Source: an uncultured delta proteobacterium (GTDB taxonomy: Bacteria; Myxococcota_A; Polyangia; Polyangiales; Houyiibacteriaceae). From it: a stretch of 64,000 nt of DNA. The notes beneath the pieces were generated by a model that saw only the letters and a list, made by a program, of their open reading frames with translations, had not been told where the DNA came from and made no database searches. Shown here piece by piece: positions 1-64,000 of this stretch. The translations under genes and the position numbers were made by a program. The DNA is taken from the NCBI GenBank assembly GCA_963746475.1, contig CAVVBB010000001.1, forward strand, positions 692,154-756,153, written 5' to 3'. Positions within the stretch are counted from its first letter, which is position 1; every line of letters begins with the position of its first letter.

Positions 1-1
1 A

Positions 2-358
2 GGAGAGTCGCTGAGCCCCGCGGGCCCCTTCGTCGCGGCCGCAGCGGCTGAAGGCTACAGGCGCGTCGCAGCCGGCGAGCCCATCCCGTACCACGGCTAC
101 TTCTACCGCATGCTCTACAGTCAGGGCGAGCACGCCCCTGGCGGCGCCAAGGCATACTTCGACGACGGCCTGCTCGTCGACGGCTTTGCGCTCATCGCAT
201 GGCCTGCAGAATACGGCGCTGGCGGCATCAAGACCTTCATCGTCAACCAGGACGGCACGGTCTATGAGAAAGACCTAGGGGCGGATACGGGAGACCTGGT
301 CGATACGATCCGAGTCTTCGACCCGGACCCCTCCTGGTCCAAAGTGGAAGCGCCCTAG
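2..358 (+). CDS. DUF2950-family protein, C-terminal part (5' end lies outside the window)
   Basis: The frame is open from the window edge. The translation ...PYHGYFYRMLYSQGEHAPGGAKAYFDDGLLVDGFALIAWPAEYGAGGIKTFIVNQDGTVYEKDLG resembles the conserved C-terminus of DUF2950 proteins (recognised from memory). Confidence 0.55.
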   Translation, partial: GESLSPAGPFVAAAAAEGYRRVAAGEPIPYHGYFYRMLYSQGEHAPGGAKAYFDDGLLVDGFALIAWPAEYGAGGIKTFIVNQDGTVYEKDLGADTGDLVDTIRVFDPDPSWSKVEAP

Positions 359-471
359 CAGCTACCGCAAAGCGCAGCCGCGCCGGGCCCAAGTGGGCCT
401 AGCGCCAGGCGGGCGACGATCGATCTATGCACGCTGGGAAGCGAATGTCTTGCGTGCTAAGGGGGGCCGAA

Positions 472-1296
472 ATGCGACTTACCTCTCTCGTGACGATGAC
501 CCTCATGACGGCCTCCCTTGCCCGGACCGCGTCGGCCGCCGACTCCTGCACGATCTTCTACAAGCTGACCGGCACCCTGCAGGTGACGGATACGACGATG
601 GGAAAGGGAGACGACACCATCGAGGACTTGAAAGGGTCCTTGGTCCTCGAGTTCAAAGAGCGCGATGGGGCTGTCGCCGACGGGAAGGTCAAGCTTCTTC
701 ACTTCTGGATGCAGCAGGACTTCAGGCTCGACAGCGTGGTCGACGTGACCACTACGCTTCATCACTACGCACCGAGCTGTAATGGCGTCGAGGAGCCGAG
801 CTGGCGCCGCCCCTCGGACCCTGGATTTCCAAAAGAGTGCCGCTATGACGGCAACGAGCGTGCCCTTGCAACAGGCGATCTCGATCGACTCGCCGGCAGA
901 ATCGACTGGGACCGCTGCAACGCCGCGAAGAGCTACTGGGCCAAAGGGAAGGACGAGTACACGTTCGAAGACAAGAGCCGGGGCAAGGGCTGCCTCGAGG
1001 ATATGCACGTAGCAGGCAACATCCACTGCAAAGGCAAGATCGGCTGTAAGTGGGGCAGCCTCAAGTCCGGCGACAACCCACAGTTCGACGTCTGGTCACA
1101 GCCCATGATCCACGGCCCAGACGGTTCCGCCGCTTCCCTGAGCATCTCCGAGGATCTCTCCAAAATCTACACGCCGCGTGGCAAGAAGGACGGCGGCTAC
1201 CAGTCGTATAATCTTCCGAACGACGCCCCCAGTCGTACCTGGATCAGCTGGACCGGCCGCCGCGACGACTCGAGCCCATACACGAGCTGCCCTTGA
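472..1296 (+). CDS. secreted Cys-containing hypothetical protein
   Basis: ATG at 472 is preceded by AAGGGGGG. The N-terminus MRLTSLVTMTLMTASLARTASAADS looks like a signal peptide. Third codon positions are GC-rich. I recognise no family. Confidence 0.5.
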   Translation: MRLTSLVTMTLMTASLARTASAADSCTIFYKLTGTLQVTDTTMGKGDDTIEDLKGSLVLEFKERDGAVADGKVKLLHFWMQQDFRLDSVVDVTTTLHHYAPSCNGVEEPSWRRPSDPGFPKECRYDGNERALATGDLDRLAGRIDWDRCNAAKSYWAKGKDEYTFEDKSRGKGCLEDMHVAGNIHCKGKIGCKWGSLKSGDNPQFDVWSQPMIHGPDGSAASLSISEDLSKIYTPRGKKDGGYQSYNLPNDAPSRTWISWTGRRDDSSPYTSCP

Positions 1297-1306
1297 GTTG
1301 CCCTCC

Positions 1307-1951
1307 TCAAAGCGCTCTTTGCATGCGAGGGGCGAGCTCGCGTTCGGGGCGCCGCAACATGCAGCGAAGACGTAAGCCATTCGGTAGGTTCTCGTCCTTC
1401 AGGACGGAAAAGCCGCGCCTCTCGTAACCTGCCGCCAAGTCGTCTTCGAAGGTTTCGAGGTAGCAGGCGACACCCTCGGATTCGGCGCGTCCGATGATGC
1501 GTCTCAGCAAATCGTAGCCGATGCCACGTCCTTGCTTCTGTGGCGCGACCCCCACCGCCAGCACGTACCAGTGAGACCTCGGCGCGAGCTCCAAGCGCCG
1601 CTTTTCCATGCGCAGCCCGAGAGCAAAGGCACGCCAGGTCGCCCGCCAGCCAAAGCGCCGAGGAAACGCCAAGAGACCGGCGCGCAAGAGCGTCCATGGC
1701 GATGGGGCCTGATCGGGCCTGAACACGAGAATGCCAGCATCGCAGTCTTTGCTGACGTGAATCTCACCGCAGCGCAGAGCGAGCCGCGCCGCGAAGCGAC
1801 CAAAAAACCAAGCCAGGGCAGCGAGCTTGTCTGGGTGCCCCGACAGAATGTAGGAGTAGTCGGGGGCGCGACTGAAGGCCCTCGCCAGCGCGAGGCCGAG
1901 CTGGTCGCTACGCTGATCTGCCGTGCGCAGCAGGGTGATGTCGACGGTCAT
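1307..1951 (-). CDS. GNAT-family N-acetyltransferase
   Basis: The acetyl-CoA binding signature VAPQKQGRGIGYDLL is followed by YLETF...YERRGF. ATG at 1951 is preceded by GGAGA and lies 16 nt after the desaturase stop. Confidence 0.75.
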   Translation of the reverse strand: MTVDITLLRTADQRSDQLGLALARAFSRAPDYSYILSGHPDKLAALAWFFGRFAARLALRCGEIHVSKDCDAGILVFRPDQAPSPWTLLRAGLLAFPRRFGWRATWRAFALGLRMEKRRLELAPRSHWYVLAVGVAPQKQGRGIGYDLLRRIIGRAESEGVACYLETFEDDLAAGYERRGFSVLKDENLPNGLRLRCMLRRPERELAPRMQRAL

Positions 1952-1967
1952 GATGATTCTCCGGTCT

Positions 1968-2930
1968 CTATGCGGTCGTATTCTGCGATGACGCAGTTCG
2001 TGCCCCGCCGATCGACAGACCTCCGGAAGTCGGCAGGTCCATCGACGTCCACAGCCGAGGTCCCTGCCTCATCCAACGAGATGCGAACTCGGCAACAGTC
2101 GGCGCTTGCACCGATTGCGTGCTCTGCAAGGCCTTCAGTCGTCTGGGTGCTTCAAACCAGCGCGTCTGCGGCCAAATGTGGTGCACGCGATGCAGGTTCC
2201 TATGGAGCATCAGCTGAGAGAAGAGCGACGGGACCCGTACGTCATGGGTGACGCTCCCTTGGTCCCTGGATGGCGTCGCTTCACGGATTTCGACTCCATA
2301 GTGCTCGGCCTGGCTGAACAGAAAATCGATCCAGGCGAATCCACAGAATGGGATGAGGTACGCCATCAGGAACGACTGCGGTGCCGTCACGGCAAAGGCC
2401 ATCACCGCAAAGAGCGTGAGGCCCAAGCCCAAACGCGCAAGCATCAAGCTCCCTCTCTTGGCGCTCGGTACGTAGCGAGCCGCGAGCCGATTGATGGACA
2501 TCGCGACCCAGACCTGTGCTGCCGGCGCGATGGGCCAGATCCAACGCGTGCTCGGGCTACCCGCGTACAACAGGCCCTCCGGGTCGGCCTCGTCGCAAGT
2601 ATGGCGGTGGTGTTCGAAATGAAAATACCGATAGGCGACCAAGTTGAAACCTATCAAACCCGCCGCGATCGTTCCGAGCAGCTCATTGGCCATCTTCGAC
2701 GACACGAAGTTTCGATGCACGCTCTGGTGCGTCAACTCGAGCATCCCTACGAAGAAGAAGCTCTGCACGACCACCAAGGGCAGCACGAGCAGCGATCCAG
2801 GGTAGGCGCTAATCACCACCGTATTGAGCGCGGCCAGTGTGACGTAGACGTAGCTAGGCCAGCTGGCCCTGGCAAAACGAGGCACGCGGAGCGCGCCCTT
2901 CGGCTCGGCCGATGTCAGGTGTTTGCTCAT
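1968..2930 (-). CDS. membrane fatty-acid desaturase family protein
   Basis: Three His boxes are present (HQSVHRN, HFEHHRH, HRVHHIW) together with hydrophobic segments. ATG at 2930 overlaps the upstream stop as ATGA (2927-2930). The track ORF start at 3005 is rejected in favour of this coupled start. Confidence 0.8.
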   Translation of the reverse strand: MSKHLTSAEPKGALRVPRFARASWPSYVYVTLAALNTVVISAYPGSLLVLPLVVVQSFFFVGMLELTHQSVHRNFVSSKMANELLGTIAAGLIGFNLVAYRYFHFEHHRHTCDEADPEGLLYAGSPSTRWIWPIAPAAQVWVAMSINRLAARYVPSAKRGSLMLARLGLGLTLFAVMAFAVTAPQSFLMAYLIPFCGFAWIDFLFSQAEHYGVEIREATPSRDQGSVTHDVRVPSLFSQLMLHRNLHRVHHIWPQTRWFEAPRRLKALQSTQSVQAPTVAEFASRWMRQGPRLWTSMDLPTSGGLSIGGARTASSQNTTA

Positions 2931-5900
2931 GACCTTGCACTCAGCGAATGGGCGTTGTGCGTCGGGCGGGCAGCAAGCGCAGGATGACCGAGCGAATTGG
3001 CGCAAACCTGGGTTCGCTCGGCCGTCGTCCCTCGGACCGGGGCGCAGCTCGGCTCGGGCCGTACGGTGTCCTGCGGTTCGGACGCGTTAGCGAAGAGCTC
3101 GAATCGCTGCTCCGTCAACTTGTCGAAGACACTCATGATTGCACGCCTGTGATCACCGATGTCCACGCATGCGCAAACGCCATGGCCTCCCGAGTGCTGG
3201 TCCGGCGGATACCCGTTTCGCAGCAGACGGAACGGACGGTGCGTCCCGACCCACAGCTCGCGGAAGAAGGCCAAGAACGCATCCCGCGGGGTGCCATCGG
3301 CGAGTTCGAGACGCATGTAGTCTTCGGGACGGATGTCCTCGCTGGCCCGTGCCTCGGCGAACCCCGGCATCGCCAGACAGGCGAACACACGCTCCATGCG
3401 AGTTTCCTTCATCAGCGAGAGCGCGTTGAGAACCATCAGTCGGTGCGCCTGTTTGCTGTGCTCGCGGGCAATGCCGGCGGCCACGAGATACAGCTGTTTG
3501 CCTCGAGGGTCGAACGTCGAGCGTAGTCGACCTTGATCGGTAGCGTCGTCCCAAGAACGAATCTCTTCGGGAGACTTGTTCGTCGGTTGCATGATGTACC
3601 AACCGACCACTTCGCTATCGCCCCGGGCCGACGTCCTCTCGAGGAGCCAAAGCCAGGGTATCTCTCCGCTGTTTAGGATCTCGAGCTGATGCCTGATGAA
3701 ATCCGCGTCGTCCGTCGCGTCCTCGCCGAGCCAACCGTACTCGCTTTGATCGAGCCGGTGAATGACAGGGACGTCTTCAAGACGCGCCGGTCGCACCGCC
3801 CAGCTCCCTAGCTTGAAACCGGAGGTGCAGTCGCGCTCGCGAAGTAGAGCGCGCCGCAAAGCGTACAGTTCGTCGATGGTGCCCCCCGGTGATTGCGCAC
3901 GTACCTCATCGAGTGTTTCCTGCCTTTGGGGGCCCTCCGCGAAGGAACGGCTCAGCTCGCGGATGCTGAGTTTGTTGAAGAACTGAGCAATCGACAGCTC
4001 TTCCTGAGTCTGTTTTTCGTATTCCTGGCAGAACTCGATCGCCGTGAGCGACCCCATGCCCTGATGGGGCAGCGGCACCTGCACGTCGACGGCTTCGGAA
4101 TTCGGTAGATTGAGCAGTTGTCCAGCGATGTCACGCATCATGGTTTCACGTTGGCTCAAGGGTCCGCGACCGTCAGAGCGCTCCCTCCGTGCAGAGATCG
4201 ACTGCGGCTGCGGCTGCGGTGGAGCCGCGACCTTCGCCTGCAAGACATACAGCGCCTTGTCGACCAAGCGTCCATCCAGCCAGCGGCTCCTGCAGGCTTG
4301 ACGCCGCACCTTACCGCTGGTCGTTTTCAGGACGCTCCCCACCGGGGCGAGCACAATGGCGTGACAGGCTATTTGCTGGCTCTGCAACACCGCGCTTTGC
4401 AGCTTTTGGGCGAGCGCCCGCAACTCGGCGACCGAAGAGCGAGGGTTGCGCACTTCAGCCAGCAACACGAGTTTCTCTTCGACTTGTTCTGCGGACTCGA
4501 CCTCGACGCTGAAGCACGCCACCCCGCCTGGTTTCAGGCGCTCGTCTTCGAGCTGAACACAGTCTTCTACATCCTGCGGGTACAAGTTTCGCCCCGCCAG
4601 GATGAGCATGTCTTTGATGCGCCCGCAAATGTAGAGCTGTCCGTCACGGACGAAGCCGAGGTCCCCAGTACGCAAATAGCGATGCTGTTCATCGCCCACC
4701 AATCTTGCGGAGAACGATCGCACGTCGTCCTGATCGAGTTTCCAATACCCGGCGGCTTTACTAGGCGAATCGACCCAAATTTCGCCCACTTCGTCATCTT
4801 CACATTCCGTAGACGTCTCCGGATCGACGATCTTAAGCCGCACGTCTTGCGACCAAGTCCCGGAGCTGACGAGCTCGATGCTGTCTCGCACGGCTTCATC
4901 GCAGACTCGAACTTTGCGTTTCACCTCGAGCTCATGCTTGTCGATTTGGCAGACGGTACCGCCAGAAAAGCTGACGGCCACCGTGTGTTCCGCCAAGCCG
5001 TAGGCGGGCAAGTACGCTTCGGGCCTGAGCCCCGCGACCGCGAATGCCTCTAAAAAGCGGCGCGAAGTGGACGCCCGCACCGGCTCCGCCGCGCTCATCA
5101 CCACCTGTAGTGAGCTGAGATCCCACTGCGCTCTCTGCTCAGGGCTCGTTTTTCGCAGGGCAAGCTCGTAGGCGAAGTTCGGAGCCGCCGTGTGCGTCGC
5201 TCGGAGCTCGTGCATCAGCTCGAACCACAGCGCCGGACGCTTGATGAAATCGAGCGGCGAGAACAGTGTCAATTCCAGATTACCACCCAGTGCATTGAGG
5301 ATTCCGCCAATCAAGCCCATGTCATGGTATTGAGGAACCCACAGGACGCCTCTCGAGTGCTCGTTCATGCCCAGGCCTTCGCGGCTGAGCTCGATCTGAT
5401 GCAGAAGATTGCCATGGGTGATGACGACGCCTTTTGGAGTGGACGTCGAGCCAGATGTGTATTGAATCAGCGCGACGTCATTCGCGGCAGCCTCCGGACC
5501 ATACACCGGAGCGTAATCCCCGGCGCATACGTCGTCGGTCGTGACCCAGCGCAGATCGATCGCCCACTTGCTCCGCTTCAAGCTGAGAAAGTCTTGCACC
5601 ACGGAAAGCTTGCGAGTGCGCGCATAGGCGCGGTTGGTCACCACCAAGCGTGCGTCACAATCGACCGCGACCTTGTTGAAGGCCGCCATCCCCTTGTCCG
5701 CGTGCAGGGGATTGGGTGGATAGACAGGAACGGGGATCAGACCGGCGCGAATGCAACTTGCAAAGGCCAGCACGAAATCGAGCGACGGCGGATACACCAG
5801 GAGCACCCTGTCTCCCACACGGAGCTTACACCTGCTGCGTAGGAAGCCCGTGAGGGCATCGACCTTCAGTCGCAGCTCCTGCCAGCTGAGGGTTTGCTCA

Positions 5901-5998
5901 ATCTGCCCCTTGTCATTGGCAAAAGAGTAAACGGTCTTGGATGGGCTCTGCTCCGAGTAGTGCGAGAGCGCCGAAAAGAGAGTGTCGTGATGGGTCAT
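2927..5998 (-). CDS. fatty acyl-AMP ligase (FAAL) - acyl carrier domain - GNAT-like acyltransferase tridomain protein
   Basis: FAAL motifs are QYTSGSTSTPKGVVITHGNL, YGLAEHT, YLRTGDLGF and GRIKDMLILAGRNLYPQD. The carrier motif is GMGSLTAIEF, with the Ser codon near 4049-4051. The C-terminal ~240 aa look GNAT-like (VVGWYIMQP, LYLVAAGIAREHSKQAHRLMVLNAL). An alternative ATG lies at 6064. Confidence 0.85.
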   Translation of the reverse strand: MTHHDTLFSALSHYSEQSPSKTVYSFANDKGQIEQTLSWQELRLKVDALTGFLRSRCKLRVGDRVLLVYPPSLDFVLAFASCIRAGLIPVPVYPPNPLHADKGMAAFNKVAVDCDARLVVTNRAYARTRKLSVVQDFLSLKRSKWAIDLRWVTTDDVCAGDYAPVYGPEAAANDVALIQYTSGSTSTPKGVVITHGNLLHQIELSREGLGMNEHSRGVLWVPQYHDMGLIGGILNALGGNLELTLFSPLDFIKRPALWFELMHELRATHTAAPNFAYELALRKTSPEQRAQWDLSSLQVVMSAAEPVRASTSRRFLEAFAVAGLRPEAYLPAYGLAEHTVAVSFSGGTVCQIDKHELEVKRKVRVCDEAVRDSIELVSSGTWSQDVRLKIVDPETSTECEDDEVGEIWVDSPSKAAGYWKLDQDDVRSFSARLVGDEQHRYLRTGDLGFVRDGQLYICGRIKDMLILAGRNLYPQDVEDCVQLEDERLKPGGVACFSVEVESAEQVEEKLVLLAEVRNPRSSVAELRALAQKLQSAVLQSQQIACHAIVLAPVGSVLKTTSGKVRRQACRSRWLDGRLVDKALYVLQAKVAAPPQPQPQSISARRERSDGRGPLSQRETMMRDIAGQLLNLPNSEAVDVQVPLPHQGMGSLTAIEFCQEYEKQTQEELSIAQFFNKLSIRELSRSFAEGPQRQETLDEVRAQSPGGTIDELYALRRALLRERDCTSGFKLGSWAVRPARLEDVPVIHRLDQSEYGWLGEDATDDADFIRHQLEILNSGEIPWLWLLERTSARGDSEVVGWYIMQPTNKSPEEIRSWDDATDQGRLRSTFDPRGKQLYLVAAGIAREHSKQAHRLMVLNALSLMKETRMERVFACLAMPGFAEARASEDIRPEDYMRLELADGTPRDAFLAFFRELWVGTHRPFRLLRNGYPPDQHSGGHGVCACVDIGDHRRAIMSVFDKLTEQRFELFANASEPQDTVRPEPSCAPVRGTTAERTQVCANSLGHPALAARPTHNAHSLSARS

Positions 5999-6110
5999 CT
6001 GCCTAAGCCTTTCATTGTCCTTGATACGCAGGGCGGAACGCTTAGGTCGGTCACCCGCGTCCATACTCGAATGAATAGGACGACATCTGAGCGCGAGTCA
6101 GATGGACAGA

Positions 6111-6152
6111 GCGCTTAAGGCGCTTAGGAAAACCCGCGTCGACGCTTAAGCG
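6111..6152. promoter_or_regulatory. clustered GCTTA(A/G)G motifs in the intergenic region upstream of the FAAL gene
   Basis: GCGCTTAAG (6111-6119) is followed directly by GCGCTTAGG (6120-6128). A perfect 10-bp palindrome CGCTTAAGCG lies at 6143-6152. This is a candidate operator, and its function is not demonstrated. Confidence 0.25.
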
Positions 6153-6189
6153 ACGCAGAGCTTGCCGGCGATGACGGGGCGAAGCGGGC

Positions 6190-7227
6190 CTACTTGGCGG
6201 AGGCGACCTGGAGCATGCGCGCGCCGCGCGCGTCCTCGGGCAGCAGGTCCTCGGCGCTGCACGTCGCCTGGTATCCGGCGACCGTGTCGTGCGCGATGTC
6301 AGCGAGGAAGCTCGCCACTTCTGCCTCCTTCGCCGAAGCGAGCTTTCCAGCGTAGCGCGCGGGCACGGGCAAGCCCTGGGAGCTCACGCCGTAGAGGGTC
6401 TCGTAGAACACGCATGCCGCGAGATAGCCGCCCTGCGGGGTAAGATGCAGGAAGTCGCTCTTCTGAAGTTGAATGGGCAGCTCCGAACGTTCGGCAGCGG
6501 CGCGCTCGGCAGCACGAAAGGCCGGGCCCACGGGCGCATTCAGTACCGGCGTGCCTGCCTTGTCGGCGGCCCGCCGGATGCACTCGAAGCGCGCGTTGAT
6601 TCTCGGCTGCGGCGCGACGTTGTTCGCGAGCGCCGGACCGACGTAGTTGACCCAGGTCGTCTTCGGCAGGGTTTCGCGAACTTGCCCGATGAAGGCGTAC
6701 TTGTTTGCCGTGTGTCGACGGGGCGAGTCGAAGCGCGAGGGCATCAGCTTGCCGAACCAGTGAAACAGGCTTGGATGCTCGAAGGAGTCCTGTCCGAGCA
6801 GATGCATGAAGCCCACCCCCACGACGTAGGTCCAGGGAACCTCGCCGTACTGCTTTAGCTTTTCGCGAGCCTGGCCGGGACCGTCGACCCAATAGCCGAG
6901 GTCGTGCGGCCCCTCGGCGAAGCCGAGCGAGCGACCTTCGGGAATCGTCGTGCGCCCGTCTGCGATGGCGAGCCGATGGATGTCGGCTACCAAAGCAGGG
7001 ATGTCGAGCGCGGGGTCCTGATTCGCCTGGTCCCCGGGCGCCTTGAGCAAACTGTGACCAAACCAGAGCACGTGGACGGCACCCTTCTGAAGAGGCCTTG
7101 GCTCAGGCCCCTCGGCTTCCGGCTCCTCTCGGTTCTGCCAGATCGAGTCGAGATCCAGGTCTTGGTTCGAGCCACAGGCCAGGGCGCCCGAAAGAAGCAT
7201 CAGCAAACCGCCCAAGCGCACTCGCAC
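6190..7227 (-). CDS. SGNH/GDSL-like hydrolase-fold lipoprotein (putative)
   Basis: GTG at 7227 lies 4 nt after the PKS stop. The signal is MRVRLGGLLMLLSGALAC with a lipobox-like ALAC. Block I-like VLWFGHSLL and block V-like DFLHLTPQGGYLAA are present. Confidence 0.5.
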   Translation of the reverse strand: MRVRLGGLLMLLSGALACGSNQDLDLDSIWQNREEPEAEGPEPRPLQKGAVHVLWFGHSLLKAPGDQANQDPALDIPALVADIHRLAIADGRTTIPEGRSLGFAEGPHDLGYWVDGPGQAREKLKQYGEVPWTYVVGVGFMHLLGQDSFEHPSLFHWFGKLMPSRFDSPRRHTANKYAFIGQVRETLPKTTWVNYVGPALANNVAPQPRINARFECIRRAADKAGTPVLNAPVGPAFRAAERAAAERSELPIQLQKSDFLHLTPQGGYLAACVFYETLYGVSSQGLPVPARYAGKLASAKEAEVASFLADIAHDTVAGYQATCSAEDLLPEDARGARMLQVASAK

Positions 7228-7231
7228 CGTG

Positions 7232-10200
7232 TCACTCCGCTGCTTCGCGCTGCGCCACGTCGAGCGCGCGAATGAGCTCCGTCGCCAAGTGGCGCGCGTA
7301 CGGCTCGCTGCACATGGTCTCGTGATCACCCAGCACGACCGTGACCGCGAGATCTGGAATCAGTTCCCCCCAGCCCAGGGCATCGTCGAATCGGAGGCGC
7401 GTTCCCATCTCGCGCTCCTCGTGACTGACACGAAAGAGGTGCGCAGGGCCGCCCTTGTAGGGCTTTGGCGCGTATCGACTTTCGGCCTGCAGCCAGGCCA
7501 CCCGCATGTTGTCGTTCCGGAACTGGTACGGGAAGGCTTTGGCCAGTGGCCGAACGATGGCGTCCTTCGCCGAGTCGATCACGTCGCCGGCGCCGTCGAC
7601 CACCTTGCCGAGCGCGTAGGAGGCGCCCCCTTCACGCAACCGAAGGGTATGCATCCGCAGGCGCTCGCGCCGATTTCGCTCTGGCATCACCGGACACAGA
7701 CTGTCCAGCATGAAGAGCAGGCCCACCTCTTCGCCTTGCTGCGTCAACTGCTGGGCCAGCTCGTAGGCTGCCGTTCCGCCACCGGAGAAGCCGCCGATGT
7801 AGTACGGACCCCGTGGCTGCACCTCACGCATGTCCCTAAGGTACTCGGCCGCCATCTCTTCGACGGACTCGTGCGGGGCCTCCCTGCCGTCAGTGCCGCG
7901 GTGCTGCAAGCCATAGAAAGGTTGCTCATCGCCGAGGTAATAGGCCAGGTGTCGCAGGTTCATCGGATTTCCGCCCATGCCCGCGGCACAGAAGATTGGC
8001 GGCAGCGACCCACTCGTTCGAATGGGGACGACCGTGCTCTTCGCCTTTTTTCGCACTTCCGCCTTTGGTTTGCCCGACCGCTCATCGGCCGCACCGAGCT
8101 CCTCCCGCAGCAATGCCGCGAGGGACTCCACCGTGGGGGCCTCGAACAGCACCGAGATGGCAAGCTCGACGCCGAACTCCCTGCGGACGAGATTGAAGAG
8201 ACGCACGGCGATCAAGGAGTGTCCACCGAGATCGAAGAAGCTGTCCTGCACGCCCACGCCATCGACACCCAGAAGGGAAGACCACATCTGCGCAATCGCC
8301 TCTTCCCAGCGATCTCGGGGAGCCAGGTACGGGCTCTTGAGCTCGGGGCGCTCCAGCGCCAGCGAAGCCTCGCTGCTCCGCACGCTAGCCTCGGTCTGCC
8401 GGGCCAGGCTCGGCAAGTCGATCGACGTGTAGATCGGCGTCGCCGAGACCTTGCGCGAGGAGATCACCGTTTCGAAGGCTTGCGCGCCTTCTTCAGGCGT
8501 GATCCCCAAAGAGAGCATGTTCTGAAACGCGCGCTGTGCCGGGGTCAGCAAAGCCGACGGCACCGACGCCCGCGACCCCTTCGTGGCGGCTGGGGTCGCA
8601 CTCACCGCCCGCCCCAGTTGCATCCCCGGCGTGAGGCGCCTGAGAGAGAACCCCTCGATGCTCGCGACCAGCTCTCCGTCTGTCGTCGTGATGCTGATGT
8701 CGAAGGTCGCGGTCTCGCCGCAAACCTCGTTGTCGCCGGCGTTTCGGACCCAGCTCAGGACCCTCGGAGGCAAACTGCGACTCACTTTGATGGAGCGATA
8801 CGTCATGGGCACCCAGAGCTCGGAGCCCTCGTATCCCTCGATCAGCCGCATCGCACAGCCGGTGGCCAGGTCGAGCAGAGCCGGATGCATGGAGAAGTCG
8901 CTCACTTCGCCCGCAAACTCGTCGCTCAGCGAAAGCTCCGCGAGCGCCTCTCCTTCTCCGTAGGCGACCCGGCGCAGCACAGCCCAGCGGGGCCCGAAGC
9001 GAATGTGTCGTTCCTGATCGGAAGGCAAAGCGCGGACCCCGTCCCCGAGCCGCGAGACTCGGCAACGGTCCTCGATGCTCCGGAGCGGAAGGTATTTGGT
9101 CTCGCGGCTGCGGCGTAAGAGCTTAACCTCGCCTTCTGCGTGTAGCTCCCAGTCTCGGGAGGCTCCGTCCAGCTCCGAAGTGCTCTGCACCTCGACGCTG
9201 TAGGCACCGCTGCCGTCCTGCTGCAGCACGACGCGGAACATTCGCTCCTCGTCGTCGTCCAGATCGAGCGGGCTGAGAAAGGAAAGGTTCTGAATGCGTA
9301 TCGGCGTGTCTGGGACCAGCTCTTCCATCGCTGCGGTCACGAGCTGGACGAAGCCCGTGCCGGGCACGAGCGCACGACCGTCGGCCCGGCGGTGCCCATC
9401 GAGCAGCCAGTGCCGACGCGGGCTCAAGGTTCCGAGGAAGCGGGTTTGTCCGTCTTCGGTCTCCTCGCAGGCGGTGAACAACGGAAACTTCGTCGTGGGG
9501 CCAGGAAAGACCTTGCTTCGCTTCGCGCCGCGCATCTCTGCGGCCGCGCTGGCGGCCATGCCGACCTCTGCCCAGACGCCCCAGTTGAGGGCGGTGAACG
9601 GGCGTCCTTCGGCACGCCTCAGTTTCGCGTGCGCATTGAGATAGGCATTGGCGGCCACGTAGTCGACCTGGCCGGCCGGCCCGATCGCCGTGCTGGTCGA
9701 AGAGCAGGTGACGAAGAAGTCCAGTCGTCGATCGGCGAAGAGCGTGTCGAGGACCCGAGTCCCATGAACCTTGGGCGCGAGGACGGCCCCGATCTCGTCG
9801 ACGGTCTTCGTTTCTGCCAGTCCGTCACGCAGGAGGCCCGCAGCATGGACGACTCCGTCGACCCGACCGAAGGCGCCTTCGATGGTCTGGAGCACGGTCC
9901 GCATGGCCTCGAGGTCACTGACGTCGGCCGGTGTGAGCAATACCTCCGCGCCCAGCTCTTCGAGCTCCTGGACGCGACGAATCATCAGGCTGACGGAGTC
10001 ATTGGGGCCATGAAGACGTAGCCAGGTCTCACGCTGCGATCGCTTCGGAAGGCTCGTTCGGCCGACGAGCGCCAGCCGACAGCCGCGACTGGCCATGCGA
10101 CGCGCCAAGGCGAAGCCAATGCCGCCGAGCCCGCCGGTGATGAGATAGACTCCGCCCTCCTTGATGGAAGCCCCATCTCCGTCGATGAGCGGGGCCGAGC

Positions 10201-13200
10201 CATAGGTTTGCTCGAAACAGAGCTCGCCGCGCAGGGCGAGCGCACAAGTTCGTGGCCTCGAGAGGAGCTCCGTGAGGAGCGCTGCGGGCTCGGGCGGCGA
10301 AGCGACCCGCGACCTCGACAGCAAACCACGACGGGGCGCTTTGACCGGGACGGGCATGTCGATGCTGCGTATCTGCAGTCCCTCATACTCTTTTGGAAGG
10401 ACGCGCAGCGGGCCGAGGAGGGTTGCCTTGTTGGGGCAGGCGAGCTTCTCATCGCCCGCGGCCTGCATGCCGGAGCTGACCACATCCATGGCGACGCCCT
10501 CGAGCATCCCCGCCTTCGACAGCTCGGCAACGAGGTAGAGGACGCTGTAAAAGCCCCTCTCCAAGTGAAACTGGAACAAGTTGCCGTTTTGAAGGTCGTC
10601 GGGCTCGTCCGAGTAAAGCCAGGCGTGCACGACGCGATCAGGCCGCAGCTCGGCCTTGGCCAGAGCTGCCACGAGCCGCTCGTAGCCATCGGCGCCGCGC
10701 TCCGGATCGAGCATGAAGCTGTGCACAGTGACTGGCGCAAACGCGTTGCCCGGTCGAACTGTGACGACTCGCTTGCCCCGAGCCTTCAGGCGGTCGACCA
10801 AGGCATCCGTGCAACCGAGCGAGTCCGCGAACACGAGCCAGCATTCGGACTGCTCGTCGGCAAGCTCGGGCCGCTCTCTGAGCTTCCAGGCGTCCTCGTA
10901 GAATCGCTCCGCGGGATTTTCGATCCTGTGCAGTCCCTCGGAGCTGCCATGGCCCGTGACCTGGCCCGGCTCGATGAAGTAGCGCTGACGCTGAAACGCG
11001 TAGGTCGGGAGCGGAAGCCGACGCCGCCTTCCGGGGGCTCGGAACTGTGACCAGTCGATCTCGAAGCCCGCGCACCAGAGCTGACCCGCCACCCGTAGCA
11101 GGTAGGCCCTGTCGTCGATCTTCTCCTTCGGGTGCCGCAAAGAGCCAGTCACGAGCGCAGCGTTGGCAGCCTTGCAACTCTGCTTGGCGAGCGAGCTGAG
11201 TGTCGTCCCGGGGCCGACCTCGAGCAGCAGTCTGCCCGGCTCCTCGAGCAGCCTATCCATGCACTGCGAAAAGCACACGGTGCTCCGAAGGTGCTGAACC
11301 CAGTACTCCGGGTCCGTCGCCTCCTCCGCCGTGAGCCAGTCACCGCTGCGGTTCGAAAGCACGGGGATCTCTGGTGGGCGCAGAGTCAGCCCTGATAGCT
11401 GGGCGCGGAACTCCTCGAGGATCCCGTCGAGCATGTTGGAATGTGCCGCCACGTCGATGCGGATGCGGCTGAAGTCCACATCGTCGGCCTGCAGTCGCTC
11501 GACGAGGGCGGCGATCGCAGCCTCGGGACCCGACACCGTGAAGAGCTCCGGCCCGTTCTTGCAGGCCAGACTCAGGGAATCGGCCAGGTACGGTCGAAGC
11601 TGCTCTTCCGGGAGCGCCACGCTGAGCATCCCGCCCCGTTCTGTCTTCTCGAACAAGCGGCCGCGAAGAGACACGAGCCCCAAGCAGTCCTCGTAGCTCA
11701 TGACACCGGCCACGCAGGCCGCCGTGTTCTCGCCCATGCTGTGCCCGAGTAAGGCCCTGGGCTCGACCCCCCGTCGACGCCAGAGCGCGGCGAGCGCGTA
11801 CTCGAGGATGAAGATGGCCGGGAGCTGCAGCGAGGGTCGAAGGAGCTCGGTAGCGGCAGCCTCTTTGCGTGACTCGTCCGCGAACAAGAGGGGCGCGAGC
11901 TCGAGCCCCTGCTCCTCGCGGAGCCAGCTCAGGCCCCGGTCGACGTCCTTGCGGAACTCCGCGTCCGCTTCGTAGAGGTCACGCGCCATGCCGACATACT
12001 GCGCGCCGCCCCCGGGAAACAAGAAGGCCACGGACGGGCGCTGAGCGCTCGCTTTGCCCTCGGTCCAGCGCAAAGAGTCCCGGCTCGACAGAAGCTCGAC
12101 GGCATCCGCCTGGTTCGAGACCACGGCTACCGCACGGTGCCCAAAAGCCCTGCGTCCGACGTCCAAGGTGTAGGCAACGTCGGCGACTTCGAGCGCGGGC
12201 TCCTCGGTCAGGTGCGCGGCCAGTCGGCTCGCGTTGCCTGCCAGGGCTTCTGCGTTTCGTCCGGAAAGCAGCAGCGCGTGAAAGGCCTCCTCGCTCGGCG
12301 CCGAAGTCGGGACCTCGGGAGCCTCCTCCAGCACGACGTGCGCGTTCGTACCCCCGACGCCGAGAGAGTTCACGCTCGCGCGCAGCGGCTCTTCGGAAGT
12401 CCAGTCACGCAGTCGGTCGTTGATGAAGAACGGCGACTGATCGATGTCGAGCGCCGGGTTCGGCGCCTCGAGGTGCAGAGTGGGTGGCAGCTGCCGGTGC
12501 TGAAGAGCCTTGCAAACCTTGATGAAGCTCGCCACGCCCGCCGCAGTGTCGAGGTGTCCGATGTTCGTCTTCACCGAACCAATGCCGCAGTAACCTAGCC
12601 GATCCGTCGAAGTCGAGAAGGCCTGTGTCAGAGCCGCGAGCTCGATGGGATCGCCCGTGGCTGTGCCGGTGCCGTGGGCTTCTACGTAGCTGATGGCGTC
12701 CGCATCGATGCCCGCCACCTCGAGCGCCTCGGCCACCGCCGCCGCCTGCCCGTCGACACTGGGAGCCAAGTAGCCCACCTTGCCGGAGCCGTCGTTGTTC
12801 ACCGCAGAGCCGCGGAGCACGGCAATGACGTGATCGCCGTCGTCCAGGGCATCCTGAAGGCGGCGGAGCACGACCATGCCCGCACCACTGCCGAACACGG
12901 TGCCCTGGGCGTGCTGGTCGAAGGCGCGACAGCGACCGTCCGGGGACAGAATCTCGCCCTCGGCGTAGAGATAGCCCTGTCGGTGCGGCAGCTCGAGAGT
13001 CACGCCGCCTGCCAAGGCCATGTCGCACTCGAGCGCCAGCAAGCTCGAGGCCGCCTCGTGAATCGCGACGAGCGACGTCGAGCAAGCCGTCTGGATGTTG
13101 AGGCTCGGCCCCTTCAGGTCGAGACAGTACGAAATCCGGGTCGCGAGAAAGTCTTTGTCGTTGCCGGTGTGGCGAAGCAGAAAGTGTCCGACGGAATCGA

Positions 13201-13630
13201 CGAGTTCCGGATTGCTCAGAAGGTTCTGGATGAAATAGGAGTTCATCCCGCAACCGGCGTACACCCCGATCGAGCCATCGAAAGAATCGGGGGGATGCCC
13301 TGCGCTCTCGAGCGCCTCCCAGGCGCACTCGAGCAAGGTCCTGTGCTGCGGGTCCATGATCGCGGCGTCCTGCGGACCGAAGCCGAAGAACTCTGCGTCA
13401 AAATAGTCCATCTTGTCGATGGGGGCGCCGCGCTTCACGTAGTTGGGGCGCTCGAGATCGGCCCTTCGAACGCCGGCGGCGAGCAGCTCCGCGTCGGTGT
13501 AGGTTCGGATCGACTCGACACCGTCCCGCAGATTCTCCCAGTACTGCTTGGGCGTATCGGCCCCGGGGAAGCGGCAGGCCATGCCCACCACCGCAATCAA
13601 GTCACCAGTCTCTTCGTGCATGCTCGACAT
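7232..13630 (-). CDS. type I polyketide synthase, KS-AT-KR-DH-carrier-TE
   Basis: KS motifs are DTACSTSLVAIH, EAHGTGT and KTNIGHL. The AT has GHSMGE. The KR has TGGLGGIG and YVAANAY. The DH has HRRADGRALVP and HPALLD. The carrier has FFDLGGHSL. The TE has GFSGG and GDH. ATG at 13630 lies 6 nt after the NRPS stop. Confidence 0.95.
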   Translation of the reverse strand: MSSMHEETGDLIAVVGMACRFPGADTPKQYWENLRDGVESIRTYTDAELLAAGVRRADLERPNYVKRGAPIDKMDYFDAEFFGFGPQDAAIMDPQHRTLLECAWEALESAGHPPDSFDGSIGVYAGCGMNSYFIQNLLSNPELVDSVGHFLLRHTGNDKDFLATRISYCLDLKGPSLNIQTACSTSLVAIHEAASSLLALECDMALAGGVTLELPHRQGYLYAEGEILSPDGRCRAFDQHAQGTVFGSGAGMVVLRRLQDALDDGDHVIAVLRGSAVNNDGSGKVGYLAPSVDGQAAAVAEALEVAGIDADAISYVEAHGTGTATGDPIELAALTQAFSTSTDRLGYCGIGSVKTNIGHLDTAAGVASFIKVCKALQHRQLPPTLHLEAPNPALDIDQSPFFINDRLRDWTSEEPLRASVNSLGVGGTNAHVVLEEAPEVPTSAPSEEAFHALLLSGRNAEALAGNASRLAAHLTEEPALEVADVAYTLDVGRRAFGHRAVAVVSNQADAVELLSSRDSLRWTEGKASAQRPSVAFLFPGGGAQYVGMARDLYEADAEFRKDVDRGLSWLREEQGLELAPLLFADESRKEAAATELLRPSLQLPAIFILEYALAALWRRRGVEPRALLGHSMGENTAACVAGVMSYEDCLGLVSLRGRLFEKTERGGMLSVALPEEQLRPYLADSLSLACKNGPELFTVSGPEAAIAALVERLQADDVDFSRIRIDVAAHSNMLDGILEEFRAQLSGLTLRPPEIPVLSNRSGDWLTAEEATDPEYWVQHLRSTVCFSQCMDRLLEEPGRLLLEVGPGTTLSSLAKQSCKAANAALVTGSLRHPKEKIDDRAYLLRVAGQLWCAGFEIDWSQFRAPGRRRRLPLPTYAFQRQRYFIEPGQVTGHGSSEGLHRIENPAERFYEDAWKLRERPELADEQSECWLVFADSLGCTDALVDRLKARGKRVVTVRPGNAFAPVTVHSFMLDPERGADGYERLVAALAKAELRPDRVVHAWLYSDEPDDLQNGNLFQFHLERGFYSVLYLVAELSKAGMLEGVAMDVVSSGMQAAGDEKLACPNKATLLGPLRVLPKEYEGLQIRSIDMPVPVKAPRRGLLSRSRVASPPEPAALLTELLSRPRTCALALRGELCFEQTYGSAPLIDGDGASIKEGGVYLITGGLGGIGFALARRMASRGCRLALVGRTSLPKRSQRETWLRLHGPNDSVSLMIRRVQELEELGAEVLLTPADVSDLEAMRTVLQTIEGAFGRVDGVVHAAGLLRDGLAETKTVDEIGAVLAPKVHGTRVLDTLFADRRLDFFVTCSSTSTAIGPAGQVDYVAANAYLNAHAKLRRAEGRPFTALNWGVWAEVGMAASAAAEMRGAKRSKVFPGPTTKFPLFTACEETEDGQTRFLGTLSPRRHWLLDGHRRADGRALVPGTGFVQLVTAAMEELVPDTPIRIQNLSFLSPLDLDDDEERMFRVVLQQDGSGAYSVEVQSTSELDGASRDWELHAEGEVKLLRRSRETKYLPLRSIEDRCRVSRLGDGVRALPSDQERHIRFGPRWAVLRRVAYGEGEALAELSLSDEFAGEVSDFSMHPALLDLATGCAMRLIEGYEGSELWVPMTYRSIKVSRSLPPRVLSWVRNAGDNEVCGETATFDISITTTDGELVASIEGFSLRRLTPGMQLGRAVSATPAATKGSRASVPSALLTPAQRAFQNMLSLGITPEEGAQAFETVISSRKVSATPIYTSIDLPSLARQTEASVRSSEASLALERPELKSPYLAPRDRWEEAIAQMWSSLLGVDGVGVQDSFFDLGGHSLIAVRLFNLVRREFGVELAISVLFEAPTVESLAALLREELGAADERSGKPKAEVRKKAKSTVVPIRTSGSLPPIFCAAGMGGNPMNLRHLAYYLGDEQPFYGLQHRGTDGREAPHESVEEMAAEYLRDMREVQPRGPYYIGGFSGGGTAAYELAQQLTQQGEEVGLLFMLDSLCPVMPERNRRERLRMHTLRLREGGASYALGKVVDGAGDVIDSAKDAIVRPLAKAFPYQFRNDNMRVAWLQAESRYAPKPYKGGPAHLFRVSHEEREMGTRLRFDDALGWGELIPDLAVTVVLGDHETMCSEPYARHLATELIRALDVAQREAAE

Positions 13631-13636
13631 GATTCC

Positions 13637-16600
13637 TCAGGCTGACTTCTTCTTGCGGCGACCCAGCGCGTGACGGCGGCGCGCGCCTCGACTCACCGCC
13701 TTCTCCATCACCTCGCCGGCGTCGTCGCCGGACAAGGCCTCGGCCAGGGAGCCGATGGTCGGAAAGCGATAGAGGTCGGTCAGCTTCACCGGCTGCTCGA
13801 GCTGCTCCCGCAGAGCCCGATGCGCCTGCACCATCAGGAGGGAGTGACCGCCGAGGTCGAAAAAGTTTTCGTCGCGCCCAATGCCCGTGAGCTGCAGGGT
13901 CCGCTCCCAGATCGCGGCAATCGTCCGCTCGAGCTCGTTTGACGGTGCCACCGTGGCGGCTGCCGCTCGGCGGTCCTTGCGCAGGCCTTCCGGCGACGGC
14001 AGCGCCTTGCGGTCGATCTTTCCGTTCGGAGTGAGTGGGAAGGCCGGTAAACTCGCGAACACCGAAGGTAGCATGAACTCGGGGAGCTCTTTGCGAAGCG
14101 CGGCGCGAAGCGCGTCCTCGTCGATGCTGCTGTCTTCGGGGACCAGGTACGCGACCAGACGCGGATCTCCGCCCGGGTCGGGCTGGGCGACGACGACGCA
14201 CTCTCGAACCGTCGGGTGCTGGGACAGCTTGGCCTCGATTTCACCGAGCTCGATGCGATAGCCGCGAATCTTGACCTGAAAGTCCATCCGCCCGAGGAAA
14301 TCCACGCTGCCGTCCGACGCAAAGCGGGCGAGGTCTCCGGTTCGGTAGAAGCGCGAACGTTCTTCACCGGCGCTCGGCAAAGAGACGAAGCGCTCGGCGG
14401 TGAGCTCGGGCCGCTGGTGGTACCCGCGGACGACCCCCTCTCCGCCGATCAGCAGCTCACCGGGCAGGCCGGGAGGAACAGGTTCGAGGAAGCGGTCCAC
14501 GATGCAGAGCTGCGTGTTCGAAATGGGCCTGCCCACGGAGATGCTCTGTGGCTTTCCCGAGACCCGCTGAGTCGAGGACCAAATCGTGGTCTCGGTCGGC
14601 CCGTACATGTTCGTCACGGTGCCGCCTACGATGTCGTCGAGGGCATGGGCCAAGGCGACGGGAAAGGCTTCGCCGCCGATCATGATGTGATCGATTCGTC
14701 CGAGCGCCGCACGCATGTCGTCGTGCAGCGTCATCATCTTGGCCATCGACGGCGTGCACTGAAAGTGGCTGACGCCGTGCTTCGCGATGAGAGCCGCGAG
14801 ACCGAAGTCCTCCTGCTGCGGCTGCTCAGAACCGTGCGTTCGATTCGCCTCTTGCATGACCTGGGCCAGGCCCGGAAGCCCGCGCCGCACGTCCTCGACG
14901 GACATGCCGAAGTCGACCAGACAGGCAATCTCGTCGACGCCGGCGGCGCGTACCCGGTCCACCATCTGCACGCAGTTCTGCGGAGTCCCAAAGAGTCCGC
15001 TGGTCTCGTAGTAGCGCTCGAAGGCGTGATCCAAGAGCGCGTCCATTTCCTCTTCGCTCAGGTGGTCGAGGCTGATGTCGTCGCGCTCGTCCGTCCCTTT
15101 AGGGCGCTTGAAGGCTGGGAAGGACCAGGCGAACCCCTTGATGAGCGAAATGGAGCTCGAAAGGTAGTCCTTCATCGGCTGCCGCACCCGCTCGCGCACC
15201 TCCTCGTCGCTCTCGCCGACGCAGGAGTGGAGCATCAACGTGACCTTGCCCGTGGCCGGATCGAAGCCCGCCTTCCGCCGAGCTTCCCTGTACGCACGAA
15301 TCTTTTCGGCCATCTCCTCGAGGCTCTGTCCGAGCAGATGGGTCAGCAGATTGGCACCCGCCCTACCCGCCATCTCGTAGGTCTCGACGTTGCCCGCACT
15401 GGTCACCCAGACGGGGAGCTCCGGCTGAACTGGACGCGGCAGCACGCTGGTCTCGACCATGTCGCCGAAGGGGTTCTCGAAGGAGACCGATTCACCACGC
15501 CAGAGCTTGCGCACGGTCTCGATGGCCTCAAACATCTGGCGCTTGGCATCCTTGAAGCCTTGCGGACGGATGACGAAGTCGTTGGGCTGCCAGCCCGAGG
15601 CGAAAGCGAGACCGACACGCCCTCGCGAGAGGTTGTCGACCACGGACCACTCTTCGGCCACGCGAATGGGCGGGTGCAGCGGAAGCACGCAGCTGCCGGC
15701 GCGGATCTCCACCTGCTTGGTCACGGCCGCGAGGGCGGCCCCTGTGACGGAGGGGTTCGGAAACGGCCCGCCAAAGGCGTGGAAGTGCCGCTCCGGCGTC
15801 GAGACGAACTTGAAGCCGCGCTCGTCGGCGAACTTGGCGCTCTCGAGCATGAGGTCGTACTTGCCCTGCGCCGAGGAGTCGTCGTTGCCCCAGAGGAAGA
15901 TACCGAAGTCCATCGGCTTTGCAGGGCCGGCCGCCCGCGTGAAGCCCTGCGTGTCGTCCTGTTTCCGGTCGACATAGAGGACGACCTTGAAACCGCGGCA
16001 CAGCGTCCAGTGCAGCTCCAGCACGGAAATGTCGAAGGACAGACTCGTCACCGCGAGCCAGGTACCGGGTGGGTCGTGCGCAATGCACTCGTCCATCCCC
16101 GCAAAGAAGTTCACGACGTTGCGGTGTTCGACCATCACGCCCTTGGGTTTCCCCGTGGAGCCCGAGGTGTAGATGACGTACGCGAGATTGCGGGGGGCGG
16201 GTCCATCGCTGGGCGGCTCGCTCGGAAACTCTGCGATACGGGGCCACTCGGAATCCACGGCGACGGTGCGCGCTGCGGACTCGGGGATTTGGGGCGCGAG
16301 GGCCTTCTGAGTGAGAACGATGGGGACCTGGCTGTCCTCGATCATGAAAGCGATGCGATCGCGCGGATAGCTGGGGTCGAGCGGCACATACGCGCCGCCG
16401 GCCTTCATCACGCCCAGCACGGAGACGATCATGTCGAGCGAGCGCTCGACGAAGATGCCGACCATGACGTCGGGGCCGACGCCCTCGTTCTTCAAATAGT
16501 GTGCGAGCTGGTTCGCGCGCTGGCTGAGCTCCAGATAAGTGTAGCTCTGTCCTTCGCAAACCAGCGCATCGGCCTCGGGCGACTTGGCGACCTGGGCGTC

Positions 16601-18373
16601 GAACTGCTGGCAGATCGTGCTCTGCGCGGGCAGCTCCTTGCCGGTGGCGTTCCACTCGCGCGCGATGCGAATTCGCTCTTCCTCGGTCAGCAGCGAGACC
16701 CGCCGAAAGGCTTCCCCGGGCGCACGCGCGATCGCTTCGAACCAGCTTGCGAGCTGTGCCAACATCCTGTCTGCATCCGGAGCGGCTAGTGCCCGCTCGT
16801 CGTACTCGACGAGCAGCTCGCTCCCATTTGCGTCGGTCACGAAGGACAATAGCGTGCCGGCTGGAGCTGCGAAGTCCTCACGCTCGTCCACGCGAGCCAG
16901 CAGCACGGGCGAAAGCCCCTGCTCGAGGAGCGCGCTGGACGAGCGCAAAGCGCGGTAGCGCTGGACCATGTCCTTCAGAAAAGGACCGCGCTTCCGGTAG
17001 CGGCTCAAACTCGTCAAGAGAGACGCGCTGGCGTCCCGGGCACTTTGCTCCGCATCCTCGCCGAGGGCGATCCGCCAGGGAACCTCCCTGCTGAACAGTT
17101 CTTGGGCCCCGTCGGCCTCGGACAGAAGTTCCGCGTCCACGAGGCTGAGGTCGAACTGCGCTTGCGGGCTGATGCGCGCCAGGTACAGCGCGACCGCAGC
17201 CAGAACGGCGTCGGCCCGGCGCGTGGCGTCACCGCCGGCAAGGGTGTCCATGTTCGGCAACGACAGCGTTCGGCGGCCGCGCCTGGGCGAGCCCTCGGCG
17301 ATGCGTTCCGGCCGTAAGTAAGGAAGCTCCACGCCGTCGAGGCGCGTCAGCTCTCGCAGCCAGCGCGGCTCGGCGCGGGCGATTCGCTCGGCGCGGGCGG
17401 CGTCGAAACTCTGGTCGACGCCGGTCAGCACTTCGCCCACGGCTACCCCTAGGTAGAGCAGCGCTTCCTGCGGACTGAGTGACCTCCCCGAGAGCGAGCG
17501 AAGTCCGCTCAGCAGCAGCGCGCCAGAGCGCATCGCGACCCGAATACCATTGTCATCGAACGCCAGGCAGGTGCCGGCCGATGCGCCCTCGGCGGCGTCG
17601 ACGAGCTCGGCCCGAGCGACGGTGACGGCACGACCCCGATGGGCAAGCTTGGCCGCCCCGAACGGGTTGTCGTAGTGCCCAAAGTCGAGCGCGCGAACGA
17701 GCCGTTCGCCCTGCTCGGCGGAGTGCTTGAAGTCGAGCGCGCACAAACTGTCGGGACGTTGGTAGCGAGCAAAGTAGCTGCGCCGACTCAGGTCCTGCGG
17801 GCTCCGCGACTGCCGGCCCGAATCGAGCTGCTCGGTGAGCTCGGCGAAGGCCTCGATGGCGGCGGCGAAGTTCTTCGTGTTAAGGGTGACGGAGGTCTCT
17901 GCGGGATCGAGTGCGAAGTCATGCCGCAGCAAGACGTCGCCCTCGTCGATACCGCCAGCCATGTCGTGGAAACTGATTCCGTATTGGCTGAGACCGTTGA
18001 TCAGGGCCCAGACCGGAGTGTACATCCCGGCGTAGTCGGGCAGAGGGCCATCGTGGAAGTTGATGGCCTGCCGACTTGCGCTCGCGAGCATTCTCTCGGG
18101 CACGATCGAGAGATTGGCGATACTGAAGAGATACTCGGGCGCCAGCTCGGGGACTCCCTCCGCCGCCTCATCCCCTGGCGCGAGCACACTCAGTTGCTCG
18201 GCTCTCGCCCAAGCCACGACGGCCTCGGCCGCGCTGACCACCGCGAGCACGTGGTGCCCCCGCTCCCGCCAAATCTGAGCGCACTGCACCAGCAGCGACT
18301 CCTGACCGACGAAAACGGCGCCAAGCGATGGACCGACGGGAGCGCCACCGGTTGAGTTGGGCCTTTCCACCAT
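13637..18373 (-). CDS. NRPS: formyltransferase-like domain - partial condensation domain - Gly-type A domain interrupted by a luciferase-like monooxygenase - PCP
   Basis: The Fmt-like motif is INFHDGPLPDYAG...GIDEGD. A-domain motifs are LAYVIYTSGSTGKPKG, SFDISVLE, NMYGPTETT, YRTGDLA, QVKIRGYRIELGEIE and NGKIDRK. The LLM insert begins MDFGIFLWGNDD. The PCP motif is FFDLGGHSL. Confidence 0.95.
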   Translation of the reverse strand: MVERPNSTGGAPVGPSLGAVFVGQESLLVQCAQIWRERGHHVLAVVSAAEAVVAWARAEQLSVLAPGDEAAEGVPELAPEYLFSIANLSIVPERMLASASRQAINFHDGPLPDYAGMYTPVWALINGLSQYGISFHDMAGGIDEGDVLLRHDFALDPAETSVTLNTKNFAAAIEAFAELTEQLDSGRQSRSPQDLSRRSYFARYQRPDSLCALDFKHSAEQGERLVRALDFGHYDNPFGAAKLAHRGRAVTVARAELVDAAEGASAGTCLAFDDNGIRVAMRSGALLLSGLRSLSGRSLSPQEALLYLGVAVGEVLTGVDQSFDAARAERIARAEPRWLRELTRLDGVELPYLRPERIAEGSPRRGRRTLSLPNMDTLAGGDATRRADAVLAAVALYLARISPQAQFDLSLVDAELLSEADGAQELFSREVPWRIALGEDAEQSARDASASLLTSLSRYRKRGPFLKDMVQRYRALRSSSALLEQGLSPVLLARVDEREDFAAPAGTLLSFVTDANGSELLVEYDERALAAPDADRMLAQLASWFEAIARAPGEAFRRVSLLTEEERIRIAREWNATGKELPAQSTICQQFDAQVAKSPEADALVCEGQSYTYLELSQRANQLAHYLKNEGVGPDVMVGIFVERSLDMIVSVLGVMKAGGAYVPLDPSYPRDRIAFMIEDSQVPIVLTQKALAPQIPESAARTVAVDSEWPRIAEFPSEPPSDGPAPRNLAYVIYTSGSTGKPKGVMVEHRNVVNFFAGMDECIAHDPPGTWLAVTSLSFDISVLELHWTLCRGFKVVLYVDRKQDDTQGFTRAAGPAKPMDFGIFLWGNDDSSAQGKYDLMLESAKFADERGFKFVSTPERHFHAFGGPFPNPSVTGAALAAVTKQVEIRAGSCVLPLHPPIRVAEEWSVVDNLSRGRVGLAFASGWQPNDFVIRPQGFKDAKRQMFEAIETVRKLWRGESVSFENPFGDMVETSVLPRPVQPELPVWVTSAGNVETYEMAGRAGANLLTHLLGQSLEEMAEKIRAYREARRKAGFDPATGKVTLMLHSCVGESDEEVRERVRQPMKDYLSSSISLIKGFAWSFPAFKRPKGTDERDDISLDHLSEEEMDALLDHAFERYYETSGLFGTPQNCVQMVDRVRAAGVDEIACLVDFGMSVEDVRRGLPGLAQVMQEANRTHGSEQPQQEDFGLAALIAKHGVSHFQCTPSMAKMMTLHDDMRAALGRIDHIMIGGEAFPVALAHALDDIVGGTVTNMYGPTETTIWSSTQRVSGKPQSISVGRPISNTQLCIVDRFLEPVPPGLPGELLIGGEGVVRGYHQRPELTAERFVSLPSAGEERSRFYRTGDLARFASDGSVDFLGRMDFQVKIRGYRIELGEIEAKLSQHPTVRECVVVAQPDPGGDPRLVAYLVPEDSSIDEDALRAALRKELPEFMLPSVFASLPAFPLTPNGKIDRKALPSPEGLRKDRRAAAATVAPSNELERTIAAIWERTLQLTGIGRDENFFDLGGHSLLMVQAHRALREQLEQPVKLTDLYRFPTIGSLAEALSGDDAGEVMEKAVSRGARRRHALGRRKKKSA
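14819..15916 (-). other. luciferase-like monooxygenase (MOx) domain inserted between A-domain motifs A4 and A5
   Basis: This covers aa ~820-1185 of the NRPS. It sits after SFDISVLE (A4) and before NMYGPTE (A5). The sequence is MDFGIFLWGNDDSSAQGKYDLMLESAKFADERGFKFVSTPERHFHAFGG... Confidence 0.8.
17504..18325 (-). other. methionyl-tRNA formyltransferase-like N+C domains at the NRPS N-terminus
   Basis: This covers aa ~17-290. N105-x-H107 lies in INFHDGPLP and D143 lies in GIDEGD, 36 residues after the His, which is the same spacing as E. coli Fmt N108/H110/D146. Confidence 0.75.
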
Positions 18374-18410
18374 AGATCCCCCGAAGAAGAGGAGAAATTT
18401 CTCTCTTACA

Positions 18411-19091
18411 TTTCAGGCTGCCAACCGCAAGCAACACAGGCCGGCGAATTCCCGTGTTCGGTGACCCAAACCGCCAGGCCCCCACTCGTAGGTCAGCGTC
18501 CGGAGCTGTGCGCCTAGAAGCCACGACGCAGACGAACACGAAGCCGGTCGCCGCGTCCGCCAAGGCGGCCCCTAGACAGGTATGCGCGCCAACACCGTAG
18601 GGGTTGAACGCGCCCTGCTCCGGCTGGACCGCCCCTTCGCCCAGAAACCGGCCGGGATCGAAGCGCTCCGGTTCCTCGAAGTACTCCCGCATGAGACTCT
18701 GAGCTCCGGTCGACACGAAGAGCTGGTCGCCCTCCTCGATTTGGGAGCCGGCATACACGAAGGGCGTCGTCGCTTGGCGTACGAACCCAGAAAGGGCCGG
18801 GTAGCGGCGACTCGACTCCAGCTTCACGGCCGTCGCCAAGGGCAACTGAGCCATCCATTTTCGCCCGAGCGGCTCGGACGCGCTGGCGGCCTCTGCTTCT
18901 GCACGCCGCTCCGCGACCAGCCCTGGACGTCGATAGAGCGCGGCCAGCGCAAAGCTGAGCGCCGCCGCCACCGTATCCAGCCCCGCAAAGTACCGCGTGA
19001 TGGCCAGCAGCGGTACGTCTCGCTCGGTCAGCAACTCGTCGCGCACGCAGCGCCCAAGCGCCGCGAACAGGCCTTCATCCGAATCGAGGTC
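18411..19091 (-). pseudogene. cytochrome P450 remnant (C-terminal ~225 aa only)
   Basis: It retains the I-helix AGLDTVAA, the ExxR motif ESSRRYP, the PERF-like EEPERFDPGRF and the heme loop FNPYGVGAHTCLG. The N-terminal ~225 aa of a normal P450 are absent, and only ~390 nt remain before the next gene. The frame runs on without a stop into the NRPS start. Confidence 0.6.
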
Positions 19092-19485
19092 GCTGGCTAC
19101 GCCAATCGACCTCGACTTCGACGTTTCCGTTGATGAACTTGAACTGCCAGCAGGTCCGAAACATGTCGAAGTTGATGAGGTGACGGTTGGTGTTGAGTGA
19201 GCCCGAGGCCCAGCCGACAGTTCCGTTGTAGCCAAGCCCCGCCAGGGTCCGTCCATCGGCACGCTCCAGTTTCCACGTCGTGTTCAACGAGCCCTGGTTG
19301 GGAGTTTGGCCAAGCACGGCTTCGACGCACAGACGGTAGAGGCTGGCCAACACCTATGGGTGACAGGGCAGCTCTCGAAATAGCGGCTCATCGGCTTTCT
19401 GCGGCGTCGCACGACCCCAATCCTCATCGCATAGCGCCAGGGGAGAACCGCGGGGCCTAGGTGTAGCGCCATTGGGGACCTGGGC

Positions 19486-20547
19486 TCAGGTTTGCGTATC
19501 GTGCTGCGGGGGAATCGGACCGGGGATCGTTTCGGCCGGCTCGTCCAACATCTCGCGCAGATCGATTTCGATTCCGCGGGAGATGGTCGTGATGGGCACG
19601 TCGTTGGGGTTTCCCTCGAAGGGGTTCTCGCTGACGCGCCCGATGCGTTCCATCGTGTGAAAGACCCACATGACGATCACACTGAAGGGCAGCGACAGCC
19701 AAACGAAGTGCTCCCCGATGAACGGGGAATGCTTCGCGACCTCCGCACCGATCTGGTCGAACTCGAACATGACACCGAAGGGCAGGAGCAGCACGAAGAT
19801 CCACGTGAACATCGAGTTCAGCGTCGCGTACTGGCGGGGGTAAGGGAAGTTCTTGATCCGCTCGGACTTTCCCTGCAGCTCGTAGAGACCGACCAGTACG
19901 TTCTCCATCTCCATATGGCGAAAGTCCTCGATGAGACCCCCAGACCTGAGCTCTCGGAGCTGCTTCGACTGCAGCGAGATGAGCTGCGCCGGCAGATTGG
20001 ACTTGCTGCTGATGTACGCGCGCTCCTCCGCGGATAGATACGGCTCGAGCTCTTCGTCGACGGAGTGCTGGTGCTCCCGCACGCCGATCATTTCACTCCA
20101 TTCACGGTTGGTTTGGTGCTTCAGAAAGAGCTCCCAGGGTCTGGGCTCTCGCAGAGCGTGCCGGAGCGCCGTGAGCCAGGCGATGTGTCGAAAGATGAGC
20201 TCCTTCTTGATGCTCTTCAGCTTTGCTTCGCCCGGGTCATGCTCGGTGAAGTCGCTCGTGATGAAGTCGTTGACCATGATGCCCCAGGCTCGGCTCGTGT
20301 TGACGATGCCACCCCAGATCTTTCTGGCCTCCCAGAGTCGGTCGTAGGTAGCGTTGTTCTGGAAGCTGACGATGAAGGCGACAGCCGTACCAATCAGGGC
20401 GATCGGCAGCCAGGGCAAGTGCAGCCACTTCTGGTCCAAGACCTCGTAGAGGACGACCGGGACCAGCGCTAGAAGGACGAACAAACGCGTCTCCTGACGC
20501 GTCCAGCTCACCATGGACCTGAGGGAGTAGCTCTTCCTTGTATACAT
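19486..20547 (-). CDS. bestrophin-family (UPF0187/YneE-like) anion channel
   Basis: TM segments are followed by FQNNATYDRLWEARKIWGGIVNTSRAWG, which is typical of bacterial bestrophin homologues. Confidence 0.75.
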   Translation of the reverse strand: MYTRKSYSLRSMVSWTRQETRLFVLLALVPVVLYEVLDQKWLHLPWLPIALIGTAVAFIVSFQNNATYDRLWEARKIWGGIVNTSRAWGIMVNDFITSDFTEHDPGEAKLKSIKKELIFRHIAWLTALRHALREPRPWELFLKHQTNREWSEMIGVREHQHSVDEELEPYLSAEERAYISSKSNLPAQLISLQSKQLRELRSGGLIEDFRHMEMENVLVGLYELQGKSERIKNFPYPRQYATLNSMFTWIFVLLLPFGVMFEFDQIGAEVAKHSPFIGEHFVWLSLPFSVIVMWVFHTMERIGRVSENPFEGNPNDVPITTISRGIEIDLREMLDEPAETIPGPIPPQHDTQT

Positions 20548-20672
20548 CGCGCGCTTGGAGATCTAGCGCACTCCCCCGCGGTCTGGGGCACAAAACGTGG
20601 CCCCTTTGAGGGGCTGCTCGGTGCCGATCTCGGCATCGACGACCTCGCGATGCTCGGAGCCTCGGCCGTGGC

Positions 20673-22454
20673 TCAGGGGGGAGCAAGCAACACGAGTAAG
20701 CCCGAGGACGGAAACTCGCCACTTTCATCGACAAAACTGACCTTCTTACCGTCACTGCTCACGCAAAACAGCGGAATCGCATCGGGACCGCGCTTGGCCC
20801 GGAGCTCCTCGAGAGTCGGCACATCCTGAACTTGCAGGCTGGTCACCAGCCCACCCATCCTGACAAGCGAATCGAGCTTGTCGAGTGTCGCTCCAGCGGC
20901 GACCTGTGAGGCTCTGAGCTCGGTCGCATAGTGGGGCAAGGGACGGCCGAGCGCGGTGCTCGGTTGAATCTGGTACACCTTTTCGGCCCCGAAAAGACGA
21001 CGGAAGTGAGCTGCCGCCAGGGTGTTCACATCGTCGTTCGATGTCAGCGCAACGAACTGACCAATCCCGTCGAGGTCGAGGTCCCGCAGGAAGCGACGCG
21101 AAAGGATTTCGCCCCTCTTCGAACGCAGTCGCAGCTGTCGTGCCTGCTCGACCTTCCCGGCGTCCGGATCGACGACGATCACGTCGAAATCATGCTCGGC
21201 CAGGGCCGTGGCAAGCAATCGACCGACCTGGTTGGCCCCGAGGATGAGCACACCCTGCGGCTCCCGCTGCGCCAGCCCGAGGAACTTCACGAGCGGCGCT
21301 GCCGAAAGCCCGGATACGAGAACCGTCACAGCGATGACCGCGAACGTGACGGGCATCAGAATCGCGGCATCCTCGTATCCGGATGCCACCAGCTCCAGGC
21401 CGAAGAGCGACGCCACGGCTGCCGCGACGACTCCCCTGGGCGCCATCGCAGCCAAAAAGACGCGTTCGCGGACCGACAAACCAGAACGGAGAGTTGCCAG
21501 GCCCACGGCCAATGGACGGGCGACGAATATGACGACCGCGACGAATCCGAGCGCAGCGAGGGGGAGCTCTGTGATGTCGGTCAACTCCATACGAGCCGTG
21601 AGCAGGATGAAGAGCATCGAGATCAGAAGAATGCGGGCGTGCTCGGTGAACTCGACACTCTGCTCCATGTTGACCTTCTTCTGGGAGGCCAGCGCGATAC
21701 CCATCACGGTGACGGCGAGAAGCCCGGACTCCGCTTGAATGGCATTGGCCGTGGCATAGACGACCAGCACGAAAGGAAGAACGACGGCGTTGTGGAGAAA
21801 GTCTGGCAAGAAGTCTCGCTCGCGAACCTTCACGAAAAGAAACGCCACCGCGTAACCGAGAAAACCGCTCAGCACCGCTGCTTTTGCAACGCCAAAGGCG
21901 ATGTCCGAGACGGCTCTGTCGACGTCTCCGGACCTGATTCCTTGAAAGATGACGACGGCGAGAATTGCCCCGATGGGGTCGTTGATGATGCCCTCGAGCT
22001 TCAGCACGGACCCAACCGACCCTCTGGGTCGCGCATGCCGAAGGAGCGGCCCGATGACGGTCGGCCCGGTGACGACCAAAATCGCACCCAGCAGGAGCGC
22101 GAGCTCGATCCGGAGCCCCAGAAGGTAGTGCGCTGCGGTACAGAGCACGGTCCAGGTGACCGGAATGCCGATCGAGATCAGCCCGCGAACAGGCAGCGCT
22201 ACGCCACGGATCTCGTCCCAGCTCGCGGTCAAGCCACCCTCGAACAGAACGACTGCCGCCGCCAGCGCGACGAAGGGAAACGTGAGTGAGCCGAGTAGCT
22301 CGTCCGGCTCGAAGAAACTGGTGACGGGTCCCGCCACGAAACCCACGAGCAAAAGCACGAGAATCGACGGAAGCCTCAAGCGCCACGCCACCCATTGCGC
22401 GCCTGCTCCGAGCGCGATGAGCGTGACAATTTCGTTGATGGCGCCGTGATGCAT
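20673..22454 (-). CDS. cation:proton antiporter (CPA1-type) with C-terminal RCK/TrkA-N and TrkA-C domains
   Basis: The polytopic N-terminal ~400 aa begin MHHGAINEIVTLIALGAGAQWVAWRLRLPSILVLLLVGFVAGP. A Rossmann-like VLILGANQVGRLLATAL follows. The ATG at 22454 is chosen over the longer track ORF. Confidence 0.85.
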   Translation of the reverse strand: MHHGAINEIVTLIALGAGAQWVAWRLRLPSILVLLLVGFVAGPVTSFFEPDELLGSLTFPFVALAAAVVLFEGGLTASWDEIRGVALPVRGLISIGIPVTWTVLCTAAHYLLGLRIELALLLGAILVVTGPTVIGPLLRHARPRGSVGSVLKLEGIINDPIGAILAVVIFQGIRSGDVDRAVSDIAFGVAKAAVLSGFLGYAVAFLFVKVRERDFLPDFLHNAVVLPFVLVVYATANAIQAESGLLAVTVMGIALASQKKVNMEQSVEFTEHARILLISMLFILLTARMELTDITELPLAALGFVAVVIFVARPLAVGLATLRSGLSVRERVFLAAMAPRGVVAAAVASLFGLELVASGYEDAAILMPVTFAVIAVTVLVSGLSAAPLVKFLGLAQREPQGVLILGANQVGRLLATALAEHDFDVIVVDPDAGKVEQARQLRLRSKRGEILSRRFLRDLDLDGIGQFVALTSNDDVNTLAAAHFRRLFGAEKVYQIQPSTALGRPLPHYATELRASQVAAGATLDKLDSLVRMGGLVTSLQVQDVPTLEELRAKRGPDAIPLFCVSSDGKKVSFVDESGEFPSSGLLVLLAPP

Positions 22455-22769
22455 GGTCCTGCAGGGGATAGTAACTACAAACGCGCTTGGCCCGGCGCAA
22501 TGTGCTGCGCTCAGAGAGCTGAGGGAGCAACACCGACAACTCGCCTCGAGCCCGTCGAGTCCCTCGCAGCTCGTGCACTGCGAAAAAGCAAGACCGGGCA
22601 TGGAGCAGGAACGGACTTGCCCGTCCTCGTTCCGACCGAGAGCGCGAAGAGCAGGCTGCTGCCCTGGTCGGCTGTCACGAACTGGAACTTGGAGCGGAAG
22701 GTTCGGCTGTCGGAGCCGAGTGCCCGAGCTCCGGTCGGGGCGCGCCTACCTGTAACAACTAGCCGTTCT

Positions 22770-22816
22770 TGGAGCGGGAAATGAGATTCCGACTCACGAC
22801 TTCAACCTTGGCAAGG
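22770..22816 (-). repeat. 47-nt partial copy of the tRNA-Gly 3' portion (att-like direct repeat)
   Basis: 22770-22816 matches 26642-26688 at 45 of 47 positions in the same orientation. The only differences are CG versus GA at 22789-22790, inside the T-loop. Similarity stops abruptly on both sides. Confidence 0.85.
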
Positions 22817-22983
22817 TCGAATCACCGAACGGTGACATGGCTCGATTCGCGTTCCTCGCGACGGCGGCTTTCGTCGGGTTGCTAGCGCTCGGATGGAGAG
22901 GCGGAAGCCGCGACAGCCGACCCCGGTTCAAGGGCTGCTGTCGCGGCCGGACTCGAAAGTCTTCGCCGAATGCACTGAACGCG

Positions 22984-25900
22984 TCAGTCCGAGGCCGTTA
23001 CCACGCGCCTCAGGATGTACATGTCCAGAACTCCGTTGTCGTCTTGCTGACCGCGGGAAATTCGCAGCTCATCGTCCAGATACGCGTTCCAGAGCTCACC
23101 CGTGATCCCCTTGGGGCCTGGGACGGGAAGCGTTGGGAGCTGTCCGGAATCGACTTCCAACACCAGGTCGACCAAATTCTTGTCTCGGGGGATGCTACCC
23201 AGCCGAGCGACATTGTCGTCAAACTCCAGGTCGATCACGTTCAGGCGTGGCTCGCCCACGTTCGTTTCGTCGGGCAGGTTGGTGAGGGTGAAGTTGCCTT
23301 TGAGGAAGCTGTGGACGAGCGTCGGATCGAAGCCAAGGATACTGAGCTCGGTGTCGGCGACGTTGTAGTAGAAGTCACTGAAAATGACCTGATACACGTT
23401 GCTACGGTCGATTCCGAGAAAGGCATCGGCCTGGTCGATGTCCGGGTCGTCGTACCAGAGGCTCTTCCAGGAGCCTTGCAATAGCTCCACCTCGTTCTCG
23501 GGTCGGTCGGCGATGAAGTACTGCTCTAGCTCGTCCACCAGGGGGTCGAGCTCCGCACGCACCTCGTCGATGTTGTCGGTGCGGGTGGTGTTCGCCTCGG
23601 CAATGCGAACGATTTCGTCTTTCAGGTACATGATGCGGCGCTCTTCGTCCGTTCCGCAAACACCGGCGATGCACGTCAGGTCAGGGCCGCAGACCGCGCC
23701 GTCGGGTTTGGTCGTCAGCTCGCAGATGCCTACGAGATTGCAGGTATTGACGGTGCAGGGGTTGCCGTCGTCACACTGCGCATCAACCGTGCAGACGTCG
23801 CGATCCAGAACGGTGATCGTTTCGTCGACGATGTCACAGGCTGACTGGATCAGGACGAGCGCCTGATTCTGCTGCGCCCTGCTCGGGTCGGCCGGTTGGT
23901 TCGCGAGAAGAATCCCGTCGCGAGCCACCGTGATCGCCACGACGATGTCCGCGGCATTGCCGATGACGACCGCAGCCTCGAGGTCACTGATCTCGAGTGC
24001 GGCCGTGGCGTTGCCCAGACGGCCGGGGACCGAGTTCTTCATGATGGAGTTGATGTAGCCCACCTTGTTCACATTGAGCTGAAGCCAACGCGCCTTGTTG
24101 AACGCGTCAGGTGCCGCCACCACGACCGGAAGAGGCTCTGTGATCACACCGCCGTCCGGACCGAAACGGCCGTTGATGACCTCGTCACAGTACTGCGCCG
24201 CGCCCTGGAACTGCGCGAGCACCGACTCGCGCCAGCTACGCGGCTCCGAGATCAGGAAGCCACCTTCGGCTGGCGGCACATCGAAGCGCCTTGGAAGGAG
24301 CAGGTTCAAGATACCGGCGTTGATCGCCGCCACCGCATCCACACGGCCGGAGATATACCGCCCGCTGTCCATCGCGCCCAGGCTCGCTTCGCCACTGCCA
24401 TTGTAGACCGAGCGGAACTTCGCCGGGATCGTCTCGCCCGTCTGAGCGTCAGCCTGGAAGTCTGCGATCGCCGTGCTGGTCACCGTGCTCGGAATCGGAA
24501 TGCCCAGAGCCGCCAAGGCCTCCAAGAGACGGATCGGATAACCCAACACGAATTGGGCCTGATACATGTCCGGGTGAGTGACCGGGAAGCCGACGCACTG
24601 TTCGCCCGGACGACCCGTCACTAGCAGTGGCGAGTCCGGCATCACCGGAAGGTGCTCCAGGCCCAAGCCGTCCGCGGTGTTCTGGAAGATGAAGCTGCCG
24701 TCGATGGGGCTGACCTGAGCCAGACCCGCCTCGGGCGAGCAAATCACCAAAAGGTCGTTGTGGTCGGTGCTCGGCGAGAAGCCTGCGCCACCGCCAGTCG
24801 AAGACGCGAGGATTGCACCGTCGTTCGCGTCGAAGGCATTGGTGATGCCCGCGCCGTCGACACCGAAGATGACCGTACCCGAGTCCGACCAGGTCGGCGT
24901 CGCGCCACTGTTGAGACCGAAGTTGGTCGACCAGGAGAGCTGCATGGCCGGCGAATCGCCGTCTGTGAGATCGGCATCGGGCAAAATGGTGCCCGGCTGG
25001 CCCGGACCGCCGTCGGTGATGAACTCCCAGGTCATGAACCGGTCGAAAGTCGCACCGTCACCGGCATAGGTCACCGTGACGCGGTTGCGGATCGGGTCCG
25101 CCATCACCGTGTTGACCGAGAAGTAACGCGTGTAGACGAACGCAGAGCAGAAGTCCTTGAACTCGAGGGAAACCTGGCCGCCGGGGAAGCAGAGCAGGTC
25201 GATGATCAAGTAGAGGATCGGAGCCTGGTAACCTACGGCGAGGTTATCGGCGTCACCATTCTGCAGGATGACGAGGTCACCGTTGAGCATATCGACATAC
25301 GCGAAGTTACCTCGGGTGAACAGCGAGCCTGCCAGTGGCTCCCCCGAAGGCGCTTTGAGCGCTTTGGGAAGCAAGGGGGTTGCAATCGTCGTATCGTTGG
25401 CCATGCTTTGCGGCCGAAGGGGTTCTTCCCTGACGCGCTGCGGACCGGGCGCCCAGTCGGACTGAGAGGTCACCCACTTCACCTCACCGCTGTCCGCGTC
25501 GAAGGCCCAGATGTTGTGTGCGTCGGAGGTGGTCGCGTAGTTGTTGGTCGCCAGCGTGCCGTCATCGACGATGCCCGGGTAACCACCCAGATACGCGCCA
25601 GGTCCGACCGTCCTCTGCAGAAGGTAGTCCTGAGGTCCAAGGTAGCGAGGCGTCTGCCAGATAATTCTACCGGTGACAGGCTCGTGGACCGTGATCGACG
25701 AGAAACCGATGCCCCGCCCATGACCTGCGAATAGATTCCCAGACGGCGTAATCACCGGATAGGTGATCACCGAGGCACCAGGAATGAGGGGCAGCGTCTT
25801 GACGATTTCTTCGCCGAACGCCGTGACGGTACGGTCGGTGGGTCCACCGGCTGCAGCCATGCGCTCCTGCATCATGTTGTTCACGTGGCCCATGGCCGCG

Positions 25901-26031
25901 GGAGTATCCGGGGACGGAATCATCTGCCCGCGTTCGCTTGTATTGCGGTCACTCACCGCACCGGCTGACCCAGCCATGGCGACCAGCACGCCAAGGGCCG
26001 TCATGCCCATCAACAATAAACGATGTCTCAT
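22984..26031 (-). CDS. secreted multidomain protein: PQQ-like beta-propeller region, myxobacterial Cys-rich repeat, C-terminal PAP/fibrillin-like domain
   Basis: ATG at 26031 follows GAGGAG. The signal peptide is MRHRLLLMGMTALGVLVAMAGSAGA. Propeller-like repeats include NIWAFDADSGEVKWV. The Cys-rich repeat is CDDGNPCTVNTCNLVGICELTTKPDGAVCG. The C-terminus has LLQGSWKSLWYDD...YLDDELRISRG, as in fibrillins. Confidence 0.8.
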   Translation of the reverse strand: MRHRLLLMGMTALGVLVAMAGSAGAVSDRNTSERGQMIPSPDTPAAMGHVNNMMQERMAAAGGPTDRTVTAFGEEIVKTLPLIPGASVITYPVITPSGNLFAGHGRGIGFSSITVHEPVTGRIIWQTPRYLGPQDYLLQRTVGPGAYLGGYPGIVDDGTLATNNYATTSDAHNIWAFDADSGEVKWVTSQSDWAPGPQRVREEPLRPQSMANDTTIATPLLPKALKAPSGEPLAGSLFTRGNFAYVDMLNGDLVILQNGDADNLAVGYQAPILYLIIDLLCFPGGQVSLEFKDFCSAFVYTRYFSVNTVMADPIRNRVTVTYAGDGATFDRFMTWEFITDGGPGQPGTILPDADLTDGDSPAMQLSWSTNFGLNSGATPTWSDSGTVIFGVDGAGITNAFDANDGAILASSTGGGAGFSPSTDHNDLLVICSPEAGLAQVSPIDGSFIFQNTADGLGLEHLPVMPDSPLLVTGRPGEQCVGFPVTHPDMYQAQFVLGYPIRLLEALAALGIPIPSTVTSTAIADFQADAQTGETIPAKFRSVYNGSGEASLGAMDSGRYISGRVDAVAAINAGILNLLLPRRFDVPPAEGGFLISEPRSWRESVLAQFQGAAQYCDEVINGRFGPDGGVITEPLPVVVAAPDAFNKARWLQLNVNKVGYINSIMKNSVPGRLGNATAALEISDLEAAVVIGNAADIVVAITVARDGILLANQPADPSRAQQNQALVLIQSACDIVDETITVLDRDVCTVDAQCDDGNPCTVNTCNLVGICELTTKPDGAVCGPDLTCIAGVCGTDEERRIMYLKDEIVRIAEANTTRTDNIDEVRAELDPLVDELEQYFIADRPENEVELLQGSWKSLWYDDPDIDQADAFLGIDRSNVYQVIFSDFYYNVADTELSILGFDPTLVHSFLKGNFTLTNLPDETNVGEPRLNVIDLEFDDNVARLGSIPRDKNLVDLVLEVDSGQLPTLPVPGPKGITGELWNAYLDDELRISRGQQDDNGVLDMYILRRVVTASD

Positions 26032-26238
26032 TGGTACCTTCTCCTCGGCGCGACGCATTCTGCGACACTAGACCCCAGCGCGATCGGAGAGGCCTATCGG
26101 ACAGGCATCCGCCCCAGGCCAACTATCCTGGCTCTGGGTTCGTCTTTTTGGGCGAACGAGGAGCGCCTAACGGGGGAGACCGAGACCCTGCGGGTCACCC
26201 GACGGACGTCACCGTCGTCCCCGGAGCCGTCGGTCGTG

Positions 26239-26463
26239 ATGTACAAGGCTTCGCGCACCATTATCGATTGCATCAAGGAGGACGTGGAGCAGCGCTATCG
26301 GTTTGAGAGGATCGTCGCGCTCGTGTCCGGGCCGGATTCACGGCGCGTCGACGCGCTCATGGTCGAGCTCGGCGCGGCTGGAATCCGTCACCTCCTGTGG
26401 GACGACAGCCACGCCCAGTGCGCCGAGGCCGGAACCCCCAACTCGACCCCTCTTGGTTGGTAG
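26239..26463 (+). CDS. small hypothetical protein (74 aa), uncertain
   Basis: ATG at 26239 has GGAG 13 nt upstream. The translation is MYKASRTIIDCIKEDVEQRYRFERIVALVSGPDSRRVDALMVELGAAGIRHLLWDD... I recognise no family. It lies inside the tRNA-bounded islet. Confidence 0.3.
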   Translation: MYKASRTIIDCIKEDVEQRYRFERIVALVSGPDSRRVDALMVELGAAGIRHLLWDDSHAQCAEAGTPNSTPLGW

Positions 26464-26643
26464 CCCAAGAGTGACCCCGAAGCGCGTAGCAGGAATCGGC
26501 CAGCCGGGGCCCTCGGCACCGCGAAATTAACCCCCAGAACCACTGAACAGCTGTCGCTGAGTGATCCCAAGACGTGCGGACCAAAGTGCGGACTATAGTC
26601 GGAAGCGCTGTTCTGAAAGCGGGCAAAACCGCTGTGATTTCGG

Positions 26644-26715
<72 letters not shown>

Positions 26716-26800
26716 AAAGAGGAGGTCTTTGCTAGCGTGACGTGGGGCGGGCGTCAAGTCCCGACGTCCAGGTTCGGGGTAAAAAGCCATGTTCTGGGGC

Positions 26801-28366
26801 TCACTCGTAGCGCAGGCCCTCGACCGGGAGCATCCGTGCGGCCCACCAGCTGGGGGCGATGGTCGAGACGGTGCAGATGGCCAGGGCGATGACGATCGTC
26901 AGGGCGAAAACGGTGGGGTTGATCACGACGGGCAGGTGATCGATGAGGTAAACTTTCGGGTCGAGCGGAAAGCGGATTTTGGCCAGGTAGGCGACGACGC
27001 CTCCGCCGACGAGCACGCCGATGAGGGTGCCGACGATGCCTATGACGACGCCCTGGACCATGAAGACGCCGAGCACGGTCATGTCGGTGGCGCCCATCGC
27101 TTTCAAGATCGCGATCTCACGCTTCTTTTCGATGACGATCATGATGAGGGTGGCGATGACGTTGAAGGCCGCCACGAAGATGATCGTGGCGATGACCAGC
27201 GTGAGAACGATCTTCTGCACCTCTAGGGCTGTGAAGAGGTTTCGATTGAGCTCGGACCAGTCGAGGGTGTGAAAGGCACCGCCGAGCTTGCCTTCGAGCT
27301 CGCGCGCGACCGCGGCCGAGGTGTCCAGGTCGCGCACGCGGAGCTCGACGCCGGTGACGTTGTCGCCGTCTTCGTAGAGGCGCTGCGCCTCGAACAGGTC
27401 TGTGTAGACCAGACGCGAGTCGTATTCCTGAAAGCCGGCCTCGAAGATCCCGATGACCTCGAAGTCGCGGCTGCGCGTCGCGCTGGTGCCGGCGTCCGCC
27501 ATGGACAGGTCGAGCGTGGCCAGGGGGGAGATGAGCGTGACCCGGTCCCCAAGCGCGAGCCCGAGGTCGGCGGCCAGGGTCTTTCCGATGACGATGCCAG
27601 GGGAGTCCCCGGCCCTTTGCTCGTCTGGGCCCGCGACGAGCGCGGCTTCCCAGCTGTCGTCGTCGGGCAGCTCGAATTGCTCGTCCGGTAGGCCCTCGAG
27701 TAGGGACTCGACGTCCTCCGGGGAGGCGACCGCGCTGGCCCGCAGGGTCGGCGGCGCGTCCGAGCCTTTGGGGGCATCCCAGCCGGCAGGCCGCTGGCCC
27801 GACGCCCGATGATCGAGTGCGGGAGCCGATGGCTCTGGCGAAGCGTCGAGCTCGGTTCTCAGCTCGTCCAGCCATTTCCACTCGTCATCGGACTTGCTCG
27901 TTGCAGCCCGGTACGGCTGGGCGCCCGGACGACGGAGTCCTTCTAGCTGGCCCTCGATCATCTGGTTCGGAAGGTCGAGCACGTCGCGGACGCCCTCCGG
28001 CGTGACTCCTTTGACCAGGACGACCGCCCGTCGATCGCCCTTGGTCAGCATCATCTCGTTGATGCTGAACGGCGCGGCGCCGGACACCTCCGGCATCGCT
28101 CTGGAAGTCTCCAGCACTCGCCGATAGTCTTCGAACTCACGGCCATATTTCAGGACGAGCACGTGCGCGTTGACGCCGAGGACCTTGTCTCGAAAGGCTC
28201 GTTCGAAACCGGTGGTGATCGCCAGCACCGACAGCAGCGCCGCTACCCCGAGTGATACGCCGATAATCGATATGATCGTGATCATCGATACAGTGGCGCG
28301 CTTCTTGGAGCGCAGGTACCGAAGACCGATCTGAAAGCTGTAGGCCACGTCCGAAGGGCTTATCAC
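26801..28366 (-). CDS. LolC/LolE-like ABC transporter permease (MacB/FtsX family) with enlarged periplasmic domain
   Basis: GTG start. The N-terminus is FQIGLRYLRSKKRATVSMITIISIIGVSLGVAALL. The C-terminal FtsX-type TM bundle includes REIAILKAMGAT. Confidence 0.8.
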   Translation of the reverse strand: MISPSDVAYSFQIGLRYLRSKKRATVSMITIISIIGVSLGVAALLSVLAITTGFERAFRDKVLGVNAHVLVLKYGREFEDYRRVLETSRAMPEVSGAAPFSINEMMLTKGDRRAVVLVKGVTPEGVRDVLDLPNQMIEGQLEGLRRPGAQPYRAATSKSDDEWKWLDELRTELDASPEPSAPALDHRASGQRPAGWDAPKGSDAPPTLRASAVASPEDVESLLEGLPDEQFELPDDDSWEAALVAGPDEQRAGDSPGIVIGKTLAADLGLALGDRVTLISPLATLDLSMADAGTSATRSRDFEVIGIFEAGFQEYDSRLVYTDLFEAQRLYEDGDNVTGVELRVRDLDTSAAVARELEGKLGGAFHTLDWSELNRNLFTALEVQKIVLTLVIATIIFVAAFNVIATLIMIVIEKKREIAILKAMGATDMTVLGVFMVQGVVIGIVGTLIGVLVGGGVVAYLAKIRFPLDPKVYLIDHLPVVINPTVFALTIVIALAICTVSTIAPSWWAARMLPVEGLRYE

Positions 28367-28444
28367 GCGCCGCGACGATCGACGAATGCGCCGCGATCCC
28401 TAGCGAACTTGCCCAGGATCGGCGGACTCACTAGGGTAGTCTGG

Positions 28445-30829
28445 ATGATGCGGATTTGGGGGACCATCTGTTGCGTGGCGCTGCTGGCCGGCTGCCTTCA
28501 GCAGGGCGCAAGCCCGGGCGCGAAGACCGCGCGCCCAGAGATTTGGCCTTCGCCGTCGACGGCGAAGGCGGAGGCGGAGCTCCCGAGCCCTAGTCCAGCG
28601 AGCCAGCCCAGAACCCTGGACCCGGCGATGGTTCGGCTCGGCAAGCATGACGTCGTGATGCAGGTCCGGCAGGCCATCGAGGGCGAAGACTACGCGCAGG
28701 CCAGAGAGCTCGCCGAGGCGAACCTTCCCCGCGCCTCGACGACGAACAAGGGACGCTTGCACTGGCTCGCAGCGCAGGCCGCGTTGAAGGAGGGGAAGAG
28801 CGCCACCGCCCTCGAGCACCTGAGGACGCTCAGCGACATGGGCCATCCCTTGGCGCGCTGGGCCCAGCTCGAGCACGCCACGCTCATCGAACGGAGCGCG
28901 CCCCACGTGGCCGTTCAGCTCTCGGAGCCCCTCACCGATGACTGGGCCGGTCAGCGCCGCGCCCGGCTGGTGGAAGCGGGGGCGCTGGTTCGGATCGGTG
29001 ATCTCGACGGCGCCATCAAACGTTACCGCATCATCGTAGAGGAGACCTCGGCCAAGTACGGAGCCGCCTCTGCGGGCATGCCGCTGGCGCGACTGCTCGA
29101 AGACAAGGGCGATCCGGCCTCCAAAGCCGAGGCGCTGGCGCTATACGCGCGCGTGATTTCGAAGGCTCCGCTGACTCAGGTCGGTCGCGACGCACAGGAG
29201 CGCTACGACGCGCTTTCAGCCAGCATGCCGGGCGCGAGCAGCAGCACGGAGCGCCTACGCACGGCGACCCAGCGCGAGCTCGCCAAGGCAGAGGGTTACT
29301 ACGCGGCCAAGCGTTTCAAGCCCGCCGAACGCGCGTTCGCCCGCGCTCTCAAGCAGATGAAGGTCGGAAGCGATTCCTGGTGCGACGCCCGCTACAAGCA
29401 GGGCCGCTCGATGCTCCAGTTGCGGGAGCGCAGTCAAGGCGCACCGGTGATGGTCGAGGTGGCCGACGAATGCCCCGGCTATGCAGATCGTCCCTGGGCG
29501 AGATTCCACGCCGCCCGCGCCTACAGCCGGACCGGCCAGTGGGATTCGGCCATCGCTCAGTATGAAAAGCTCGAGGCCGAGGCCCCCAAGCACCGACTCG
29601 CGGACGACGCAGCCTTTCGCGCGGCGCTCGTCGAGCTGGAACGCGGCGATGAAAAGGCGGGGATGCGGCGCCTCAGCAACGTCCCGCGGCGCTATCCCGA
29701 CGGGGACATGTGGTCGGAGGCGCTGTTCCGCCTGGGCTGGATGTCGTTTCGCAACAGCGACTACGAGGGCGCTTTTGAGTACTTCGACGAGCTCGCGCAG
29801 CGTGGCGGCGATGGCCACGAAGAGGGTGTGACCGGTCGCGCCTTCTACTGGCGGGCGCGCGCCCTGTACGCGATGGGTCGACGCCTCGACGCCGTGCAGC
29901 AATACGTCGAGATCGCGCAGCGTTGGCCGCTCCGTTATTACGCGCAGCAGTCTCTGGCACGGCTGCACGAAATCGTCCCGGAACGCGCGGAGCAAATCGT
30001 CAGCAAGATGCGCGAGCCAGATCCGACCCGGATCGTCTTCGCCTGGCGACCAGAGTTCGACGCGCCTGCATTTGAACGAGCCATCGAGCTGCTCGCCGTC
30101 GGGGAGGTCACCTACGCCTCGGCAGAGATGTACGCACTGCAGATGCTGGGCGAGGACCTGGACCCCGAGCTCGCCGTCGTCGGAGCCATTTTGCTGCAAT
30201 ACGCAGGCGCTGAAATGCGGCTAGACCGGGCCATTCGTGAGCACTTCGAAGACTTCGAGGGTCTGATGCCCAAGGGCGAGGGGCGGCTCATCTGGGAGGT
30301 CGCCTACCCGAAGGCGTTTTCGCCTCTGATCGAAAAGACCGCGGAGCGCGAGGCGCTGCCGCCCTCATTCGTGCGCGCTGTCGCCCGGGAGGAGAGCAGC
30401 TTCAACCCCGAGGCCGTCTCCTGGGCTCAGGCCTACGGACTCGTGCAGCTCATCATGCCGACCGCCAAGCGCTTTGCCGAAGAGGTCGGCGTTCGAGCCA
30501 CGCCCTACACGCTCAAAAGGCCCGAGGTGAACCTCAAGATCGGCGCTCGCTACATGGCCTGGCTCTGGGAGCGCTTCGAGGAAAACCCGGCGCTCGTTCC
30601 GTCGGCGTACAACGCCGGCGAGGGCGCGGTGCGACGCTGGCTCGAACAAGACTCGAGCCGACCGCTGGACATCTTCGTCGAAGAGATCCCTTTCGACGAG
30701 ACGCGCCGGTACACGCGCCGCGTCCTTCAAACCTACGGCGTCTACGAGTGGCTCAGCACCGAGGAGCTTCCACCGCTTCACTCCAAGGTTCCCCAGCCTC
30801 AAGTCCCCCAGCGCTACAGCAAGCTCTAG
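28445..30829 (+). CDS. slt: soluble lytic murein transglycosylase (Slt70-like) lipoprotein
   Basis: The signal is MMRIWGTICCVALLAGC (lipobox). A long helical/TPR-like region follows, and the C-terminal SLT domain has EESSFNPEAVSWAQAYGLVQLIMPTA. Confidence 0.85.
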   Translation: MMRIWGTICCVALLAGCLQQGASPGAKTARPEIWPSPSTAKAEAELPSPSPASQPRTLDPAMVRLGKHDVVMQVRQAIEGEDYAQARELAEANLPRASTTNKGRLHWLAAQAALKEGKSATALEHLRTLSDMGHPLARWAQLEHATLIERSAPHVAVQLSEPLTDDWAGQRRARLVEAGALVRIGDLDGAIKRYRIIVEETSAKYGAASAGMPLARLLEDKGDPASKAEALALYARVISKAPLTQVGRDAQERYDALSASMPGASSSTERLRTATQRELAKAEGYYAAKRFKPAERAFARALKQMKVGSDSWCDARYKQGRSMLQLRERSQGAPVMVEVADECPGYADRPWARFHAARAYSRTGQWDSAIAQYEKLEAEAPKHRLADDAAFRAALVELERGDEKAGMRRLSNVPRRYPDGDMWSEALFRLGWMSFRNSDYEGAFEYFDELAQRGGDGHEEGVTGRAFYWRARALYAMGRRLDAVQQYVEIAQRWPLRYYAQQSLARLHEIVPERAEQIVSKMREPDPTRIVFAWRPEFDAPAFERAIELLAVGEVTYASAEMYALQMLGEDLDPELAVVGAILLQYAGAEMRLDRAIREHFEDFEGLMPKGEGRLIWEVAYPKAFSPLIEKTAEREALPPSFVRAVAREESSFNPEAVSWAQAYGLVQLIMPTAKRFAEEVGVRATPYTLKRPEVNLKIGARYMAWLWERFEENPALVPSAYNAGEGAVRRWLEQDSSRPLDIFVEEIPFDETRRYTRRVLQTYGVYEWLSTEELPPLHSKVPQPQVPQRYSKL

Positions 30830-30873
30830 AAAACCCATCTCGCGCACGAGCATCTGATTCAGCCGACCAGCCG

Positions 30874-32655
30874 TCAGGGTACCTGGCCCTGAAGCTGCGT
30901 CAGCAGGCTGCCGAGCTCCATGGCCTTCGAGACGTCGCCGTCGATTCGAAGCTTGCCCTGGACGAAGGCGACCTGCGGATCGAGCTGCCCGGTGAAGATC
31001 TGATGAAGGTGGTCCCCGCGGATGCTCAGCTTGGCATCGGCCGTATCGGAGGACCCGGACTCGACGGACCGCGCGTCCAAGTTCACGAGCCAATCTTGCT
31101 CACTCTTGCCGGTCACGTGAAACTGAAGCTCGCCGGTCCCGAGCGGCCGTTCCGCGGTCCAGGACTGGAGCAGGTCTTTCATCTGCTCGAAAAGCGGAGC
31201 TAGGTCCAGATCCTGTTCTGCGTGTCGATCCTGCGCTGAAGCATCCTGCGCCGCCCGCAGCTCTAGCGCACGCTCCTCGAGCTCGTTCGCCGCTTCGCGC
31301 AGATACCGAGAGAAGTCGTCCAGGTCGGGCATGACCGATGGACAGGAAGTTGGGCTCAGGGACAGAACGCCGTTGTAGCTGAAGACTGTGATGATGAGCC
31401 CCATGCCGTCGATGATGGGTGCCATACCCATGGTCGCGAAGAGCTTGTGGCCGGCAACGTACATGTCCTGCTGCGGCCCGGGCACGTTGGTGATGACGCA
31501 GTTGAAGAGCGGCCTGTGCCTTTCCGCCATCTGGAAGCGGGAGTACAGACGCGAAGCCCGGCCTGCCAAGCCGAACGGCACGAACTCAGCGACGTCTGCG
31601 AGCGTATTCGCGCCGACCGCGCTCTGATGCGCCTTGCCGCCTTGGACGCCCGCCTTGATGGCCTGCACCCTGTCGACTGGATCTTCGATCTCCGTCCTGA
31701 GCTCGACGAGCATGGCGGAGATCTGGTTGCCCCCTGTCCCATGCGCCTCCTTGGGACGGGTCGAGATCGGTACCATCGCTACCAGAGACTCCTCGGGCAG
31801 CGCATCCTTTTCGGCGAGATAACGACGCAGGGCACTGGCGCAGATGCCGAGCACGACGTCGTTGAGCGTGCAGCAGAGCACGTCCTTCACGAGCTTGACC
31901 CGGTCGAGGTCCAGGAGGGCCGTGTTCCAGATGCGCTCCGGCGAGATGAGGTGATTGAGCGGCGTCGGAGGTGCGGTAAAAGGTGCCGGTGGGGCGTCGT
32001 GACCTCGAGACCGAACTTGCTGACCCGCCCGTGCCGTTTGCACCAGCTCACGCACGAGCTGCGGAACGAGGGCAGGCTTGCCTGCGGTCTTGCGCATGGT
32101 GCGCCCGAGCATGGTGAGCTCGTTGGGGATGGGCTCGACGATCCGCGGTGGCGGCGGCTTCACCGAGCGTGGCTCGCGAGTCACGTCGAACAGAACGCTC
32201 ATCATGTCGGCGCCCGAAACGCCATCGACGGCTGCATGATGCACCTTGCTGATCAACGCGACCGAGCCGGGCGGAAGCTGGGGAATCTGGTCGAGTCCTT
32301 CGACGAAGACCATATCCCAGAGCGGCCGTCTGCGATCCAAAGGGCGGCTGAAGATCCGCGCTGCCAGAGTGCGGAGCTCCCTCCAGCTTCCCGGACGCGG
32401 CAAGCCCACATGTTGGAGGTGCATGTGGATGTTGAAGTCCGGGTCGTCCGCCCAGTAGGGCTTGCCCAAGCCGAGAGGCACCATCACGAGTCTCTGCCGC
32501 AGCTTCGGCACCAGGTGAACGCGTGAGGCAAGCGTGTCCCGGAAGTCATCGAACTTCATGGAGCCTTCGAACACGAGAACGCTGCCGACGTGCATCGGCG
32601 TGTGCGCGTCTTCGAGGTAGAGGAAAGAAGCGTCCAGGCCGGTAAGCGGTTCCAC
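30874..32655 (-). CDS. wax ester synthase/diacylglycerol acyltransferase (WS/DGAT) fused to a C-terminal SCP2-like domain
   Basis: GTG start. The N-terminus is LTGLDASFLYLEDAHTPMHVG and the active site is HHAAVDG. The C-terminal ~110 aa (GDHLHQIFTGQLDPQVAFVQGKLRIDGDVSKAMELGSLL) look SCP2-like. Confidence 0.85.
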   Translation of the reverse strand: MEPLTGLDASFLYLEDAHTPMHVGSVLVFEGSMKFDDFRDTLASRVHLVPKLRQRLVMVPLGLGKPYWADDPDFNIHMHLQHVGLPRPGSWRELRTLAARIFSRPLDRRRPLWDMVFVEGLDQIPQLPPGSVALISKVHHAAVDGVSGADMMSVLFDVTREPRSVKPPPPRIVEPIPNELTMLGRTMRKTAGKPALVPQLVRELVQTARAGQQVRSRGHDAPPAPFTAPPTPLNHLISPERIWNTALLDLDRVKLVKDVLCCTLNDVVLGICASALRRYLAEKDALPEESLVAMVPISTRPKEAHGTGGNQISAMLVELRTEIEDPVDRVQAIKAGVQGGKAHQSAVGANTLADVAEFVPFGLAGRASRLYSRFQMAERHRPLFNCVITNVPGPQQDMYVAGHKLFATMGMAPIIDGMGLIITVFSYNGVLSLSPTSCPSVMPDLDDFSRYLREAANELEERALELRAAQDASAQDRHAEQDLDLAPLFEQMKDLLQSWTAERPLGTGELQFHVTGKSEQDWLVNLDARSVESGSSDTADAKLSIRGDHLHQIFTGQLDPQVAFVQGKLRIDGDVSKAMELGSLLTQLQGQVP

Positions 32656-32712
32656 GGAAGGCCTCCCAGGCTTAGAGACTACACCGCCCAGCGGCGCGCG
32701 CCCAGGGCCTAC

Positions 32713-33798
32713 TCAGGAAGGCTGGAAGGTCGCGGCCAGATCCTTGAGCAGGCGCTTCTGTTCCCGGCTCAATTTGCGGGGTACTTCGAGCTCGACGACG
32801 CAGATCAGGTCGCCTCGGCCGCGGCCGCGTAAGTCCGGGACACCGGCCCCGCGAACCCGAAGGCTGTCGCCCGCCTGTGTTCCAGCGGGCACCTTGAGCG
32901 TCTGCGTGGCATCCGGATCTTCGTCGAGCACCGGGACTTCGATCTTGGTACCGAGCGCCGCCTCCGGATAGTTGAGCTTCAAACGGTACATGAGGTCCTG
33001 ACCGTTGCGCTCGAACTGTGGGTCCCGCTCCACATACACGGTCACGTAGAGGTCTCCGGCCGGGCCTCCGCGCGAGCCGGCCTGTCCTTTGCCCGCGAGC
33101 CGCAGGCTCTGCCCGGTTTCGACGCCGCCTGGCACGTTGACTTTGACAATTCGCTCCGAATCGATCTGGCCCGCACCGCTGCAGTCCCCGCAGGCTTCGG
33201 CCGCCGTGCTGCCCTGACCCCGGCAAGCCGGACAGGTCGTCGTCATCACGAAGGCGCCTTGAGCCCGTGCGACCTGACCGCGTCCACCGCAGGTCCCGCA
33301 AGACTGAAGCTGCCCGCCCTTGGCACCGGTGCCGTGACAGCTCTGGCAGGGCGTCGGGTGGGCGAGGTTCACGTCGCGCTTGGCGCCAAACGCTGCCTCG
33401 CGCAGCGACAGCACGAGCTCTGTCTTCACGTCGGCCCCGCGCGAAGGGGCGTTCGGATCGCGACGGCGTCCACCAAAGCCGCCAAAGCCGAAACCCCCGC
33501 CGAAGATCTCGCCGAAGATGTCTTGGAACTGGCTGAAAATGTCGCCGACGTTGTTGAATCCGGGCGCACCCGCACCGCCGAGCCCGGCATGGCCAAACTG
33601 GTCGTACAGTCGGCGTTTTTCCGCATCGCTCAGGACGGCATAGGCCTCCGAGCAGAGCTTGAAGGTGTCCTCCGCAGCGGGGTCTGAGTTTCTGTCAGGA
33701 TGAAACTCGAGCGCCTTTTTGCGGTAGGCCTTTTTGATTTCGACCGTGGTGCTCGTCCGTTGGACATCGAGGACTTCGTAGTAATCAGGCTTGGCCAT
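32713..33798 (-). CDS. dnaJ: molecular chaperone DnaJ (type I, with zinc-finger domain)
   Basis: The J domain is MAKPDYYEVLDV...KKAYRKKALEFHPDRN. A G/F-rich linker follows, and there are four CxxCxGxG repeats. Confidence 0.9.
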   Translation of the reverse strand: MAKPDYYEVLDVQRTSTTVEIKKAYRKKALEFHPDRNSDPAAEDTFKLCSEAYAVLSDAEKRRLYDQFGHAGLGGAGAPGFNNVGDIFSQFQDIFGEIFGGGFGFGGFGGRRRDPNAPSRGADVKTELVLSLREAAFGAKRDVNLAHPTPCQSCHGTGAKGGQLQSCGTCGGRGQVARAQGAFVMTTTCPACRGQGSTAAEACGDCSGAGQIDSERIVKVNVPGGVETGQSLRLAGKGQAGSRGGPAGDLYVTVYVERDPQFERNGQDLMYRLKLNYPEAALGTKIEVPVLDEDPDATQTLKVPAGTQAGDSLRVRGAGVPDLRGRGRGDLICVVELEVPRKLSREQKRLLKDLAATFQPS

Positions 33799-33879
33799 AG
33801 CGATACGTCGAAAGAGGAAGGAATCCGCAAAGCAACTTAAGTCGACTCGGGAACCGGTCAAGGGGTTGAATTTTAGGGC

Positions 33880-35346
33880 TTATGCGGGCTTCGCAGCGCC
33901 TTCTGTGTGCCGATGCAGGACATCTTGCACCAGTCCCGCAGGCAGACGCTGGTCCCGCTGAAAAGCGCGCATGTGCAAGATCGGCTCGCCGCCGAGGTCG
34001 GCGGCTGTACGGCCGTGGACCTGCTGCAGGTACTTGCGGGGCTCGAAGGGGACGAGATTGGACGCCGCTTGGGAACCCACGCGACCCAGCAAGTCGAGCA
34101 GAGCGCGGAGCGAGTTCATCTTCATGTAGGGACAAGTCGCGCAACCGCCGGCGGTCGAGCAGCCTTCGCCACCCGCAACGCCGGGAACGACACCTAGCCC
34201 GCTCTGCGGATCCTGGGCGACCGCCTCGCTCGCGACCGGAAAGATGATCTCCACCTCGATGGCCGCGCCGCCCTCGGAGGCGAAGTCTCGCAGCTTCGCC
34301 TGCACCTCGCGCACGATGGGCGTGATCATCCCCGCTTCGGTGCCGAGCACGAAGCGCAGCGTCGCGCTCTCTCCGAGCGCAATGCCCTCGTCGACCTTCG
34401 ACGTGATGAAGCTGAGGATGTTCGAAGTGCTCCCGACGACGCCGTCGCCACGGCTTTGTGCCTGCAGCCCGAGCGCGAACATCTCCCCAGGGACCTCCAA
34501 GTGCGCCGTCACGAACGCGTCCGGATAGGACTGCCGCACTCGCGCGACGACCTCGTGGCCGAACAGGTGGTGAACGATGCAAGTGCCCTGCTCGAAATAA
34601 TGGAACCGGGGGAGCAGCGATTGCACGCTTTCACGGTCGTGCTCCGGATGAAGCCGACGAATGTCCTCGTCCGGCATCTGAGCCAGGGCTGCAAACATGT
34701 GGGCCAGGTTCTCGCCCATGTACGTGTCGGGGCCGAACCAGATGTGCACGTCCGTAATCTGCGCCGCAGCCTGGAGCACGGTCTGGACGACGTTCGAAGA
34801 AGTGCAGGTGATCGTGGGGACGATCCCGTGTGCCTTGGCCTTAGTGATCAGGCTCGTGTTGATGTAGATGACGTGCAGGCTGTGCGGCGTTTGGGAAGCG
34901 AGCGTAAGATAAGCGCCGTACGCGGGCGCCTCGGCGGACTCTGCCAGGGAGCAGCCGATCGGCTCGGTCACCACGCGGTACACCGCGACGTCTTCATGCC
35001 CCGAAGCGTCGAGCATGGCCCGGACGTTCTCACTCATGAAGTCGACACCGAGGACCGCAATGGTTGACACGCCCTGCTCGGCCATCCGGATCGCCCGATC
35101 GGCCATAGCCAACGAATCGGAGACGTGGATGTGCGGCCAGTCGCAAGCCGAGAGAACACCTTGGAGCTCCGGGTCCATGTAGAAATGCGCTACGACGCCA
35201 ACGTTCTTTTCGCGCAGGAGCCTCGAAAGCTCGGTGACGCGGCTTGCATCGGGATGCAGGAAAGCGGCCTGCGCCTCCGCAAACGCGCCTTGTGGGGTCA
35301 GCGTGTCTGCCGTCACGCGTAGAGTCGGGAAAACGGGAAGCGTCAT
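33880..35346 (-). CDS. nadA: quinolinate synthase NadA (long form)
   Basis: VVAHFYMDPELQ is present, along with a three-fold repeat architecture and the cluster-ligand region CSTAGGCATCPYMKMNSL. Confidence 0.88.
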   Translation of the reverse strand: MTLPVFPTLRVTADTLTPQGAFAEAQAAFLHPDASRVTELSRLLREKNVGVVAHFYMDPELQGVLSACDWPHIHVSDSLAMADRAIRMAEQGVSTIAVLGVDFMSENVRAMLDASGHEDVAVYRVVTEPIGCSLAESAEAPAYGAYLTLASQTPHSLHVIYINTSLITKAKAHGIVPTITCTSSNVVQTVLQAAAQITDVHIWFGPDTYMGENLAHMFAALAQMPDEDIRRLHPEHDRESVQSLLPRFHYFEQGTCIVHHLFGHEVVARVRQSYPDAFVTAHLEVPGEMFALGLQAQSRGDGVVGSTSNILSFITSKVDEGIALGESATLRFVLGTEAGMITPIVREVQAKLRDFASEGGAAIEVEIIFPVASEAVAQDPQSGLGVVPGVAGGEGCSTAGGCATCPYMKMNSLRALLDLLGRVGSQAASNLVPFEPRKYLQQVHGRTAADLGGEPILHMRAFQRDQRLPAGLVQDVLHRHTEGAAKPA

Positions 35347-35394
35347 CTGAGTTTCGCCTTGAATTCAGGCTATATGTCTTGCTGGTCCCCCCCC

Positions 35395-36549
35395 ATGTCA
35401 AGCCAAGCCCGGCCAACCTCGGTCTACATCCACTTTCCCTGGTGTGCGCGCAAATGTCCGTACTGCGACTTCGCGACCAGGCCCATGCGCCCCGAAGCCG
35501 TAGCACACGAGGCGTATGCCGAAGCGGTGCTCGCCGAGCTGCAAGCGCGCGCGCCGTCCCTGCATGGACGCGAGCTGAAGTCCATCTTCTTCGGCGGGGG
35601 AACTCCCTCACTGTGGAAGCCCGAAGTGCTCGGACGGGTGAGCCAGCGGATCGCAGCCGCATTCGAACGCCGGACCGACGAGCTCGAGATCACCGTCGAG
35701 TGCAACCCGAGCTCGCTCTCTCGAGCGCATGCGGCGGCGCTGGTCGAGCAAGGCGTCAACCGGATCTCGATCGGCGTGCAGTCTCTGCGGGACGAGCATC
35801 TCAGTTTTTTGGGCCGCCTGCACGACCGGAAAATGGCCCTCGAGGCCCTCGAGGGCGCCGTGCGTGAAGTGCCGCGCGTGAGCGCCGACCTGATGTTCGG
35901 CATGCCCGGACAGACGGTGGAGCGCTTCTCCGAAGACATCGAGCAGCTACTGGGGACCGGCATCGAGCACGTGTCCTCCTATGCGCTCACCATCGAGCCC
36001 GAGACGCCGTTTGGCGCACTGCACCGACGCGGCAAGCTTCGAGTCTGTACCGACGAGCTTTATGCGGAGCTCTTCGAGCACGCCCAGGCCTGCTTCGAGG
36101 CAGCGGGCTGGACGCAGTACGAGGTCTCGAACTACGCGCGACCCGGACAGGAGTCCCGACACAACGCGCACTACTGGGAAGGCGGGGATTACCTGGGCCT
36201 CGGCGCGGCGGCGGTAGGCTGCCTGTCGGAGGCCCCAGGGCGAGCGCTGCGATGGCGAAACGCGCTCGACCCCGACCGGTACGTCGCGAAGCCAGGGGCG
36301 GACGCCGAAATCGAGCGGCTCGGGCCACAGGATCTCGTGCGCGAATCACTCATGCTCGGCCTGCGAACGAAACGGGGCATGGACCTAGCGGAGACCGCGA
36401 CCCGATCGGGCACCGACCCGCGCCTGGGGCGGGAACGCGCCCTGGAGCACGCGCTGAACCAGGGGGACCTGGTGCAGGAGGGAGCGAGGCTTCGCGTCCC
36501 GAAAGAACGCTGGCTGCGCCTCGACGGAATTGTGCGGGAGTTGTTCTAG
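35395..36549 (+). CDS. hemW: radical SAM heme chaperone HemW / HemN-like oxygen-independent coproporphyrinogen oxidase family
   Basis: VYIHFPWCARKCPYCDF carries the CxxxCxxC radical SAM motif. GGGTPS is present. The length of ~385 aa is typical of HemW. Confidence 0.85.
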   Translation: MSSQARPTSVYIHFPWCARKCPYCDFATRPMRPEAVAHEAYAEAVLAELQARAPSLHGRELKSIFFGGGTPSLWKPEVLGRVSQRIAAAFERRTDELEITVECNPSSLSRAHAAALVEQGVNRISIGVQSLRDEHLSFLGRLHDRKMALEALEGAVREVPRVSADLMFGMPGQTVERFSEDIEQLLGTGIEHVSSYALTIEPETPFGALHRRGKLRVCTDELYAELFEHAQACFEAAGWTQYEVSNYARPGQESRHNAHYWEGGDYLGLGAAAVGCLSEAPGRALRWRNALDPDRYVAKPGADAEIERLGPQDLVRESLMLGLRTKRGMDLAETATRSGTDPRLGRERALEHALNQGDLVQEGARLRVPKERWLRLDGIVRELF

Positions 36550-36578
36550 TCGACTTTCGCCCGCTAGACTGCGGCCCC

Positions 36579-37235
36579 GTGAGCATCGATTTCGAGGAAG
36601 TGGCTGTGACCGATCTTGCGAAATCGTATGGTCCGACGCTCGCCCTCACGGGCGTCAACCTCAGCTTCGAGGCGGGAAGCTTGACGCTCATCCAGGGCGC
36701 GAACGGCTCCGGCAAGTCCACCTTGCTCTGGTTGCTCGCGCTCCTCGCGAGACCGAGCCGGGGTCAGATCCGCTACGGCCGCTACGGCGCCGAGCATGCC
36801 GACCTGCTGCGGGGCCGAATTGGCTTTCTGGCGCACCAGCTTCAGCTGTATCCGGGGCTCACGGGCAAGGAGAACCTGGAGCTCGCCGCGAAGCTGCACG
36901 AGATCCCCGGCGCCGCAGAGCGCGTCGACGGGATGCGCGCTGTGCTGAAGCTGGACGACTACTGGAACCGGCCGCTTCGAACCTACTCGCGCGGCCAGGC
37001 ACAGCGCATCGCGATCGCGCGGACCCTGCTGCACGAGCCTCGGCTCCTGCTGATGGATGAGCCTTCCACCGGTCTCGACGCGGGATCCGCAGAGGCGCTG
37101 CTACGGCTCACCGAAGAGCAAAAGGCGCGAGGGGCGATCATCCTCATCGTCAGCCACGAGCTTCACTTCGCCAAAGACATCACCGACCGGGTGCTACAGC
37201 TTCGCCGCGGGCGACTCCTGGAGGCCGAGGCATGA
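36579..37235 (+). CDS. ccmA: ABC transporter ATP-binding protein, CcmA-like heme exporter subunit
   Basis: GTG at 36579. The Walker A is GANGSGKST, the signature is YSRGQAQR and the Walker B is LLLMDEP. It overlaps the following CcmB-like gene by 4 nt. The long upstream extension of the track ORF is rejected. Confidence 0.7.
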   Translation: MSIDFEEVAVTDLAKSYGPTLALTGVNLSFEAGSLTLIQGANGSGKSTLLWLLALLARPSRGQIRYGRYGAEHADLLRGRIGFLAHQLQLYPGLTGKENLELAAKLHEIPGAAERVDGMRAVLKLDDYWNRPLRTYSRGQAQRIAIARTLLHEPRLLLMDEPSTGLDAGSAEALLRLTEEQKARGAIILIVSHELHFAKDITDRVLQLRRGRLLEAEA

Positions 37236-37912
37236 AGACCCTGCGCGCCGCGATGCTCGTGCTCCTGAAGGATCTGCAGCTCGAGCTTCGGACCAAGGAG
37301 ATTTTGACGGCCACGGGGCTTTTTGCGGTCCTCGTCGTCGTGCTGGGCTCCCTGGCCTTCTACACGGATCGGAACAGCTCGGCGCAGGTCGCGCCCGGCG
37401 TGCTCTGGATCTCGATCCTGTTCTGCGGGATCTTGCTCATCGGTCGAAGCTGGGCGCTCGAGCGGGAAAACGACGCGATTTTCGGCCTGCTCGTCGCGCC
37501 GATTCCACGCGCGTCGATCTACATCGGCAAAATGCTGAGTGCGCTGCTGCTGCTCTTCCTCGTCGAGCTCCTGCTGGTCCCGCTCTGCCTCATCTTCTTT
37601 CAGCTCGAAAGCAGCGGCCACACGCTGTGGCTGCTCGCGCTCGTGTTTCTGGGCTCCGTCGGCTTCGTGGCCACGGCGACCCTCTTCTCGGCTGTGGGCA
37701 TTCGGACGCGCGCCCGCGACCTGATGCTCAGCGTGCTCGTCTTTCCCCTGGTCGCCCCTGCGCTGCTCGCCTCGGCCGTCGCCACCCGCGAGCTCTTCGC
37801 CGGCGCTTCGCTGGACGAGCTGCTCAGCTGGATGCGCATCCTGGCGGCCTTCGACCTCGTCTTCGTGAGCGTGAGCATCTGGATCTCTCGCTACCTGCTC
37901 TCCGAGAGCTGA
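37232..37912 (+). CDS. ccmB: heme exporter protein CcmB-like membrane subunit
   Basis: Six predicted TM segments are present. The N-terminus MKTLRAAMLVLLKDLQLELRTKE is typical of CcmB. It is coupled to ccmA. Confidence 0.75.
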   Translation: MKTLRAAMLVLLKDLQLELRTKEILTATGLFAVLVVVLGSLAFYTDRNSSAQVAPGVLWISILFCGILLIGRSWALERENDAIFGLLVAPIPRASIYIGKMLSALLLLFLVELLLVPLCLIFFQLESSGHTLWLLALVFLGSVGFVATATLFSAVGIRTRARDLMLSVLVFPLVAPALLASAVATRELFAGASLDELLSWMRILAAFDLVFVSVSIWISRYLLSES

Positions 37913-37914
37913 GC

Positions 37915-38520
37915 TCAGCGGTAGGCGCGAATCAAGTCGAGGGTGACCGGGTTCGACCAGTCGAGGGCCCCGTCGTAGCGGAAACGGACGAGACCGTCTC
38001 CGTCGATGATCCAGGTTTCGGGATAGAGTTTGGTACCGAAGCGGTCCGTCACGACCTTCGTCTCGGAGTCGAGCAGATGAGTGATCCGCGACTCGCGCTC
38101 GATGACGGCGTTTACCTCGGCCCAGCTCTGGTCCGTGGACACCGCGACGACCTCCACGTCATCCCAGTTCTCGGCGATCTGCGCGAGGGTCTCGATCGTG
38201 GGCATCTCCTGGATGCAGGGCTTGCAGGTCACGGTCCAGAAGTTCATCACGATGACTTTTCCGCGATGCTCCGACAGCGTCCAAGGCTCCCCGTTTCGCT
38301 GTGGCAGGGTGAAGTCCGGCGCGCTCAGTCGGCTCCCGAGATAGTGCGGGAAGCCGCCCCTGCCCTCCATGAGCTCGTCGAACCGTCCGTTGCCGACGAG
38401 CGCGCGGAACGGCCCTTCGAGAGCGCGTTGCCGCGCGTCGGCGACAGCCCCCGTGAAGAGAAACACCATGGGGAGTGCGATCAACACCACGATGAACGTG
38501 GCCCATGCCTTGCGCTGCAC
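37915..38520 (-). CDS. TlpA/ResA/DsbE-family thiol:disulfide oxidoreductase (membrane anchored)
   Basis: GTG start. An N-terminal TM anchor is followed by the thioredoxin-fold motif VIVMNFWTVTCKPCIQEMP (CxxC). Confidence 0.8.
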   Translation of the reverse strand: MQRKAWATFIVVLIALPMVFLFTGAVADARQRALEGPFRALVGNGRFDELMEGRGGFPHYLGSRLSAPDFTLPQRNGEPWTLSEHRGKVIVMNFWTVTCKPCIQEMPTIETLAQIAENWDDVEVVAVSTDQSWAEVNAVIERESRITHLLDSETKVVTDRFGTKLYPETWIIDGDGLVRFRYDGALDWSNPVTLDLIRAYR

Positions 38521-38529
38521 CTGCCCTGC

Positions 38530-39024
38530 TTAGCTCTTTTCGAGCCCTAGTGAAAGCGGATCGGCCTTTACGGGCGGGTACAGCCTCCGACCACCGATCT
38601 CGAGGTACAGGCCATCGTCATCTTCGCCCACGAGCTCGGCGATCTTGCTCATGGCGTGGTTTTCGAAGCGCGCCGGACAGCGGCCCTCCCGCACGGCGCA
38701 CCAAAGGCCGCCTAGAGAGTCCTGGCACAGCGTGGCCGGGTCGAGCCGCTCTTCGCGGTCCCCGGACAGGCGCAGGCGCAGACCCTCTGCGTCCGCTACC
38801 GCGTCTTTGACGAAGTAGGCAGGCCCCGCGATCTCGACATAGGCCCAGTTGATGTCGTTGCTCAAACAGAAGCGCCCGTCCTCGGCTCGGTCCACCCAGC
38901 CGTCGAAAGAGCGGACCAGGTTCGGGTGATCGATGCGATCGTCACCCTCGTACCAGCGTCCGGCCGCGTCGCGACGGATCTTGGTCTCACGCGTGCGCCC
39001 TTGAATGAGCTGCCCAGGATCCAT
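38530..39024 (-). CDS. DUF1285-family protein
   Basis: KIRRDAAGRWYEGDDRIDHPNLVRSFDGWV resembles the DUF1285 N-terminal signature (from memory). Confidence 0.55.
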   Translation of the reverse strand: MDPGQLIQGRTRETKIRRDAAGRWYEGDDRIDHPNLVRSFDGWVDRAEDGRFCLSNDINWAYVEIAGPAYFVKDAVADAEGLRLRLSGDREERLDPATLCQDSLGGLWCAVREGRCPARFENHAMSKIAELVGEDDDGLYLEIGGRRLYPPVKADPLSLGLEKS

Positions 39025-39086
39025 GCTCGTGAGTCTTGGGTACCAGAAATTTCCTGCCAGGTCGATCCTGCTAGAGTGCCCCCAGC

Positions 39087-40481
39087 ATGAATCGAAAGAG
39101 CCGAAAGCTCGTCGTGGTCTCGAACCGAGGCCCTTATCGCCACGAAACGGTTCGGGGCCGTGAACGCTGGGTCCGTGCCGCCGGAGGTTTGGTCGCCGCC
39201 CTGGACCCGGTGCTGCAGAAGCGCGGCGGAGTCTGGGTCAGCGCAAAGCAGGCCGAAGACTTCGATACCGTCAATGTGCCCGAAGGGCTGAAGCTGAACT
39301 ATCAGCTCGCGTACATCACGCTCCGGCCCACAGAACAGCGGGGGTTCTATGAGGGCGTGTCGAACGCGGTCATCTGGCCGCTTCTGCACAGTTTTCCCCC
39401 GACGATTCGCGTGGGCGACGCGCCCTGGCTGCAGTACGTCAACGCCAACCGGAAGTTCGCCGACACCGTCCTGCGATCGAGCGGCAACTCGGATCTGATC
39501 TGGATCCAGGACTACCACCTGATGCTCGTGCCCGGATTGATCCGCGCAGGCCGAAGCAAAGCCCGAGTGGGCTGGTTCTGCCACATCCCTTGGCCCGCGC
39601 CCGACCTGTTCGGGATCATGCCCTGGCGTGAAGAGATTCTCGAAGGCCTGCTGGGTGCCAACCTACTCGGCTTTCACATCAAGGAGTATGCCGATCACTT
39701 CCTCGACTGTGTACGCCGCTTCACGCGTCACAGGGTTTCCCGGAACACTGTCATCGTCGACGGCCGAACGGTCCGCGTTTCGGTGTTTCCGATCGGAACC
39801 CCCGTTCGTGACCTGCAGCGCCTGGCCTCGGACCCGACGGTCGGCCGCGAAGAGGAACGCATTCGCGAAAGAATCGGAAATCGCAGGGTGATCCTGGGCG
39901 TCGACCGCCTCGACTACACCAAGGGCATCCCCGAGCGACTCTTCGCCTTCGAGCGACTCTTGCGGCGCGACCGCGCAGCCCGCAACCGCTACACGCTCGT
40001 ACAAGTCATGGTCCCGAGCCGGACCGATGTGAAGGCCTATGCCGACCTCAAAGAAGAGATCGACCGCATGGTCGGCGACATCAACGGGCGGTTTTCGGAA
40101 GCGGGCAACGTGCCCATTCACTACCTCTACCGAAACCTGGATCAGCGAGAGCTGTTCGCGCATTACCGAGTGGCCGACGTCGCCCTGATCACCCCTTTGC
40201 GCGACGGCATGAATCTGGTCGCGCACGAGTACGTTGCCGCGCGAACCCAGGACGACGGCGCGCTCGTGCTGAGCGAATTCGCGGGCGCCGCCAAGCATCT
40301 TCGCGGGGCAATCTTGGTCAATCCATACGACGTGGAGGGCGTGGCCAACTCGGTGCATTTCGCACTCAACATGAAACCGGCGGAAATGCGCCGACGCATG
40401 CGCTTGCTCCGCTCGGAGGTCATGAAGCTCGACGTGCACCTGTGGGCGGACCGATACATCGAAGCTCTGGAGGACGCATGA
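39087..40481 (+). CDS. otsA: alpha,alpha-trehalose-phosphate synthase (GT20)
   Basis: LVVVSNRGPY, WIQDYHLMLVP, LGVDRLDYTKGI and PLRDGMNLVAHEYV are present. Confidence 0.9.
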   Translation: MNRKSRKLVVVSNRGPYRHETVRGRERWVRAAGGLVAALDPVLQKRGGVWVSAKQAEDFDTVNVPEGLKLNYQLAYITLRPTEQRGFYEGVSNAVIWPLLHSFPPTIRVGDAPWLQYVNANRKFADTVLRSSGNSDLIWIQDYHLMLVPGLIRAGRSKARVGWFCHIPWPAPDLFGIMPWREEILEGLLGANLLGFHIKEYADHFLDCVRRFTRHRVSRNTVIVDGRTVRVSVFPIGTPVRDLQRLASDPTVGREEERIRERIGNRRVILGVDRLDYTKGIPERLFAFERLLRRDRAARNRYTLVQVMVPSRTDVKAYADLKEEIDRMVGDINGRFSEAGNVPIHYLYRNLDQRELFAHYRVADVALITPLRDGMNLVAHEYVAARTQDDGALVLSEFAGAAKHLRGAILVNPYDVEGVANSVHFALNMKPAEMRRRMRLLRSEVMKLDVHLWADRYIEALEDA

Positions 40482-41251
40482 GTGCGAAGAGCGCTCTGAT
40501 CGACCGTCTACTCGCTCTTCCGCGGCCCTTGCTCCTGGCTTTGGACGTGGACGGCACCCTCGCCCCGATCGCGCTGCGACCCGATGAAGCGAGGATTCCC
40601 GACGCCACGATCGCGCTTCTGCAAGAGCTTGCAAGCCTGGTCGGCCTGGAGGTCGCGCTCATCACCGGGCGGGACTTGGCCTCTCTTGAACGCATGGAGC
40701 GTATCGAGGGCATCTGGCGCGGCGTGGAACATGGCGGGCTCGTGCTGGCTCCCGGCCAAAAACCGACGAAGCGCGCGATGGACGAGGAGAAGCTGCATGC
40801 GCTCGAGGCCTTCGCCACCTGGGTGCGCGACGAAGCGCCGGACGCGGTCCTCGAGCTCAAACCACAGGCCGTCGGGGTTCACGTCCGTCCGCTGCTGCAA
40901 ACGGACCCCGATCGCGCGGCGGCAATTCTCCGAGAAGCCGACGCCCTGGGCGAGCGCCTCGGCCTACACATTCGCCGTGGGCGCGCGCTTCGCGAGGCCG
41001 AGGTTTTCGAGCACGACAAGGGCACCGCTCTACGCGAGATCTTCGAGCGGACCGAGGTGCGGTCGGTGTTCTTCGCCGGAGACGACATCACCGATACGCC
41101 GGCGATCGAGTTCGCCGCGAAGCATGGAGTGGGCGCCTTCGTACGCTCCCCGGAGCGCCCGCGCTCGCCGGTCGATGCGGCGGTTGTGCTCGAGGGCGTC
41201 GGCCAAGTGCGCTGTACCTTGTCCGAGCTGCTGCGCCGGTTCGAGGACTGA
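40478..41251 (+). CDS. otsB: trehalose-phosphatase (HAD family)
   Basis: The ATG overlaps the otsA stop (ATGA). The HAD motif I is LLLALDVDGTLAP, and GDDITD lies near the C-terminus. Confidence 0.85.
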   Translation: MSAKSALIDRLLALPRPLLLALDVDGTLAPIALRPDEARIPDATIALLQELASLVGLEVALITGRDLASLERMERIEGIWRGVEHGGLVLAPGQKPTKRAMDEEKLHALEAFATWVRDEAPDAVLELKPQAVGVHVRPLLQTDPDRAAAILREADALGERLGLHIRRGRALREAEVFEHDKGTALREIFERTEVRSVFFAGDDITDTPAIEFAAKHGVGAFVRSPERPRSPVDAAVVLEGVGQVRCTLSELLRRFED

Positions 41252-41290
41252 GGGTTGGGCGTCTTCGAGGAGCCATGGTAGATCCCCCCC

Positions 41291-42115
41291 ATGCTCGAGG
41301 CGGAACGCGCGCGAGCCTGCGACATCGCGCGACAGGCGGGCACTTTGCTGATGCAAATCTACGACACGGATTTCAGCGTCAGATACAAGAGCAAGACGGA
41401 CCCGGTCACCGAGGCTGATACACGCGCGAACGCCTACATCGTCGCCGCCCTGGCAGAGGCTTTCCCCGCCGACGGCATCGTCGCCGAAGAAAACGCTGAT
41501 CACGGCGACGCTCTGAAGCCGGGTCGCTGCTGGTACGTCGACCCGGTCGACGGAACCAAGGAGTTCATCAAGAAGAACGGCGAGTTCGCGGTGATGCTGG
41601 GCCTGGCCATCGATGCTGAGGCGAAGCTCGGGGTCGTTTTTCAGCCAACGCAGGACAAGCTTTACGCCGGCGTCGTCGGTCAGGGCGCGTACCTCGAACA
41701 ACATGGGCAGCGGCGCTCGCTGACGGTGAGTGAGATCGACGAGCCGAGCGAGCTCGGGCTCGTCGTGTCGCGCTCGCACCGGGGCCGAAACATCGACGAG
41801 CTCATCGAGCGGCTTCACATCACCAAGAAAGCCCGGAGCGGCTCGGTCGGTCTCAAGGTCGGCCTCATCGCTGAGCAGCGCGCGGACCTCTACGTGCACA
41901 TCTCGGACAAATCGAGCGCCTGGGACGCCTGCGCCCCGGAGGCTGTCCTCAAAGCAGCAGGTGGACGCTTTACCGACCTGGCCGGCGAGCCTTACCGCTA
42001 CGGCGGGACCGACATGCGGAACCGGAGCGGCATCTTGGCCTGCAATGCCGCGGCCTACGATGCGGTCCTACCCATCGCCAAGGCCCTCGGTCGCGAAGCT
42101 GGATTGATCGATTGA
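41291..42115 (+). CDS. cysQ: 3'(2'),5'-bisphosphate nucleotidase CysQ / inositol monophosphatase family
   Basis: WYVDPVDGTKEF, GSVGLKVGLIAEQRADLYVH and AWDACAPEAVLKAAGG are present. Confidence 0.78.
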   Translation: MLEAERARACDIARQAGTLLMQIYDTDFSVRYKSKTDPVTEADTRANAYIVAALAEAFPADGIVAEENADHGDALKPGRCWYVDPVDGTKEFIKKNGEFAVMLGLAIDAEAKLGVVFQPTQDKLYAGVVGQGAYLEQHGQRRSLTVSEIDEPSELGLVVSRSHRGRNIDELIERLHITKKARSGSVGLKVGLIAEQRADLYVHISDKSSAWDACAPEAVLKAAGGRFTDLAGEPYRYGGTDMRNRSGILACNAAAYDAVLPIAKALGREAGLID

Positions 42116-42117
42116 CC

Positions 42118-42711
42118 ATGCCGAACTGGAAGCAAGCCTGGGAGGAGCGCCGAACGCCCTGGGACGCGGGCGAGCCGAGCCCGACCCTGGTTCGCCTTCT
42201 ACGAGAAGACCGGGTCCCGGCGGGCGCAATCCTGGTCCCGGGCTGCGGCACCGGCTACGACCTCGCCGCCCTCGCAAGCGAAGATCGGCGCGTCGTCGGC
42301 CTGGACCTCTCACCGATCGCGCGCGAAACGTTCCTCAGCCAGTATCCGGAGCTTCCGGGCAGCGTTCGATACGAGGTCGGCGACTTCTTCCACTACGCAG
42401 AAGACGGGGCGTTCGACTTCATCTGGGACTACACCTTTTTCTGCGCGCTCGATCCGGCACAGCGCGGTGCCTGGGGTAAGACCATGGAGCGCCTACTCAA
42501 GCCCGAAGGGATCCTCGCTACCCTGCTCTTTCCGTACGCCAAGCCGATTCCCGACGCGCAAGGCCCGCCCTGGCCCATCAATGAGCTGCTCGTCGCCGAG
42601 GCACTCGGCGAGGCCTTCGAGCGCACCGAGCTCGTTGAAGCGGAGGCCAGTCACCGGGGCCGCGAAAACCGAGAATACCTGGCCACCTGGAGAAAAGGGG
42701 CGCGCTCATAG
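42118..42711 (+). CDS. TPMT-family SAM-dependent methyltransferase (thiol/halide methyltransferase-like)
   Basis: WEERRTPWDAGEPSP...AILVPGCGTGYDLAALA is present. The ATG lies 2 nt after the cysQ stop. The track start at 42112 is a TTG. Confidence 0.68.
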   Translation: MPNWKQAWEERRTPWDAGEPSPTLVRLLREDRVPAGAILVPGCGTGYDLAALASEDRRVVGLDLSPIARETFLSQYPELPGSVRYEVGDFFHYAEDGAFDFIWDYTFFCALDPAQRGAWGKTMERLLKPEGILATLLFPYAKPIPDAQGPPWPINELLVAEALGEAFERTELVEAEASHRGRENREYLATWRKGARS

Positions 42712-42755
42712 AGCGGGGGCCACGGGCCCGTGTGACCGCAATCGCGACGCCCGCT

Positions 42756-43337
42756 TCAAGGTGAGGGCAACGCGGAGGGTTTCCAGTTGATCTCGGAGAA
42801 GCCGAGGCTGTACTTCGCTGTGGCGCCTTTGCGTGTCACACCGACCCAGAGCTCCGTCGTGCCAAGGGGCAGGTCCGCTTGCACGCTCGGGCTGTTCGTT
42901 CCCTTACGGTCACGGCTGCAGACGACCTTGCCGTCCGGATCGCGGGCAACCAGGGCGATGTCGTCTTGGGAACGCGCGAGGATGTACAACCGAAAGAAAG
43001 CCGTTTCCGACTCGAGGAGATAGTCCGGCTGTTCGGAGATCCAGGCCTTGCACTTCTTGTGAAGCGCTGATGCCAAGACCTCGCCCTTGGTCGTTCCATG
43101 GACCACGTGCGGGTCTGGGCTGAAGCCCGCATGGAGCGTCACGGTGCCGAAGCGGCGCTTGGACTTGGCTGCCACTGGCGAGTCCGCGGCGGTCTCGACT
43201 GGATGCGGGAGAGGCGCGGAGGCCTCGACCGGACCGAGCGCGGGCGGAAGCCCGGGCGCCGCGGCTTCCGGTTCGGAACAGGCCAGCAGGAACCCCAGCA
43301 CACAGAGGCCCAAACAAGAGGAGAGTCGACGTTTCAC
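42756..43337 (-). CDS. hypothetical lipoprotein
   Basis: GTG start. The signal is MKRRLSSCLGLCVLGFLLAC (lipobox LLAC). I recognise no family. Confidence 0.5.
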   Translation of the reverse strand: MKRRLSSCLGLCVLGFLLACSEPEAAAPGLPPALGPVEASAPLPHPVETAADSPVAAKSKRRFGTVTLHAGFSPDPHVVHGTTKGEVLASALHKKCKAWISEQPDYLLESETAFFRLYILARSQDDIALVARDPDGKVVCSRDRKGTNSPSVQADLPLGTTELWVGVTRKGATAKYSLGFSEINWKPSALPSP

Positions 43338-43403
43338 GCTTCACGGACCATTGCGCGAAACCCGGCGGAACGAAAGCTGCGCGCTGAGGCCGGCAAACGG
43401 CAG

Positions 43404-44174
43404 CTAGGGCGAAACCGGGTCCATGTCTGGGATCTCGCCGCTCGCATCTGCCGTGAGCACGTAGACGGCCGGCCTGAGGTCCTTGCCTGTCTCCCGATCG
43501 ACCACAATCCAAAGGTTGGCGACCCCGGGCGCCACCGTGGCCGACAGCGGGGGCAAGACGGGGATGCAGTCGCCGTTAGGCGACGAAATCGCCAAAGGAA
43601 AGCTCACCGCTTGCGGATCCGGAACCAGCTTCCGCTGCTCCCCGAACGCAAAGCCGGACACCAAAGCCGGGGGGCAGCCGCCTTCGGCGGCGATGATGAG
43701 GTCCACGGCGGACAGGACGGGGTCGTCCGCCCCGTGCGCCATGATCACCCGCCCTTGGCCAGGCTCGAGACCATCGAGGCGTCCATCGAGCATGAACAGA
43801 TCGAGCGGCGGGTCGGCGGCGGAAACGCGGTAGGCCACGAGGGTCAGCAGGTCGCCGTCCTCTAGCTCGACGGGAGCTCTGAAGATGGGCTCGCTCTGCC
43901 CGGCGACCGCGATCCCGAGCTCGTGCTCACCGGCCTCGAGGGGGACGAACTCCGCCGCCTGCCCGAACCGCAGTTCGTCGACAACGAGCTCGCCGTCGAC
44001 GAGCAGGTCGACCGCCGTGTCGTCGGCACTCGGAACGTCAGGAGCCAAGTGTGCGAAGCGAAGCTGAGGTGGCATGGCATTTCCGCCCGCGCCTCCAGCG
44101 CCGCCATTGGCGTCTCCGCACGCAGCGCAGCCGAGGGCGAACATGGTGGCGACGACTGTTCGACGAGACCTCAT
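43404..44174 (-). CDS. DUF4397-like lipoprotein
   Basis: ATG at 44174. The signal is MRSRRTVVATMFALGCAAC. LRFAHLAPDVPSADDTAVDLLVDGELVVDELRFGQAAEFVPLEAGEH resembles DUF4397 repeats. Confidence 0.55.
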   Translation of the reverse strand: MRSRRTVVATMFALGCAACGDANGGAGGAGGNAMPPQLRFAHLAPDVPSADDTAVDLLVDGELVVDELRFGQAAEFVPLEAGEHELGIAVAGQSEPIFRAPVELEDGDLLTLVAYRVSAADPPLDLFMLDGRLDGLEPGQGRVIMAHGADDPVLSAVDLIIAAEGGCPPALVSGFAFGEQRKLVPDPQAVSFPLAISSPNGDCIPVLPPLSATVAPGVANLWIVVDRETGKDLRPAVYVLTADASGEIPDMDPVSP

Positions 44175-44290
44175 GAGCCAGTATGGGAGCACAATTGCCA
44201 ACGCCGGGCCCAGATTGCTGCAAGGGGGACGCAGCCTGGAAGCCCGGCGGGGGCAAGTGGCCTCGGGGGCCAGGGTGGGTCCGCGCTAGC

Positions 44291-44971
44291 TCACACGCCC
44301 GGCGCCGAGGCCTCGGGCTGCATGCCCGCACCGTTGTTTCCGTTGCTCGGTGGGGGTGGTGGCGAGCTTTCGCGCGCTGCACCCTTGATGACTTTCTGCG
44401 CCAAGGTCGCCAGGCTTCGCGCGCCACTCTTTTTCAGGAGCGAGCGGATTTGGGCTTTGACGGTGTTCTCGGCCACGCCGAGAGCCTCGGCAAGTTGTTT
44501 CCTCGATAACCCATCTACAGAGAGGGTGAGGAGCTCGGTCTCCCGGCGCGTGAGCCGAAGCTGCCTCGCCAGATGCTCGATACGCTGACCAATCGCAGCG
44601 TCATCGACGCTCTCTTGGGCCAGCGCGCGCTGGATGAAGGGATTCAAGTTCTCCACCGAGGCAGGCTTACACACGTACTCGCCGCGCAAAGTCTGCACCT
44701 TGTTGACAACATCCCGGTTAAGCTCTCCCGTCAGAACCAAGACGGGGAGCGCTCCTTGCTCTTGACGGATGTCGGCGAGGAGGTCCAAGCCATATCCGTC
44801 CGGCAAGATCAGATCAAGAACGACGCCAGTCCAGTCTCGACCTCCGTCCAACATCTCCCGAGCGGCAGCCATGCTGTGCACGACCTCCACCGAGCGGTGA
44901 CGTCCGAAAGTACGAGCCAGGGTTCGTGCCAGCGTCGGCTCGTCCTCAACTATCAAAAATCCTCCCGACAT
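44291..44971 (-). CDS. two-component response regulator, NarL/FixJ (LuxR HTH) family
   Basis: The receiver has FLIVEDEP and VVLDLILPDG. The C-terminal HTH is LTRRETELLTLSVDGLSRKQLAEALGVAENTVKAQIRSLLKK. Confidence 0.9.
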   Translation of the reverse strand: MSGGFLIVEDEPTLARTLARTFGRHRSVEVVHSMAAAREMLDGGRDWTGVVLDLILPDGYGLDLLADIRQEQGALPVLVLTGELNRDVVNKVQTLRGEYVCKPASVENLNPFIQRALAQESVDDAAIGQRIEHLARQLRLTRRETELLTLSVDGLSRKQLAEALGVAENTVKAQIRSLLKKSGARSLATLAQKVIKGAARESSPPPPPSNGNNGAGMQPEASAPGV

Positions 44972-45185
44972 AGGAGTAAACTAACCTACATGCCCCCCCG
45001 GGTGGTACAGATAACCGCAGCATGTGTGATCTTTTTAACCCTGCTTTGACTTATTCTTTTGGGCGAACGACATGTCTGGCACAAAGAGGGACGGTTAGAT
45101 GATCATTCTGACCTCTGCCGCCCTAGTTTTCCGACGACCCTTCACTTGACGTAGGGTTCGCATCGGCCTTGAATGGTGGAACGCA

Positions 45186-46880
45186 ATGTTCGTGTTGGTC
45201 ACTGAAGAGGGGGGCGCGCAGCAGCGACTGGAGTTTTCCAAGCCGGAAATTACAGTTGGGCGCGTCCAAGGCAATGACATCATCCTGTCCAAGCGGAATG
45301 TTTCGAAGAAGCATGCACAGATCACACTCGACCCAGAGCAGCCGGTCGTGGTCGATTTGGGCAGCACGAACGGAACCTGGGTAAACGGTCACCGCATCAG
45401 CGCACCCGTAGCCCTCAAGGCGGGCGACAAGATCTACATCGCTGACTTCATTCTGACGCTCGACAGCGGGGCACAGCGCCGGGTCCAAGGCCACCGCGAG
45501 CCCTCCCTGGCCCCGCCGCCCGTGCCTTCGAGCCCCTCCATGGCCGCGCGCCCACCGGCCGATCCCGCGGCCGCCCCGTCCACGGATCGCCCAAGCCCCC
45601 GATCCCTCGAAGCGGAGGCGAACGGCGACGCAGAGCACCAGACCGATGTGCCTCCGAGCAAGCCGGAATCGGAGATCGATACTCCGTTCTCTGATTCCCA
45701 ACTGAAGACCGAGGTGCCGGACCCTAGACTCAGCCAGGCCGCCAAAGCCGCCGTGTCGGCGAAGAAAGCGTCACGGCGCAAGCTTCCGCCCTTCGAGGAG
45801 CTCATGGCGAGACTGGCCGAGAGCTTCGACCTCGGCGACACCGACGCCGCTTCCATGCGCGACGAGAACCGTTGGTCCGATGCTCGCAAGGCCATCGCTG
45901 AGACGCTGGAGTCGATGAAGGCTGACGGCACGCTAGAGGCGGAGGCGGACACAGGCTCTTTGGCAGAGCTGGCGCTGCACGAGTCCGTCGGACTCGGGGT
46001 GCTCGACGACCTGCTCTGCGCCGAAGACGTTCGAGAGATCGTCGTCAGAGGAACCGACGCGATTCTGGTCGACCGCGGCGAGGGCCTGGCGTCGAGCAGT
46101 CTTCGTTTCTCCTCGCAGGGCGCGCTCCGAACCGTCGCTGCCCGACTCGCGGCGCAGACTGGCGGCTCCCTGGACGAGCAGCTGTCGTTCACCGGTCACC
46201 TGTCGTTCGGTCCACTGGTCATGATCATGCAGCAACCACTGGCTCTGCGTGGTCCGCTGATCGAGATTCGAACGACGCGAACCGTCACGCTTGCCGGACT
46301 GGTTGAGCAAGACTGGCTTACGCCCGCCATGGCCGACTATCTCAGCAAAGCCGTGGCGGAACGGCGAAACATCATCGTCACCGGCGCGCAAGGTGCGGGG
46401 GTCACGACGCTCGTTTCGGCACTGACCAACCAACTGAGCCCATCGGAGGGCACGGTGGTCGTCGAGGCGCTTCCCGATTTACAGATCGATCGGCGCGGCC
46501 TGCTCTCACTCACGAGCCTTGGCTCGGGGATGGCACTGTCGGAGCTCATCGAGCGCGCGAACCGAATGCGCGCCGAGCACCTGGTGCTCGACGACGTCTC
46601 CGGGCGAGACGCTTGGAGCGCCTTGACGAGCTTGGCAGAGCGCGAGCCGGGACACATCGTAGGGCTTCACGCCTCGCGCAGGCAGGACGCCGTGAGCGCC
46701 GTCGTGCTCGCCGCCCAGTGCAGCGGTGCCCATGGCCCTTCCGTGGCGAAGCTGGTGGCGAGCGCCGTCAACCTCGTCGTCGCGGTGGACCGCACCCCTG
46801 GATCGCCGCGCGTGAATACCGTCTTCGAGATCACGGGCGCCAACGACGACGGGCTTCAATACGCGCCGGTACGGCTCTGA
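45186..46880 (+). CDS. FHA domain protein fused to a CpaF/TadA-like (T2SSE family) ATPase domain with degenerate catalytic motifs
   Basis: The FHA domain is ITVGRVQGNDIILSKRNVSKKHAQI...LGSTNGTWVNG. A Pro/Ala-rich linker follows. The ATPase core is IIVTGAQGAGVTTLVSAL where CpaF has GGTGSGKTT, and HLVLDDVSGRDA where CpaF has IIVGEVRGAEA. Confidence 0.85.
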   Translation: MFVLVTEEGGAQQRLEFSKPEITVGRVQGNDIILSKRNVSKKHAQITLDPEQPVVVDLGSTNGTWVNGHRISAPVALKAGDKIYIADFILTLDSGAQRRVQGHREPSLAPPPVPSSPSMAARPPADPAAAPSTDRPSPRSLEAEANGDAEHQTDVPPSKPESEIDTPFSDSQLKTEVPDPRLSQAAKAAVSAKKASRRKLPPFEELMARLAESFDLGDTDAASMRDENRWSDARKAIAETLESMKADGTLEAEADTGSLAELALHESVGLGVLDDLLCAEDVREIVVRGTDAILVDRGEGLASSSLRFSSQGALRTVAARLAAQTGGSLDEQLSFTGHLSFGPLVMIMQQPLALRGPLIEIRTTRTVTLAGLVEQDWLTPAMADYLSKAVAERRNIIVTGAQGAGVTTLVSALTNQLSPSEGTVVVEALPDLQIDRRGLLSLTSLGSGMALSELIERANRMRAEHLVLDDVSGRDAWSALTSLAEREPGHIVGLHASRRQDAVSAVVLAAQCSGAHGPSVAKLVASAVNLVVAVDRTPGSPRVNTVFEITGANDDGLQYAPVRL

Positions 46881-46903
46881 TTAGAGAGCCCGACCGACGG
46901 AGC

Positions 46904-47731
46904 TCATACGCGGTTGAATGAGGCGAGCTGCGCGGGCCGGTCGCTGAGCATCGGTGGTGGGTACGCTGGTCGCGCGAAGTAGTAGCCCTGGCCGTAGTGT
47001 GCGCCCAGATCGACCAGCGCACGCGCTTCTTCTTCCTGCTCGATTCCCTCGGCCACGACCCGTGCACCTAGATCCTGACAGAGACGGACCATGTGCCGCA
47101 CGAGGACTTGAAGACGCCGGTCCTTGGCTACATCGGCCACCAGTGTTCGATCGAGCTTCACGATCTCCGGCCGCAGGTCGACGATGTACTTGAGGTTCGA
47201 ATAGCCCGCTCCGAGATCGTCGACCGCGAGCGAAACACCCTTTCCCCGAATCTCACGAAGAACGCTGTGACAAAACGCAAAGTGGGTGAGCGGTACCGAC
47301 TCGGTCACCTCTAGATAGATGGGCTGGTCGTGCTGGAAGATCGGATCGTCGGGCTGGACGAGCCAGGACTCGTCGAACTCGTTGGGGTGCACATTGAGAA
47401 AGAGCGGCGCGTCGGCGCAACCGACGACGGCGAGCTCACGAATGACCCGACCCAGTGCCCCGACGAATCGGGTGCGGACGGCCTCGTCGAACAGCTTGGG
47501 AGGACCGGCCCAGTGCGGTGAATCACTCCTGACCAGGGCTTCGTAGGCGAAAGGCCGCATGGTGCGGAGCGAGACGATGGGCTGAAAGACCACCTTCAGG
47601 TCGCCGAACCGAAGGACGTCGGGCAGGCTGTCCAAAGCACCGCAGCTGGGCAGCCCCGACCGGCGGTGCTGGGTCCTCTCCAACCAATCGTGGAAGTTCG
47701 TCACCCGGCCATCTCCCCCAAAGTCCGTCAT
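46904..47731 (-). CDS. stand-alone EAL-domain c-di-GMP phosphodiesterase
   Basis: FQPIVSL...YEALVR, YLEVTES, DDLGAGYSNL, VAEGIE and QGYYFARP indicate an intact set of catalytic motifs. Confidence 0.85.
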   Translation of the reverse strand: MTDFGGDGRVTNFHDWLERTQHRRSGLPSCGALDSLPDVLRFGDLKVVFQPIVSLRTMRPFAYEALVRSDSPHWAGPPKLFDEAVRTRFVGALGRVIRELAVVGCADAPLFLNVHPNEFDESWLVQPDDPIFQHDQPIYLEVTESVPLTHFAFCHSVLREIRGKGVSLAVDDLGAGYSNLKYIVDLRPEIVKLDRTLVADVAKDRRLQVLVRHMVRLCQDLGARVVAEGIEQEEEARALVDLGAHYGQGYYFARPAYPPPMLSDRPAQLASFNRV

Positions 47732-47878
47732 GGACGTATATTTACGATAACAAGGCTATTGGGCTCTGTCGCTGAGATTAGTGAAATTCTTGTATTATCA
47801 AGGATTCAGAGGCCTTCGGGGGGCTTGCGGGGACCCGTCGCTAGCGCGGGAGCGTCCCCTCTGGTATTTCGGCCAGCC

Positions 47879-48913
47879 ATGGCGACTTCACCCTCGATTG
47901 GCCCAGCGTTCGACAGCCCCATCGGCACGACCCTGGAACGCCACCTTCTAGACCGGCAGCGGCGCATGAGACAGGCCACCGGAGACTTCACCGGGCTATT
48001 TCAGCAGATCATGCTGGCCTCCAAGATCATCGCTAGCCGAGTGAGCAGGGCCGGCCTCTCCGGCATCCTCGGCCTGACCGGCAAGGTCAATGTCCAGGGC
48101 GAGGCTGTTCAAAAGCTCGATGCCTTCGCCAACGATACCATCGTGAGGACCGTCGAGGCCGGCGGACACGTCTGTATCCTCGGCAGTGAGGAAGTCGAAG
48201 AGCCGATCGCAATCCCGGCTCAGTACCCGCAGGGCAAGTATGTCCTTCAGTTCGACCCGCTCGATGGCTCGGGCAACATCGACATCAATGCGTCGATCGG
48301 GACCATCTTCTCGATTCACAGGCGCGTGACGCCCGACGGAACGGCCGGGAAGCTAGAGGACCTGCTGCAGTCCGGCAGGAAGATCGTGGCCGCGGGCTAC
48401 GTGATTTACGGCTCTTCGAACATGCTCGTTTACTCGACGGGCGAGAGCGTCGATGGCTTCACTTACGACCCGGGTGTCGGCGAGTTCTTCTTGTCCCACC
48501 CGCACATCCAAATCCCCGACCGTGGGACGACCTACTCGGTCAACGAGGGCAACTACCACCGCTGGAACGACGGAATGCAACGCTGGGTAGATTGGGTCAA
48601 AGCGCCCGGCGAGACCAAGAAGGCCTACTCGCTGCGGTACATCGGAGCGATGGTGGCCGATTTGCATCGAACCTTGCTCCGCGGCGGCATCTTCGTTTAT
48701 CCGGGCGACTCAAAGAACCCCAAGGGCAAGCTTCGGCTCCTTTACGAGGCCAGCCCCATGGGGTTTCTGGTCGAAGCGGCTGGAGGAGCGGCCAGCAACG
48801 GGGAGCAATCGATCCTCGATATCCAGCCCAAGCAGCTGCACGAGCGCACACCCGTGTTCATGGGCAGTAAAGCCGACGTCGACGACGCGGTTCGGATGGT
48901 CAAGGGCGGCTGA
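47879..48913 (+). CDS. fbp: class I fructose-1,6-bisphosphatase
   Basis: TLERHLL...ATGDFTGLFQQIMLASKIIASRV, NVQGEAVQKLDAFAN, FDPLDGSGNID and LRYIGAMVADLHRTLLRGGIFVYP are present. Confidence 0.9.
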   Translation: MATSPSIGPAFDSPIGTTLERHLLDRQRRMRQATGDFTGLFQQIMLASKIIASRVSRAGLSGILGLTGKVNVQGEAVQKLDAFANDTIVRTVEAGGHVCILGSEEVEEPIAIPAQYPQGKYVLQFDPLDGSGNIDINASIGTIFSIHRRVTPDGTAGKLEDLLQSGRKIVAAGYVIYGSSNMLVYSTGESVDGFTYDPGVGEFFLSHPHIQIPDRGTTYSVNEGNYHRWNDGMQRWVDWVKAPGETKKAYSLRYIGAMVADLHRTLLRGGIFVYPGDSKNPKGKLRLLYEASPMGFLVEAAGGAASNGEQSILDIQPKQLHERTPVFMGSKADVDDAVRMVKGG

Positions 48914-48922
48914 AGCGGCCTG

Positions 48923-49507
48923 CTAGGGCTTGGGCGTCATCACGAAGGGCATCGACGTGCGCACGCAGCCCCCCGCGGGAGGGGGAAACTTCCAGGCGCG
49001 GGCGGCTCTTTTCACGCAGTTGTAGACTTGTGGGTCGTTGAGCGTGCCGCTGATCTTCACGTCGGCGACGTTGCCGCGCGGCGCGATGGTGAGGAGCAGC
49101 TCCATGTTGCCTTGGAGCAGGTTGTCGTCTTTTAGCCGTCTTTCATAGCAGGAGCGCACCTGGCGCCGGGGCGGACCGTTGATCGTCCCGAGGATCTCCT
49201 TCGCGCTGAGCGTGCCGTAGCACTCCTCGTACTTGGGCCCCGCCGGTGCGTTCGGCTTTTCGGCCTCTGCCCCTTGGGCCGGCTCACTCGGGACGAGGTC
49301 CTCCTCCGCTGGAATCTCGATCTCAGGGTCGAATTGCTCGCGTACGATCGGCTCGGGCTCAGGCAGCGGCGGTTCCGCAATGCTGGGCTCTTCCTCGGTT
49401 CGTAAGCCGAACCAAAGGCCCAAAGCGGCCAAAATCACGACGAGGGCAATGAGCCCGTACTTCCCTTGATTGTTCTTGAGCGGCGGTAAGCTCGAGCCTT
49501 CGACCAC
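48923..49507 (-). CDS. membrane-anchored protein with AgmX/PglI-type C-terminal domain
   Basis: GTG start. A single TM (LIALVVILAALGLWFGL) is followed by a Pro/Glu-rich linker. The C-terminus VRSCYERRLKDDNLLQGNMELLLTIAPRGNV...CVKRAARAWKFPPPAGGCV resembles the myxobacterial AgmX/PglI tail. Confidence 0.5.
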   Translation of the reverse strand: MVEGSSLPPLKNNQGKYGLIALVVILAALGLWFGLRTEEEPSIAEPPLPEPEPIVREQFDPEIEIPAEEDLVPSEPAQGAEAEKPNAPAGPKYEECYGTLSAKEILGTINGPPRRQVRSCYERRLKDDNLLQGNMELLLTIAPRGNVADVKISGTLNDPQVYNCVKRAARAWKFPPPAGGCVRTSMPFVMTPKP

Positions 49508-49681
49508 GTGTCGTCCTGTTCCCCGTAAGGCAAATCACCGAATGCGGTGAGCACCCGGCTAGTCTAAGGCGCACCGCCGCACTGGCAAAGTCTTCCGCCT
49601 GCCGACCCCCTATCACTCAGTGTTTGCGGTTCGGCAACGACTCCTTTATTGTTCGGCCCTGTTTTTTGCGGGCATTTTGGA

Positions 49682-51286
49682 ATGATCGACAAGCTAAAAG
49701 GTTTCTTCCTGGTCTTACTCGTAGTCCTGCTCTGTCTCGTCTTCGCGCTGCAGTTCGGCGGAGGACAGGCCGAGGGCTGCACGGCTGGGGGCAGCGGCTA
49801 TCTCGCCAAGGTCTATGACACCACCATCAGCCAGGGCGACTTCGATGCCGCCTATGCGGTGGGGAACTTCTCGCGGATCCCCGCGGAGCGTCAGACCGAG
49901 CTCGGGCTGCCCTCCTTCGTGATGAACGGCCTGATCGATCGGGTGCTGCTGGCACGCGAGGCGCGCAAGGTCGGCTTCGAGATCAGCGACGTCGAGGTCA
50001 TGGAGCGCTTCGTGGACGACGGGGTGGTCCTTCTGTCCCTTGGCACGGGAGCCCCGCTCTACTTGCCTCAGGGCAAGATCCCGGTGTCCTTCAAGGACAA
50101 GGACGGGACCTTCAACACGGAGCTCGCCAAGCGCTACATCCAAAACGGACTCCACCGGAGCGTCGGTGAGTTCACCCAGGCTCAGGCCGAGGAATGGCTC
50201 GCCTGGCAGATGCGCGAGCTCGTCGCGATGAGCGTCAACGTCAGCGACGCCGAGGTCTGGGACGAGTACAAGCGCACCCACAACAAGGCCAGCATCAAGT
50301 ACGCCCGCTTCTCACCCGCCTATTACGCCCTGAAGACGGCGATGCCCGACGAAGACGAGATGAATCGCTGGATCGCGGAGAACGACAGTCGGCTCGAGGA
50401 AGCGTACGAGGCCAACAAGCACCGCTACACGAACGTCGAAAAGCAAATCCGCGCGCGGCACATTTTGCTCAGGGTATCGTCCGATGCCTCCGAGGAGGAC
50501 AAGGCAGCGACCCGGGAGAAGATTGAAGCGCTTCGGAAACAGGCGCTCGGAACTGCGGACTTCGCCGAGCTCGCCGCCAAGAACAGCGAGGACCAGGTCA
50601 GCGCAGCCGGCGGTGGCGACCTCGGCTACACGGCCAAGGGCCGCATGGTCCCTGAGTTCGACGAGGCGCTCTTCGCCTTGGCCGAAGGCGAGATCTCCGA
50701 GGTCGTCGAGACCCCGTTTGGCCTGCACATCATCAAGGCCGAGGCCATCCGCGAGGGAGACGTGCCGAAAGAGGAGGCCAAGCGCGAGCTGGCCAAAAAG
50801 CTCTACGCCGAGGAGGCGACCGACCGGCTCGCGCAGCAGGCGGCCCGTGACGCGCTGACGAAGTGGCGGTCCAAGGGCGCCGATGCCGTAGCGGCCGACT
50901 TGGAGGCGAGCGCGGGTGACTTGTCGATCGCCCCCAAGATCGAAGAGACCGGCATGTTCGGTGCGGGCGACAAGCCGATTCCCGGGCTTGCCGCGGGCAC
51001 CGTGACCAGCGCGGTCTTCGCCATCCAGAGCACCGAGGGTGACGCAGCTCTGCCCACGGAGCCTGTGCGAATCGGCGACGAATGGCTGATCTTCGAGGTC
51101 ACCGAGCGGCAACGCGCCGACGAGGAAGAGTTCGACGACGAAGCGAAGGCGAGCACGCGCCGACAGCTCGAGGCCGTCAAGCAATACGAAACCGTCGCCG
51201 TGTACGTGCAACAGCTACGCGAGCAGGCAGCCGCCAGCCAGGCGCTGCGCATCAATGAAGTGCCCGGCGCGAATGGCAGTAGTTGA
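49682..51286 (+). CDS. PpiD/SurA-like periplasmic chaperone with parvulin PPIase domain
   Basis: An N-terminal TM anchor is present. The parvulin domain is ARHILLRV...GGDLGYTAKGRMVPEFDEALFALAEGEISEVVETPFGLHIIK. Confidence 0.8.
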   Translation: MIDKLKGFFLVLLVVLLCLVFALQFGGGQAEGCTAGGSGYLAKVYDTTISQGDFDAAYAVGNFSRIPAERQTELGLPSFVMNGLIDRVLLAREARKVGFEISDVEVMERFVDDGVVLLSLGTGAPLYLPQGKIPVSFKDKDGTFNTELAKRYIQNGLHRSVGEFTQAQAEEWLAWQMRELVAMSVNVSDAEVWDEYKRTHNKASIKYARFSPAYYALKTAMPDEDEMNRWIAENDSRLEEAYEANKHRYTNVEKQIRARHILLRVSSDASEEDKAATREKIEALRKQALGTADFAELAAKNSEDQVSAAGGGDLGYTAKGRMVPEFDEALFALAEGEISEVVETPFGLHIIKAEAIREGDVPKEEAKRELAKKLYAEEATDRLAQQAARDALTKWRSKGADAVAADLEASAGDLSIAPKIEETGMFGAGDKPIPGLAAGTVTSAVFAIQSTEGDAALPTEPVRIGDEWLIFEVTERQRADEEEFDDEAKASTRRQLEAVKQYETVAVYVQQLREQAAASQALRINEVPGANGSS

Positions 51287-52574
51287 TGGCGTGAGCCTGC
51301 CGGAGCTTCCCGCGCAGGCACTCAGCCTCGAAAACGGCTTGCGGGTCCGTCTGATCCCGCTTCCTCATCTGCAGACTACGACTCTGTCGTTCTTCACGCG
51401 CTCGGGCTCCCGGTACGAAGACGCCGAAACCAACGGGCTCAGCCACTTCCTCGAGCACATGCTCTACCGGGGCACTCAAGAGCACCCCGATGCTCACGAG
51501 CTGAACCTCGCCATCGAGCGCCTGGGCGGAACGCTCGATGCGGCGACGCACGTGGACTTCACGAGTTACGACCTCAGCTTGCCCTTGGAAAGCACCGAGG
51601 ACGGCCTCGGCCTGTTCGCCGAGGTGCTGCAACGACCCTTGCTGCGCGACCTTCGCGTGGAAAAGGAGATTCTCCGAGAAGAGATCTTGGAGGACCTGAG
51701 CGAGGACGGAGAGGAGATCGACGTCGACAATGTTTCGCGTCAGCTCCTGTTCGGGGAACACCCGCTCGGCTATTCGATCCTCGGACCGATCGAAAACATC
51801 GAGCGCTTCGACAGCGAAGACCTGCGTCGACACCACGAGGCTCACTACACGGCCGCCAACTCCGTGCTGTGCGTCGCGGGGGCGTTCGACGTGGAACGCG
51901 TGACCGATGCGCTGAGACGAGACTTCGGCGGGATGCCCCGCGGCAAATCCGTCTGCGGATGCCCAGCCGACACGATGCAGGTCTCGTCCCGATTCCGCTA
52001 CGTGCACGATCCGGGCAGCCAGACCGACGTGCGCGTCTCGTTCCACACGCCCGGCGTCTGTGCCGAGGACGCCTCGGCGTTACTATTGCTCGCCCGCATC
52101 CTCGACGACGGACTGAGCACCCGGGTGCACCAGCTCATCTGCGAGCAACGTGGACTGGCCTATGACGCCTTCGCCGGGCCGGACCTCTTCGAGGAGTGCG
52201 GCGTGCTCGACTTCGGTTCCTCAGTCGAGCACCCCAAGGTGCTGTCGCTGCTCGAGGCCACCTTCGAATTGGTGACCGGCTTGAAGAAGCAGGAACCGAG
52301 CAAGGCCGAGATCGAAAAGGCCAAGCGCCGCTATCTTTGGGATCTGAGAACCGTTTTGGACGACACCGAAGGTGCGACTCAGTTCGCCGGCGCGAACTCT
52401 CTGTTCGGCCTGGCCGAGGACCTGCAAAGCAGCGGCCAGCTGATCGCCGAAGTCAGCACCGAAGAGATTCGCAAAGTCGTGGAGTCCTACTTGCGCCCCG
52501 AACAGGCCTACATCACTTGTGTCGGCGCGCTCTCGGACAAGCAGCTCGCAAGCATCGAAGCGCTCATTCGCTGA
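51273..52574 (+). CDS. M16-family (pitrilysin/insulinase) zinc peptidase
   Basis: The inverted zinc motif HFLEHMLYRGT and the downstream E are present. An alternative ATG lies at 51255. Confidence 0.8.
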   Translation: MAVVDGVSLPELPAQALSLENGLRVRLIPLPHLQTTTLSFFTRSGSRYEDAETNGLSHFLEHMLYRGTQEHPDAHELNLAIERLGGTLDAATHVDFTSYDLSLPLESTEDGLGLFAEVLQRPLLRDLRVEKEILREEILEDLSEDGEEIDVDNVSRQLLFGEHPLGYSILGPIENIERFDSEDLRRHHEAHYTAANSVLCVAGAFDVERVTDALRRDFGGMPRGKSVCGCPADTMQVSSRFRYVHDPGSQTDVRVSFHTPGVCAEDASALLLLARILDDGLSTRVHQLICEQRGLAYDAFAGPDLFEECGVLDFGSSVEHPKVLSLLEATFELVTGLKKQEPSKAEIEKAKRRYLWDLRTVLDDTEGATQFAGANSLFGLAEDLQSSGQLIAEVSTEEIRKVVESYLRPEQAYITCVGALSDKQLASIEALIR

Positions 52575-53235
52575 GATTCACCCAGAGCGCCTCGCCGTCC
52601 GCGCCCCATTCTTTCTTCCACACGGGCACCGTCTCCTTGATGCGGTCGATGGCTTCGCGGCAGGCCGAAAACGCCTCGGCACGGTGCGCGGCACTCGCGG
52701 CCACGCAGACGGCGATATCGCCGACCTGAAGCGCTCCGACCCGGTGTACGGCCGCGAGCCGCACGCCCGGATGCCTGTCCGCAACGCCTCTGAGCACCTC
52801 GGTCATTTCCTTTTCGGCGAGGCTTTCGTGAGCTTCGTAGTCGAGTCGCACGACGCGTTTGCCCTCGGCATGGTCCCGGACGACACCGACGAAGAAGGCG
52901 ATCCCGCCAGCACCTGAATGGCAGACTTGGCGCCAAATCGGGTCTATCAGAATGGGTTCGTCGCTGAGCTGGCAGTACACGACCGGGGCACCGCCGGCCA
53001 CGGGCGGGAGCACATCTACCCGATCTCCAACTCGAATGACTTGCTCGGCATCGGCGAAGTCGCCGTTGACCGCTAGACGCATGCGATCGAGGTACCCCGC
53101 GAGACCGGGATGCAGGCGGCTGAGCTCTGAGCGAAACTGCGCCTCGGAGACCGACTCGGAGTCGAGCTCGACGAAGCTTTGCGCGCAGCCGGCGAGCTCT
53201 CGTGCGGCCGCATAGTAGTTCACGCTCACTTTCAT
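52564..53235 (-). CDS. moaD-moaE: molybdopterin synthase MoaD-MoaE fusion protein
   Basis: The N-terminal ~82 aa MKVSVNYYAAARELAG...VDVLPPVAGG form a MoaD ubiquitin-like fold ending in GG. A MoaE-like region follows directly (IAFFVGVVRDH...VHRVGALQVGDIAVCVAASAAHRAEAF...PVWKKE). Confidence 0.85.
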   Translation of the reverse strand: MKVSVNYYAAARELAGCAQSFVELDSESVSEAQFRSELSRLHPGLAGYLDRMRLAVNGDFADAEQVIRVGDRVDVLPPVAGGAPVVYCQLSDEPILIDPIWRQVCHSGAGGIAFFVGVVRDHAEGKRVVRLDYEAHESLAEKEMTEVLRGVADRHPGVRLAAVHRVGALQVGDIAVCVAASAAHRAEAFSACREAIDRIKETVPVWKKEWGADGEALWVNLSE

Positions 53236-53322
53236 GAGTCGCGGGAATCTAGCAGCTGGGCGGAGAACGTCAGCTGGACGGCCGGTCCATGCTAGATTGC
53301 GTCGAGCGTGACGGAGTCGGGG

Positions 53323-54126
53323 ATGAAGCTGATCTTCTGGGTGCTGCTCACGAGCCTCATCGGGGCCATGATCGTGGCTCCCCAGGCGGTCGCCGCATGG
53401 GAAATGCCGAGTCTCGTACTCGACCGGGCGAGCGTGCGAGCGATCCTGGACGAGGACGAGGAGCTCGCCTCCAGGCTCCAAGATTCGGCCGAAATCGAGG
53501 TGTTGCAGAGGCTGTTCCTGGAACACGGGGAGCGCGAGGCAGACCACTCGGACACCCGGCAGGACTATGATCGGCGCCAAGCCCTTATCTCGCACAGGAT
53601 CGAGACGCTCGAACGCGCGGGCGGTCCCGAGCGCGTCGCGGCCTTGCGAGCCGCTGCCACCGAGCAGTTCATGCAAGGGGTCTCGAAGCGGGGCGCATCG
53701 ATCCAGGCGAGCGAGGCAAAGGGACGCTGGGGTGCGTTTGGTCAGATGCTGGCCAAATACGGTCTCCTCTACGAGGGTGTCGTGATCGCACCGGAGCTGA
53801 CGGTGCGCGCCCTTTACAAGGCCAGGTGGAACGCCATTCATCGGCGGCCCCTGGTGGATGGCTTCAGTCGGATAGAGCTGCAGGCGTACTGGGGCTGGCT
53901 GGCTCTTCACGCATCGATGTTTCCGCTCGAGCGGCGCATCCAAGCGCTGCAGGAGTACGAGGAGGCGGGCGGCCGGAGCGGCACCGAGGCCGCTGCCATG
54001 TTCTCGCTGATCGCCCAGGAGCCGGAACGGGCCATAGAGCCACTCGAACGACTTTACGCGGACAGCGGACAGATTCGATTTCGGAACCTGGCCCTCGGTG
54101 CAAAGGCCGTGGCGCAGCCGCAGTGA
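53323..54126 (+). CDS. hypothetical exported/membrane-anchored protein
   Basis: ATG at 53323 follows GGAG. The N-terminus is MKLIFWVLLTSLIGAMIVAPQAVAA. I recognise no family. It is preferred over the antisense extension of the moaDE ORF. Confidence 0.45.
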   Translation: MKLIFWVLLTSLIGAMIVAPQAVAAWEMPSLVLDRASVRAILDEDEELASRLQDSAEIEVLQRLFLEHGEREADHSDTRQDYDRRQALISHRIETLERAGGPERVAALRAAATEQFMQGVSKRGASIQASEAKGRWGAFGQMLAKYGLLYEGVVIAPELTVRALYKARWNAIHRRPLVDGFSRIELQAYWGWLALHASMFPLERRIQALQEYEEAGGRSGTEAAAMFSLIAQEPERAIEPLERLYADSGQIRFRNLALGAKAVAQPQ

Positions 54127-54216
54127 TCGGTCGGACTTCCGGATACACGCCGTCGCTGGGTGGACAGGAAAAAGCCCATCCCGTAGCCTAAACCTCTTCG
54201 CGACAAGCGGTGCAGT

Positions 54217-54993
54217 GTGAAAGTCGACCTACGCAAGAGCCTATTCATTCTGCCCAACCTCTTCACGCTTTCGAGCGTGCTGTGCGGCTACTATGCGATC
54301 GTCGTCTGCTCGACTCAGCCCGACGGCACGGATTTCTACCGGGCCGCGCTGCTGATCATCTTTGCGCTCTTCTTTGATACCATCGACGGACGGGTCGCGC
54401 GACTCACCAAGACGCAGAGCGCCATTGGAGTCCAGCTCGACTCTCTCGCGGACGTCATCTCGTTTGGCGTGGCACCCTCGATTTTGGTGTACCAGTGGTC
54501 TTTGCACGAACTCGGCAAGGCGGGGATCGCCGTGGGCTTCGTCTTCGTAGGCTGCGGTGCGATCCGCCTGGCCCGCTTCAACGTGACCACGACGACGGAG
54601 GAAGGCCACCCGATCAAGCCCGGCAAGTACATTCAAGGGCTTCCGATCCCAGCGGCGGCGGCCGTGCTGATCTCCTTGGTCGTCGCCAACACGCTCACCG
54701 GAAAGCTCCCGTTCACGCCAGTGATCCTCTCGGTACTGATGTTACTTCTGGCGCTCTTCATGGTGAGCACCATTCCCTTCCGCTCTTTCAAAGACCTGCG
54801 ACTTTCCTGGCGAAGCGCACTGTTCATTTCCGTCGCTCTGGGGTCGACGGCCGTGATCGCATTCCGATACCATCCCTCACTCGCCTTCGTGTGGCTTCTG
54901 TCCGCCTACTTGGTCATCGGCATCCTCGAGGGGCTGTTCACCTGGATGACGAAGACGCGGTCGGACGCGGACGAAGAGGCCGGCCCCGCCTAG
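54217..54993 (+). CDS. pssA: CDP-diacylglycerol--serine O-phosphatidyltransferase
   Basis: GTG start. The CDP-alcohol phosphatidyltransferase motif is DTIDGRVARLTKTQSAIGVQLDSLADVISFGVAP. It is multi-TM. Confidence 0.9.
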   Translation: MKVDLRKSLFILPNLFTLSSVLCGYYAIVVCSTQPDGTDFYRAALLIIFALFFDTIDGRVARLTKTQSAIGVQLDSLADVISFGVAPSILVYQWSLHELGKAGIAVGFVFVGCGAIRLARFNVTTTTEEGHPIKPGKYIQGLPIPAAAAVLISLVVANTLTGKLPFTPVILSVLMLLLALFMVSTIPFRSFKDLRLSWRSALFISVALGSTAVIAFRYHPSLAFVWLLSAYLVIGILEGLFTWMTKTRSDADEEAGPA

Positions 54994-55007
54994 CCGGCCC
55001 CGCCTAG
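54980..55007. repeat. perfect 14-bp tandem duplication CCGGCCCCGCCTAG x2 spanning the pssA stop codon
   Basis: 54980-54993 and 54994-55007 are identical. The first copy contains the pssA TAG (54991-54993). Confidence 0.9.
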
Positions 55008-55037
55008 ACGGACGGACGGACGGACGGACGGACGGAC
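55007..55037. repeat. tetranucleotide microsatellite (GACG) x 7.75
   Basis: It reads GACGGACGGACGGACGGACGGACGGACGGAC directly from 55007 to 55037. It is intergenic, between pssA and the glcD-like gene. Confidence 0.95.
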
Positions 55038-55168
55038 CAGCCTGCACTCCAAAGTCCCCAAAAAATGGGAAGCTGAGACCTCGGCGGGGCCGCCGCCAGC
55101 CACGGCCGCATGCTCGCCCGCACGGGCTAGGCCTTGACGCGACCCGGCAGGGGCTCAACGCTCGTTGA

Positions 55169-56575
55169 ATGCCGCGGCTCGAAAATGCTTTGATCGAGAT
55201 CGACCGGGCACTGCCCAGTGGGTCGCTGATCGTCGACCCGACGATCCTTCAGAGCTACTCACACGACGAAAGCGAAACGGCTCCGTGCATGCCCGCGGCG
55301 GTGATTCGGGCAAGCAGTACGGCACAAGTCGCCGCGGTCATGCGAGTCGCCTACAAGTACGAGGTGCCCGTGACCCCGCGGGCCGGCGGCACGGGTCGCG
55401 TGGGCGGGGCCGTACCGGTGGAGGGGGGCCTGGTTCTGGCATGCGAGCGAATGAACCAGATCAAGGGGATCGATCCGAGCGAGCTGTCGGCCACGGTGGA
55501 GCCCGGTCTGGTGACCGGTGTCCTGAAGCGCACGGTCGAAGCGGACGCACTTTTTTACCCACCAGACCCGAACTCGCGCGACTCCTGCGCCATTGGCGGT
55601 AACCTCGCCGCCAACGCGGGGGGCCCCAGGGCTTTCAAGTACGGGGTCACCCGGGAGTACGTGCTCGGGATGGAGGTCGTGCTGGCCGACGGGACCGTCC
55701 TGCGGCTCGGCCGAAAGACCCACAAGGGCGTCACCGGTTACGATTTGACCGCTCTCATGGTCGGTAGCGAAGGCACGCTGGGCATCATCACGGAGGCGAC
55801 GCTTCGCCTCGTGCACCGGCCCGAGGCCACGGTGACCTTGCTCGCATGTTTCTCCGACGTCCAAGACGTCGCACCGGCGGTAAACTGTCTCCTTGCCCAG
55901 GGCGAGGTCCCTGCCTGCATCGAGCTTCTCGACGAAAAAGCACTGGAGATCGTCAAGCCCGAGGCCGGTCTCACGATTCCCGCCGACACCAAGGCCATCC
56001 TGCTGATCGAGTTCGACGGAAAGGCAGCGCGCCTCGACACGACGATGGAAACGGCAGGCAATGCCCTCATCGACCTCGGCGCGCTCGAGGTGCTCGTCGC
56101 ACAGAGTGGCTCGGAGCGTGAACGGCTCTGGGCCTCGCGCCGCGAGCTCAGTCACAGCCTGAGACGCCAGGCCACGCACAAGCTTTCCGAAGACGTCGTC
56201 GTTCCCCGGACGAAAATGGCCGAGCTGCTGCGCTTCTGTGGCGAGCTGGCCGAGCGGCACGAGCTCGTGATTCCGACCTACGGGCACGCGGGGGACGGAA
56301 ACCTGCACGTGAACTTCCTCTGGGACGAGGCGTCGCAAAGGGTCCGAGTCGACGCTGCGATCCGCAGCCTCTTCGCGCGAGTCATCGAGCTGGATGGCAC
56401 CCTCAGCGGGGAGCACGGCATCGGCGTGCTCAAGGCGCCCTACCTTCCCTTGGAGCAATCGCCGGAGCTCATCGGGCTGCAGGAGCGAATCAAGAACGTC
56501 TTCGACCCGAAGCACATTCTCAACCCGGGCAAGATGTTTCCCGACGATGCCAGGCGGTTCCACGGCAACTGCTGA
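55169..56575 (+). CDS. glcD: FAD-linked oxidase (GlcD / D-lactate dehydrogenase family)
   Basis: The FAD-binding PCMH region is AVIRASSTAQVAAVMRVAYKYEVPVTPRAGGTGRVGGAVP. The C-terminus has GTLSGEHGIG and NPGKMFP. Confidence 0.88.
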   Translation: MPRLENALIEIDRALPSGSLIVDPTILQSYSHDESETAPCMPAAVIRASSTAQVAAVMRVAYKYEVPVTPRAGGTGRVGGAVPVEGGLVLACERMNQIKGIDPSELSATVEPGLVTGVLKRTVEADALFYPPDPNSRDSCAIGGNLAANAGGPRAFKYGVTREYVLGMEVVLADGTVLRLGRKTHKGVTGYDLTALMVGSEGTLGIITEATLRLVHRPEATVTLLACFSDVQDVAPAVNCLLAQGEVPACIELLDEKALEIVKPEAGLTIPADTKAILLIEFDGKAARLDTTMETAGNALIDLGALEVLVAQSGSERERLWASRRELSHSLRRQATHKLSEDVVVPRTKMAELLRFCGELAERHELVIPTYGHAGDGNLHVNFLWDEASQRVRVDAAIRSLFARVIELDGTLSGEHGIGVLKAPYLPLEQSPELIGLQERIKNVFDPKHILNPGKMFPDDARRFHGNC

Positions 56576-56680
56576 GACTCGAGCCGCAGCCCACTACCCG
56601 GCTAACCCTTGCGTGTCGGGCCCGAATGAAGAGCAGCTTCCCTGCCCCATCGGGGAAGGCAACCATGATATGTAAGCCGG

Positions 56681-58117
56681 ATGCGTTGGCTTAGACGCGG
56701 CGCGCTGGCGCTCTCGTTGCTGCTGGGCCTGAACACCGGAGCTTCGGGTCAATCGTATACGTCTTACGAATCGGTGGGACTCGCGCGCGAGGTCAAGATC
56801 ACCATACCGGACGACCTCGAACAGGTGCGCGGCATCGTGGTCTCCCTGTCGGTCTTTGGCATGGAGGGCTTCGTCCCCGAAGCCTTTGCTCGGACGCTTG
56901 GCTTCGTCCACTTGGAGTACGAGGGCTTTCGTCCAGAAGGGATCGTCGGCAACGATCCGAACGGCGACTTCTACGGACCCGACGTACTGGAAGCCATCGC
57001 CCAAATCGCCCTCGAGTCCGGACACCCGGAGCTCCGAAATGCGCCGATGGTGTGGACGGGATTCTCGGACGGCTCGAGCTCCGGTCTCGCGATGGCGAGC
57101 GTGGTTCCGGAGCGCATGATCGCCATCGGCGAAAACGACGGCTCCATCAACGTCTATGAGGGATGGAACACTAGTGACCTGCCTACGGCACTTCCGATGC
57201 CACCGAGTCTTCGGAGCATTCCGATCCTGTTTTGTTCCGCCGAGAACAGTGAAGACTTCGAAAAGTTCGTCATCGACAACCGTGCGCTGGGGGCCTTGTG
57301 GGCCAGAGCCTCGATGCATACGCGCACCTCGCACGAGCCTGGCCAACGCGCCTGGCCGATGATCTATTACTTTCTTTCCGAGGTCATCAAAGGTCGATAC
57401 CCGACGGATGCCACACCGAAGATCTACGACGACTTGACCCGTAGCAGTGTTCCTCTTCTCGTGCCGGACGAAAACGCGGGGTACCTTGCGCAAAGCACCA
57501 GAGGCCAGGCCTTTCAATCGTTGGCCCCTTTCGAGGCCTTCACCGGTGACCCGAGTCGCGCGTCCTGGCTGCCGAGCGAGGCCCTCGCCGATGGCTTTCG
57601 AAGCGTGGCAAGCTGGAACCGCAACGGCCCGCTGGACCCGCTCGGCAAGGACGTGAGCTTCATAGATCCCGGTAAACGCTGGACAAAAGTCGTTAACCTC
57701 GACCCCTCGTGGACCGACTGGGAGCAGGTCGAAGTCTACGACGGCGCTCGAGTACTGGCCGTCTACGAACCGGGCGACCCCTTGATCTTTTCGTTTCTGG
57801 CCAGCGAAGACGGGATCGGCGCGCATCTCCTCTACGCAATCGCGAGCCGCGGCGAGGAGCGCGCCGTCAGCCCCCCAAGCCTTCTCGTGGTCGAGGGAAT
57901 CGCCCCACTGCCCTTCGAGCCCTTTGTAGGAAGCACGCCGCCCCCGGCGCGCCCAGACCCGAGCTCGGTCCCGCGCTCCGACGGACCGAGCGCGGACACA
58001 GACGGCTGCCAGCTCGCCCCAGGGGGGAGCCCCAATGCCGCCCTGCTGCTCTACCTCCTCATCGCGCTGCTAGCCGCTCGCCGAAACGCATGCCGAGCGC
58101 GAAACCAGCAGCGCTAA
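56681..58117 (+). CDS. secreted putative serine hydrolase with MYXO-CTERM-like sorting tail
   Basis: The signal is MRWLRRGALALSLLLGLNTGASG. A possible nucleophile elbow is TGFSDGSS. The C-terminus DGCQLAPGGSPNAALLLYLLIALLAARRN resembles the MYXO-CTERM Cys-hydrophobic-basic pattern. Confidence 0.55.
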   Translation: MRWLRRGALALSLLLGLNTGASGQSYTSYESVGLAREVKITIPDDLEQVRGIVVSLSVFGMEGFVPEAFARTLGFVHLEYEGFRPEGIVGNDPNGDFYGPDVLEAIAQIALESGHPELRNAPMVWTGFSDGSSSGLAMASVVPERMIAIGENDGSINVYEGWNTSDLPTALPMPPSLRSIPILFCSAENSEDFEKFVIDNRALGALWARASMHTRTSHEPGQRAWPMIYYFLSEVIKGRYPTDATPKIYDDLTRSSVPLLVPDENAGYLAQSTRGQAFQSLAPFEAFTGDPSRASWLPSEALADGFRSVASWNRNGPLDPLGKDVSFIDPGKRWTKVVNLDPSWTDWEQVEVYDGARVLAVYEPGDPLIFSFLASEDGIGAHLLYAIASRGEERAVSPPSLLVVEGIAPLPFEPFVGSTPPPARPDPSSVPRSDGPSADTDGCQLAPGGSPNAALLLYLLIALLAARRNACRARNQQR

Positions 58118-58174
58118 CACTGGCACGGCGGCCGCCACCGAGACGGAGGCAGCCCTGTGTTCCTTCGCTCCCCC

Positions 58175-59440
58175 TTACAACAGCATGCTCACTGGAGATT
58201 CGATGATCTGCTTCAGTTGCTGTAGGTACTGGGCGCCGGTCGCGCCATCGATGACGCGGTGGTCGCAGCTCATGGTGAGCCGCATCCGTTTGCCGGGAAC
58301 GAGCTGACCGTCTCTAACGACGGGCTCTTCACGGATGGTGCCCACGGCGAGGATCGCGCCCTCGGGAGGATTGATGACCGCCGTGAACTGCTCGATTCCA
58401 TACATCCCGAGATTCGAAATGGAAAAGGTTCCCCCGGTCATGTCTTCGGGCTGAAGCTTGCGGTCCCTGGCACGCGCGGCCAGATCTTTCACTTCGTCCG
58501 CGATCTGGCTGATGCCTTTGCGATCCGCGTCGCGAATGACGGGAGTCATCAGGCCCTCGGGCACAGCCACGGCGACCGAGATGTCGACGACTTGGTGACG
58601 ATGGATCTCTCCGTCGACCCAGGAAGCGTTGACGGCGGGAAACCGCCGTAGCCCCACGGCGCAGGCCTTGATGATCAGGTCGTTCAGCGAGACTTTCCTC
58701 CCCTGTGCTTCGAGCAGCAGGTTCAGCTGCTTGCGCGCCTGGTTCAAGGGCTCGATATCGACGTCGATGCCGAGGTAGTAGTGCGGGATTTCCTGCTTGG
58801 ACTGGGTGAGGCGCCGGGCAATCGTCCGCCGCATGCTGCTGGCTTTTTCGACGCGTGGCGCAAGACGCTCGTAGCCGGCGGAGAACGTGGCTGCCGCCTG
58901 CGGGGAGGCGAGATAGGCTTGCAGATCGCGCTTGACGATGCGTCCGTGCGGACCCGTCCCGGTCACGCTCTTCAGGTCGACGCCTTCCTCCCTCGCAATC
59001 CTGCGGACCGCTGGAGACGACAGAACGCGTCCCCCATTCGCCGCCACGGCCGGAGCAGCCTGCGCCTCGGAAGCCGGCTGCTCGGCGGCCTGCGCCGGTG
59101 GTTCTGGGGCGGCCTGCGCTGCCTCGCTTTCGCCGCCACCTGCCGCTCGGACAGCCTTGGCGCTAGCAGCTGCCTCTGCGACGAGGGCCGAAATGTCCTC
59201 TCCGGCCTTGCCGATGATCGCTACCGGCACTTCGGGTAGCAAGGTCTCCCCGGCCGGGACGAGGATCTTCAAGAGCACGCCCTTGTCGAAGGAGCGGAAC
59301 TCCATGGTCGCCTTGTCAGTCTCGACCTCGGCGAGCAGGTCGTCGATGTCGACCGGGTCCCCTTCGTTCTTGCTCCAGGCGACGATCGTCCCCTCTTCCA
59401 TGGTGGGGGAGAGCTTTGGCAGTCCGATGATCTTAGCCAT
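58175..59440 (-). CDS. pdhC: pyruvate dehydrogenase complex E2 dihydrolipoamide acetyltransferase
   Basis: The lipoyl domain has EVETDKATMEF. The E1/E3-binding domain is SSPAVRRIAREEGVDL. The catalytic motif is DHRVIDGA. Confidence 0.9.
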   Translation of the reverse strand: MAKIIGLPKLSPTMEEGTIVAWSKNEGDPVDIDDLLAEVETDKATMEFRSFDKGVLLKILVPAGETLLPEVPVAIIGKAGEDISALVAEAAASAKAVRAAGGGESEAAQAAPEPPAQAAEQPASEAQAAPAVAANGGRVLSSPAVRRIAREEGVDLKSVTGTGPHGRIVKRDLQAYLASPQAAATFSAGYERLAPRVEKASSMRRTIARRLTQSKQEIPHYYLGIDVDIEPLNQARKQLNLLLEAQGRKVSLNDLIIKACAVGLRRFPAVNASWVDGEIHRHQVVDISVAVAVPEGLMTPVIRDADRKGISQIADEVKDLAARARDRKLQPEDMTGGTFSISNLGMYGIEQFTAVINPPEGAILAVGTIREEPVVRDGQLVPGKRMRLTMSCDHRVIDGATGAQYLQQLKQIIESPVSMLL

Positions 59441-59443
59441 GAT

Positions 59444-60430
59444 TCACTTCGCGTAACTGACGCGGCGCACGGCGTCGATGACGCGCTCCTCCGTCGGTTG
59501 GACTAGGTTTTCCAAATTGAGCGCGTATGGCATGGGCACGTCGAGCCCGGTCACGCGCTCGATCGGTGCGTCCAGATAGTCGAAGGCCTGCCTCTGTAGC
59601 CGGTCGACGATTTCCGCACCGGGTCCGCCGTAGGGCCAGTGCTCGTGGACGATGACGCAGCGGTTGGTCTTCTTGAGGCTCTGCACCATCGCCTCGTCGT
59701 CGAGCGGCCGAAGCGAGCGGGGGTCGATGACCTCGCAGTCGATGCCGTCCTCGGCAAGCTTGTCGGCTGCGGCCATCACTGTGTAGTACGGCCGCCCCCA
59801 GCTAATGATCGTGCAGTCCGAGCCCTGCCGGGCGATGCGCGCCTTTCCGAATGGAATGAGCTCCTCTTCGCCCTCATCGGGCACGTCGCCCTTGAGCCCA
59901 TACAGCATCTCGTTTTCGAGGAAGATGACCGGATTGTCGCTGCGGATGGCCGTCTTGAGCATGCCCTTGGAGTCACGCGCCGTGCTGGGCGACACGACGT
60001 ACAGGCCCGGGATGTGCGCATAGAAGGGCTCGACGCAGTGGCTGTGCTGCGCAGCCACCTGTCGCGCCGCGCCGTTAGGTCCACGGAACACGATGGGCAC
60101 CTTGAACTGCCCGGCGCTCATCTGGTGGATCTTCGCGGCATTGCTGATGATTTGATCGAAGGCGACGAACGAAAAGTTCCAGGACATGAACTCGATGATG
60201 GGCCGCAGTCCCACCATGGCGGCGCCTATACCGACGCCGGCAAAGCCGGCCTCCGCAATAGGCGTGTCAATGACGCGCTTCTGACCAAACTCTTCGAGGA
60301 GGCCTTCGGAAACCTTGTAGGCGCCTTGGTAATAGCCGACCTCTTCGCCCATCAGGAAGATGCTCTCGTCGCGCGCCATCTCCTCTTGCATGGCCTCCCT
60401 CAGGGCCTGCCGAATGGTGATCTGTCTCAC
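59444..60430 (-). CDS. pdhB: pyruvate dehydrogenase E1 component beta subunit
   Basis: ITIRQALREAMQEEMARDESIFLMGEEVGYYQGAYKVSEGL is present. The GTG start overlaps the E1 alpha stop (GTGA). Confidence 0.9.
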   Translation of the reverse strand: MRQITIRQALREAMQEEMARDESIFLMGEEVGYYQGAYKVSEGLLEEFGQKRVIDTPIAEAGFAGVGIGAAMVGLRPIIEFMSWNFSFVAFDQIISNAAKIHQMSAGQFKVPIVFRGPNGAARQVAAQHSHCVEPFYAHIPGLYVVSPSTARDSKGMLKTAIRSDNPVIFLENEMLYGLKGDVPDEGEEELIPFGKARIARQGSDCTIISWGRPYYTVMAAADKLAEDGIDCEVIDPRSLRPLDDEAMVQSLKKTNRCVIVHEHWPYGGPGAEIVDRLQRQAFDYLDAPIERVTGLDVPMPYALNLENLVQPTEERVIDAVRRVSYAK

Positions 60431-61401
60431 AGCTCCGTCTCCTCGGCCAGGGACAGGCTTCTCATCAAGTCCTCGCGGGCAGGCGGCGATTCGTCGGCAA
60501 ACTTCAGCGCGGCGTCGATTTGCTCGTCGGCCTGCTCGTCGATGTCGTCGAGTTGCTGCTCATCGACGCCGTGGGAGCCCGTCAGTCTGTCATGCAGGAC
60601 GTGCAGAGGGTCGAGCTGCTTCTTTTCGTCGACCTCGGTCCGGGGCCGGTACTTGGCCGGGTCGCTCATGGAGTGACCACGAAAACGATAGGTCTCGATC
60701 TCGATGAAGGTCGGACCGCCACCGCTGCGCGCGCGTTCGATGGCGGCGCCGATGCGCTCCTCGACCACGGCTACGTCGTGCCCCTGGAAGCGGTCACCGA
60801 CCATGCCGTAGCCCTTCGCCTTGATCGAGAGGTCCTTGAGCGGGCTGGTCCGCTCCAAGGGAGTTCCCATGGCGTACTGATTGTTCTCGACGACAAACAC
60901 GATGGGTAGCTTCCAGAGACCGGCTAGGCTCATCGCTTCGTGGAAGCCACCAATGTTCGTCGAGCCTTCGCCGAAGAAGCAAATCGTCGCACTGTCGTCG
61001 CCTACGTAACGGCTCTTGAACGCCGTCCCGGCGGCGACCGCGAGATGCCCGCCGACGATGCCCCAGCCGCCCATGAAGTGCGTCGCGGCGTCGAAGAAGT
61101 GCATGGAGCCCCCCATCCCGCGAGCGCAGCCCGTGTCCTTCCCGTAGAGCTCCGCCATCGCAGCACCGACGTCCATGCCGCGGGCAATCGCCATGCCGTG
61201 GTCACGGTAGGTCTGAAACACGTAGTCGCTTGGCCGCAGGACGGCACAAGCCCCCACCGCAATCGCCTCCTGACCAATGTATAGATGAAGAAACCCGCCA
61301 ATCTTTCCGAGCGCATAGCTGCGCGCGGCTTCCTCTTCGAAGCGGCGGATGACTCTCATCGTTCGGTACTGCCCGAGCAGCTTGTCCGTATCTGTCACCA
61401 A
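60427..61401 (-). CDS. pdhA: pyruvate dehydrogenase E1 component alpha subunit
   Basis: The start is non-ATG (TTG at 61401 or GTG at 61398). YRTMRVIRRFEEEAARSY..GKIGGFLHLYIGQEA is present, along with the TPP-binging region GEGSTNIGGFHEAMSLAGLWKLPIVFVVENNQYAMGT. Confidence 0.9.
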   Translation of the reverse strand: MVTDTDKLLGQYRTMRVIRRFEEEAARSYALGKIGGFLHLYIGQEAIAVGACAVLRPSDYVFQTYRDHGMAIARGMDVGAAMAELYGKDTGCARGMGGSMHFFDAATHFMGGWGIVGGHLAVAAGTAFKSRYVGDDSATICFFGEGSTNIGGFHEAMSLAGLWKLPIVFVVENNQYAMGTPLERTSPLKDLSIKAKGYGMVGDRFQGHDVAVVEERIGAAIERARSGGGPTFIEIETYRFRGHSMSDPAKYRPRTEVDEKKQLDPLHVLHDRLTGSHGVDEQQLDDIDEQADEQIDAALKFADESPPAREDLMRSLSLAEETEL

Positions 61402-61535
61402 GTCCCCTTGCGCGTACTTTAAGGAACGGCCGCGGAGAATGCCAACCGCGACGAAGCTTTCCTGAGCACAGTAGCGCTTCTTCGAAAGAAGTCAGGAACC
61501 TGCGCCGAAACTGCAAGGCAACAAACTGGCCATTC

Positions 61536-64000
61536 CTAAAAGAAGTTACTGATGCCGTAGGCCTTTTGTAGCTCGATCAGGTATTCGAGGAAGGATTCGC
61601 CCTGCTGTAGCTCCTGGAGCTTGAGGTTTCGAGCCGGATCGCTGGCCTGAAAGCTGCGTACTTCGTTTTGCAGGTCGACCAGGCGGCGAAGAAGCTGAAA
61701 CCCGATCTGTTCTTCCTCGAGGTTGAGGGCAAGGCTCGGCCGCACCTTGACCGCGACGTAAGGGGTCCGAAAGCGGTCCGATTCGTAAACCACGTAGTCC
61801 GCGTCCTGCGCATAGTCGCAGCCATTCGGTACGGCCGGATCGACCACGAAGTGACCGGCACCGAGCCCGTCGCTGCCGTAGACGCAGGTCGGGCTTCCGT
61901 CTGGCTGGACGTCTGCAATGTCGAACGCCACCCCACTGCCCGCCTTGAAGACGAGGAGCCTCTGCTCGAAGGTCGTGTCGTAGTAAACGGGGAACTGTGC
62001 AAGCGCGAGAATCGCGGCCCAGCTCCGAAGAATCTCGTTCGAGGTCCCCTTCACGACGGGGCCGGGGTACACCTCCGGCTGACTTCCCCGGCAAGGAACG
62101 CTCGCGGTCCCGGCTTCATTGACGCATTCGCCGAGAGCGAGCCCTCGATACCAGCTCATGTGCTGAACGACCGGTTCGCCGTCGCGCATGAGCAGACGAG
62201 GCGCGAACCAACGCTCGTCCTGCAGAATCAGTCCGCCGAAGAGCTCGGTCATCTCCGTCGGAAAGAGATCGTAGAAGTTGATGAAGTAGCGTTCGTCGAC
62301 ATTGAAGTCGAGGTTCCAGTCCCGCTTGGCCAGCGCAAGCAGGGCCGTCATCTTGTCGTAGAACACGCCCGCCCGCTCGGGGCGAAAGAAACCGAAGTAG
62401 CCATCCTGGTACTTCGTCCACATGCCGAAGCCCTGCCCGGGCAGGAGGCTGATGTCCGCACTGGGCAGGTCGATCGACTCCCCTATCCAGCGGTAGGCGT
62501 TGTCGCCCGCGTCGAATTCATAGGAGCCCTCGTTCGGAAGATTCACGAGCTCGATGAACCAGTTCATCGCCTCGATCGAGGCCAGGAACTGGTCCTCGAA
62601 GCCTAGCGGCCCAGCCTTCGAAGAGAATCCGGGCTCGAAGTTGTAACGAAAGAACAGGTGCTGGAAGATCTTGGCGGCCGTGCTCACCGCCATCGTGGCG
62701 CCTGCGCCGCGTGCGCCGCGTCGCTGGAAGCGGCGATAGTAGTCGACCGGGTACCGCTCCTCCCAGCCACGGCGATAGTGATCGATGACCTCCTCGAAGC
62801 TCTCGCCGGCGTCGAACGGGTTACACCAGGAGATGTCTTTGCTGCGTTCGTCCGGGCAGAAAAGGTACTTCACGGAGGCGAAGTCACGGTCCGAGGAACT
62901 GCCCGGATAGGCCGCGAAGTCATCGTAGTCCTGCATGTCGGCGTCGAAGCTCGAGCAGAGGCAGCCTCTGTGCCCGCGGCAAGGTTCCTGCGGGAACCGG
63001 AACCGCGGGTTCTGAACGCAGCGCTGGTAGACCGGCTGTCCCTGAACCAAGGCCTCGGAGCCCTTCGAGTACGGGCAGTCGGCGTCGACGGAGCAGCTCT
63101 GCCCACCCAGATACGAGCGCCACCAAACGCGCCCGGCTTCGTGGCTGCGCTTGAGACCCTGTAAGGAGCTATCCTCGTCGGTAGCGAGCTCCCCCTCGAT
63201 GGACCGTAGGTCGAAGGCTTCCTGGAGGTCGAAGTAGTTCCAGAGGGTGGCCGCGACGTCGTAGCGACCCAGGCCCTGCGCATCGGACGAGTCGCCGTTG
63301 TAGTCCATGGTTGAGCTCGTCATGTAGTTGTGGGCGCCGCGGGCCGCGCGCTGATCCCGCACCTCTCTCAAGTCGGACAAAAACACGTCGAATTCGCTGC
63401 CTGCGACGAAGCCGTCATCGTCCAAATCGTAGTCTTGCATTCTCGGCAGGGGCAGCGCCTGCCCGTTCTCCCCGAGCACCACGTTGAAGTAGCCGTCACC
63501 GTACTGCTGCCGGTCGAGGCTCGCGCCGAAGTTGTGGCGCAGACCGACCGAATGACCGATCTCATGGTGCTGCACGCTGCGCGCGTAGAGCTGTTGCATG
63601 CGGATCGAGGCCTCCGCGGGGGGCCGGCCGCGAAAGGCTTCCGCCCAGTACTCGGCGTAGCGGGAGCGAAAGAGAGGCTCGTTCAGCGGGCAGATCCCGT
63701 AGTCGCTCATCTCTTGCTCGGAATCGACTCCGCTCGTGAGCGTTCGCATGAACCCCGATCCCCGAAACGGCGATATCTGGTCGAGCACGGCAGCGTCGTA
63801 AATGCTGCTCTGAGCATCGAGCCCGAAGACGAAGTCCTGTCCGTGATCGAAGTGCCGTGAGAGGGCCTCGAAGCCGTTGGGTCCGAGGGAGCCCATGAGC
63901 TTCTGCTCGATGGGCGTGCCCTGAAGACGGCGCATCCGGTCGCTCATGATCTGGGCCCTACCGTCGATGCCTCGGAGCGACTCGGTGCGCTCGACGGCGA
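61536..64000 (-). CDS. large secreted zinc metalloprotease (HEIGHSVGLRHNF met-zincin), N-terminus probably outside the window
   Basis: The HExxHxxGxxH motif is HEIGHSVGLRHNF. The same frame stays open upstream of the ATG at 63947 to the window edge (...AVERTESLRGIDGRAQIM). Confidence 0.72.
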   Translation of the reverse strand, partial: AVERTESLRGIDGRAQIMSDRMRRLQGTPIEQKLMGSLGPNGFEALSRHFDHGQDFVFGLDAQSSIYDAAVLDQISPFRGSGFMRTLTSGVDSEQEMSDYGICPLNEPLFRSRYAEYWAEAFRGRPPAEASIRMQQLYARSVQHHEIGHSVGLRHNFGASLDRQQYGDGYFNVVLGENGQALPLPRMQDYDLDDDGFVAGSEFDVFLSDLREVRDQRAARGAHNYMTSSTMDYNGDSSDAQGLGRYDVAATLWNYFDLQEAFDLRSIEGELATDEDSSLQGLKRSHEAGRVWWRSYLGGQSCSVDADCPYSKGSEALVQGQPVYQRCVQNPRFRFPQEPCRGHRGCLCSSFDADMQDYDDFAAYPGSSSDRDFASVKYLFCPDERSKDISWCNPFDAGESFEEVIDHYRRGWEERYPVDYYRRFQRRGARGAGATMAVSTAAKIFQHLFFRYNFEPGFSSKAGPLGFEDQFLASIEAMNWFIELVNLPNEGSYEFDAGDNAYRWIGESIDLPSADISLLPGQGFGMWTKYQDGYFGFFRPERAGVFYDKMTALLALAKRDWNLDFNVDERYFINFYDLFPTEMTELFGGLILQDERWFAPRLLMRDGEPVVQHMSWYRGLALGECVNEAGTASVPCRGSQPEVYPGPVVKGTSNEILRSWAAILALAQFPVYYDTTFEQRLLVFKAGSGVAFDIADVQPDGSPTCVYGSDGLGAGHFVVDPAVPNGCDYAQDADYVVYESDRFRTPYVAVKVRPSLALNLEEEQIGFQLLRRLVDLQNEVRSFQASDPARNLKLQELQQGESFLEYLIELQKAYGISNFF

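Follow-up and report, generated by a model that had tools for sequence, protein, structure and literature searches.

Six minus-strand genes in the window, the 64,000-nt stretch of DNA analysed here, are on balance best explained as two independent three-gene modules standing side by side, for each of which a chemistry can be proposed. Module A (6190-18373) reads, from its sequence, as a two-protein NRPS-PKS assembly line accompanied by an exported lipoprotein of esterase fold, while module B (1307-6064, on a block spanning 1298-6178) is a mobile trio unrelated to module A. A preliminary description of this DNA had taken the six genes for one cluster and had passed over the 125-nt gap that follows the lipoprotein stop and precedes the FAAL start; this gap is the boundary of the two units.

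Table 1. Features of the two modules and their surroundings (F, formyltransferase; MOx, monooxygenase).
Feature	Position	Strand	Basis or remark
NRPS, 1578 aa, F-deltaC-A(Gly-type, MOx insert)-PCP	13637-18373	-	Pfam and NCBIfam matches
Fmt-type formyltransferase domain, residues ~1-303	17465-18373	-	Formyl_trans_N/C matches
Truncated C domain, C-terminal lobe only, residues ~305-578	16640-17461	-	Profile matches
A domain split by luciferase-like FMN monooxygenase	14018-16603	-	AMP-binding, Bac_luciferase, TIGR04020
PCP, residues 1484-1547, LGGHSL serine	13733-13924	-	PP-binding match
PKS, 2132 aa	7232-13630	-	Pfam matches
KS	12467-13597	-	Pfam
AT	11132-12025	-	Pfam
psiKR+KR	9566-10909	-	Pfam
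DH	8627-9472	-	Pfam
ACP of PKS	8108-8299	-	Pfam
TE	7235-7999	-	Pfam
Exported SGNH-fold lipoprotein, 345 aa	6190-7227	-	Foldseek, AF2, conserved columns
Spacer between modules A and B, 125 nt	6065-6189	.	Left indel edge at ~6178
Indel block (module B), 4.9 kb	1298-6178	-	blastn collinearity, boundary alignment, composition
FAAL-ACP-GNAT-like protein, 1045 aa	2927-6064	-	
FAAL	4232-5986	-	Part of the 2927-6064 protein
ACP of FAAL protein	3947-4135	-	
C-terminal GNAT-like domain of FAAL protein	about 3083-3817	-	
Membrane desaturase/hydroxylase-family di-iron protein, 320 aa	1968-2930	-	FA_desaturase match
Small GNAT acetyltransferase-family protein, 214 aa	1307-1951	-	Acetyltransf_1 match
Truncated cytochrome P450 remnant	18558-19082	-	Adjoins module A, not part of it
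Bestrophin	19486-20547		Transporter-family gene in window
Na+/H+ exchanger	20673-22601		Transporter-family gene in window
MacB/FtsX permease	26801-28366		Transporter-family gene in window

The separation of the modules emerges from comparison with the closest relative, L005, of approximately 88% nucleotide identity. By blastn, the NRPS-PKS-SGNH stretch of L005 is collinear with that of the window, and boundary alignment finds 48 nt where the window holds the 4.9-kb block. The block is also lower in G+C than the NRPS, PKS and SGNH genes (59.6-62.5% versus 64.7-67.8%). Elsewhere, module B is conserved as a trio in its own right, as in L011 and L012, without NRPS or PKS; the L011 desaturase and small GNAT are 55% and 66% identical to those of the window, respectively. 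None of approximately 90 related NRPS loci, among them the 7 linked to SGNH and the 80 metagenomic ones, carries module B, and the NRPS-PKS pair and the FAAL-desaturase-GNAT trio were never found together elsewhere in the sample examined. The spacer itself holds three copies of CGCTTAAG/CTTAAGCG (6112-6119, 6121-6128 and 6143-6152).

These observations bear directly on the earlier proposal that all six genes serve one pathway, in which the FAAL protein would attach a desaturated acyl chain to the glycine-polyketide unit and yield a lipo-amino-acid-like metabolite. The shared direction of the genes and the short gap speak for such a pathway, and one SGNH homologue (L009) does have lipid-gene neighbours, which encode a desaturase, a reductase, an SCP2 protein and a lipase-like hydrolase. 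Nonetheless, the block missing from an 88%-identical relative, its lower G+C, the independent trio and the NRPS loci devoid of module B all argue against a shared pathway, as does the truncated C domain, since neither an intact C domain nor any other enzyme that could join the unit to an acyl chain is present. We consider a single pathway decidedly unlikely. Since modules A and B point the same way across a gap of just 125 nt, they may nevertheless be co-transcribed here.

The individual genes are not in doubt. ORFs lie exactly where the preliminary description placed them, and nearly every domain in its inventory is borne out by Pfam/NCBIfam, profile or Foldseek matches; strong profile matches on ORFs the length of the NRPS and PKS exclude chance. 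The tight junctions it described also hold when read base by base: the NRPS TGA (13639-13637) and PKS ATG (13630-13628) are 6 nt apart, with GAGGA (13638-13634) overlapping the stop; the PKS TGA (7234-7232) and lipoprotein GTG (7227-7225) are 4 nt apart; the FAAL stop and desaturase start share ATGA at 2930-2927; and the desaturase TAG (1970-1968) is separated by 16 nt from the GNAT ATG at 1951, with GGAGA at 1962-1958. A six-frame search of the window likewise gave no signature of MbtH or an Sfp-type PPTase. Transporters, on the other hand, had been declared absent from the window, yet it carries three transporter-family genes (Table 1), although none accompanies the cluster as a conserved neighbour. 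The P450 remnant lies directly upstream of the NRPS, and its ORF continues into the NRPS start. It retains the C-terminal half alone (I-helix, ExxR and heme Cys loop): the Pfam p450 match is limited to profile positions 257-428, tblastn recovers only residues ~222-399, and the space left is too small for an N-terminal half.

Within the NRPS, the Fmt-type domain displays N105-x-H107-D108 and D143, which are invariant in the family and conserved in orthologues. Among solved structures it comes nearest to sugar N-formyltransferases, Fmt and ArnA (E 1e-17 to 1e-14), and reaches only E 0.4 against the F domain of LgrA. The half-C region that follows yields nothing from Pfam alone; its profile matches the C domains of Txo2, Txo1, TomB and EntF (E 1e-15 to 1e-7), aligning from about C-domain residue 190 onward, and the HHxxxDG motif is lacking. 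Because this C domain is devoid of N-terminal lobe and motif, and the formyltransferase supplies the N-acyl group, the NRPS would start the line. The A domain (residues 591-805 and 1183-1452) is divided between motifs A4 and A5 by the monooxygenase (residues 821-1172, nt 14858-15913). TIGR04020 is matched with 487 bits, beside AMP-binding and Bac_luciferase, and the closest solved relative of the insert is PuwE (6ket), which covers the whole domain at E 6e-113. Three orthologues share the specificity code, DILQMGMIWK, exactly or nearly so, and it predominates across the NRPS family; going by published codes, we take it to be glycine-type, in keeping with the original call. The PCP motif LGGHSL is conserved in orthologues, many of which carry an extra methyltransferase domain (an N-methyltransferase-like insert) on the same A domain.

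The PKS has an unusual order, KS-AT-KR-DH-ACP-TE, with the DH after the KR. Its catalytic motifs (KS Cys and His, GHSMGE, KR Tyr and LxD, DH His and Asp, ACP Ser, TE GxSxG) are all conserved in four orthologues of 43-88% identity, and the KR and DH resemble those of the modular PksJ, MlnE and CurK/F/J. The AT bears an unusual (V/I)AAHS motif without the usual Gln, rendering the extender unit uncertain.

Domain homology, the basis of every step that follows, suggests how module A may operate. The A domain would load glycine onto the PCP, whereupon the Fmt-type domain, occupying the former place of the condensation domain's N-terminal lobe, would N-formylate the glycyl thioester from N10-formyl-tetrahydrofolate. 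The embedded luciferase-like monooxygenase would then hydroxylate the alpha carbon, giving N-formyl-alpha-hydroxyglycyl-S-PCP. The KS would accept this starter, the AT would add one malonyl-type unit, and the B-type KR and the DH would generate a 4-formamido-4-hydroxybut-2-enoyl thioester. The TE would then free it as acid or lactone, or pass it to an acceptor. Least certain is the last step, in which the SGNH lipoprotein would hydrolyse or transfer an ester of the unit outside the cytoplasm. Precedents exist: formyl-glycyl-S-PCP is the output of known F-A(Gly)-PCP loading modules (PMC5764310), and the A(Gly)-embedded monooxygenases of SolF, MtaG and MelG hydroxylate the alpha carbon of N-acyl-glycine, a hydroxyl that solanimycin B keeps (PMC10204066). 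The preliminary description had already put forward a small glycine-polyketide unit, N-formylated and/or alpha-oxidised, and domains, motifs and A-domain code support this idea.

The N-formyl carbinolamide might, however, collapse instead of being extended. Formamide would be lost, as from the carbinolamide in MtaG and MelG, leaving a glyoxylyl thioester that the PKS would convert to 4-oxobut-2-enoate, a reactive aldehyde acid. The NRPS does resemble a C-A(MOx)-PCP module of the MtaG/MelG type with the N-terminal lobe of C replaced, and F-deltaC-A(MOx)-PCP-TE variants without a PKS exist in the family; but alpha-hydroxyglycine is retained in solanimycin B, a formyl group spent merely to be discarded is wasteful, and the methyltransferase domain of many orthologues would be pointless were the nitrogen-bearing part lost, such that we regard this outcome as unlikely. 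We give still less credence to an iterative PKS that would turn the formyl-glycine starter not into a C4 unit but into a longer conjugated polyene acid. A DH after the KR is found in iterative enediyne and PUFA-type synthases, and the absence of an ER and the odd AT motif fit that picture; the modular character of the KR and DH, the single ACP, the integrated TE and the lack of any chain-length factor or partner genes conserved across NRPS-family neighbourhoods do not.

The weakest contender has the monooxygenase act on nitrogen, giving an N-formyl-N-hydroxy (retro-hydroxamate) glycine akin to hadacidin that the PKS would elaborate to a fosmidomycin-like carboxylate, a metal-binding antimetabolite. 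Siderophore N-formyl-N-hydroxy groups are made by an oxygenase paired with an Fmt-like formyltransferase, a pairing echoed here by an F domain nearer the free-standing Fmt and sugar enzymes than LgrA, but N-hydroxylases normally belong to another flavoenzyme class and the N-methyltransferase-like insert of orthologues would compete for the same nitrogen. Most improbable of all, this chemistry is also at odds with carbon hydroxylation of glycyl residues by SolF, MtaG and MelG, and with the hydroxylation beside the thioester proposed for PuwE, the closest solved homologue (PMC4219810).

The NRPS of module A belongs to a large, unstudied family of at least 521 metagenomic relatives. The NRPS-PKS line is uncharacterised, and full-text literature searches returned no description of this architecture. 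The constant core—Fmt-type formyltransferase, C-terminal half C, glycine-type A with luciferase-like monooxygenase, and PCP—occurs alone, with a TE, or with a KS-AT-KR-DH-ACP-TE module as in the window. Of the 47 loci flanked by 6 kb or more of coding sequence, 25, about half, have polysaccharide-gene neighbours (glycosyltransferase, Wzx, Bac_transf or DegT). Such neighbourhoods make a surface glycan or lipid a likely acceptor of the unit, although module A's own neighbourhood in the window has no glycan genes.

The lipoprotein matches no Pfam or NCBIfam family. It has a signal peptide with a lipobox Cys (MRVRLGGLLMLLSGALAC) and predicted catalytic residues Ser59 (GHSL) and Asp258-x-x-His261; the lipobox Cys and catalytic columns are kept in 22 homologues. 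Its AF2 model (pLDDT 89) finds GDSL/SGNH hydrolases, carbohydrate esterases and O-acetyltransferase domains as best Foldseek matches (E 1e-4, prob 1.0). None of the 80 metagenomic NRPS loci carries the gene, so that lipoprotein and pathway are linked in one subclade only, itself found by searching with the SGNH protein; for two homologues (L009 and L010), the DNA examined around them contains no NRPS or PKS.

In module B, the FAAL would load a fatty acid onto its own ACP, the C-terminal GNAT-like domain would probably release or modify that chain, and the desaturase-family enzyme and small GNAT would tailor the product. AMP-binding and PP-binding matches define the FAAL protein, for which FAAL-type NCBIfam models rank top with scores below their cut-offs. 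The C-terminal domain has no Pfam match; its family profile matches the GNAT-like domains of GphF and CurA, and its AF2 model (pLDDT 88.6) retrieves the GNAT-like decarboxylases SxtA, CurA and GphF (E ~1e-11; target TM 0.81-0.84 for CurA and GphF), some five orders better than ordinary GNATs. Despite the common fold, those relatives stand before the ACP in PKS loading modules, whereas this domain stands after it, and their catalytic Thr/Ser and His (CurA/GphF) are apparently replaced by hydrophobic residues. Members of this domain family terminate FAAL-ACP or PKS proteins or exist as free-standing proteins, and share invariant Trp, Asp and Ser residues of their own. The desaturase shows three His boxes (HQSVH, HFEHHRH, HRVHH) and weak NCBIfam matches to other members of its superfamily, namely hydroxylases and ketolases.

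Among known systems, Dlt D-alanylation offers a functional analogy, drawn from gene neighbourhoods and the SGNH fold only. There, the cytoplasmic adenylating enzyme DltA and carrier DltC make an aminoacyl thioester, and the acyl group reaches a cell-envelope polymer with help from the extracytoplasmic, SGNH-like DltD. Module A differs in its intervening PKS module and TE, and the window shows no DltB-like membrane partner of the MBOAT type. In PuwE (puwainaphycin; PDB 6ket), a luciferase-like oxygenase is likewise embedded in an assembly line and is proposed to place a 2-hydroxyl beside the thioester (PMC4219810). Unlike the module A insert, it lies between PKS and NRPS modules, not within an A domain, and its substrate is a beta-amino fatty acyl chain rather than glycine.

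Formyltransferase domains are also known from LgrA (gramicidin) and the loading modules of PtxE (phthoxazolin), OzmO (oxazolomycin), conglobatin and rhizopodin (PMC5764310). PtxE/OzmO-type modules share with module A the N-terminal F, glycine-type A and PCP feeding a PKS; module A departs from these and LgrA in the half C between F and A, the monooxygenase insert and the single PKS module that follows, and has no OzmP/CongE-type cyclodehydratase nearby. MtaG (myxothiazol), MelG (melithiazol) and SolF (solanimycin) share the glycine A domain cut at the same position by a flavin monooxygenase. Their modules are internal or terminal, with an intact C domain by which they receive a long acyl or peptidyl chain, whereas in module A that domain has shed its N-terminal lobe and HHxxxDG, and a formyltransferase gives the N-acyl group instead.

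The six minus-strand genes that the preliminary description had read as a single unusual cluster comprise two modules: module A, encoding an NRPS, a PKS and an SGNH-like lipoprotein, and module B, encoding a FAAL-ACP-GNAT-like protein, a desaturase and a GNAT. Comparison with the closest relative, locus L005, locates the boundary between them. Window 17230-6179 aligns collinearly with L005 1-11052 (88% nucleotide identity), and collinearity resumes between window 1297-268 and L005 11101-12125; the 4.9 kb between these segments (window 1298-6178), which hold module B, correspond to 48 nt in L005. The G+C content of this indel block is 59.6-62.5%, versus 64.7-67.8% for the NRPS, PKS and SGNH genes. 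Two further loci, L011 and L012, hold the module B trio together (identities of 63% for the FAAL-ACP-GNAT-like protein, 66% for the GNAT and 55% for the desaturase), in another order and orientation and with NRPS, PKS and SGNH genes absent. Module B is also present in none of seven distinct loci, reached via SGNH homologues, that combine NRPS, PKS and SGNH genes in four gene orders. From the L005 indel and the occurrence of module B by itself in L011 and L012, it follows that the two modules were inherited separately, and the single-cluster reading fails on this lack of co-inheritance in the loci examined.

The anatomy described earlier is nonetheless accurate. All six open reading frames lie where they had been placed, and base-by-base reading recovered the proposed junctions: the NRPS stop (TGA, 13639-13637) and PKS start (ATG, 13630) are spaced by 6 nt, with GAGGA lying over the stop; the PKS stop (TGA, 7234-7232) and lipoprotein start (GTG, 7227) by 4 nt; the FAAL and desaturase genes overlap as ATGA at 2930-2927; and 16 nt, with a GGAGA, separate the desaturase stop (TAG, 1970-1968) from the GNAT start (ATG, 1951). 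What had been missed is the 125-nt gap between the lipoprotein and FAAL genes (6065-6189). Upstream of the FAAL gene, and just inside the indel block, this spacer carries three CGCTTAAG/CTTAAGCG copies with a palindromic CTTAAG core, which could be a candidate operator for module B. In Rfam, neither a riboswitch nor a leader was detected ahead of the NRPS gene or elsewhere in the cluster. A scan that is uninformative for this organism returned zero promoter-like sites, and terminator-like sites were scarcer than in shuffles.

Features of the two modules and their surroundings, in window coordinates
Feature	Coordinates	Strand	Description
GNAT	1307-1951	-	module B
Desaturase	1968-2930	-	module B
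FAAL-ACP-GNAT-like protein	2927-6064	-	module B
GNAT-like domain	3083-3817	-	C-terminal part of FAAL-ACP protein
CGCTTAAG/CTTAAGCG repeats	6112-6152		intergenic
SGNH lipoprotein	6190-7227	-	module A
PKS	7232-13630	-	module A; 2132 aa; KS-AT-psiKR/KR-DH-ACP-TE, DH placed after KR
AT domain	11132-12025	-	within PKS
NRPS	13637-18373	-	module A; 1578 aa; Formyl_trans_N/C at residues 68-303; A domain split at 805/1183 by MOx; PCP
P450 remnant	18558-19082, within ORF 18168-19262	-	I-helix AGxDT, ExxR, heme loop FNPYGVGAHTCLG
PAP_fibrillin protein	22984-26058	-	1024 aa
tRNA gene	26644-26715	-	Rfam, 68.6 bits
Wax ester synthase/diacylglycerol acyltransferase	30874-32655	-	593 aa, with C-terminal SCP2 sterol-carrier domain

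The NRPS opens with a formyltransferase (F) domain that keeps the Asn-His-Asp catalytic set; N105, H107 and D143 are invariant in 16/16 family members and are also kept in the orthologues. Its nearest matches are sugar N-formyltransferases, Fmt and ArnA (E 1e-17 to 1e-14), while the match to the LgrA F domain is no better than E 0.4. Residues 300-590 have no Pfam match even at E up to 10. A family profile of residues 305-578, however, matches the condensation (C) domains of Txo2, Txo1, TomB and EntF only from about residue 190 onward, and the segment therefore represents the C-terminal lobe alone (deltaC), a remnant of about 270 residues between F and A from which the HHxxxDG motif is absent; the earlier call of half a C domain was thus correct. 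The specificity code read from the A-domain motifs, DILQMGMIWK, which we take to be of the glycine type, recurs unchanged or nearly so in orthologues that share 41-49% identity. The luciferase-like monooxygenase (MOx; TIGR04020, 487 bits) is inserted between A4 and A5 (FDxS at residue 781, LLM 821-1172, NxYGPTE at 1255). Some orthologues (L003:3744-9764, L007:6864-12827, L006 and L001:1607-3490) carry, besides MOx at A4-A5, a second A-domain insert at A8-A9, about 390 aa long, with N-methyltransferase-like motifs (VLEIGCGTG, NSVAQYFP and NNEMSxFRYD). A domains bearing two inserts of differing activity are rare.

Catalytic motifs of the PKS are all kept in four orthologues (43-88% identity), and the LxD motif of its KR marks the B type. 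The AT domain, in which the usual motif would be HAFH or YASH, instead displays (V/I)AAHS, together with Leu at the conserved Gln position of the QPALF motif. Since both features are kept in all four orthologues, the PKS may use an extender other than plain malonyl-CoA.

The lipoprotein falls into no Pfam or NCBIfam family and has no curated match such as Lipase_GDSL, the best being DUF4886 at E 0.088. Its structural model (pLDDT 89) matches GDSL/SGNH hydrolases, carbohydrate esterases and periplasmic O-acetyltransferase domains in Foldseek (probability 1.0), which points to the SGNH/GDSL superfamily fold with its predicted catalytic residues in place; Ser59 (GHSL, block I), Asp258-x-x-His261 (block V) and the lipobox Cys are kept in 22 homologues. 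A GTDB genome scan with this family returned 3 MAGs only and missed the source genome. Two homologues have no NRPS or PKS on the stretches of DNA covered: L010, a 6-kb contig, and L009, where the gene lies among lipid genes. In the latter (L009:3863-12596), a 44%-identical homologue sits beside genes for a TetR regulator, SCP2, an Fe-alcohol dehydrogenase, a ferredoxin-reductase-type protein, a 463-aa desaturase and a lipase-like hydrolase, neighbours that hint at a family acting on lipids.

The NRPS itself is far more widespread. Scanning metagenomes with the F-deltaC alignment recovered at least 521 relatives, of which 80 loci were examined. Nearly all loci with enough DNA encode F-deltaC-A(MOx)-PCP; glycine-type A codes predominate across the family, and the MOx insert is missing in 4 of the 80. 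A matching KS-AT-KR-DH-ACP-TE PKS adjoins the NRPS, before or after it, at 25-26 of the 80 loci, the NRPS ends at its PCP in about 13, and in 8 it carries a fused TE and has no PKS beside it. Homologues of the SGNH, GNAT-like, desaturase and GNAT proteins were found at 0/80 loci, even at E 0.01. The idea that NRPS, PKS and SGNH genes form an obligatory trio was rejected on this NRPS-first count: the impression stemmed in part from ascertainment bias, because the trio loci were first found by searching with the SGNH protein, and the link to SGNH is limited to a subclade.

Recurrent neighbours of the NRPS family include GT4/GT2 glycosyltransferases, Bac_transf proteins, Wzx-type flippases and DegT aminotransferases, and further FemAB-like and hexapeptide acyltransferases, ATP-grasp enzymes, LtaS-like sulfatase-family proteins and PPTases. 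A glycan-type neighbour occurs at 25 of the 47 loci whose flanking coding sequence reaches 6 kb or more, a raw count uncorrected for background; around module A in the window there are none. L094, L069 and L016 are examples of members in polysaccharide loci. At L013:10001-21576 the NRPS and PKS neighbour genes for a GT2, an Alg14/GT28, a sulfatase-family protein and a GDSL lipase seen by Pfam; the NRPS and PKS are here split into about 10 short ORFs, probably through frameshift errors of long-read assembly rather than true gene fission. Single-protein F-deltaC-A(MOx)-PCP-TE members, with PKS absent (L035, L045, L046, L055, L056, L058, L069 and L074), would release or transfer N-formyl-alpha-hydroxyglycine itself, and several of them adjoin FemAB-like, ATP-grasp and hexapeptide transferase genes.

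We tentatively propose, as a possibility rather than a probability, that F-deltaC-A(Gly,MOx)-PCP constitutes a widespread and undescribed route to N-formyl-alpha-hydroxyglycyl groups, which the PKS would here extend to a C4 enoyl chain. Such groups would be put on surface glycans or envelope lipids, with the SGNH lipoprotein serving as an extracytoplasmic transferase or esterase by analogy with Dlt D-alanylation, though with a decoration built by an NRPS-PKS line. In the likely course of the chemistry itself, glycine would be loaded on the PCP and the glycyl group then N-formylated, as in PtxE, OzmO and LgrA, which provide the formylation precedent (PMC5764310), and MOx would add a hydroxyl to the alpha carbon, as SolF, MtaG and MelG do (PMC10204066). 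The PKS would perform a single extension, ketoreduction and dehydration, and the TE would free a chain expected to be 4-formamido-4-hydroxybut-2-enoyl, after which the SGNH lipoprotein would work outside the cytoplasm. The weakest step is the fate of this chain, which could end as a free acid or lactone, or be transferred onto a glycan or lipid. The analysis shows the domains and their order, intact motifs, their conservation, the fold assignments, the indel and the neighbourhoods; we infer the chemical steps from the named enzyme families.

Several other chemistries could be drawn from the same genes. The hydroxylated intermediate, a carbinolamide, might collapse to leave a glyoxylyl starter, which we hold to be unlikely; in solanimycin B, the hydroxyl is kept (PMC10204066). 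Iterative use of the PKS, whose KR and DH resemble modular PKS domains, seems improbable, and the same can be said of a single lipo-amino-acid pathway served by all six genes, which are neighbours on one strand here but belong to modules with separate inheritance. Least credible is N-hydroxylation toward a hadacidin- or fosmidomycin-like retro-hydroxamate; the best match of the MOx insert is PuwE (6ket, E 6e-113), an assembly-line oxygenase proposed to put a hydroxyl alpha to the thioester (PMC4219810). Oxazole formation was rejected: the cyclodehydratase is absent from the window ORFs scanned, and the KR and DH, both present, would block cyclisation because they would remove the keto group it needs.

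In module B, top NCBIfam models for the FAAL protein are of FAAL/FadD32 types, at 340-378 bits and all under the curated cut-offs, and an ACP follows. The C-terminal domain of 250 residues gave no Pfam match at E up to 10, noise in a single-sequence PDB search and zero matches in a word-indexed protein search, even though the FAAL protein is itself in the collection. An exhaustive HMMER search found 138 representatives at 50% identity (P0056-P0193), so the word-indexed null reflects a sensitivity limit; family profiles overcame the Pfam and single-sequence nulls both for this domain and for NRPS residues 300-590. The domain is the last one in FAAL-ACP, FAAL-ACP-amine oxidase and multi-domain PKS proteins, and also exists free-standing (about 240 aa) or in fusion with radical SAM domains (about 560-600 aa), with conserved QPT, MPG(F/Y) and GYPPDxxSGGHG motifs. 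Its family profile picks up GphF and CurA GNAT-like domains by sequence (E 0.003 and 0.007), and Foldseek with its model (pLDDT 88.6) retrieves the SxtA, CurA and GphF decarboxylases at E of about 1e-11 (target TM 0.81-0.84 for CurA/GphF), some five orders better than ordinary GNATs. In weak HMM alignments the catalytic Thr/Ser and His positions of CurA/GphF fall on Phe or Tyr, and these residues appear to have been replaced in the family, which may represent an undescribed chain-release or modifying domain. The desaturase scores 89.5 bits with Pfam FA_desaturase against a cut-off of 29.7 and has three His boxes (HQSVH, HFEHHRH and HRVHH), and the module's last gene encodes a small GNAT. Module B would activate a fatty acid onto the ACP, the terminal GNAT-like domain would off-load or modify the acyl group, and the desaturase-family enzyme and GNAT would tailor it; SbzI, a carrier-protein-dependent GNAT acyltransferase (PMC11685415), offers a precedent.

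The preliminary description also held that the window lacks MbtH, PPTase and transporter genes. MbtH and Sfp-type motifs are indeed absent in a six-frame search; transporter-family genes do occur but are unconnected with the cluster, and the remaining window holds housekeeping genes. A P450 remnant immediately upstream of the NRPS gene had escaped notice. Lying between a bestrophin gene and the NRPS start, it is detectable as a C-terminal half only; its ORF overlaps the NRPS gene by 205 nt, and the N-terminal half would not fit. This truncated remnant is probably a pseudogene from a rearrangement and was rejected as a tailoring gene. Farther off, the wax ester synthase and sterol-carrier domains are joined in one protein, and another protein carries a C-terminal PAP_fibrillin domain and a weak PQQ-repeat match. 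PAP_fibrillin is a plastoglobule/lipid-body protein family that is unusual in bacteria. The one tRNA gene lies about 8 kb upstream of the NRPS, not next to the indel block.

If our proposal for module A is true, the window holds one member of a large synthetase family with its minimum of 521 environmental relatives, in which carrier-bound glycine formylation, alpha-hydroxylation by an A-embedded MOx and a half C domain as scaffold form a new combination. The family would clearly exemplify domain replacement, with N-acylation passing from a condensation domain to a formyltransferase. That polysaccharide genes are so often neighbours suggests a function beyond antibiotic-type secondary metabolism and a testable link between assembly lines and cell-surface decoration. 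The GNAT-like domain, for its part, defines a family that sits at the C-terminal end of FAAL-ACP and PKS proteins. Genome-mining tools would fuse modules A and B here; the case illustrates the need for comparison with a close relative before any product is put forward.

Loading by F-A-PCP is known, and so, each by itself, are glycine A domains interrupted by MOx, esterases of the SGNH type and GNAT-like domains in PKSs. Searches of the full-text literature returned no description of a formyltransferase on a decapitated C domain before a MOx-interrupted (or MOx- and MT-interrupted) glycine A domain, of such an NRPS as starter for a single KR-DH-TE PKS module, or of a C-terminal placement of the GNAT-like domain. 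Loading modules of the LgrA/OzmO/PtxE type share the Asn-His-Asp set of the F domain, but join F directly to A, whereas here the C remnant intervenes and F is hardly LgrA-like. Oxazolomycin, phthoxazolin and conglobatin starters are accompanied by an adjacent ATP-dependent cyclodehydratase of the OzmP/CongE/PtxD type, which is absent among the scanned window ORFs and the family's recurrent neighbours. MtaG, MelG and SolF place MOx between A4 and A5 of a glycine A domain, the same layout as here, but an intact upstream C domain brings in their peptidyl or acyl chain, where only the C-terminal lobe persists in our NRPS. Finally, the C-terminal domain of the FAAL protein is predicted to share the GNAT-like fold of CurA, GphF and SxtA; theirs precedes the ACP in a loading module, whereas in the FAAL protein and 13 multidomain relatives it comes after the ACP, at the C terminus.

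What the first reader, a model, noticed from the sequence alone, without database searches (positions are those of the whole stretch)
13637..18373. NRPS starter-like module: intact formyltransferase triad, condensation domain reduced to its C-lobe, and a Gly-code A domain split by a luciferase-like monooxygenase
Numbering runs from the Met at 18373. Residues 17-295 are Fmt-like N and C domains. N105/H107 lie in INFHDGPLP and D143 in GIDEGD, with the His-to-Asp spacing of 36 residues seen in E. coli Fmt. Residues 300-575 resemble only the C-terminal half of a C domain, and no HHxxxDG motif occurs anywhere in the protein. Residues 585-1460 form an A domain that is interrupted after A4 (SFDISVLE) and before A5 (NMYGPTE) by a ~365-aa LLM domain (820-1185). 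Residues 1478-1545 form the PCP (FFDLGGHSL). Hand alignment to GrsA-PheA landmarks gives the specificity code D781 I782 L785 Q1205 M1231 G1233 M1256 I1264 W1265 K1452, or DILQMGMIWK. This matches the canonical Gly code DILQLGLIWK at 8 of 10 positions, and the two differences are both L to M. A Gly A domain carrying a MOx domain between A4 and A5 is known from the terminal modules MtaG and MelG (myxothiazol and melithiazol). There it oxidises the glycine alpha-carbon to leave a terminal amide. In this window the same device sits in an N-terminal, formyltransferase-headed module with no working C domain, directly upstream of a PKS. That context is different and, to my knowledge, uncharacterised.
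Basis: partly seen in the sequence, partly recalled or inferred. Interest (0 to 1): 0.78.

Follow-up and report, generated by a model that had tools for sequence, protein, structure and literature searches.

The report
Formyl-glycine-oxidising NRPS loader of a widespread orphan NRPS-PKS

Summary
The ORF at 13637..18373 (minus strand, 1578 aa) reads as described. It has an Fmt-like formyltransferase whose N105/H107/D143 align without gaps to E. coli Fmt N108/H110/D146. A 290-aa region follows that is homologous, in sequence profile and in predicted fold, only to the C-terminal lobe of condensation domains; there is no HHxxxD motif. The A domain (code DILQMGMIWK) is split by a MupA/Atu3671-type luciferase-like monooxygenase (LLM), and a PCP ends the protein.

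It is not a one-off. At least 592 of the first 600 matched stretches in species-representative genomes encode the same head. The full-length protein (44-55% identity) is usually followed by a full-length homologue of the window's KS-AT-KR-DH-ACP-TE PKS. The family includes the "roseobacter-conserved PKS/NRPS cluster", reported as product-unknown in 2015-2016 papers and listed only as an NRPS-T1PKS hybrid in a 2024 one. In alphaproteobacterial plasmids the pair sits inside polysaccharide loci.

Most likely chemistry, all inferred: glycyl-S-PCP is N-formylated, then hydroxylated at the alpha-carbon. One malonyl unit is added, reduced and dehydrated, and the TE releases a C4 product. Whether the formyl hemiaminal survives or collapses to a glyoxylyl starter is open. 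This combines the OzmO/CongA and MtaG devices, so I rate it a new variant of a known kind.

The parts
13637..18373 (-). NRPS loading-module gene (1578 aa): F - C-lobe - A(N-part) - LLM - A(C-part) - PCP
17474..18325 (-). Formyltransferase domain, residues 17-300 (Fmt N-terminal catalytic subdomain plus Fmt C-terminal subdomain). Catalytic N105/H107/D143.
   Evidence: Pfam PF00551/PF02911. 1fmt alignment. Foldseek matches to Fmt/ArnA with TM 0.8 normalised to the target. Triad invariant in 51 homologues.
16619..17473 (-). Condensation-domain C-terminal lobe plus C-A linker, residues 301-585. No N-lobe and no HHxxxDG.
   Evidence: Profile against PDB. AF2 plus Foldseek. No Pfam hit. Motif search.
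15929..16618 (-). A domain N-terminal part, residues 586-815 (through SLSFDISVLE, with D781 I782 L785)
14819..15928 (-). Luciferase-like FMN monooxygenase inserted in the A domain, residues 816-1185 (TIGR04020, MupA/Atu3671 family)
   Evidence: E 3e-146; best PDB match is the PuwE monooxygenase domain 6KET, E 3e-112.
13979..14818 (-). A domain C-terminal part, residues 1186-1465 (Q1205, M1231, G1233, M1256, I1264, W1265, K1452)
13730..13942 (-). PCP, residues 1478-1548. Ser1511 lies in GGHSL.
   Evidence: Ser invariant in 51 homologues.
7232..13630 (-). Partner type I PKS (2132 aa), KS-AT-KR-DH-ACP-TE. Its start codon lies 6 nt after the NRPS stop.
   Evidence: Pfam. Sequence. Catalytic residues conserved in 28 homologues. 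Co-occurs with the NRPS in the loci.

Best explanation
The ORF is the loading module of a two-gene NRPS-PKS assembly line.

Steps, with their basis:
1. The A domain activates glycine and loads it on the PCP. This is inferred from the specificity code.
2. The N-terminal Fmt-like domain transfers a formyl group from N10-formyl-THF to the glycyl amine. This is inferred from the intact triad and from LgrA/OzmO/CongA precedent.
3. The LLM embedded in the A domain uses reduced FMN and O2 to hydroxylate the glycine alpha-carbon. This is inferred from MtaG/MelG and PuwE precedent. The product is N-formyl-alpha-hydroxyglycyl-S-PCP.
4. The C-lobe remnant does no condensation. It probably serves as the scaffold and linker that holds the F domain on the A domain.
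5. The downstream KS takes the starter. The AT adds one malonyl unit, KR and DH turn it into a 2-enoyl thioester, and the TE releases a C4 product. Candidates are 4-formamido-4-hydroxybut-2-enoate or its 5-membered lactone or lactam.

In many genomes adjacent glycosyltransferase and polysaccharide genes suggest the product is then glycosylated or attached to a glycan. Only the domain identities, active-site residues and gene linkage are shown; every chemical step is inference.
For: - Domain map and TIGR04020 hit.
- Triad equals Fmt N108/H110/D146 and is invariant in 51 homologues.
- Code is D I L Q [M/L/C/F/Y] G M(50 of 51; 1 V) I/V W K across the family.
- PCP Ser is invariant.
- The closest solved relative of the LLM is the PuwE domain, assigned by bioinformatics, together with the adjacent aminotransferase, to making a carrier-bound 3-amino-2-hydroxy acyl chain (PMC4219810).
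- The MtaG/MelG MOx sits in Gly A domains and is reported to hydroxylate Calpha (PMC11342130, PMC11411415).
- F-A(Gly)-PCP loaders feeding a KS are known (PMC4504003, PMC5764310).
- The PKS carries KS Cys/His/His, AT GHSxGE, KR Tyr, DH His and Asp, ACP Ser and TE Ser, all conserved in 28 homologues.
- NRPS and PKS are adjacent, full-length and co-directional in most untruncated loci from at least 10 phyla.
Against: - No step has been shown biochemically for any family member, and no product is known.
- The order of formylation and hydroxylation is assumed.
- The fate of the hemiaminal is unknown.
- About eight loci have the NRPS without an adjacent PKS, so the PKS step may not be universal.
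- The folate-binding motif differs from Fmt (HDGPLPxYAG against HGSLLPRWRG).
- The window lacks the glycosyltransferase and PPTase neighbours seen elsewhere.
- The AT motif (VAAH) and the domain order (DH after KR) are atypical, so extender choice and stereochemistry are uncertain.
Confidence: 0.55

Rival explanations
1. Self-immolative starter. As in MtaG, the N-formyl-alpha-hydroxyglycyl thioester collapses, releasing formamide and leaving glyoxylyl-S-PCP. Glyoxylyl is then the true PKS starter. After one extension with KR and DH the product would be 4-oxobut-2-enoate, or its cyclic form 5-hydroxyfuran-2(5H)-one. The formyl group would be only a transient activating or protecting group.
For: This is the reported fate of acyl-alpha-hydroxyglycyl-S-T in MtaG/MelG and crz-like pathways (PMC11342130, PMC11411415). 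The A(LLM) unit here is 51% identical to a C-domain-headed A(LLM) module in P0140, so the cassette is shared with MtaG-like architectures.
Against: It spends a formyl-THF on a group that is thrown away. N-acyl-alpha-hydroxyglycines are fairly stable at neutral pH (my own knowledge). The invariant triad across the family is compatible with either fate, so nothing here discriminates.
Confidence: 0.25
2. The Fmt-like domain does not formylate the PCP-bound glycine. It could be a structural cap replacing the lost N-lobe, a formyl-THF hydrolase, or a transferase acting on another acceptor such as an amino sugar of the neighbouring polysaccharide pathway. In that case the LLM would act on free-amine glycyl-S-PCP.
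For: The best sequence matches in the PDB are sugar N-formyltransferases (WbkC, E 2e-17) ahead of Fmt, and LgrA scores only E about 0.4. The pair is embedded in polysaccharide loci. The folate-site motif is altered.
Against: N/H/D are invariant across 51 homologues from many phyla. The same head precedes many different A domains in larger NRPSs, which fits a general N-capping starter unit. F domains of OzmO/CongA type are accepted as formylating glycyl-S-PCP (PMC4504003).
Confidence: 0.1
3. OzmO/CongA-like oxazole route. Formylglycyl is extended by malonate and cyclodehydrated to a 5-substituted oxazole, and the LLM does an unrelated oxidation.
For: Same starter logic: F-A(Gly)-PCP followed by a KS (PMC4504003, PMC5764310).
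Against: The window encodes no OzmP/CongE/PtxD-type ATP-pyrophosphatase (SGGKDS motif). Among the 80 loci only one, probably incidental, SGGKDS match was found, in L034. No such gene recurs among neighbours.
Confidence: 0.03

Closest known systems
MtaG / MelG (myxothiazol, melithiazol) terminal modules, C-A(MOx)-PCP-TE
   Same: A glycine-type A domain interrupted after the FDxS motif and before NxYGPTE by a TIGR04020-type luciferase-like monooxygenase. Expected Calpha hydroxylation of thioester-bound glycine (PMC11342130, PMC11411415).
   Different: Here the module is N-terminal. It is headed by a formyltransferase plus only the C-lobe of a C domain, has no TE of its own, and hands on to a KS.
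OzmO / CongA / PtxE (oxazolomycin, conglobatin, phthoxazolin) F-A(Gly)-PCP loading modules
   Same: A formyltransferase-headed, glycine-specific loading module that passes formylglycyl to a PKS (PMC4504003, PMC5764310). PtxE is 1154 aa. This matches the ~1170-1215-aa LLM-less relatives of the window protein, so it probably contains the same ~590-aa F plus C-lobe head. That last point is inference.
   Different: Those modules have no LLM in the A domain and are paired with an OzmP/CongE cyclodehydratase, which is absent here. They feed long PKS lines rather than a single KS-AT-KR-DH-ACP-TE.
LgrA initiation module (linear gramicidin), F-A-PCP
   Same: The only biochemically and structurally characterised NRPS F domain I am aware of. 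It formylates the aminoacyl-S-PCP (PMC4504003, citing Schoenafinger 2006).
   Different: The LgrA F domain is about 190 aa, with the A domain starting near residue 195. It lacks the Fmt C-terminal subdomain and the C-lobe. Its sequence similarity to the window F domain is marginal (E about 0.4).
Roseobacter-conserved PKS/NRPS cluster (PKS, glycosyltransferase, NRPS, PPTase)
   Same: Full-length homologues of both window proteins at 44-46% identity in Roseovarius atlanticus and a Roseobacter MAG (L053, L073), and the same gene set in Parasedimentitalea and Paracoccus plasmids. Stated as product-unknown in 2015-2016 papers (PMC4337385, PMC5014874); a 2024 paper lists it only as an NRPS-T1PKS hybrid (PMC11595833).
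   Different: Gene order differs: PKS-GT2-NRPS-PPTase there, NRPS-PKS here. The window has no GT2 or PPTase neighbour.
PuwE monooxygenase domain (puwainaphycin), PDB 6KET
   Same: The closest solved relative of the LLM (E 3e-112). It is assigned, by bioinformatics and together with the adjacent aminotransferase, to making a carrier-bound 3-amino-2-hydroxy acyl chain (PMC4219810).
   Different: It lies between a PKS and an NRPS module, not inside an A domain, and its substrate is a beta-amino fatty acyl chain.

Membership tests
NRPS formylating initiation module (F-A-PCP) | N-terminal Fmt-fold domain with catalytic Asn/His/Asp | tested here: met
   Invariant in 51 homologues.
NRPS formylating initiation module (F-A-PCP) | F domain joined directly to the A domain, as in LgrA | tested here: not met
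   A 290-aa C-lobe lies between F and A. In LgrA the A domain starts near residue 195.
NRPS formylating initiation module (F-A-PCP) | Formyl transfer from formyl-THF to aminoacyl-S-PCP | not testable with these tools
   Needs an enzyme assay.
OzmO/CongA-type oxazole-forming loader | Glycine-specific A domain | tested here: met
   Code DILQMGMIWK. The canonical Gly code is from my own knowledge.
OzmO/CongA-type oxazole-forming loader | Adjacent OzmP/CongE ATP-pyrophosphatase (SGGKDS motif) | tested here: not met
   none in the window; one, probably incidental, match among the 80 loci (L034).
MtaG/MelG-type MOx-interrupted Gly A domain | TIGR04020 LLM inserted between A4 and A5 of a Gly A domain | tested here: met
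MtaG/MelG-type MOx-interrupted Gly A domain | Terminal module with a working C domain upstream and its own TE | tested here: not met
   No N-lobe or HHxxxDG. The protein ends at the PCP. The TE is on the PKS.
MtaG/MelG-type MOx-interrupted Gly A domain | Calpha hydroxylation followed by N-Calpha cleavage | not testable with these tools
   Needs a biochemical assay.
Condensation domain (PF00668) | N-lobe with the HHxxxDG catalytic motif | tested here: not met
   Profile matches start at about residue 176 of 434-aa C domains.
Condensation domain (PF00668) | C-lobe fold plus C-A linker | tested here: met
Roseobacter-conserved PKS/NRPS cluster | Homologous NRPS and PKS over their full lengths | tested here: met
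   (L053, L073)..
Roseobacter-conserved PKS/NRPS cluster | Glycosyltransferase and PPTase in the cluster | tested here: not met
   tblastn of those neighbours against the whole window found nothing.

The most novel reading that the evidence does not exclude
The conserved NRPS-PKS pair makes a small reactive C4 unit, either an N-formyl hemiaminal enoate or an aldehyde-enoate. This unit is installed on, or primes, an exopolysaccharide or glycolipid. That would be a thiotemplated route to a non-carbohydrate glycan substituent shared by bacteria of at least ten phyla. The F plus C-lobe head would be a previously unrecognised chimeric starter domain.
Probability: 0.2. Interest if true: 0.8.

Novelty: new variant of a known kind. 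Interest (0 to 1): 0.6.

Why it matters
The window copy adds little on its own, but the family is large. The representative protein library holds 1246 clusters at 50% identity that match the head at E<=1e-30. The family spans Myxococcota, Planctomycetota, Chloroflexota, Actinomycetota, Gemmatimonadota, Acidobacteriota, Verrucomicrobiota and Proteobacteria.

It includes a cluster that roseobacter genomics papers have flagged as product-unknown since 2007. A concrete biochemical hypothesis (formyl-glycine, alpha-hydroxylation, one ketide extension) makes that open question directly testable with a two-gene expression construct.

PGAP labels the whole NRPS as a 'MupA/Atu3671 family luciferase-like monooxygenase'. 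That label hides these synthetases from text-based mining.

Tried and rejected
- Pfam on residues 296-591 at E<=10 found nothing. The C-lobe assignment needed a family profile and a fold search.
- An exact-sequence look-up of the NRPS, and of the 100%-identical E2 protein P0178, found no contig. The organism is placed only as Myxococcota/Polyangiales-like, from relatives of the E2 protein at about 70% identity.
- Ten literature searches found no paper on a formyltransferase plus MOx glycine loader, and none naming the roseobacter cluster's product. Gammanonin and the Acetobacteraceae survey proved unrelated. Moran 2007 is not held.
- The oxazole route was rejected because no OzmP/CongE-type gene is present.
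- The window's FAAL-ACP protein, its 379-aa neighbour, the desaturase-like gene and the P450 were tested as cluster members. None is conserved beside the pair in 80 loci. The FAAL C-terminal region and the 379-aa protein have no Pfam, NCBIfam or PDB sequence match.
- MAFFT with the LLM left in misplaced code positions 278 and 331. I redid the alignment with the LLM excised.
Full report
**1.

The minus-strand ORF 13637..18373 encodes 1578 residues. Pfam finds Formyl_trans_N (68-170), Formyl_trans_C (211-303), AMP-binding in two stretches (591-805 and a later one), Bac_luciferase (821-1148), AMP-binding_C (1378-1452) and PP-binding (1484-1547). NCBIfam places the insert in TIGR04020, the MupA/Atu3671 family of FMN-dependent luciferase-like monooxygenases (LLM), residues 823-1172, E 3e-146.

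The phmmer alignment to E. coli Fmt (1fmt) runs ungapped from query 69 to 172. N105, H107 and D143 therefore fall on Fmt N108, H110 and D146, with the same 36-residue His-Asp spacing. An AF2 model of residues 1-591 is confident (pLDDT 92.6, pTM 0.87). Its best PDB fold matches are Fmt and the ArnA formyltransferase domain, with TM about 0.8 normalised to the target.

**2. The C-lobe**

I built a profile of this region from 51 homologues (A3). It matches condensation domains in the PDB, but only their second half:
- 7c1k residues 176-434 of 434, E 2e-13;
- EntF residues 211-457;
- TycC residues 268-520;
- the LgrA C domain, residues 1021-1224.

The strongest stretch is the C-A linker. An AF2 model of this region alone (pLDDT 89.6) returns C-domain-containing entries for all fifty best Foldseek hits. 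TM is 0.53-0.66 normalised to the query and about 0.4 normalised to isolated C domains, which means about half a C domain. No HHxxxD or xHxxxDG string occurs anywhere in the protein. The N-lobe is gone. The F domain and the C-lobe are predicted to pack as one rigid unit (pTM 0.87).

**3. The A-domain code**

I verified my remembered GrsA sequence against 1amu_A; residues 1-535 are identical apart from residue 2. I then aligned it to the window A domain with the LLM excised. Positions 235, 236, 239, 278, 299, 301, 322, 330 and 517 read D781, I782, L785, Q1205, M1231, G1233, M1256, I1264 and K1452. MAFFT opens a gap at position 331, so W1265 rests only on its adjacency in TETTIW.

That it is two Leu-to-Met changes from the canonical Gly code is from my own knowledge. 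The LLM sits between SLSFDISVLE and the HFQCTPS...NMYGPTE part of the A domain. This is the same insertion site as in a C-domain-headed A(LLM) module of protein P0140, which is 51% identical to window residues 482-1421.

**4. It is not a one-off**

Of the 600 matched stretches, 592 were confirmed as relatives of residues 1-591.
- In the 80 loci kept, tblastn shows the whole protein conserved (query residues about 16-1555, 44-55% identity). In most loci that are not cut short, a full-length homologue of the window's PKS follows on the same strand (residues 12-2128, 42-49% identity).
- The record titles span Myxococcota, Planctomycetota, Chloroflexota, Actinomycetota, Acidobacteriota, Gemmatimonadota, Verrucomicrobiota, Spirochaetota, and Alpha-, Beta- and Gammaproteobacteria. 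Cultured strains are among them, for example Caldimonas manganoxidans ATCC BAA-369 and Roseovarius atlanticus.
- An exhaustive HMMER search of 1.84 billion representative proteins finds 1246 clusters at 50% identity matching the head at E<=1e-30.
- Their lengths fall into two groups. One is about 1550-1590 aa (with the LLM). The other is about 1170-1215 aa (the ones I read have no LLM and mostly other A-domain signatures). There are also multimodular synthetases of up to 5966 aa. The F plus C-lobe head is therefore a general starter unit, and the glycine/LLM form is one large branch of it.
- Across 51 full-length members, the Fmt triad, eight of the ten code positions and the PCP serine are invariant.

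**5. The partner PKS**

ORF 7232..13630 starts 6 nt after the NRPS stop. It reads KS-AT-KR-DH-ACP-TE. The following are all present in the window and conserved in 28 full-length homologues:
- KS Cys183, His319 and His359;
- AT GHSMGE, with a FabD-like VAAH motif;
- the KR nucleotide motif, Tyr1324 and Asp1269;
- DH His1413...Pro1423 and Asp1587;
- ACP Ser1805 and TE Ser1949.

This is a working single extension module that should add one malonyl unit, reduce it, dehydrate it and release the product.

**6. Context elsewhere**

No other gene of the window is conserved beside the pair. Recurrent neighbours in the loci are a GT2 orthologue (9 loci from six phyla), GT4, Alg13/Alg14-like proteins, a WcaJ-type sugar transferase, a Wzx flippase, UDP-glucose epimerase, a Wza-like exporter and a PPTase.

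In annotated plasmids of Parasedimentitalea marina, Aminobacter niigataensis and Paracoccus sp., the pair lies inside Wzx/Wzy-type polysaccharide loci. The order is PKS-GT2-NRPS in the two Rhodobacterales, with an unnamed or distant PPTase. In Aminobacter the PKS is divergent and the order is NRPS-PPTase-GT. PGAP names the NRPS after its LLM domain.

The PKS-GT-NRPS-PPTase gene set is the 'conserved roseobacter PKS/NRPS cluster'. It was found in 28 of 57 genomes, and its product was unidentified in 2015 and 2016 (PMC4337385, PMC5014874). A 2024 paper still lists it only as an 'NRPS-T1PKS hybrid' (PMC11595833). None of my ten full-text searches found a characterised product.

**7. Mechanism (all inferred)**

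Precedents:
- F domains act on the aminoacyl-S-PCP in LgrA. They are accepted as making formylglycyl-S-PCP in the OzmO, CongA and PtxE loaders, which hand on to a KS (PMC4504003, PMC5764310).
- The MOx of MtaG/MelG and of crz-like pathways hydroxylates the Calpha of thioester-bound glycine (PMC11342130, PMC11411415).
- The closest solved relative of the window's LLM is the PuwE domain (6KET, E 3e-112). It is assigned by bioinformatics, together with the adjacent aminotransferase, to making a carrier-bound 3-amino-2-hydroxy acyl chain (PMC4219810).

The most economical reading is this sequence: glycyl-S-PCP, then N-formylglycyl-S-PCP, then N-formyl-alpha-hydroxyglycyl-S-PCP. One malonyl extension with KR and DH follows, and the TE releases a C4 enoate, lactone or lactam.

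The main rival is that the hemiaminal collapses as in MtaG. That would give formamide and a glyoxylyl starter, and finally 4-oxobut-2-enoate. Nothing in the sequence decides between these two. An oxazole route is unlikely: the window encodes no OzmP/CongE-type protein with the SGGKDS motif, and among the 80 loci there is only one, probably incidental, match. The glycan context suggests the product is glycosylated or becomes a glycan substituent. That remains a lead, not a finding, and the window itself lacks that context.

**8. Verdict**

The combination of an OzmO-like formylating glycine loader with an MtaG-like MOx insertion is uncharacterised.
- I rate it a new variant of a known kind, with interest 0.6. 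The interest lies mainly in the family's breadth and in how testable the hypothesis is.

Noticed in passing
window 18168..19262 (-): A cytochrome P450 fragment. Only profile positions 257-428 of PF00067 are matched, although the I-helix AGLDT, ExxR and the heme loop FNPYGVGAHTCLG are all present. There is no room upstream for the N-terminal half. The ORF reads about 200 nt into the NRPS start, so it looks like a decayed gene. One other locus (L020) has an intact but unrelated P450 upstream of its NRPS.
   Followed up: partly
window 2927..6064 (-): A fatty acyl-AMP ligase plus carrier domain (FAAL-ACP) with a ~340-aa C-terminal region. That region has no Pfam, NCBIfam or PDB sequence match. By eye it begins like a GNAT (WAVRPARLEDVPVIHRLD), which is unverified. 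It is co-directional with the PKS and downstream of it, but is not conserved beside the pair in other genomes.
   Followed up: partly
window 6190..7329 (-): A 379-aa ORF directly after the PKS with no family or PDB match. By eye it has a lipoprotein signal (LLSGALAC) and GHSL / DFLHL strings reminiscent of SGNH hydrolases, which is unverified. The likely start is near 7200.
   Followed up: partly
window 1968..3005 (-) and 1307..1951 (-): A fatty-acid-desaturase-family protein (PF00487; weak similarity to carotene hydroxylase/ketolase and GntB models) and a small ORF with a weak RimI-like acetyltransferase hit. They continue the same strand after the FAAL gene.
   Followed up: no
window 7232..13630 (-): Atypical PKS features conserved in the family: the DH lies after the KR (KS-AT-KR-DH-ACP-TE), the DH motif has one extra residue (HxxxxGxxxxP), and the AT has a FabD-like VAAH motif instead of HAFH/YASH.
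   Followed up: partly
L051 10001-13582; L029 10001-12925; P0071; P0102, P0112, P0127; P0140: Sister architectures of the same head. LLM-less F-(C-lobe)-A-PCP forms exist, and P0071 keeps the Gly signature. P0102 and P0127 carry the LLM plus an extra methyltransferase-like insert before the PCP; P0112 instead carries a C-like extension after the PCP. P0140 is a multimodular protein whose second module is C-A(LLM), as in MtaG.
   Followed up: partly
L081 15016-19626; L083 18016-22650; L084 17980-22572: RefSeq/PGAP names these ~1540-aa NRPSs 'MupA/Atu3671 family FMN-dependent luciferase-like monooxygenase', after one embedded domain. That name hides them from searches by product name.
   Followed up: yes
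window 30874..32655 (-): A wax-ester synthase/DGAT fused to a C-terminal SCP2 sterol-carrier domain.
   Followed up: no
window 58175..59440 (-): A 2-oxoacid dehydrogenase E2 that is 100% identical to a database protein from a 2.1-Mb contig (P0178), with an 89% relative also present. Named relatives at about 70% identity are Polyangiales/Myxococcota MAGs. Neither this protein nor the NRPS could be located by the exact-sequence contig look-up.
   Followed up: partly
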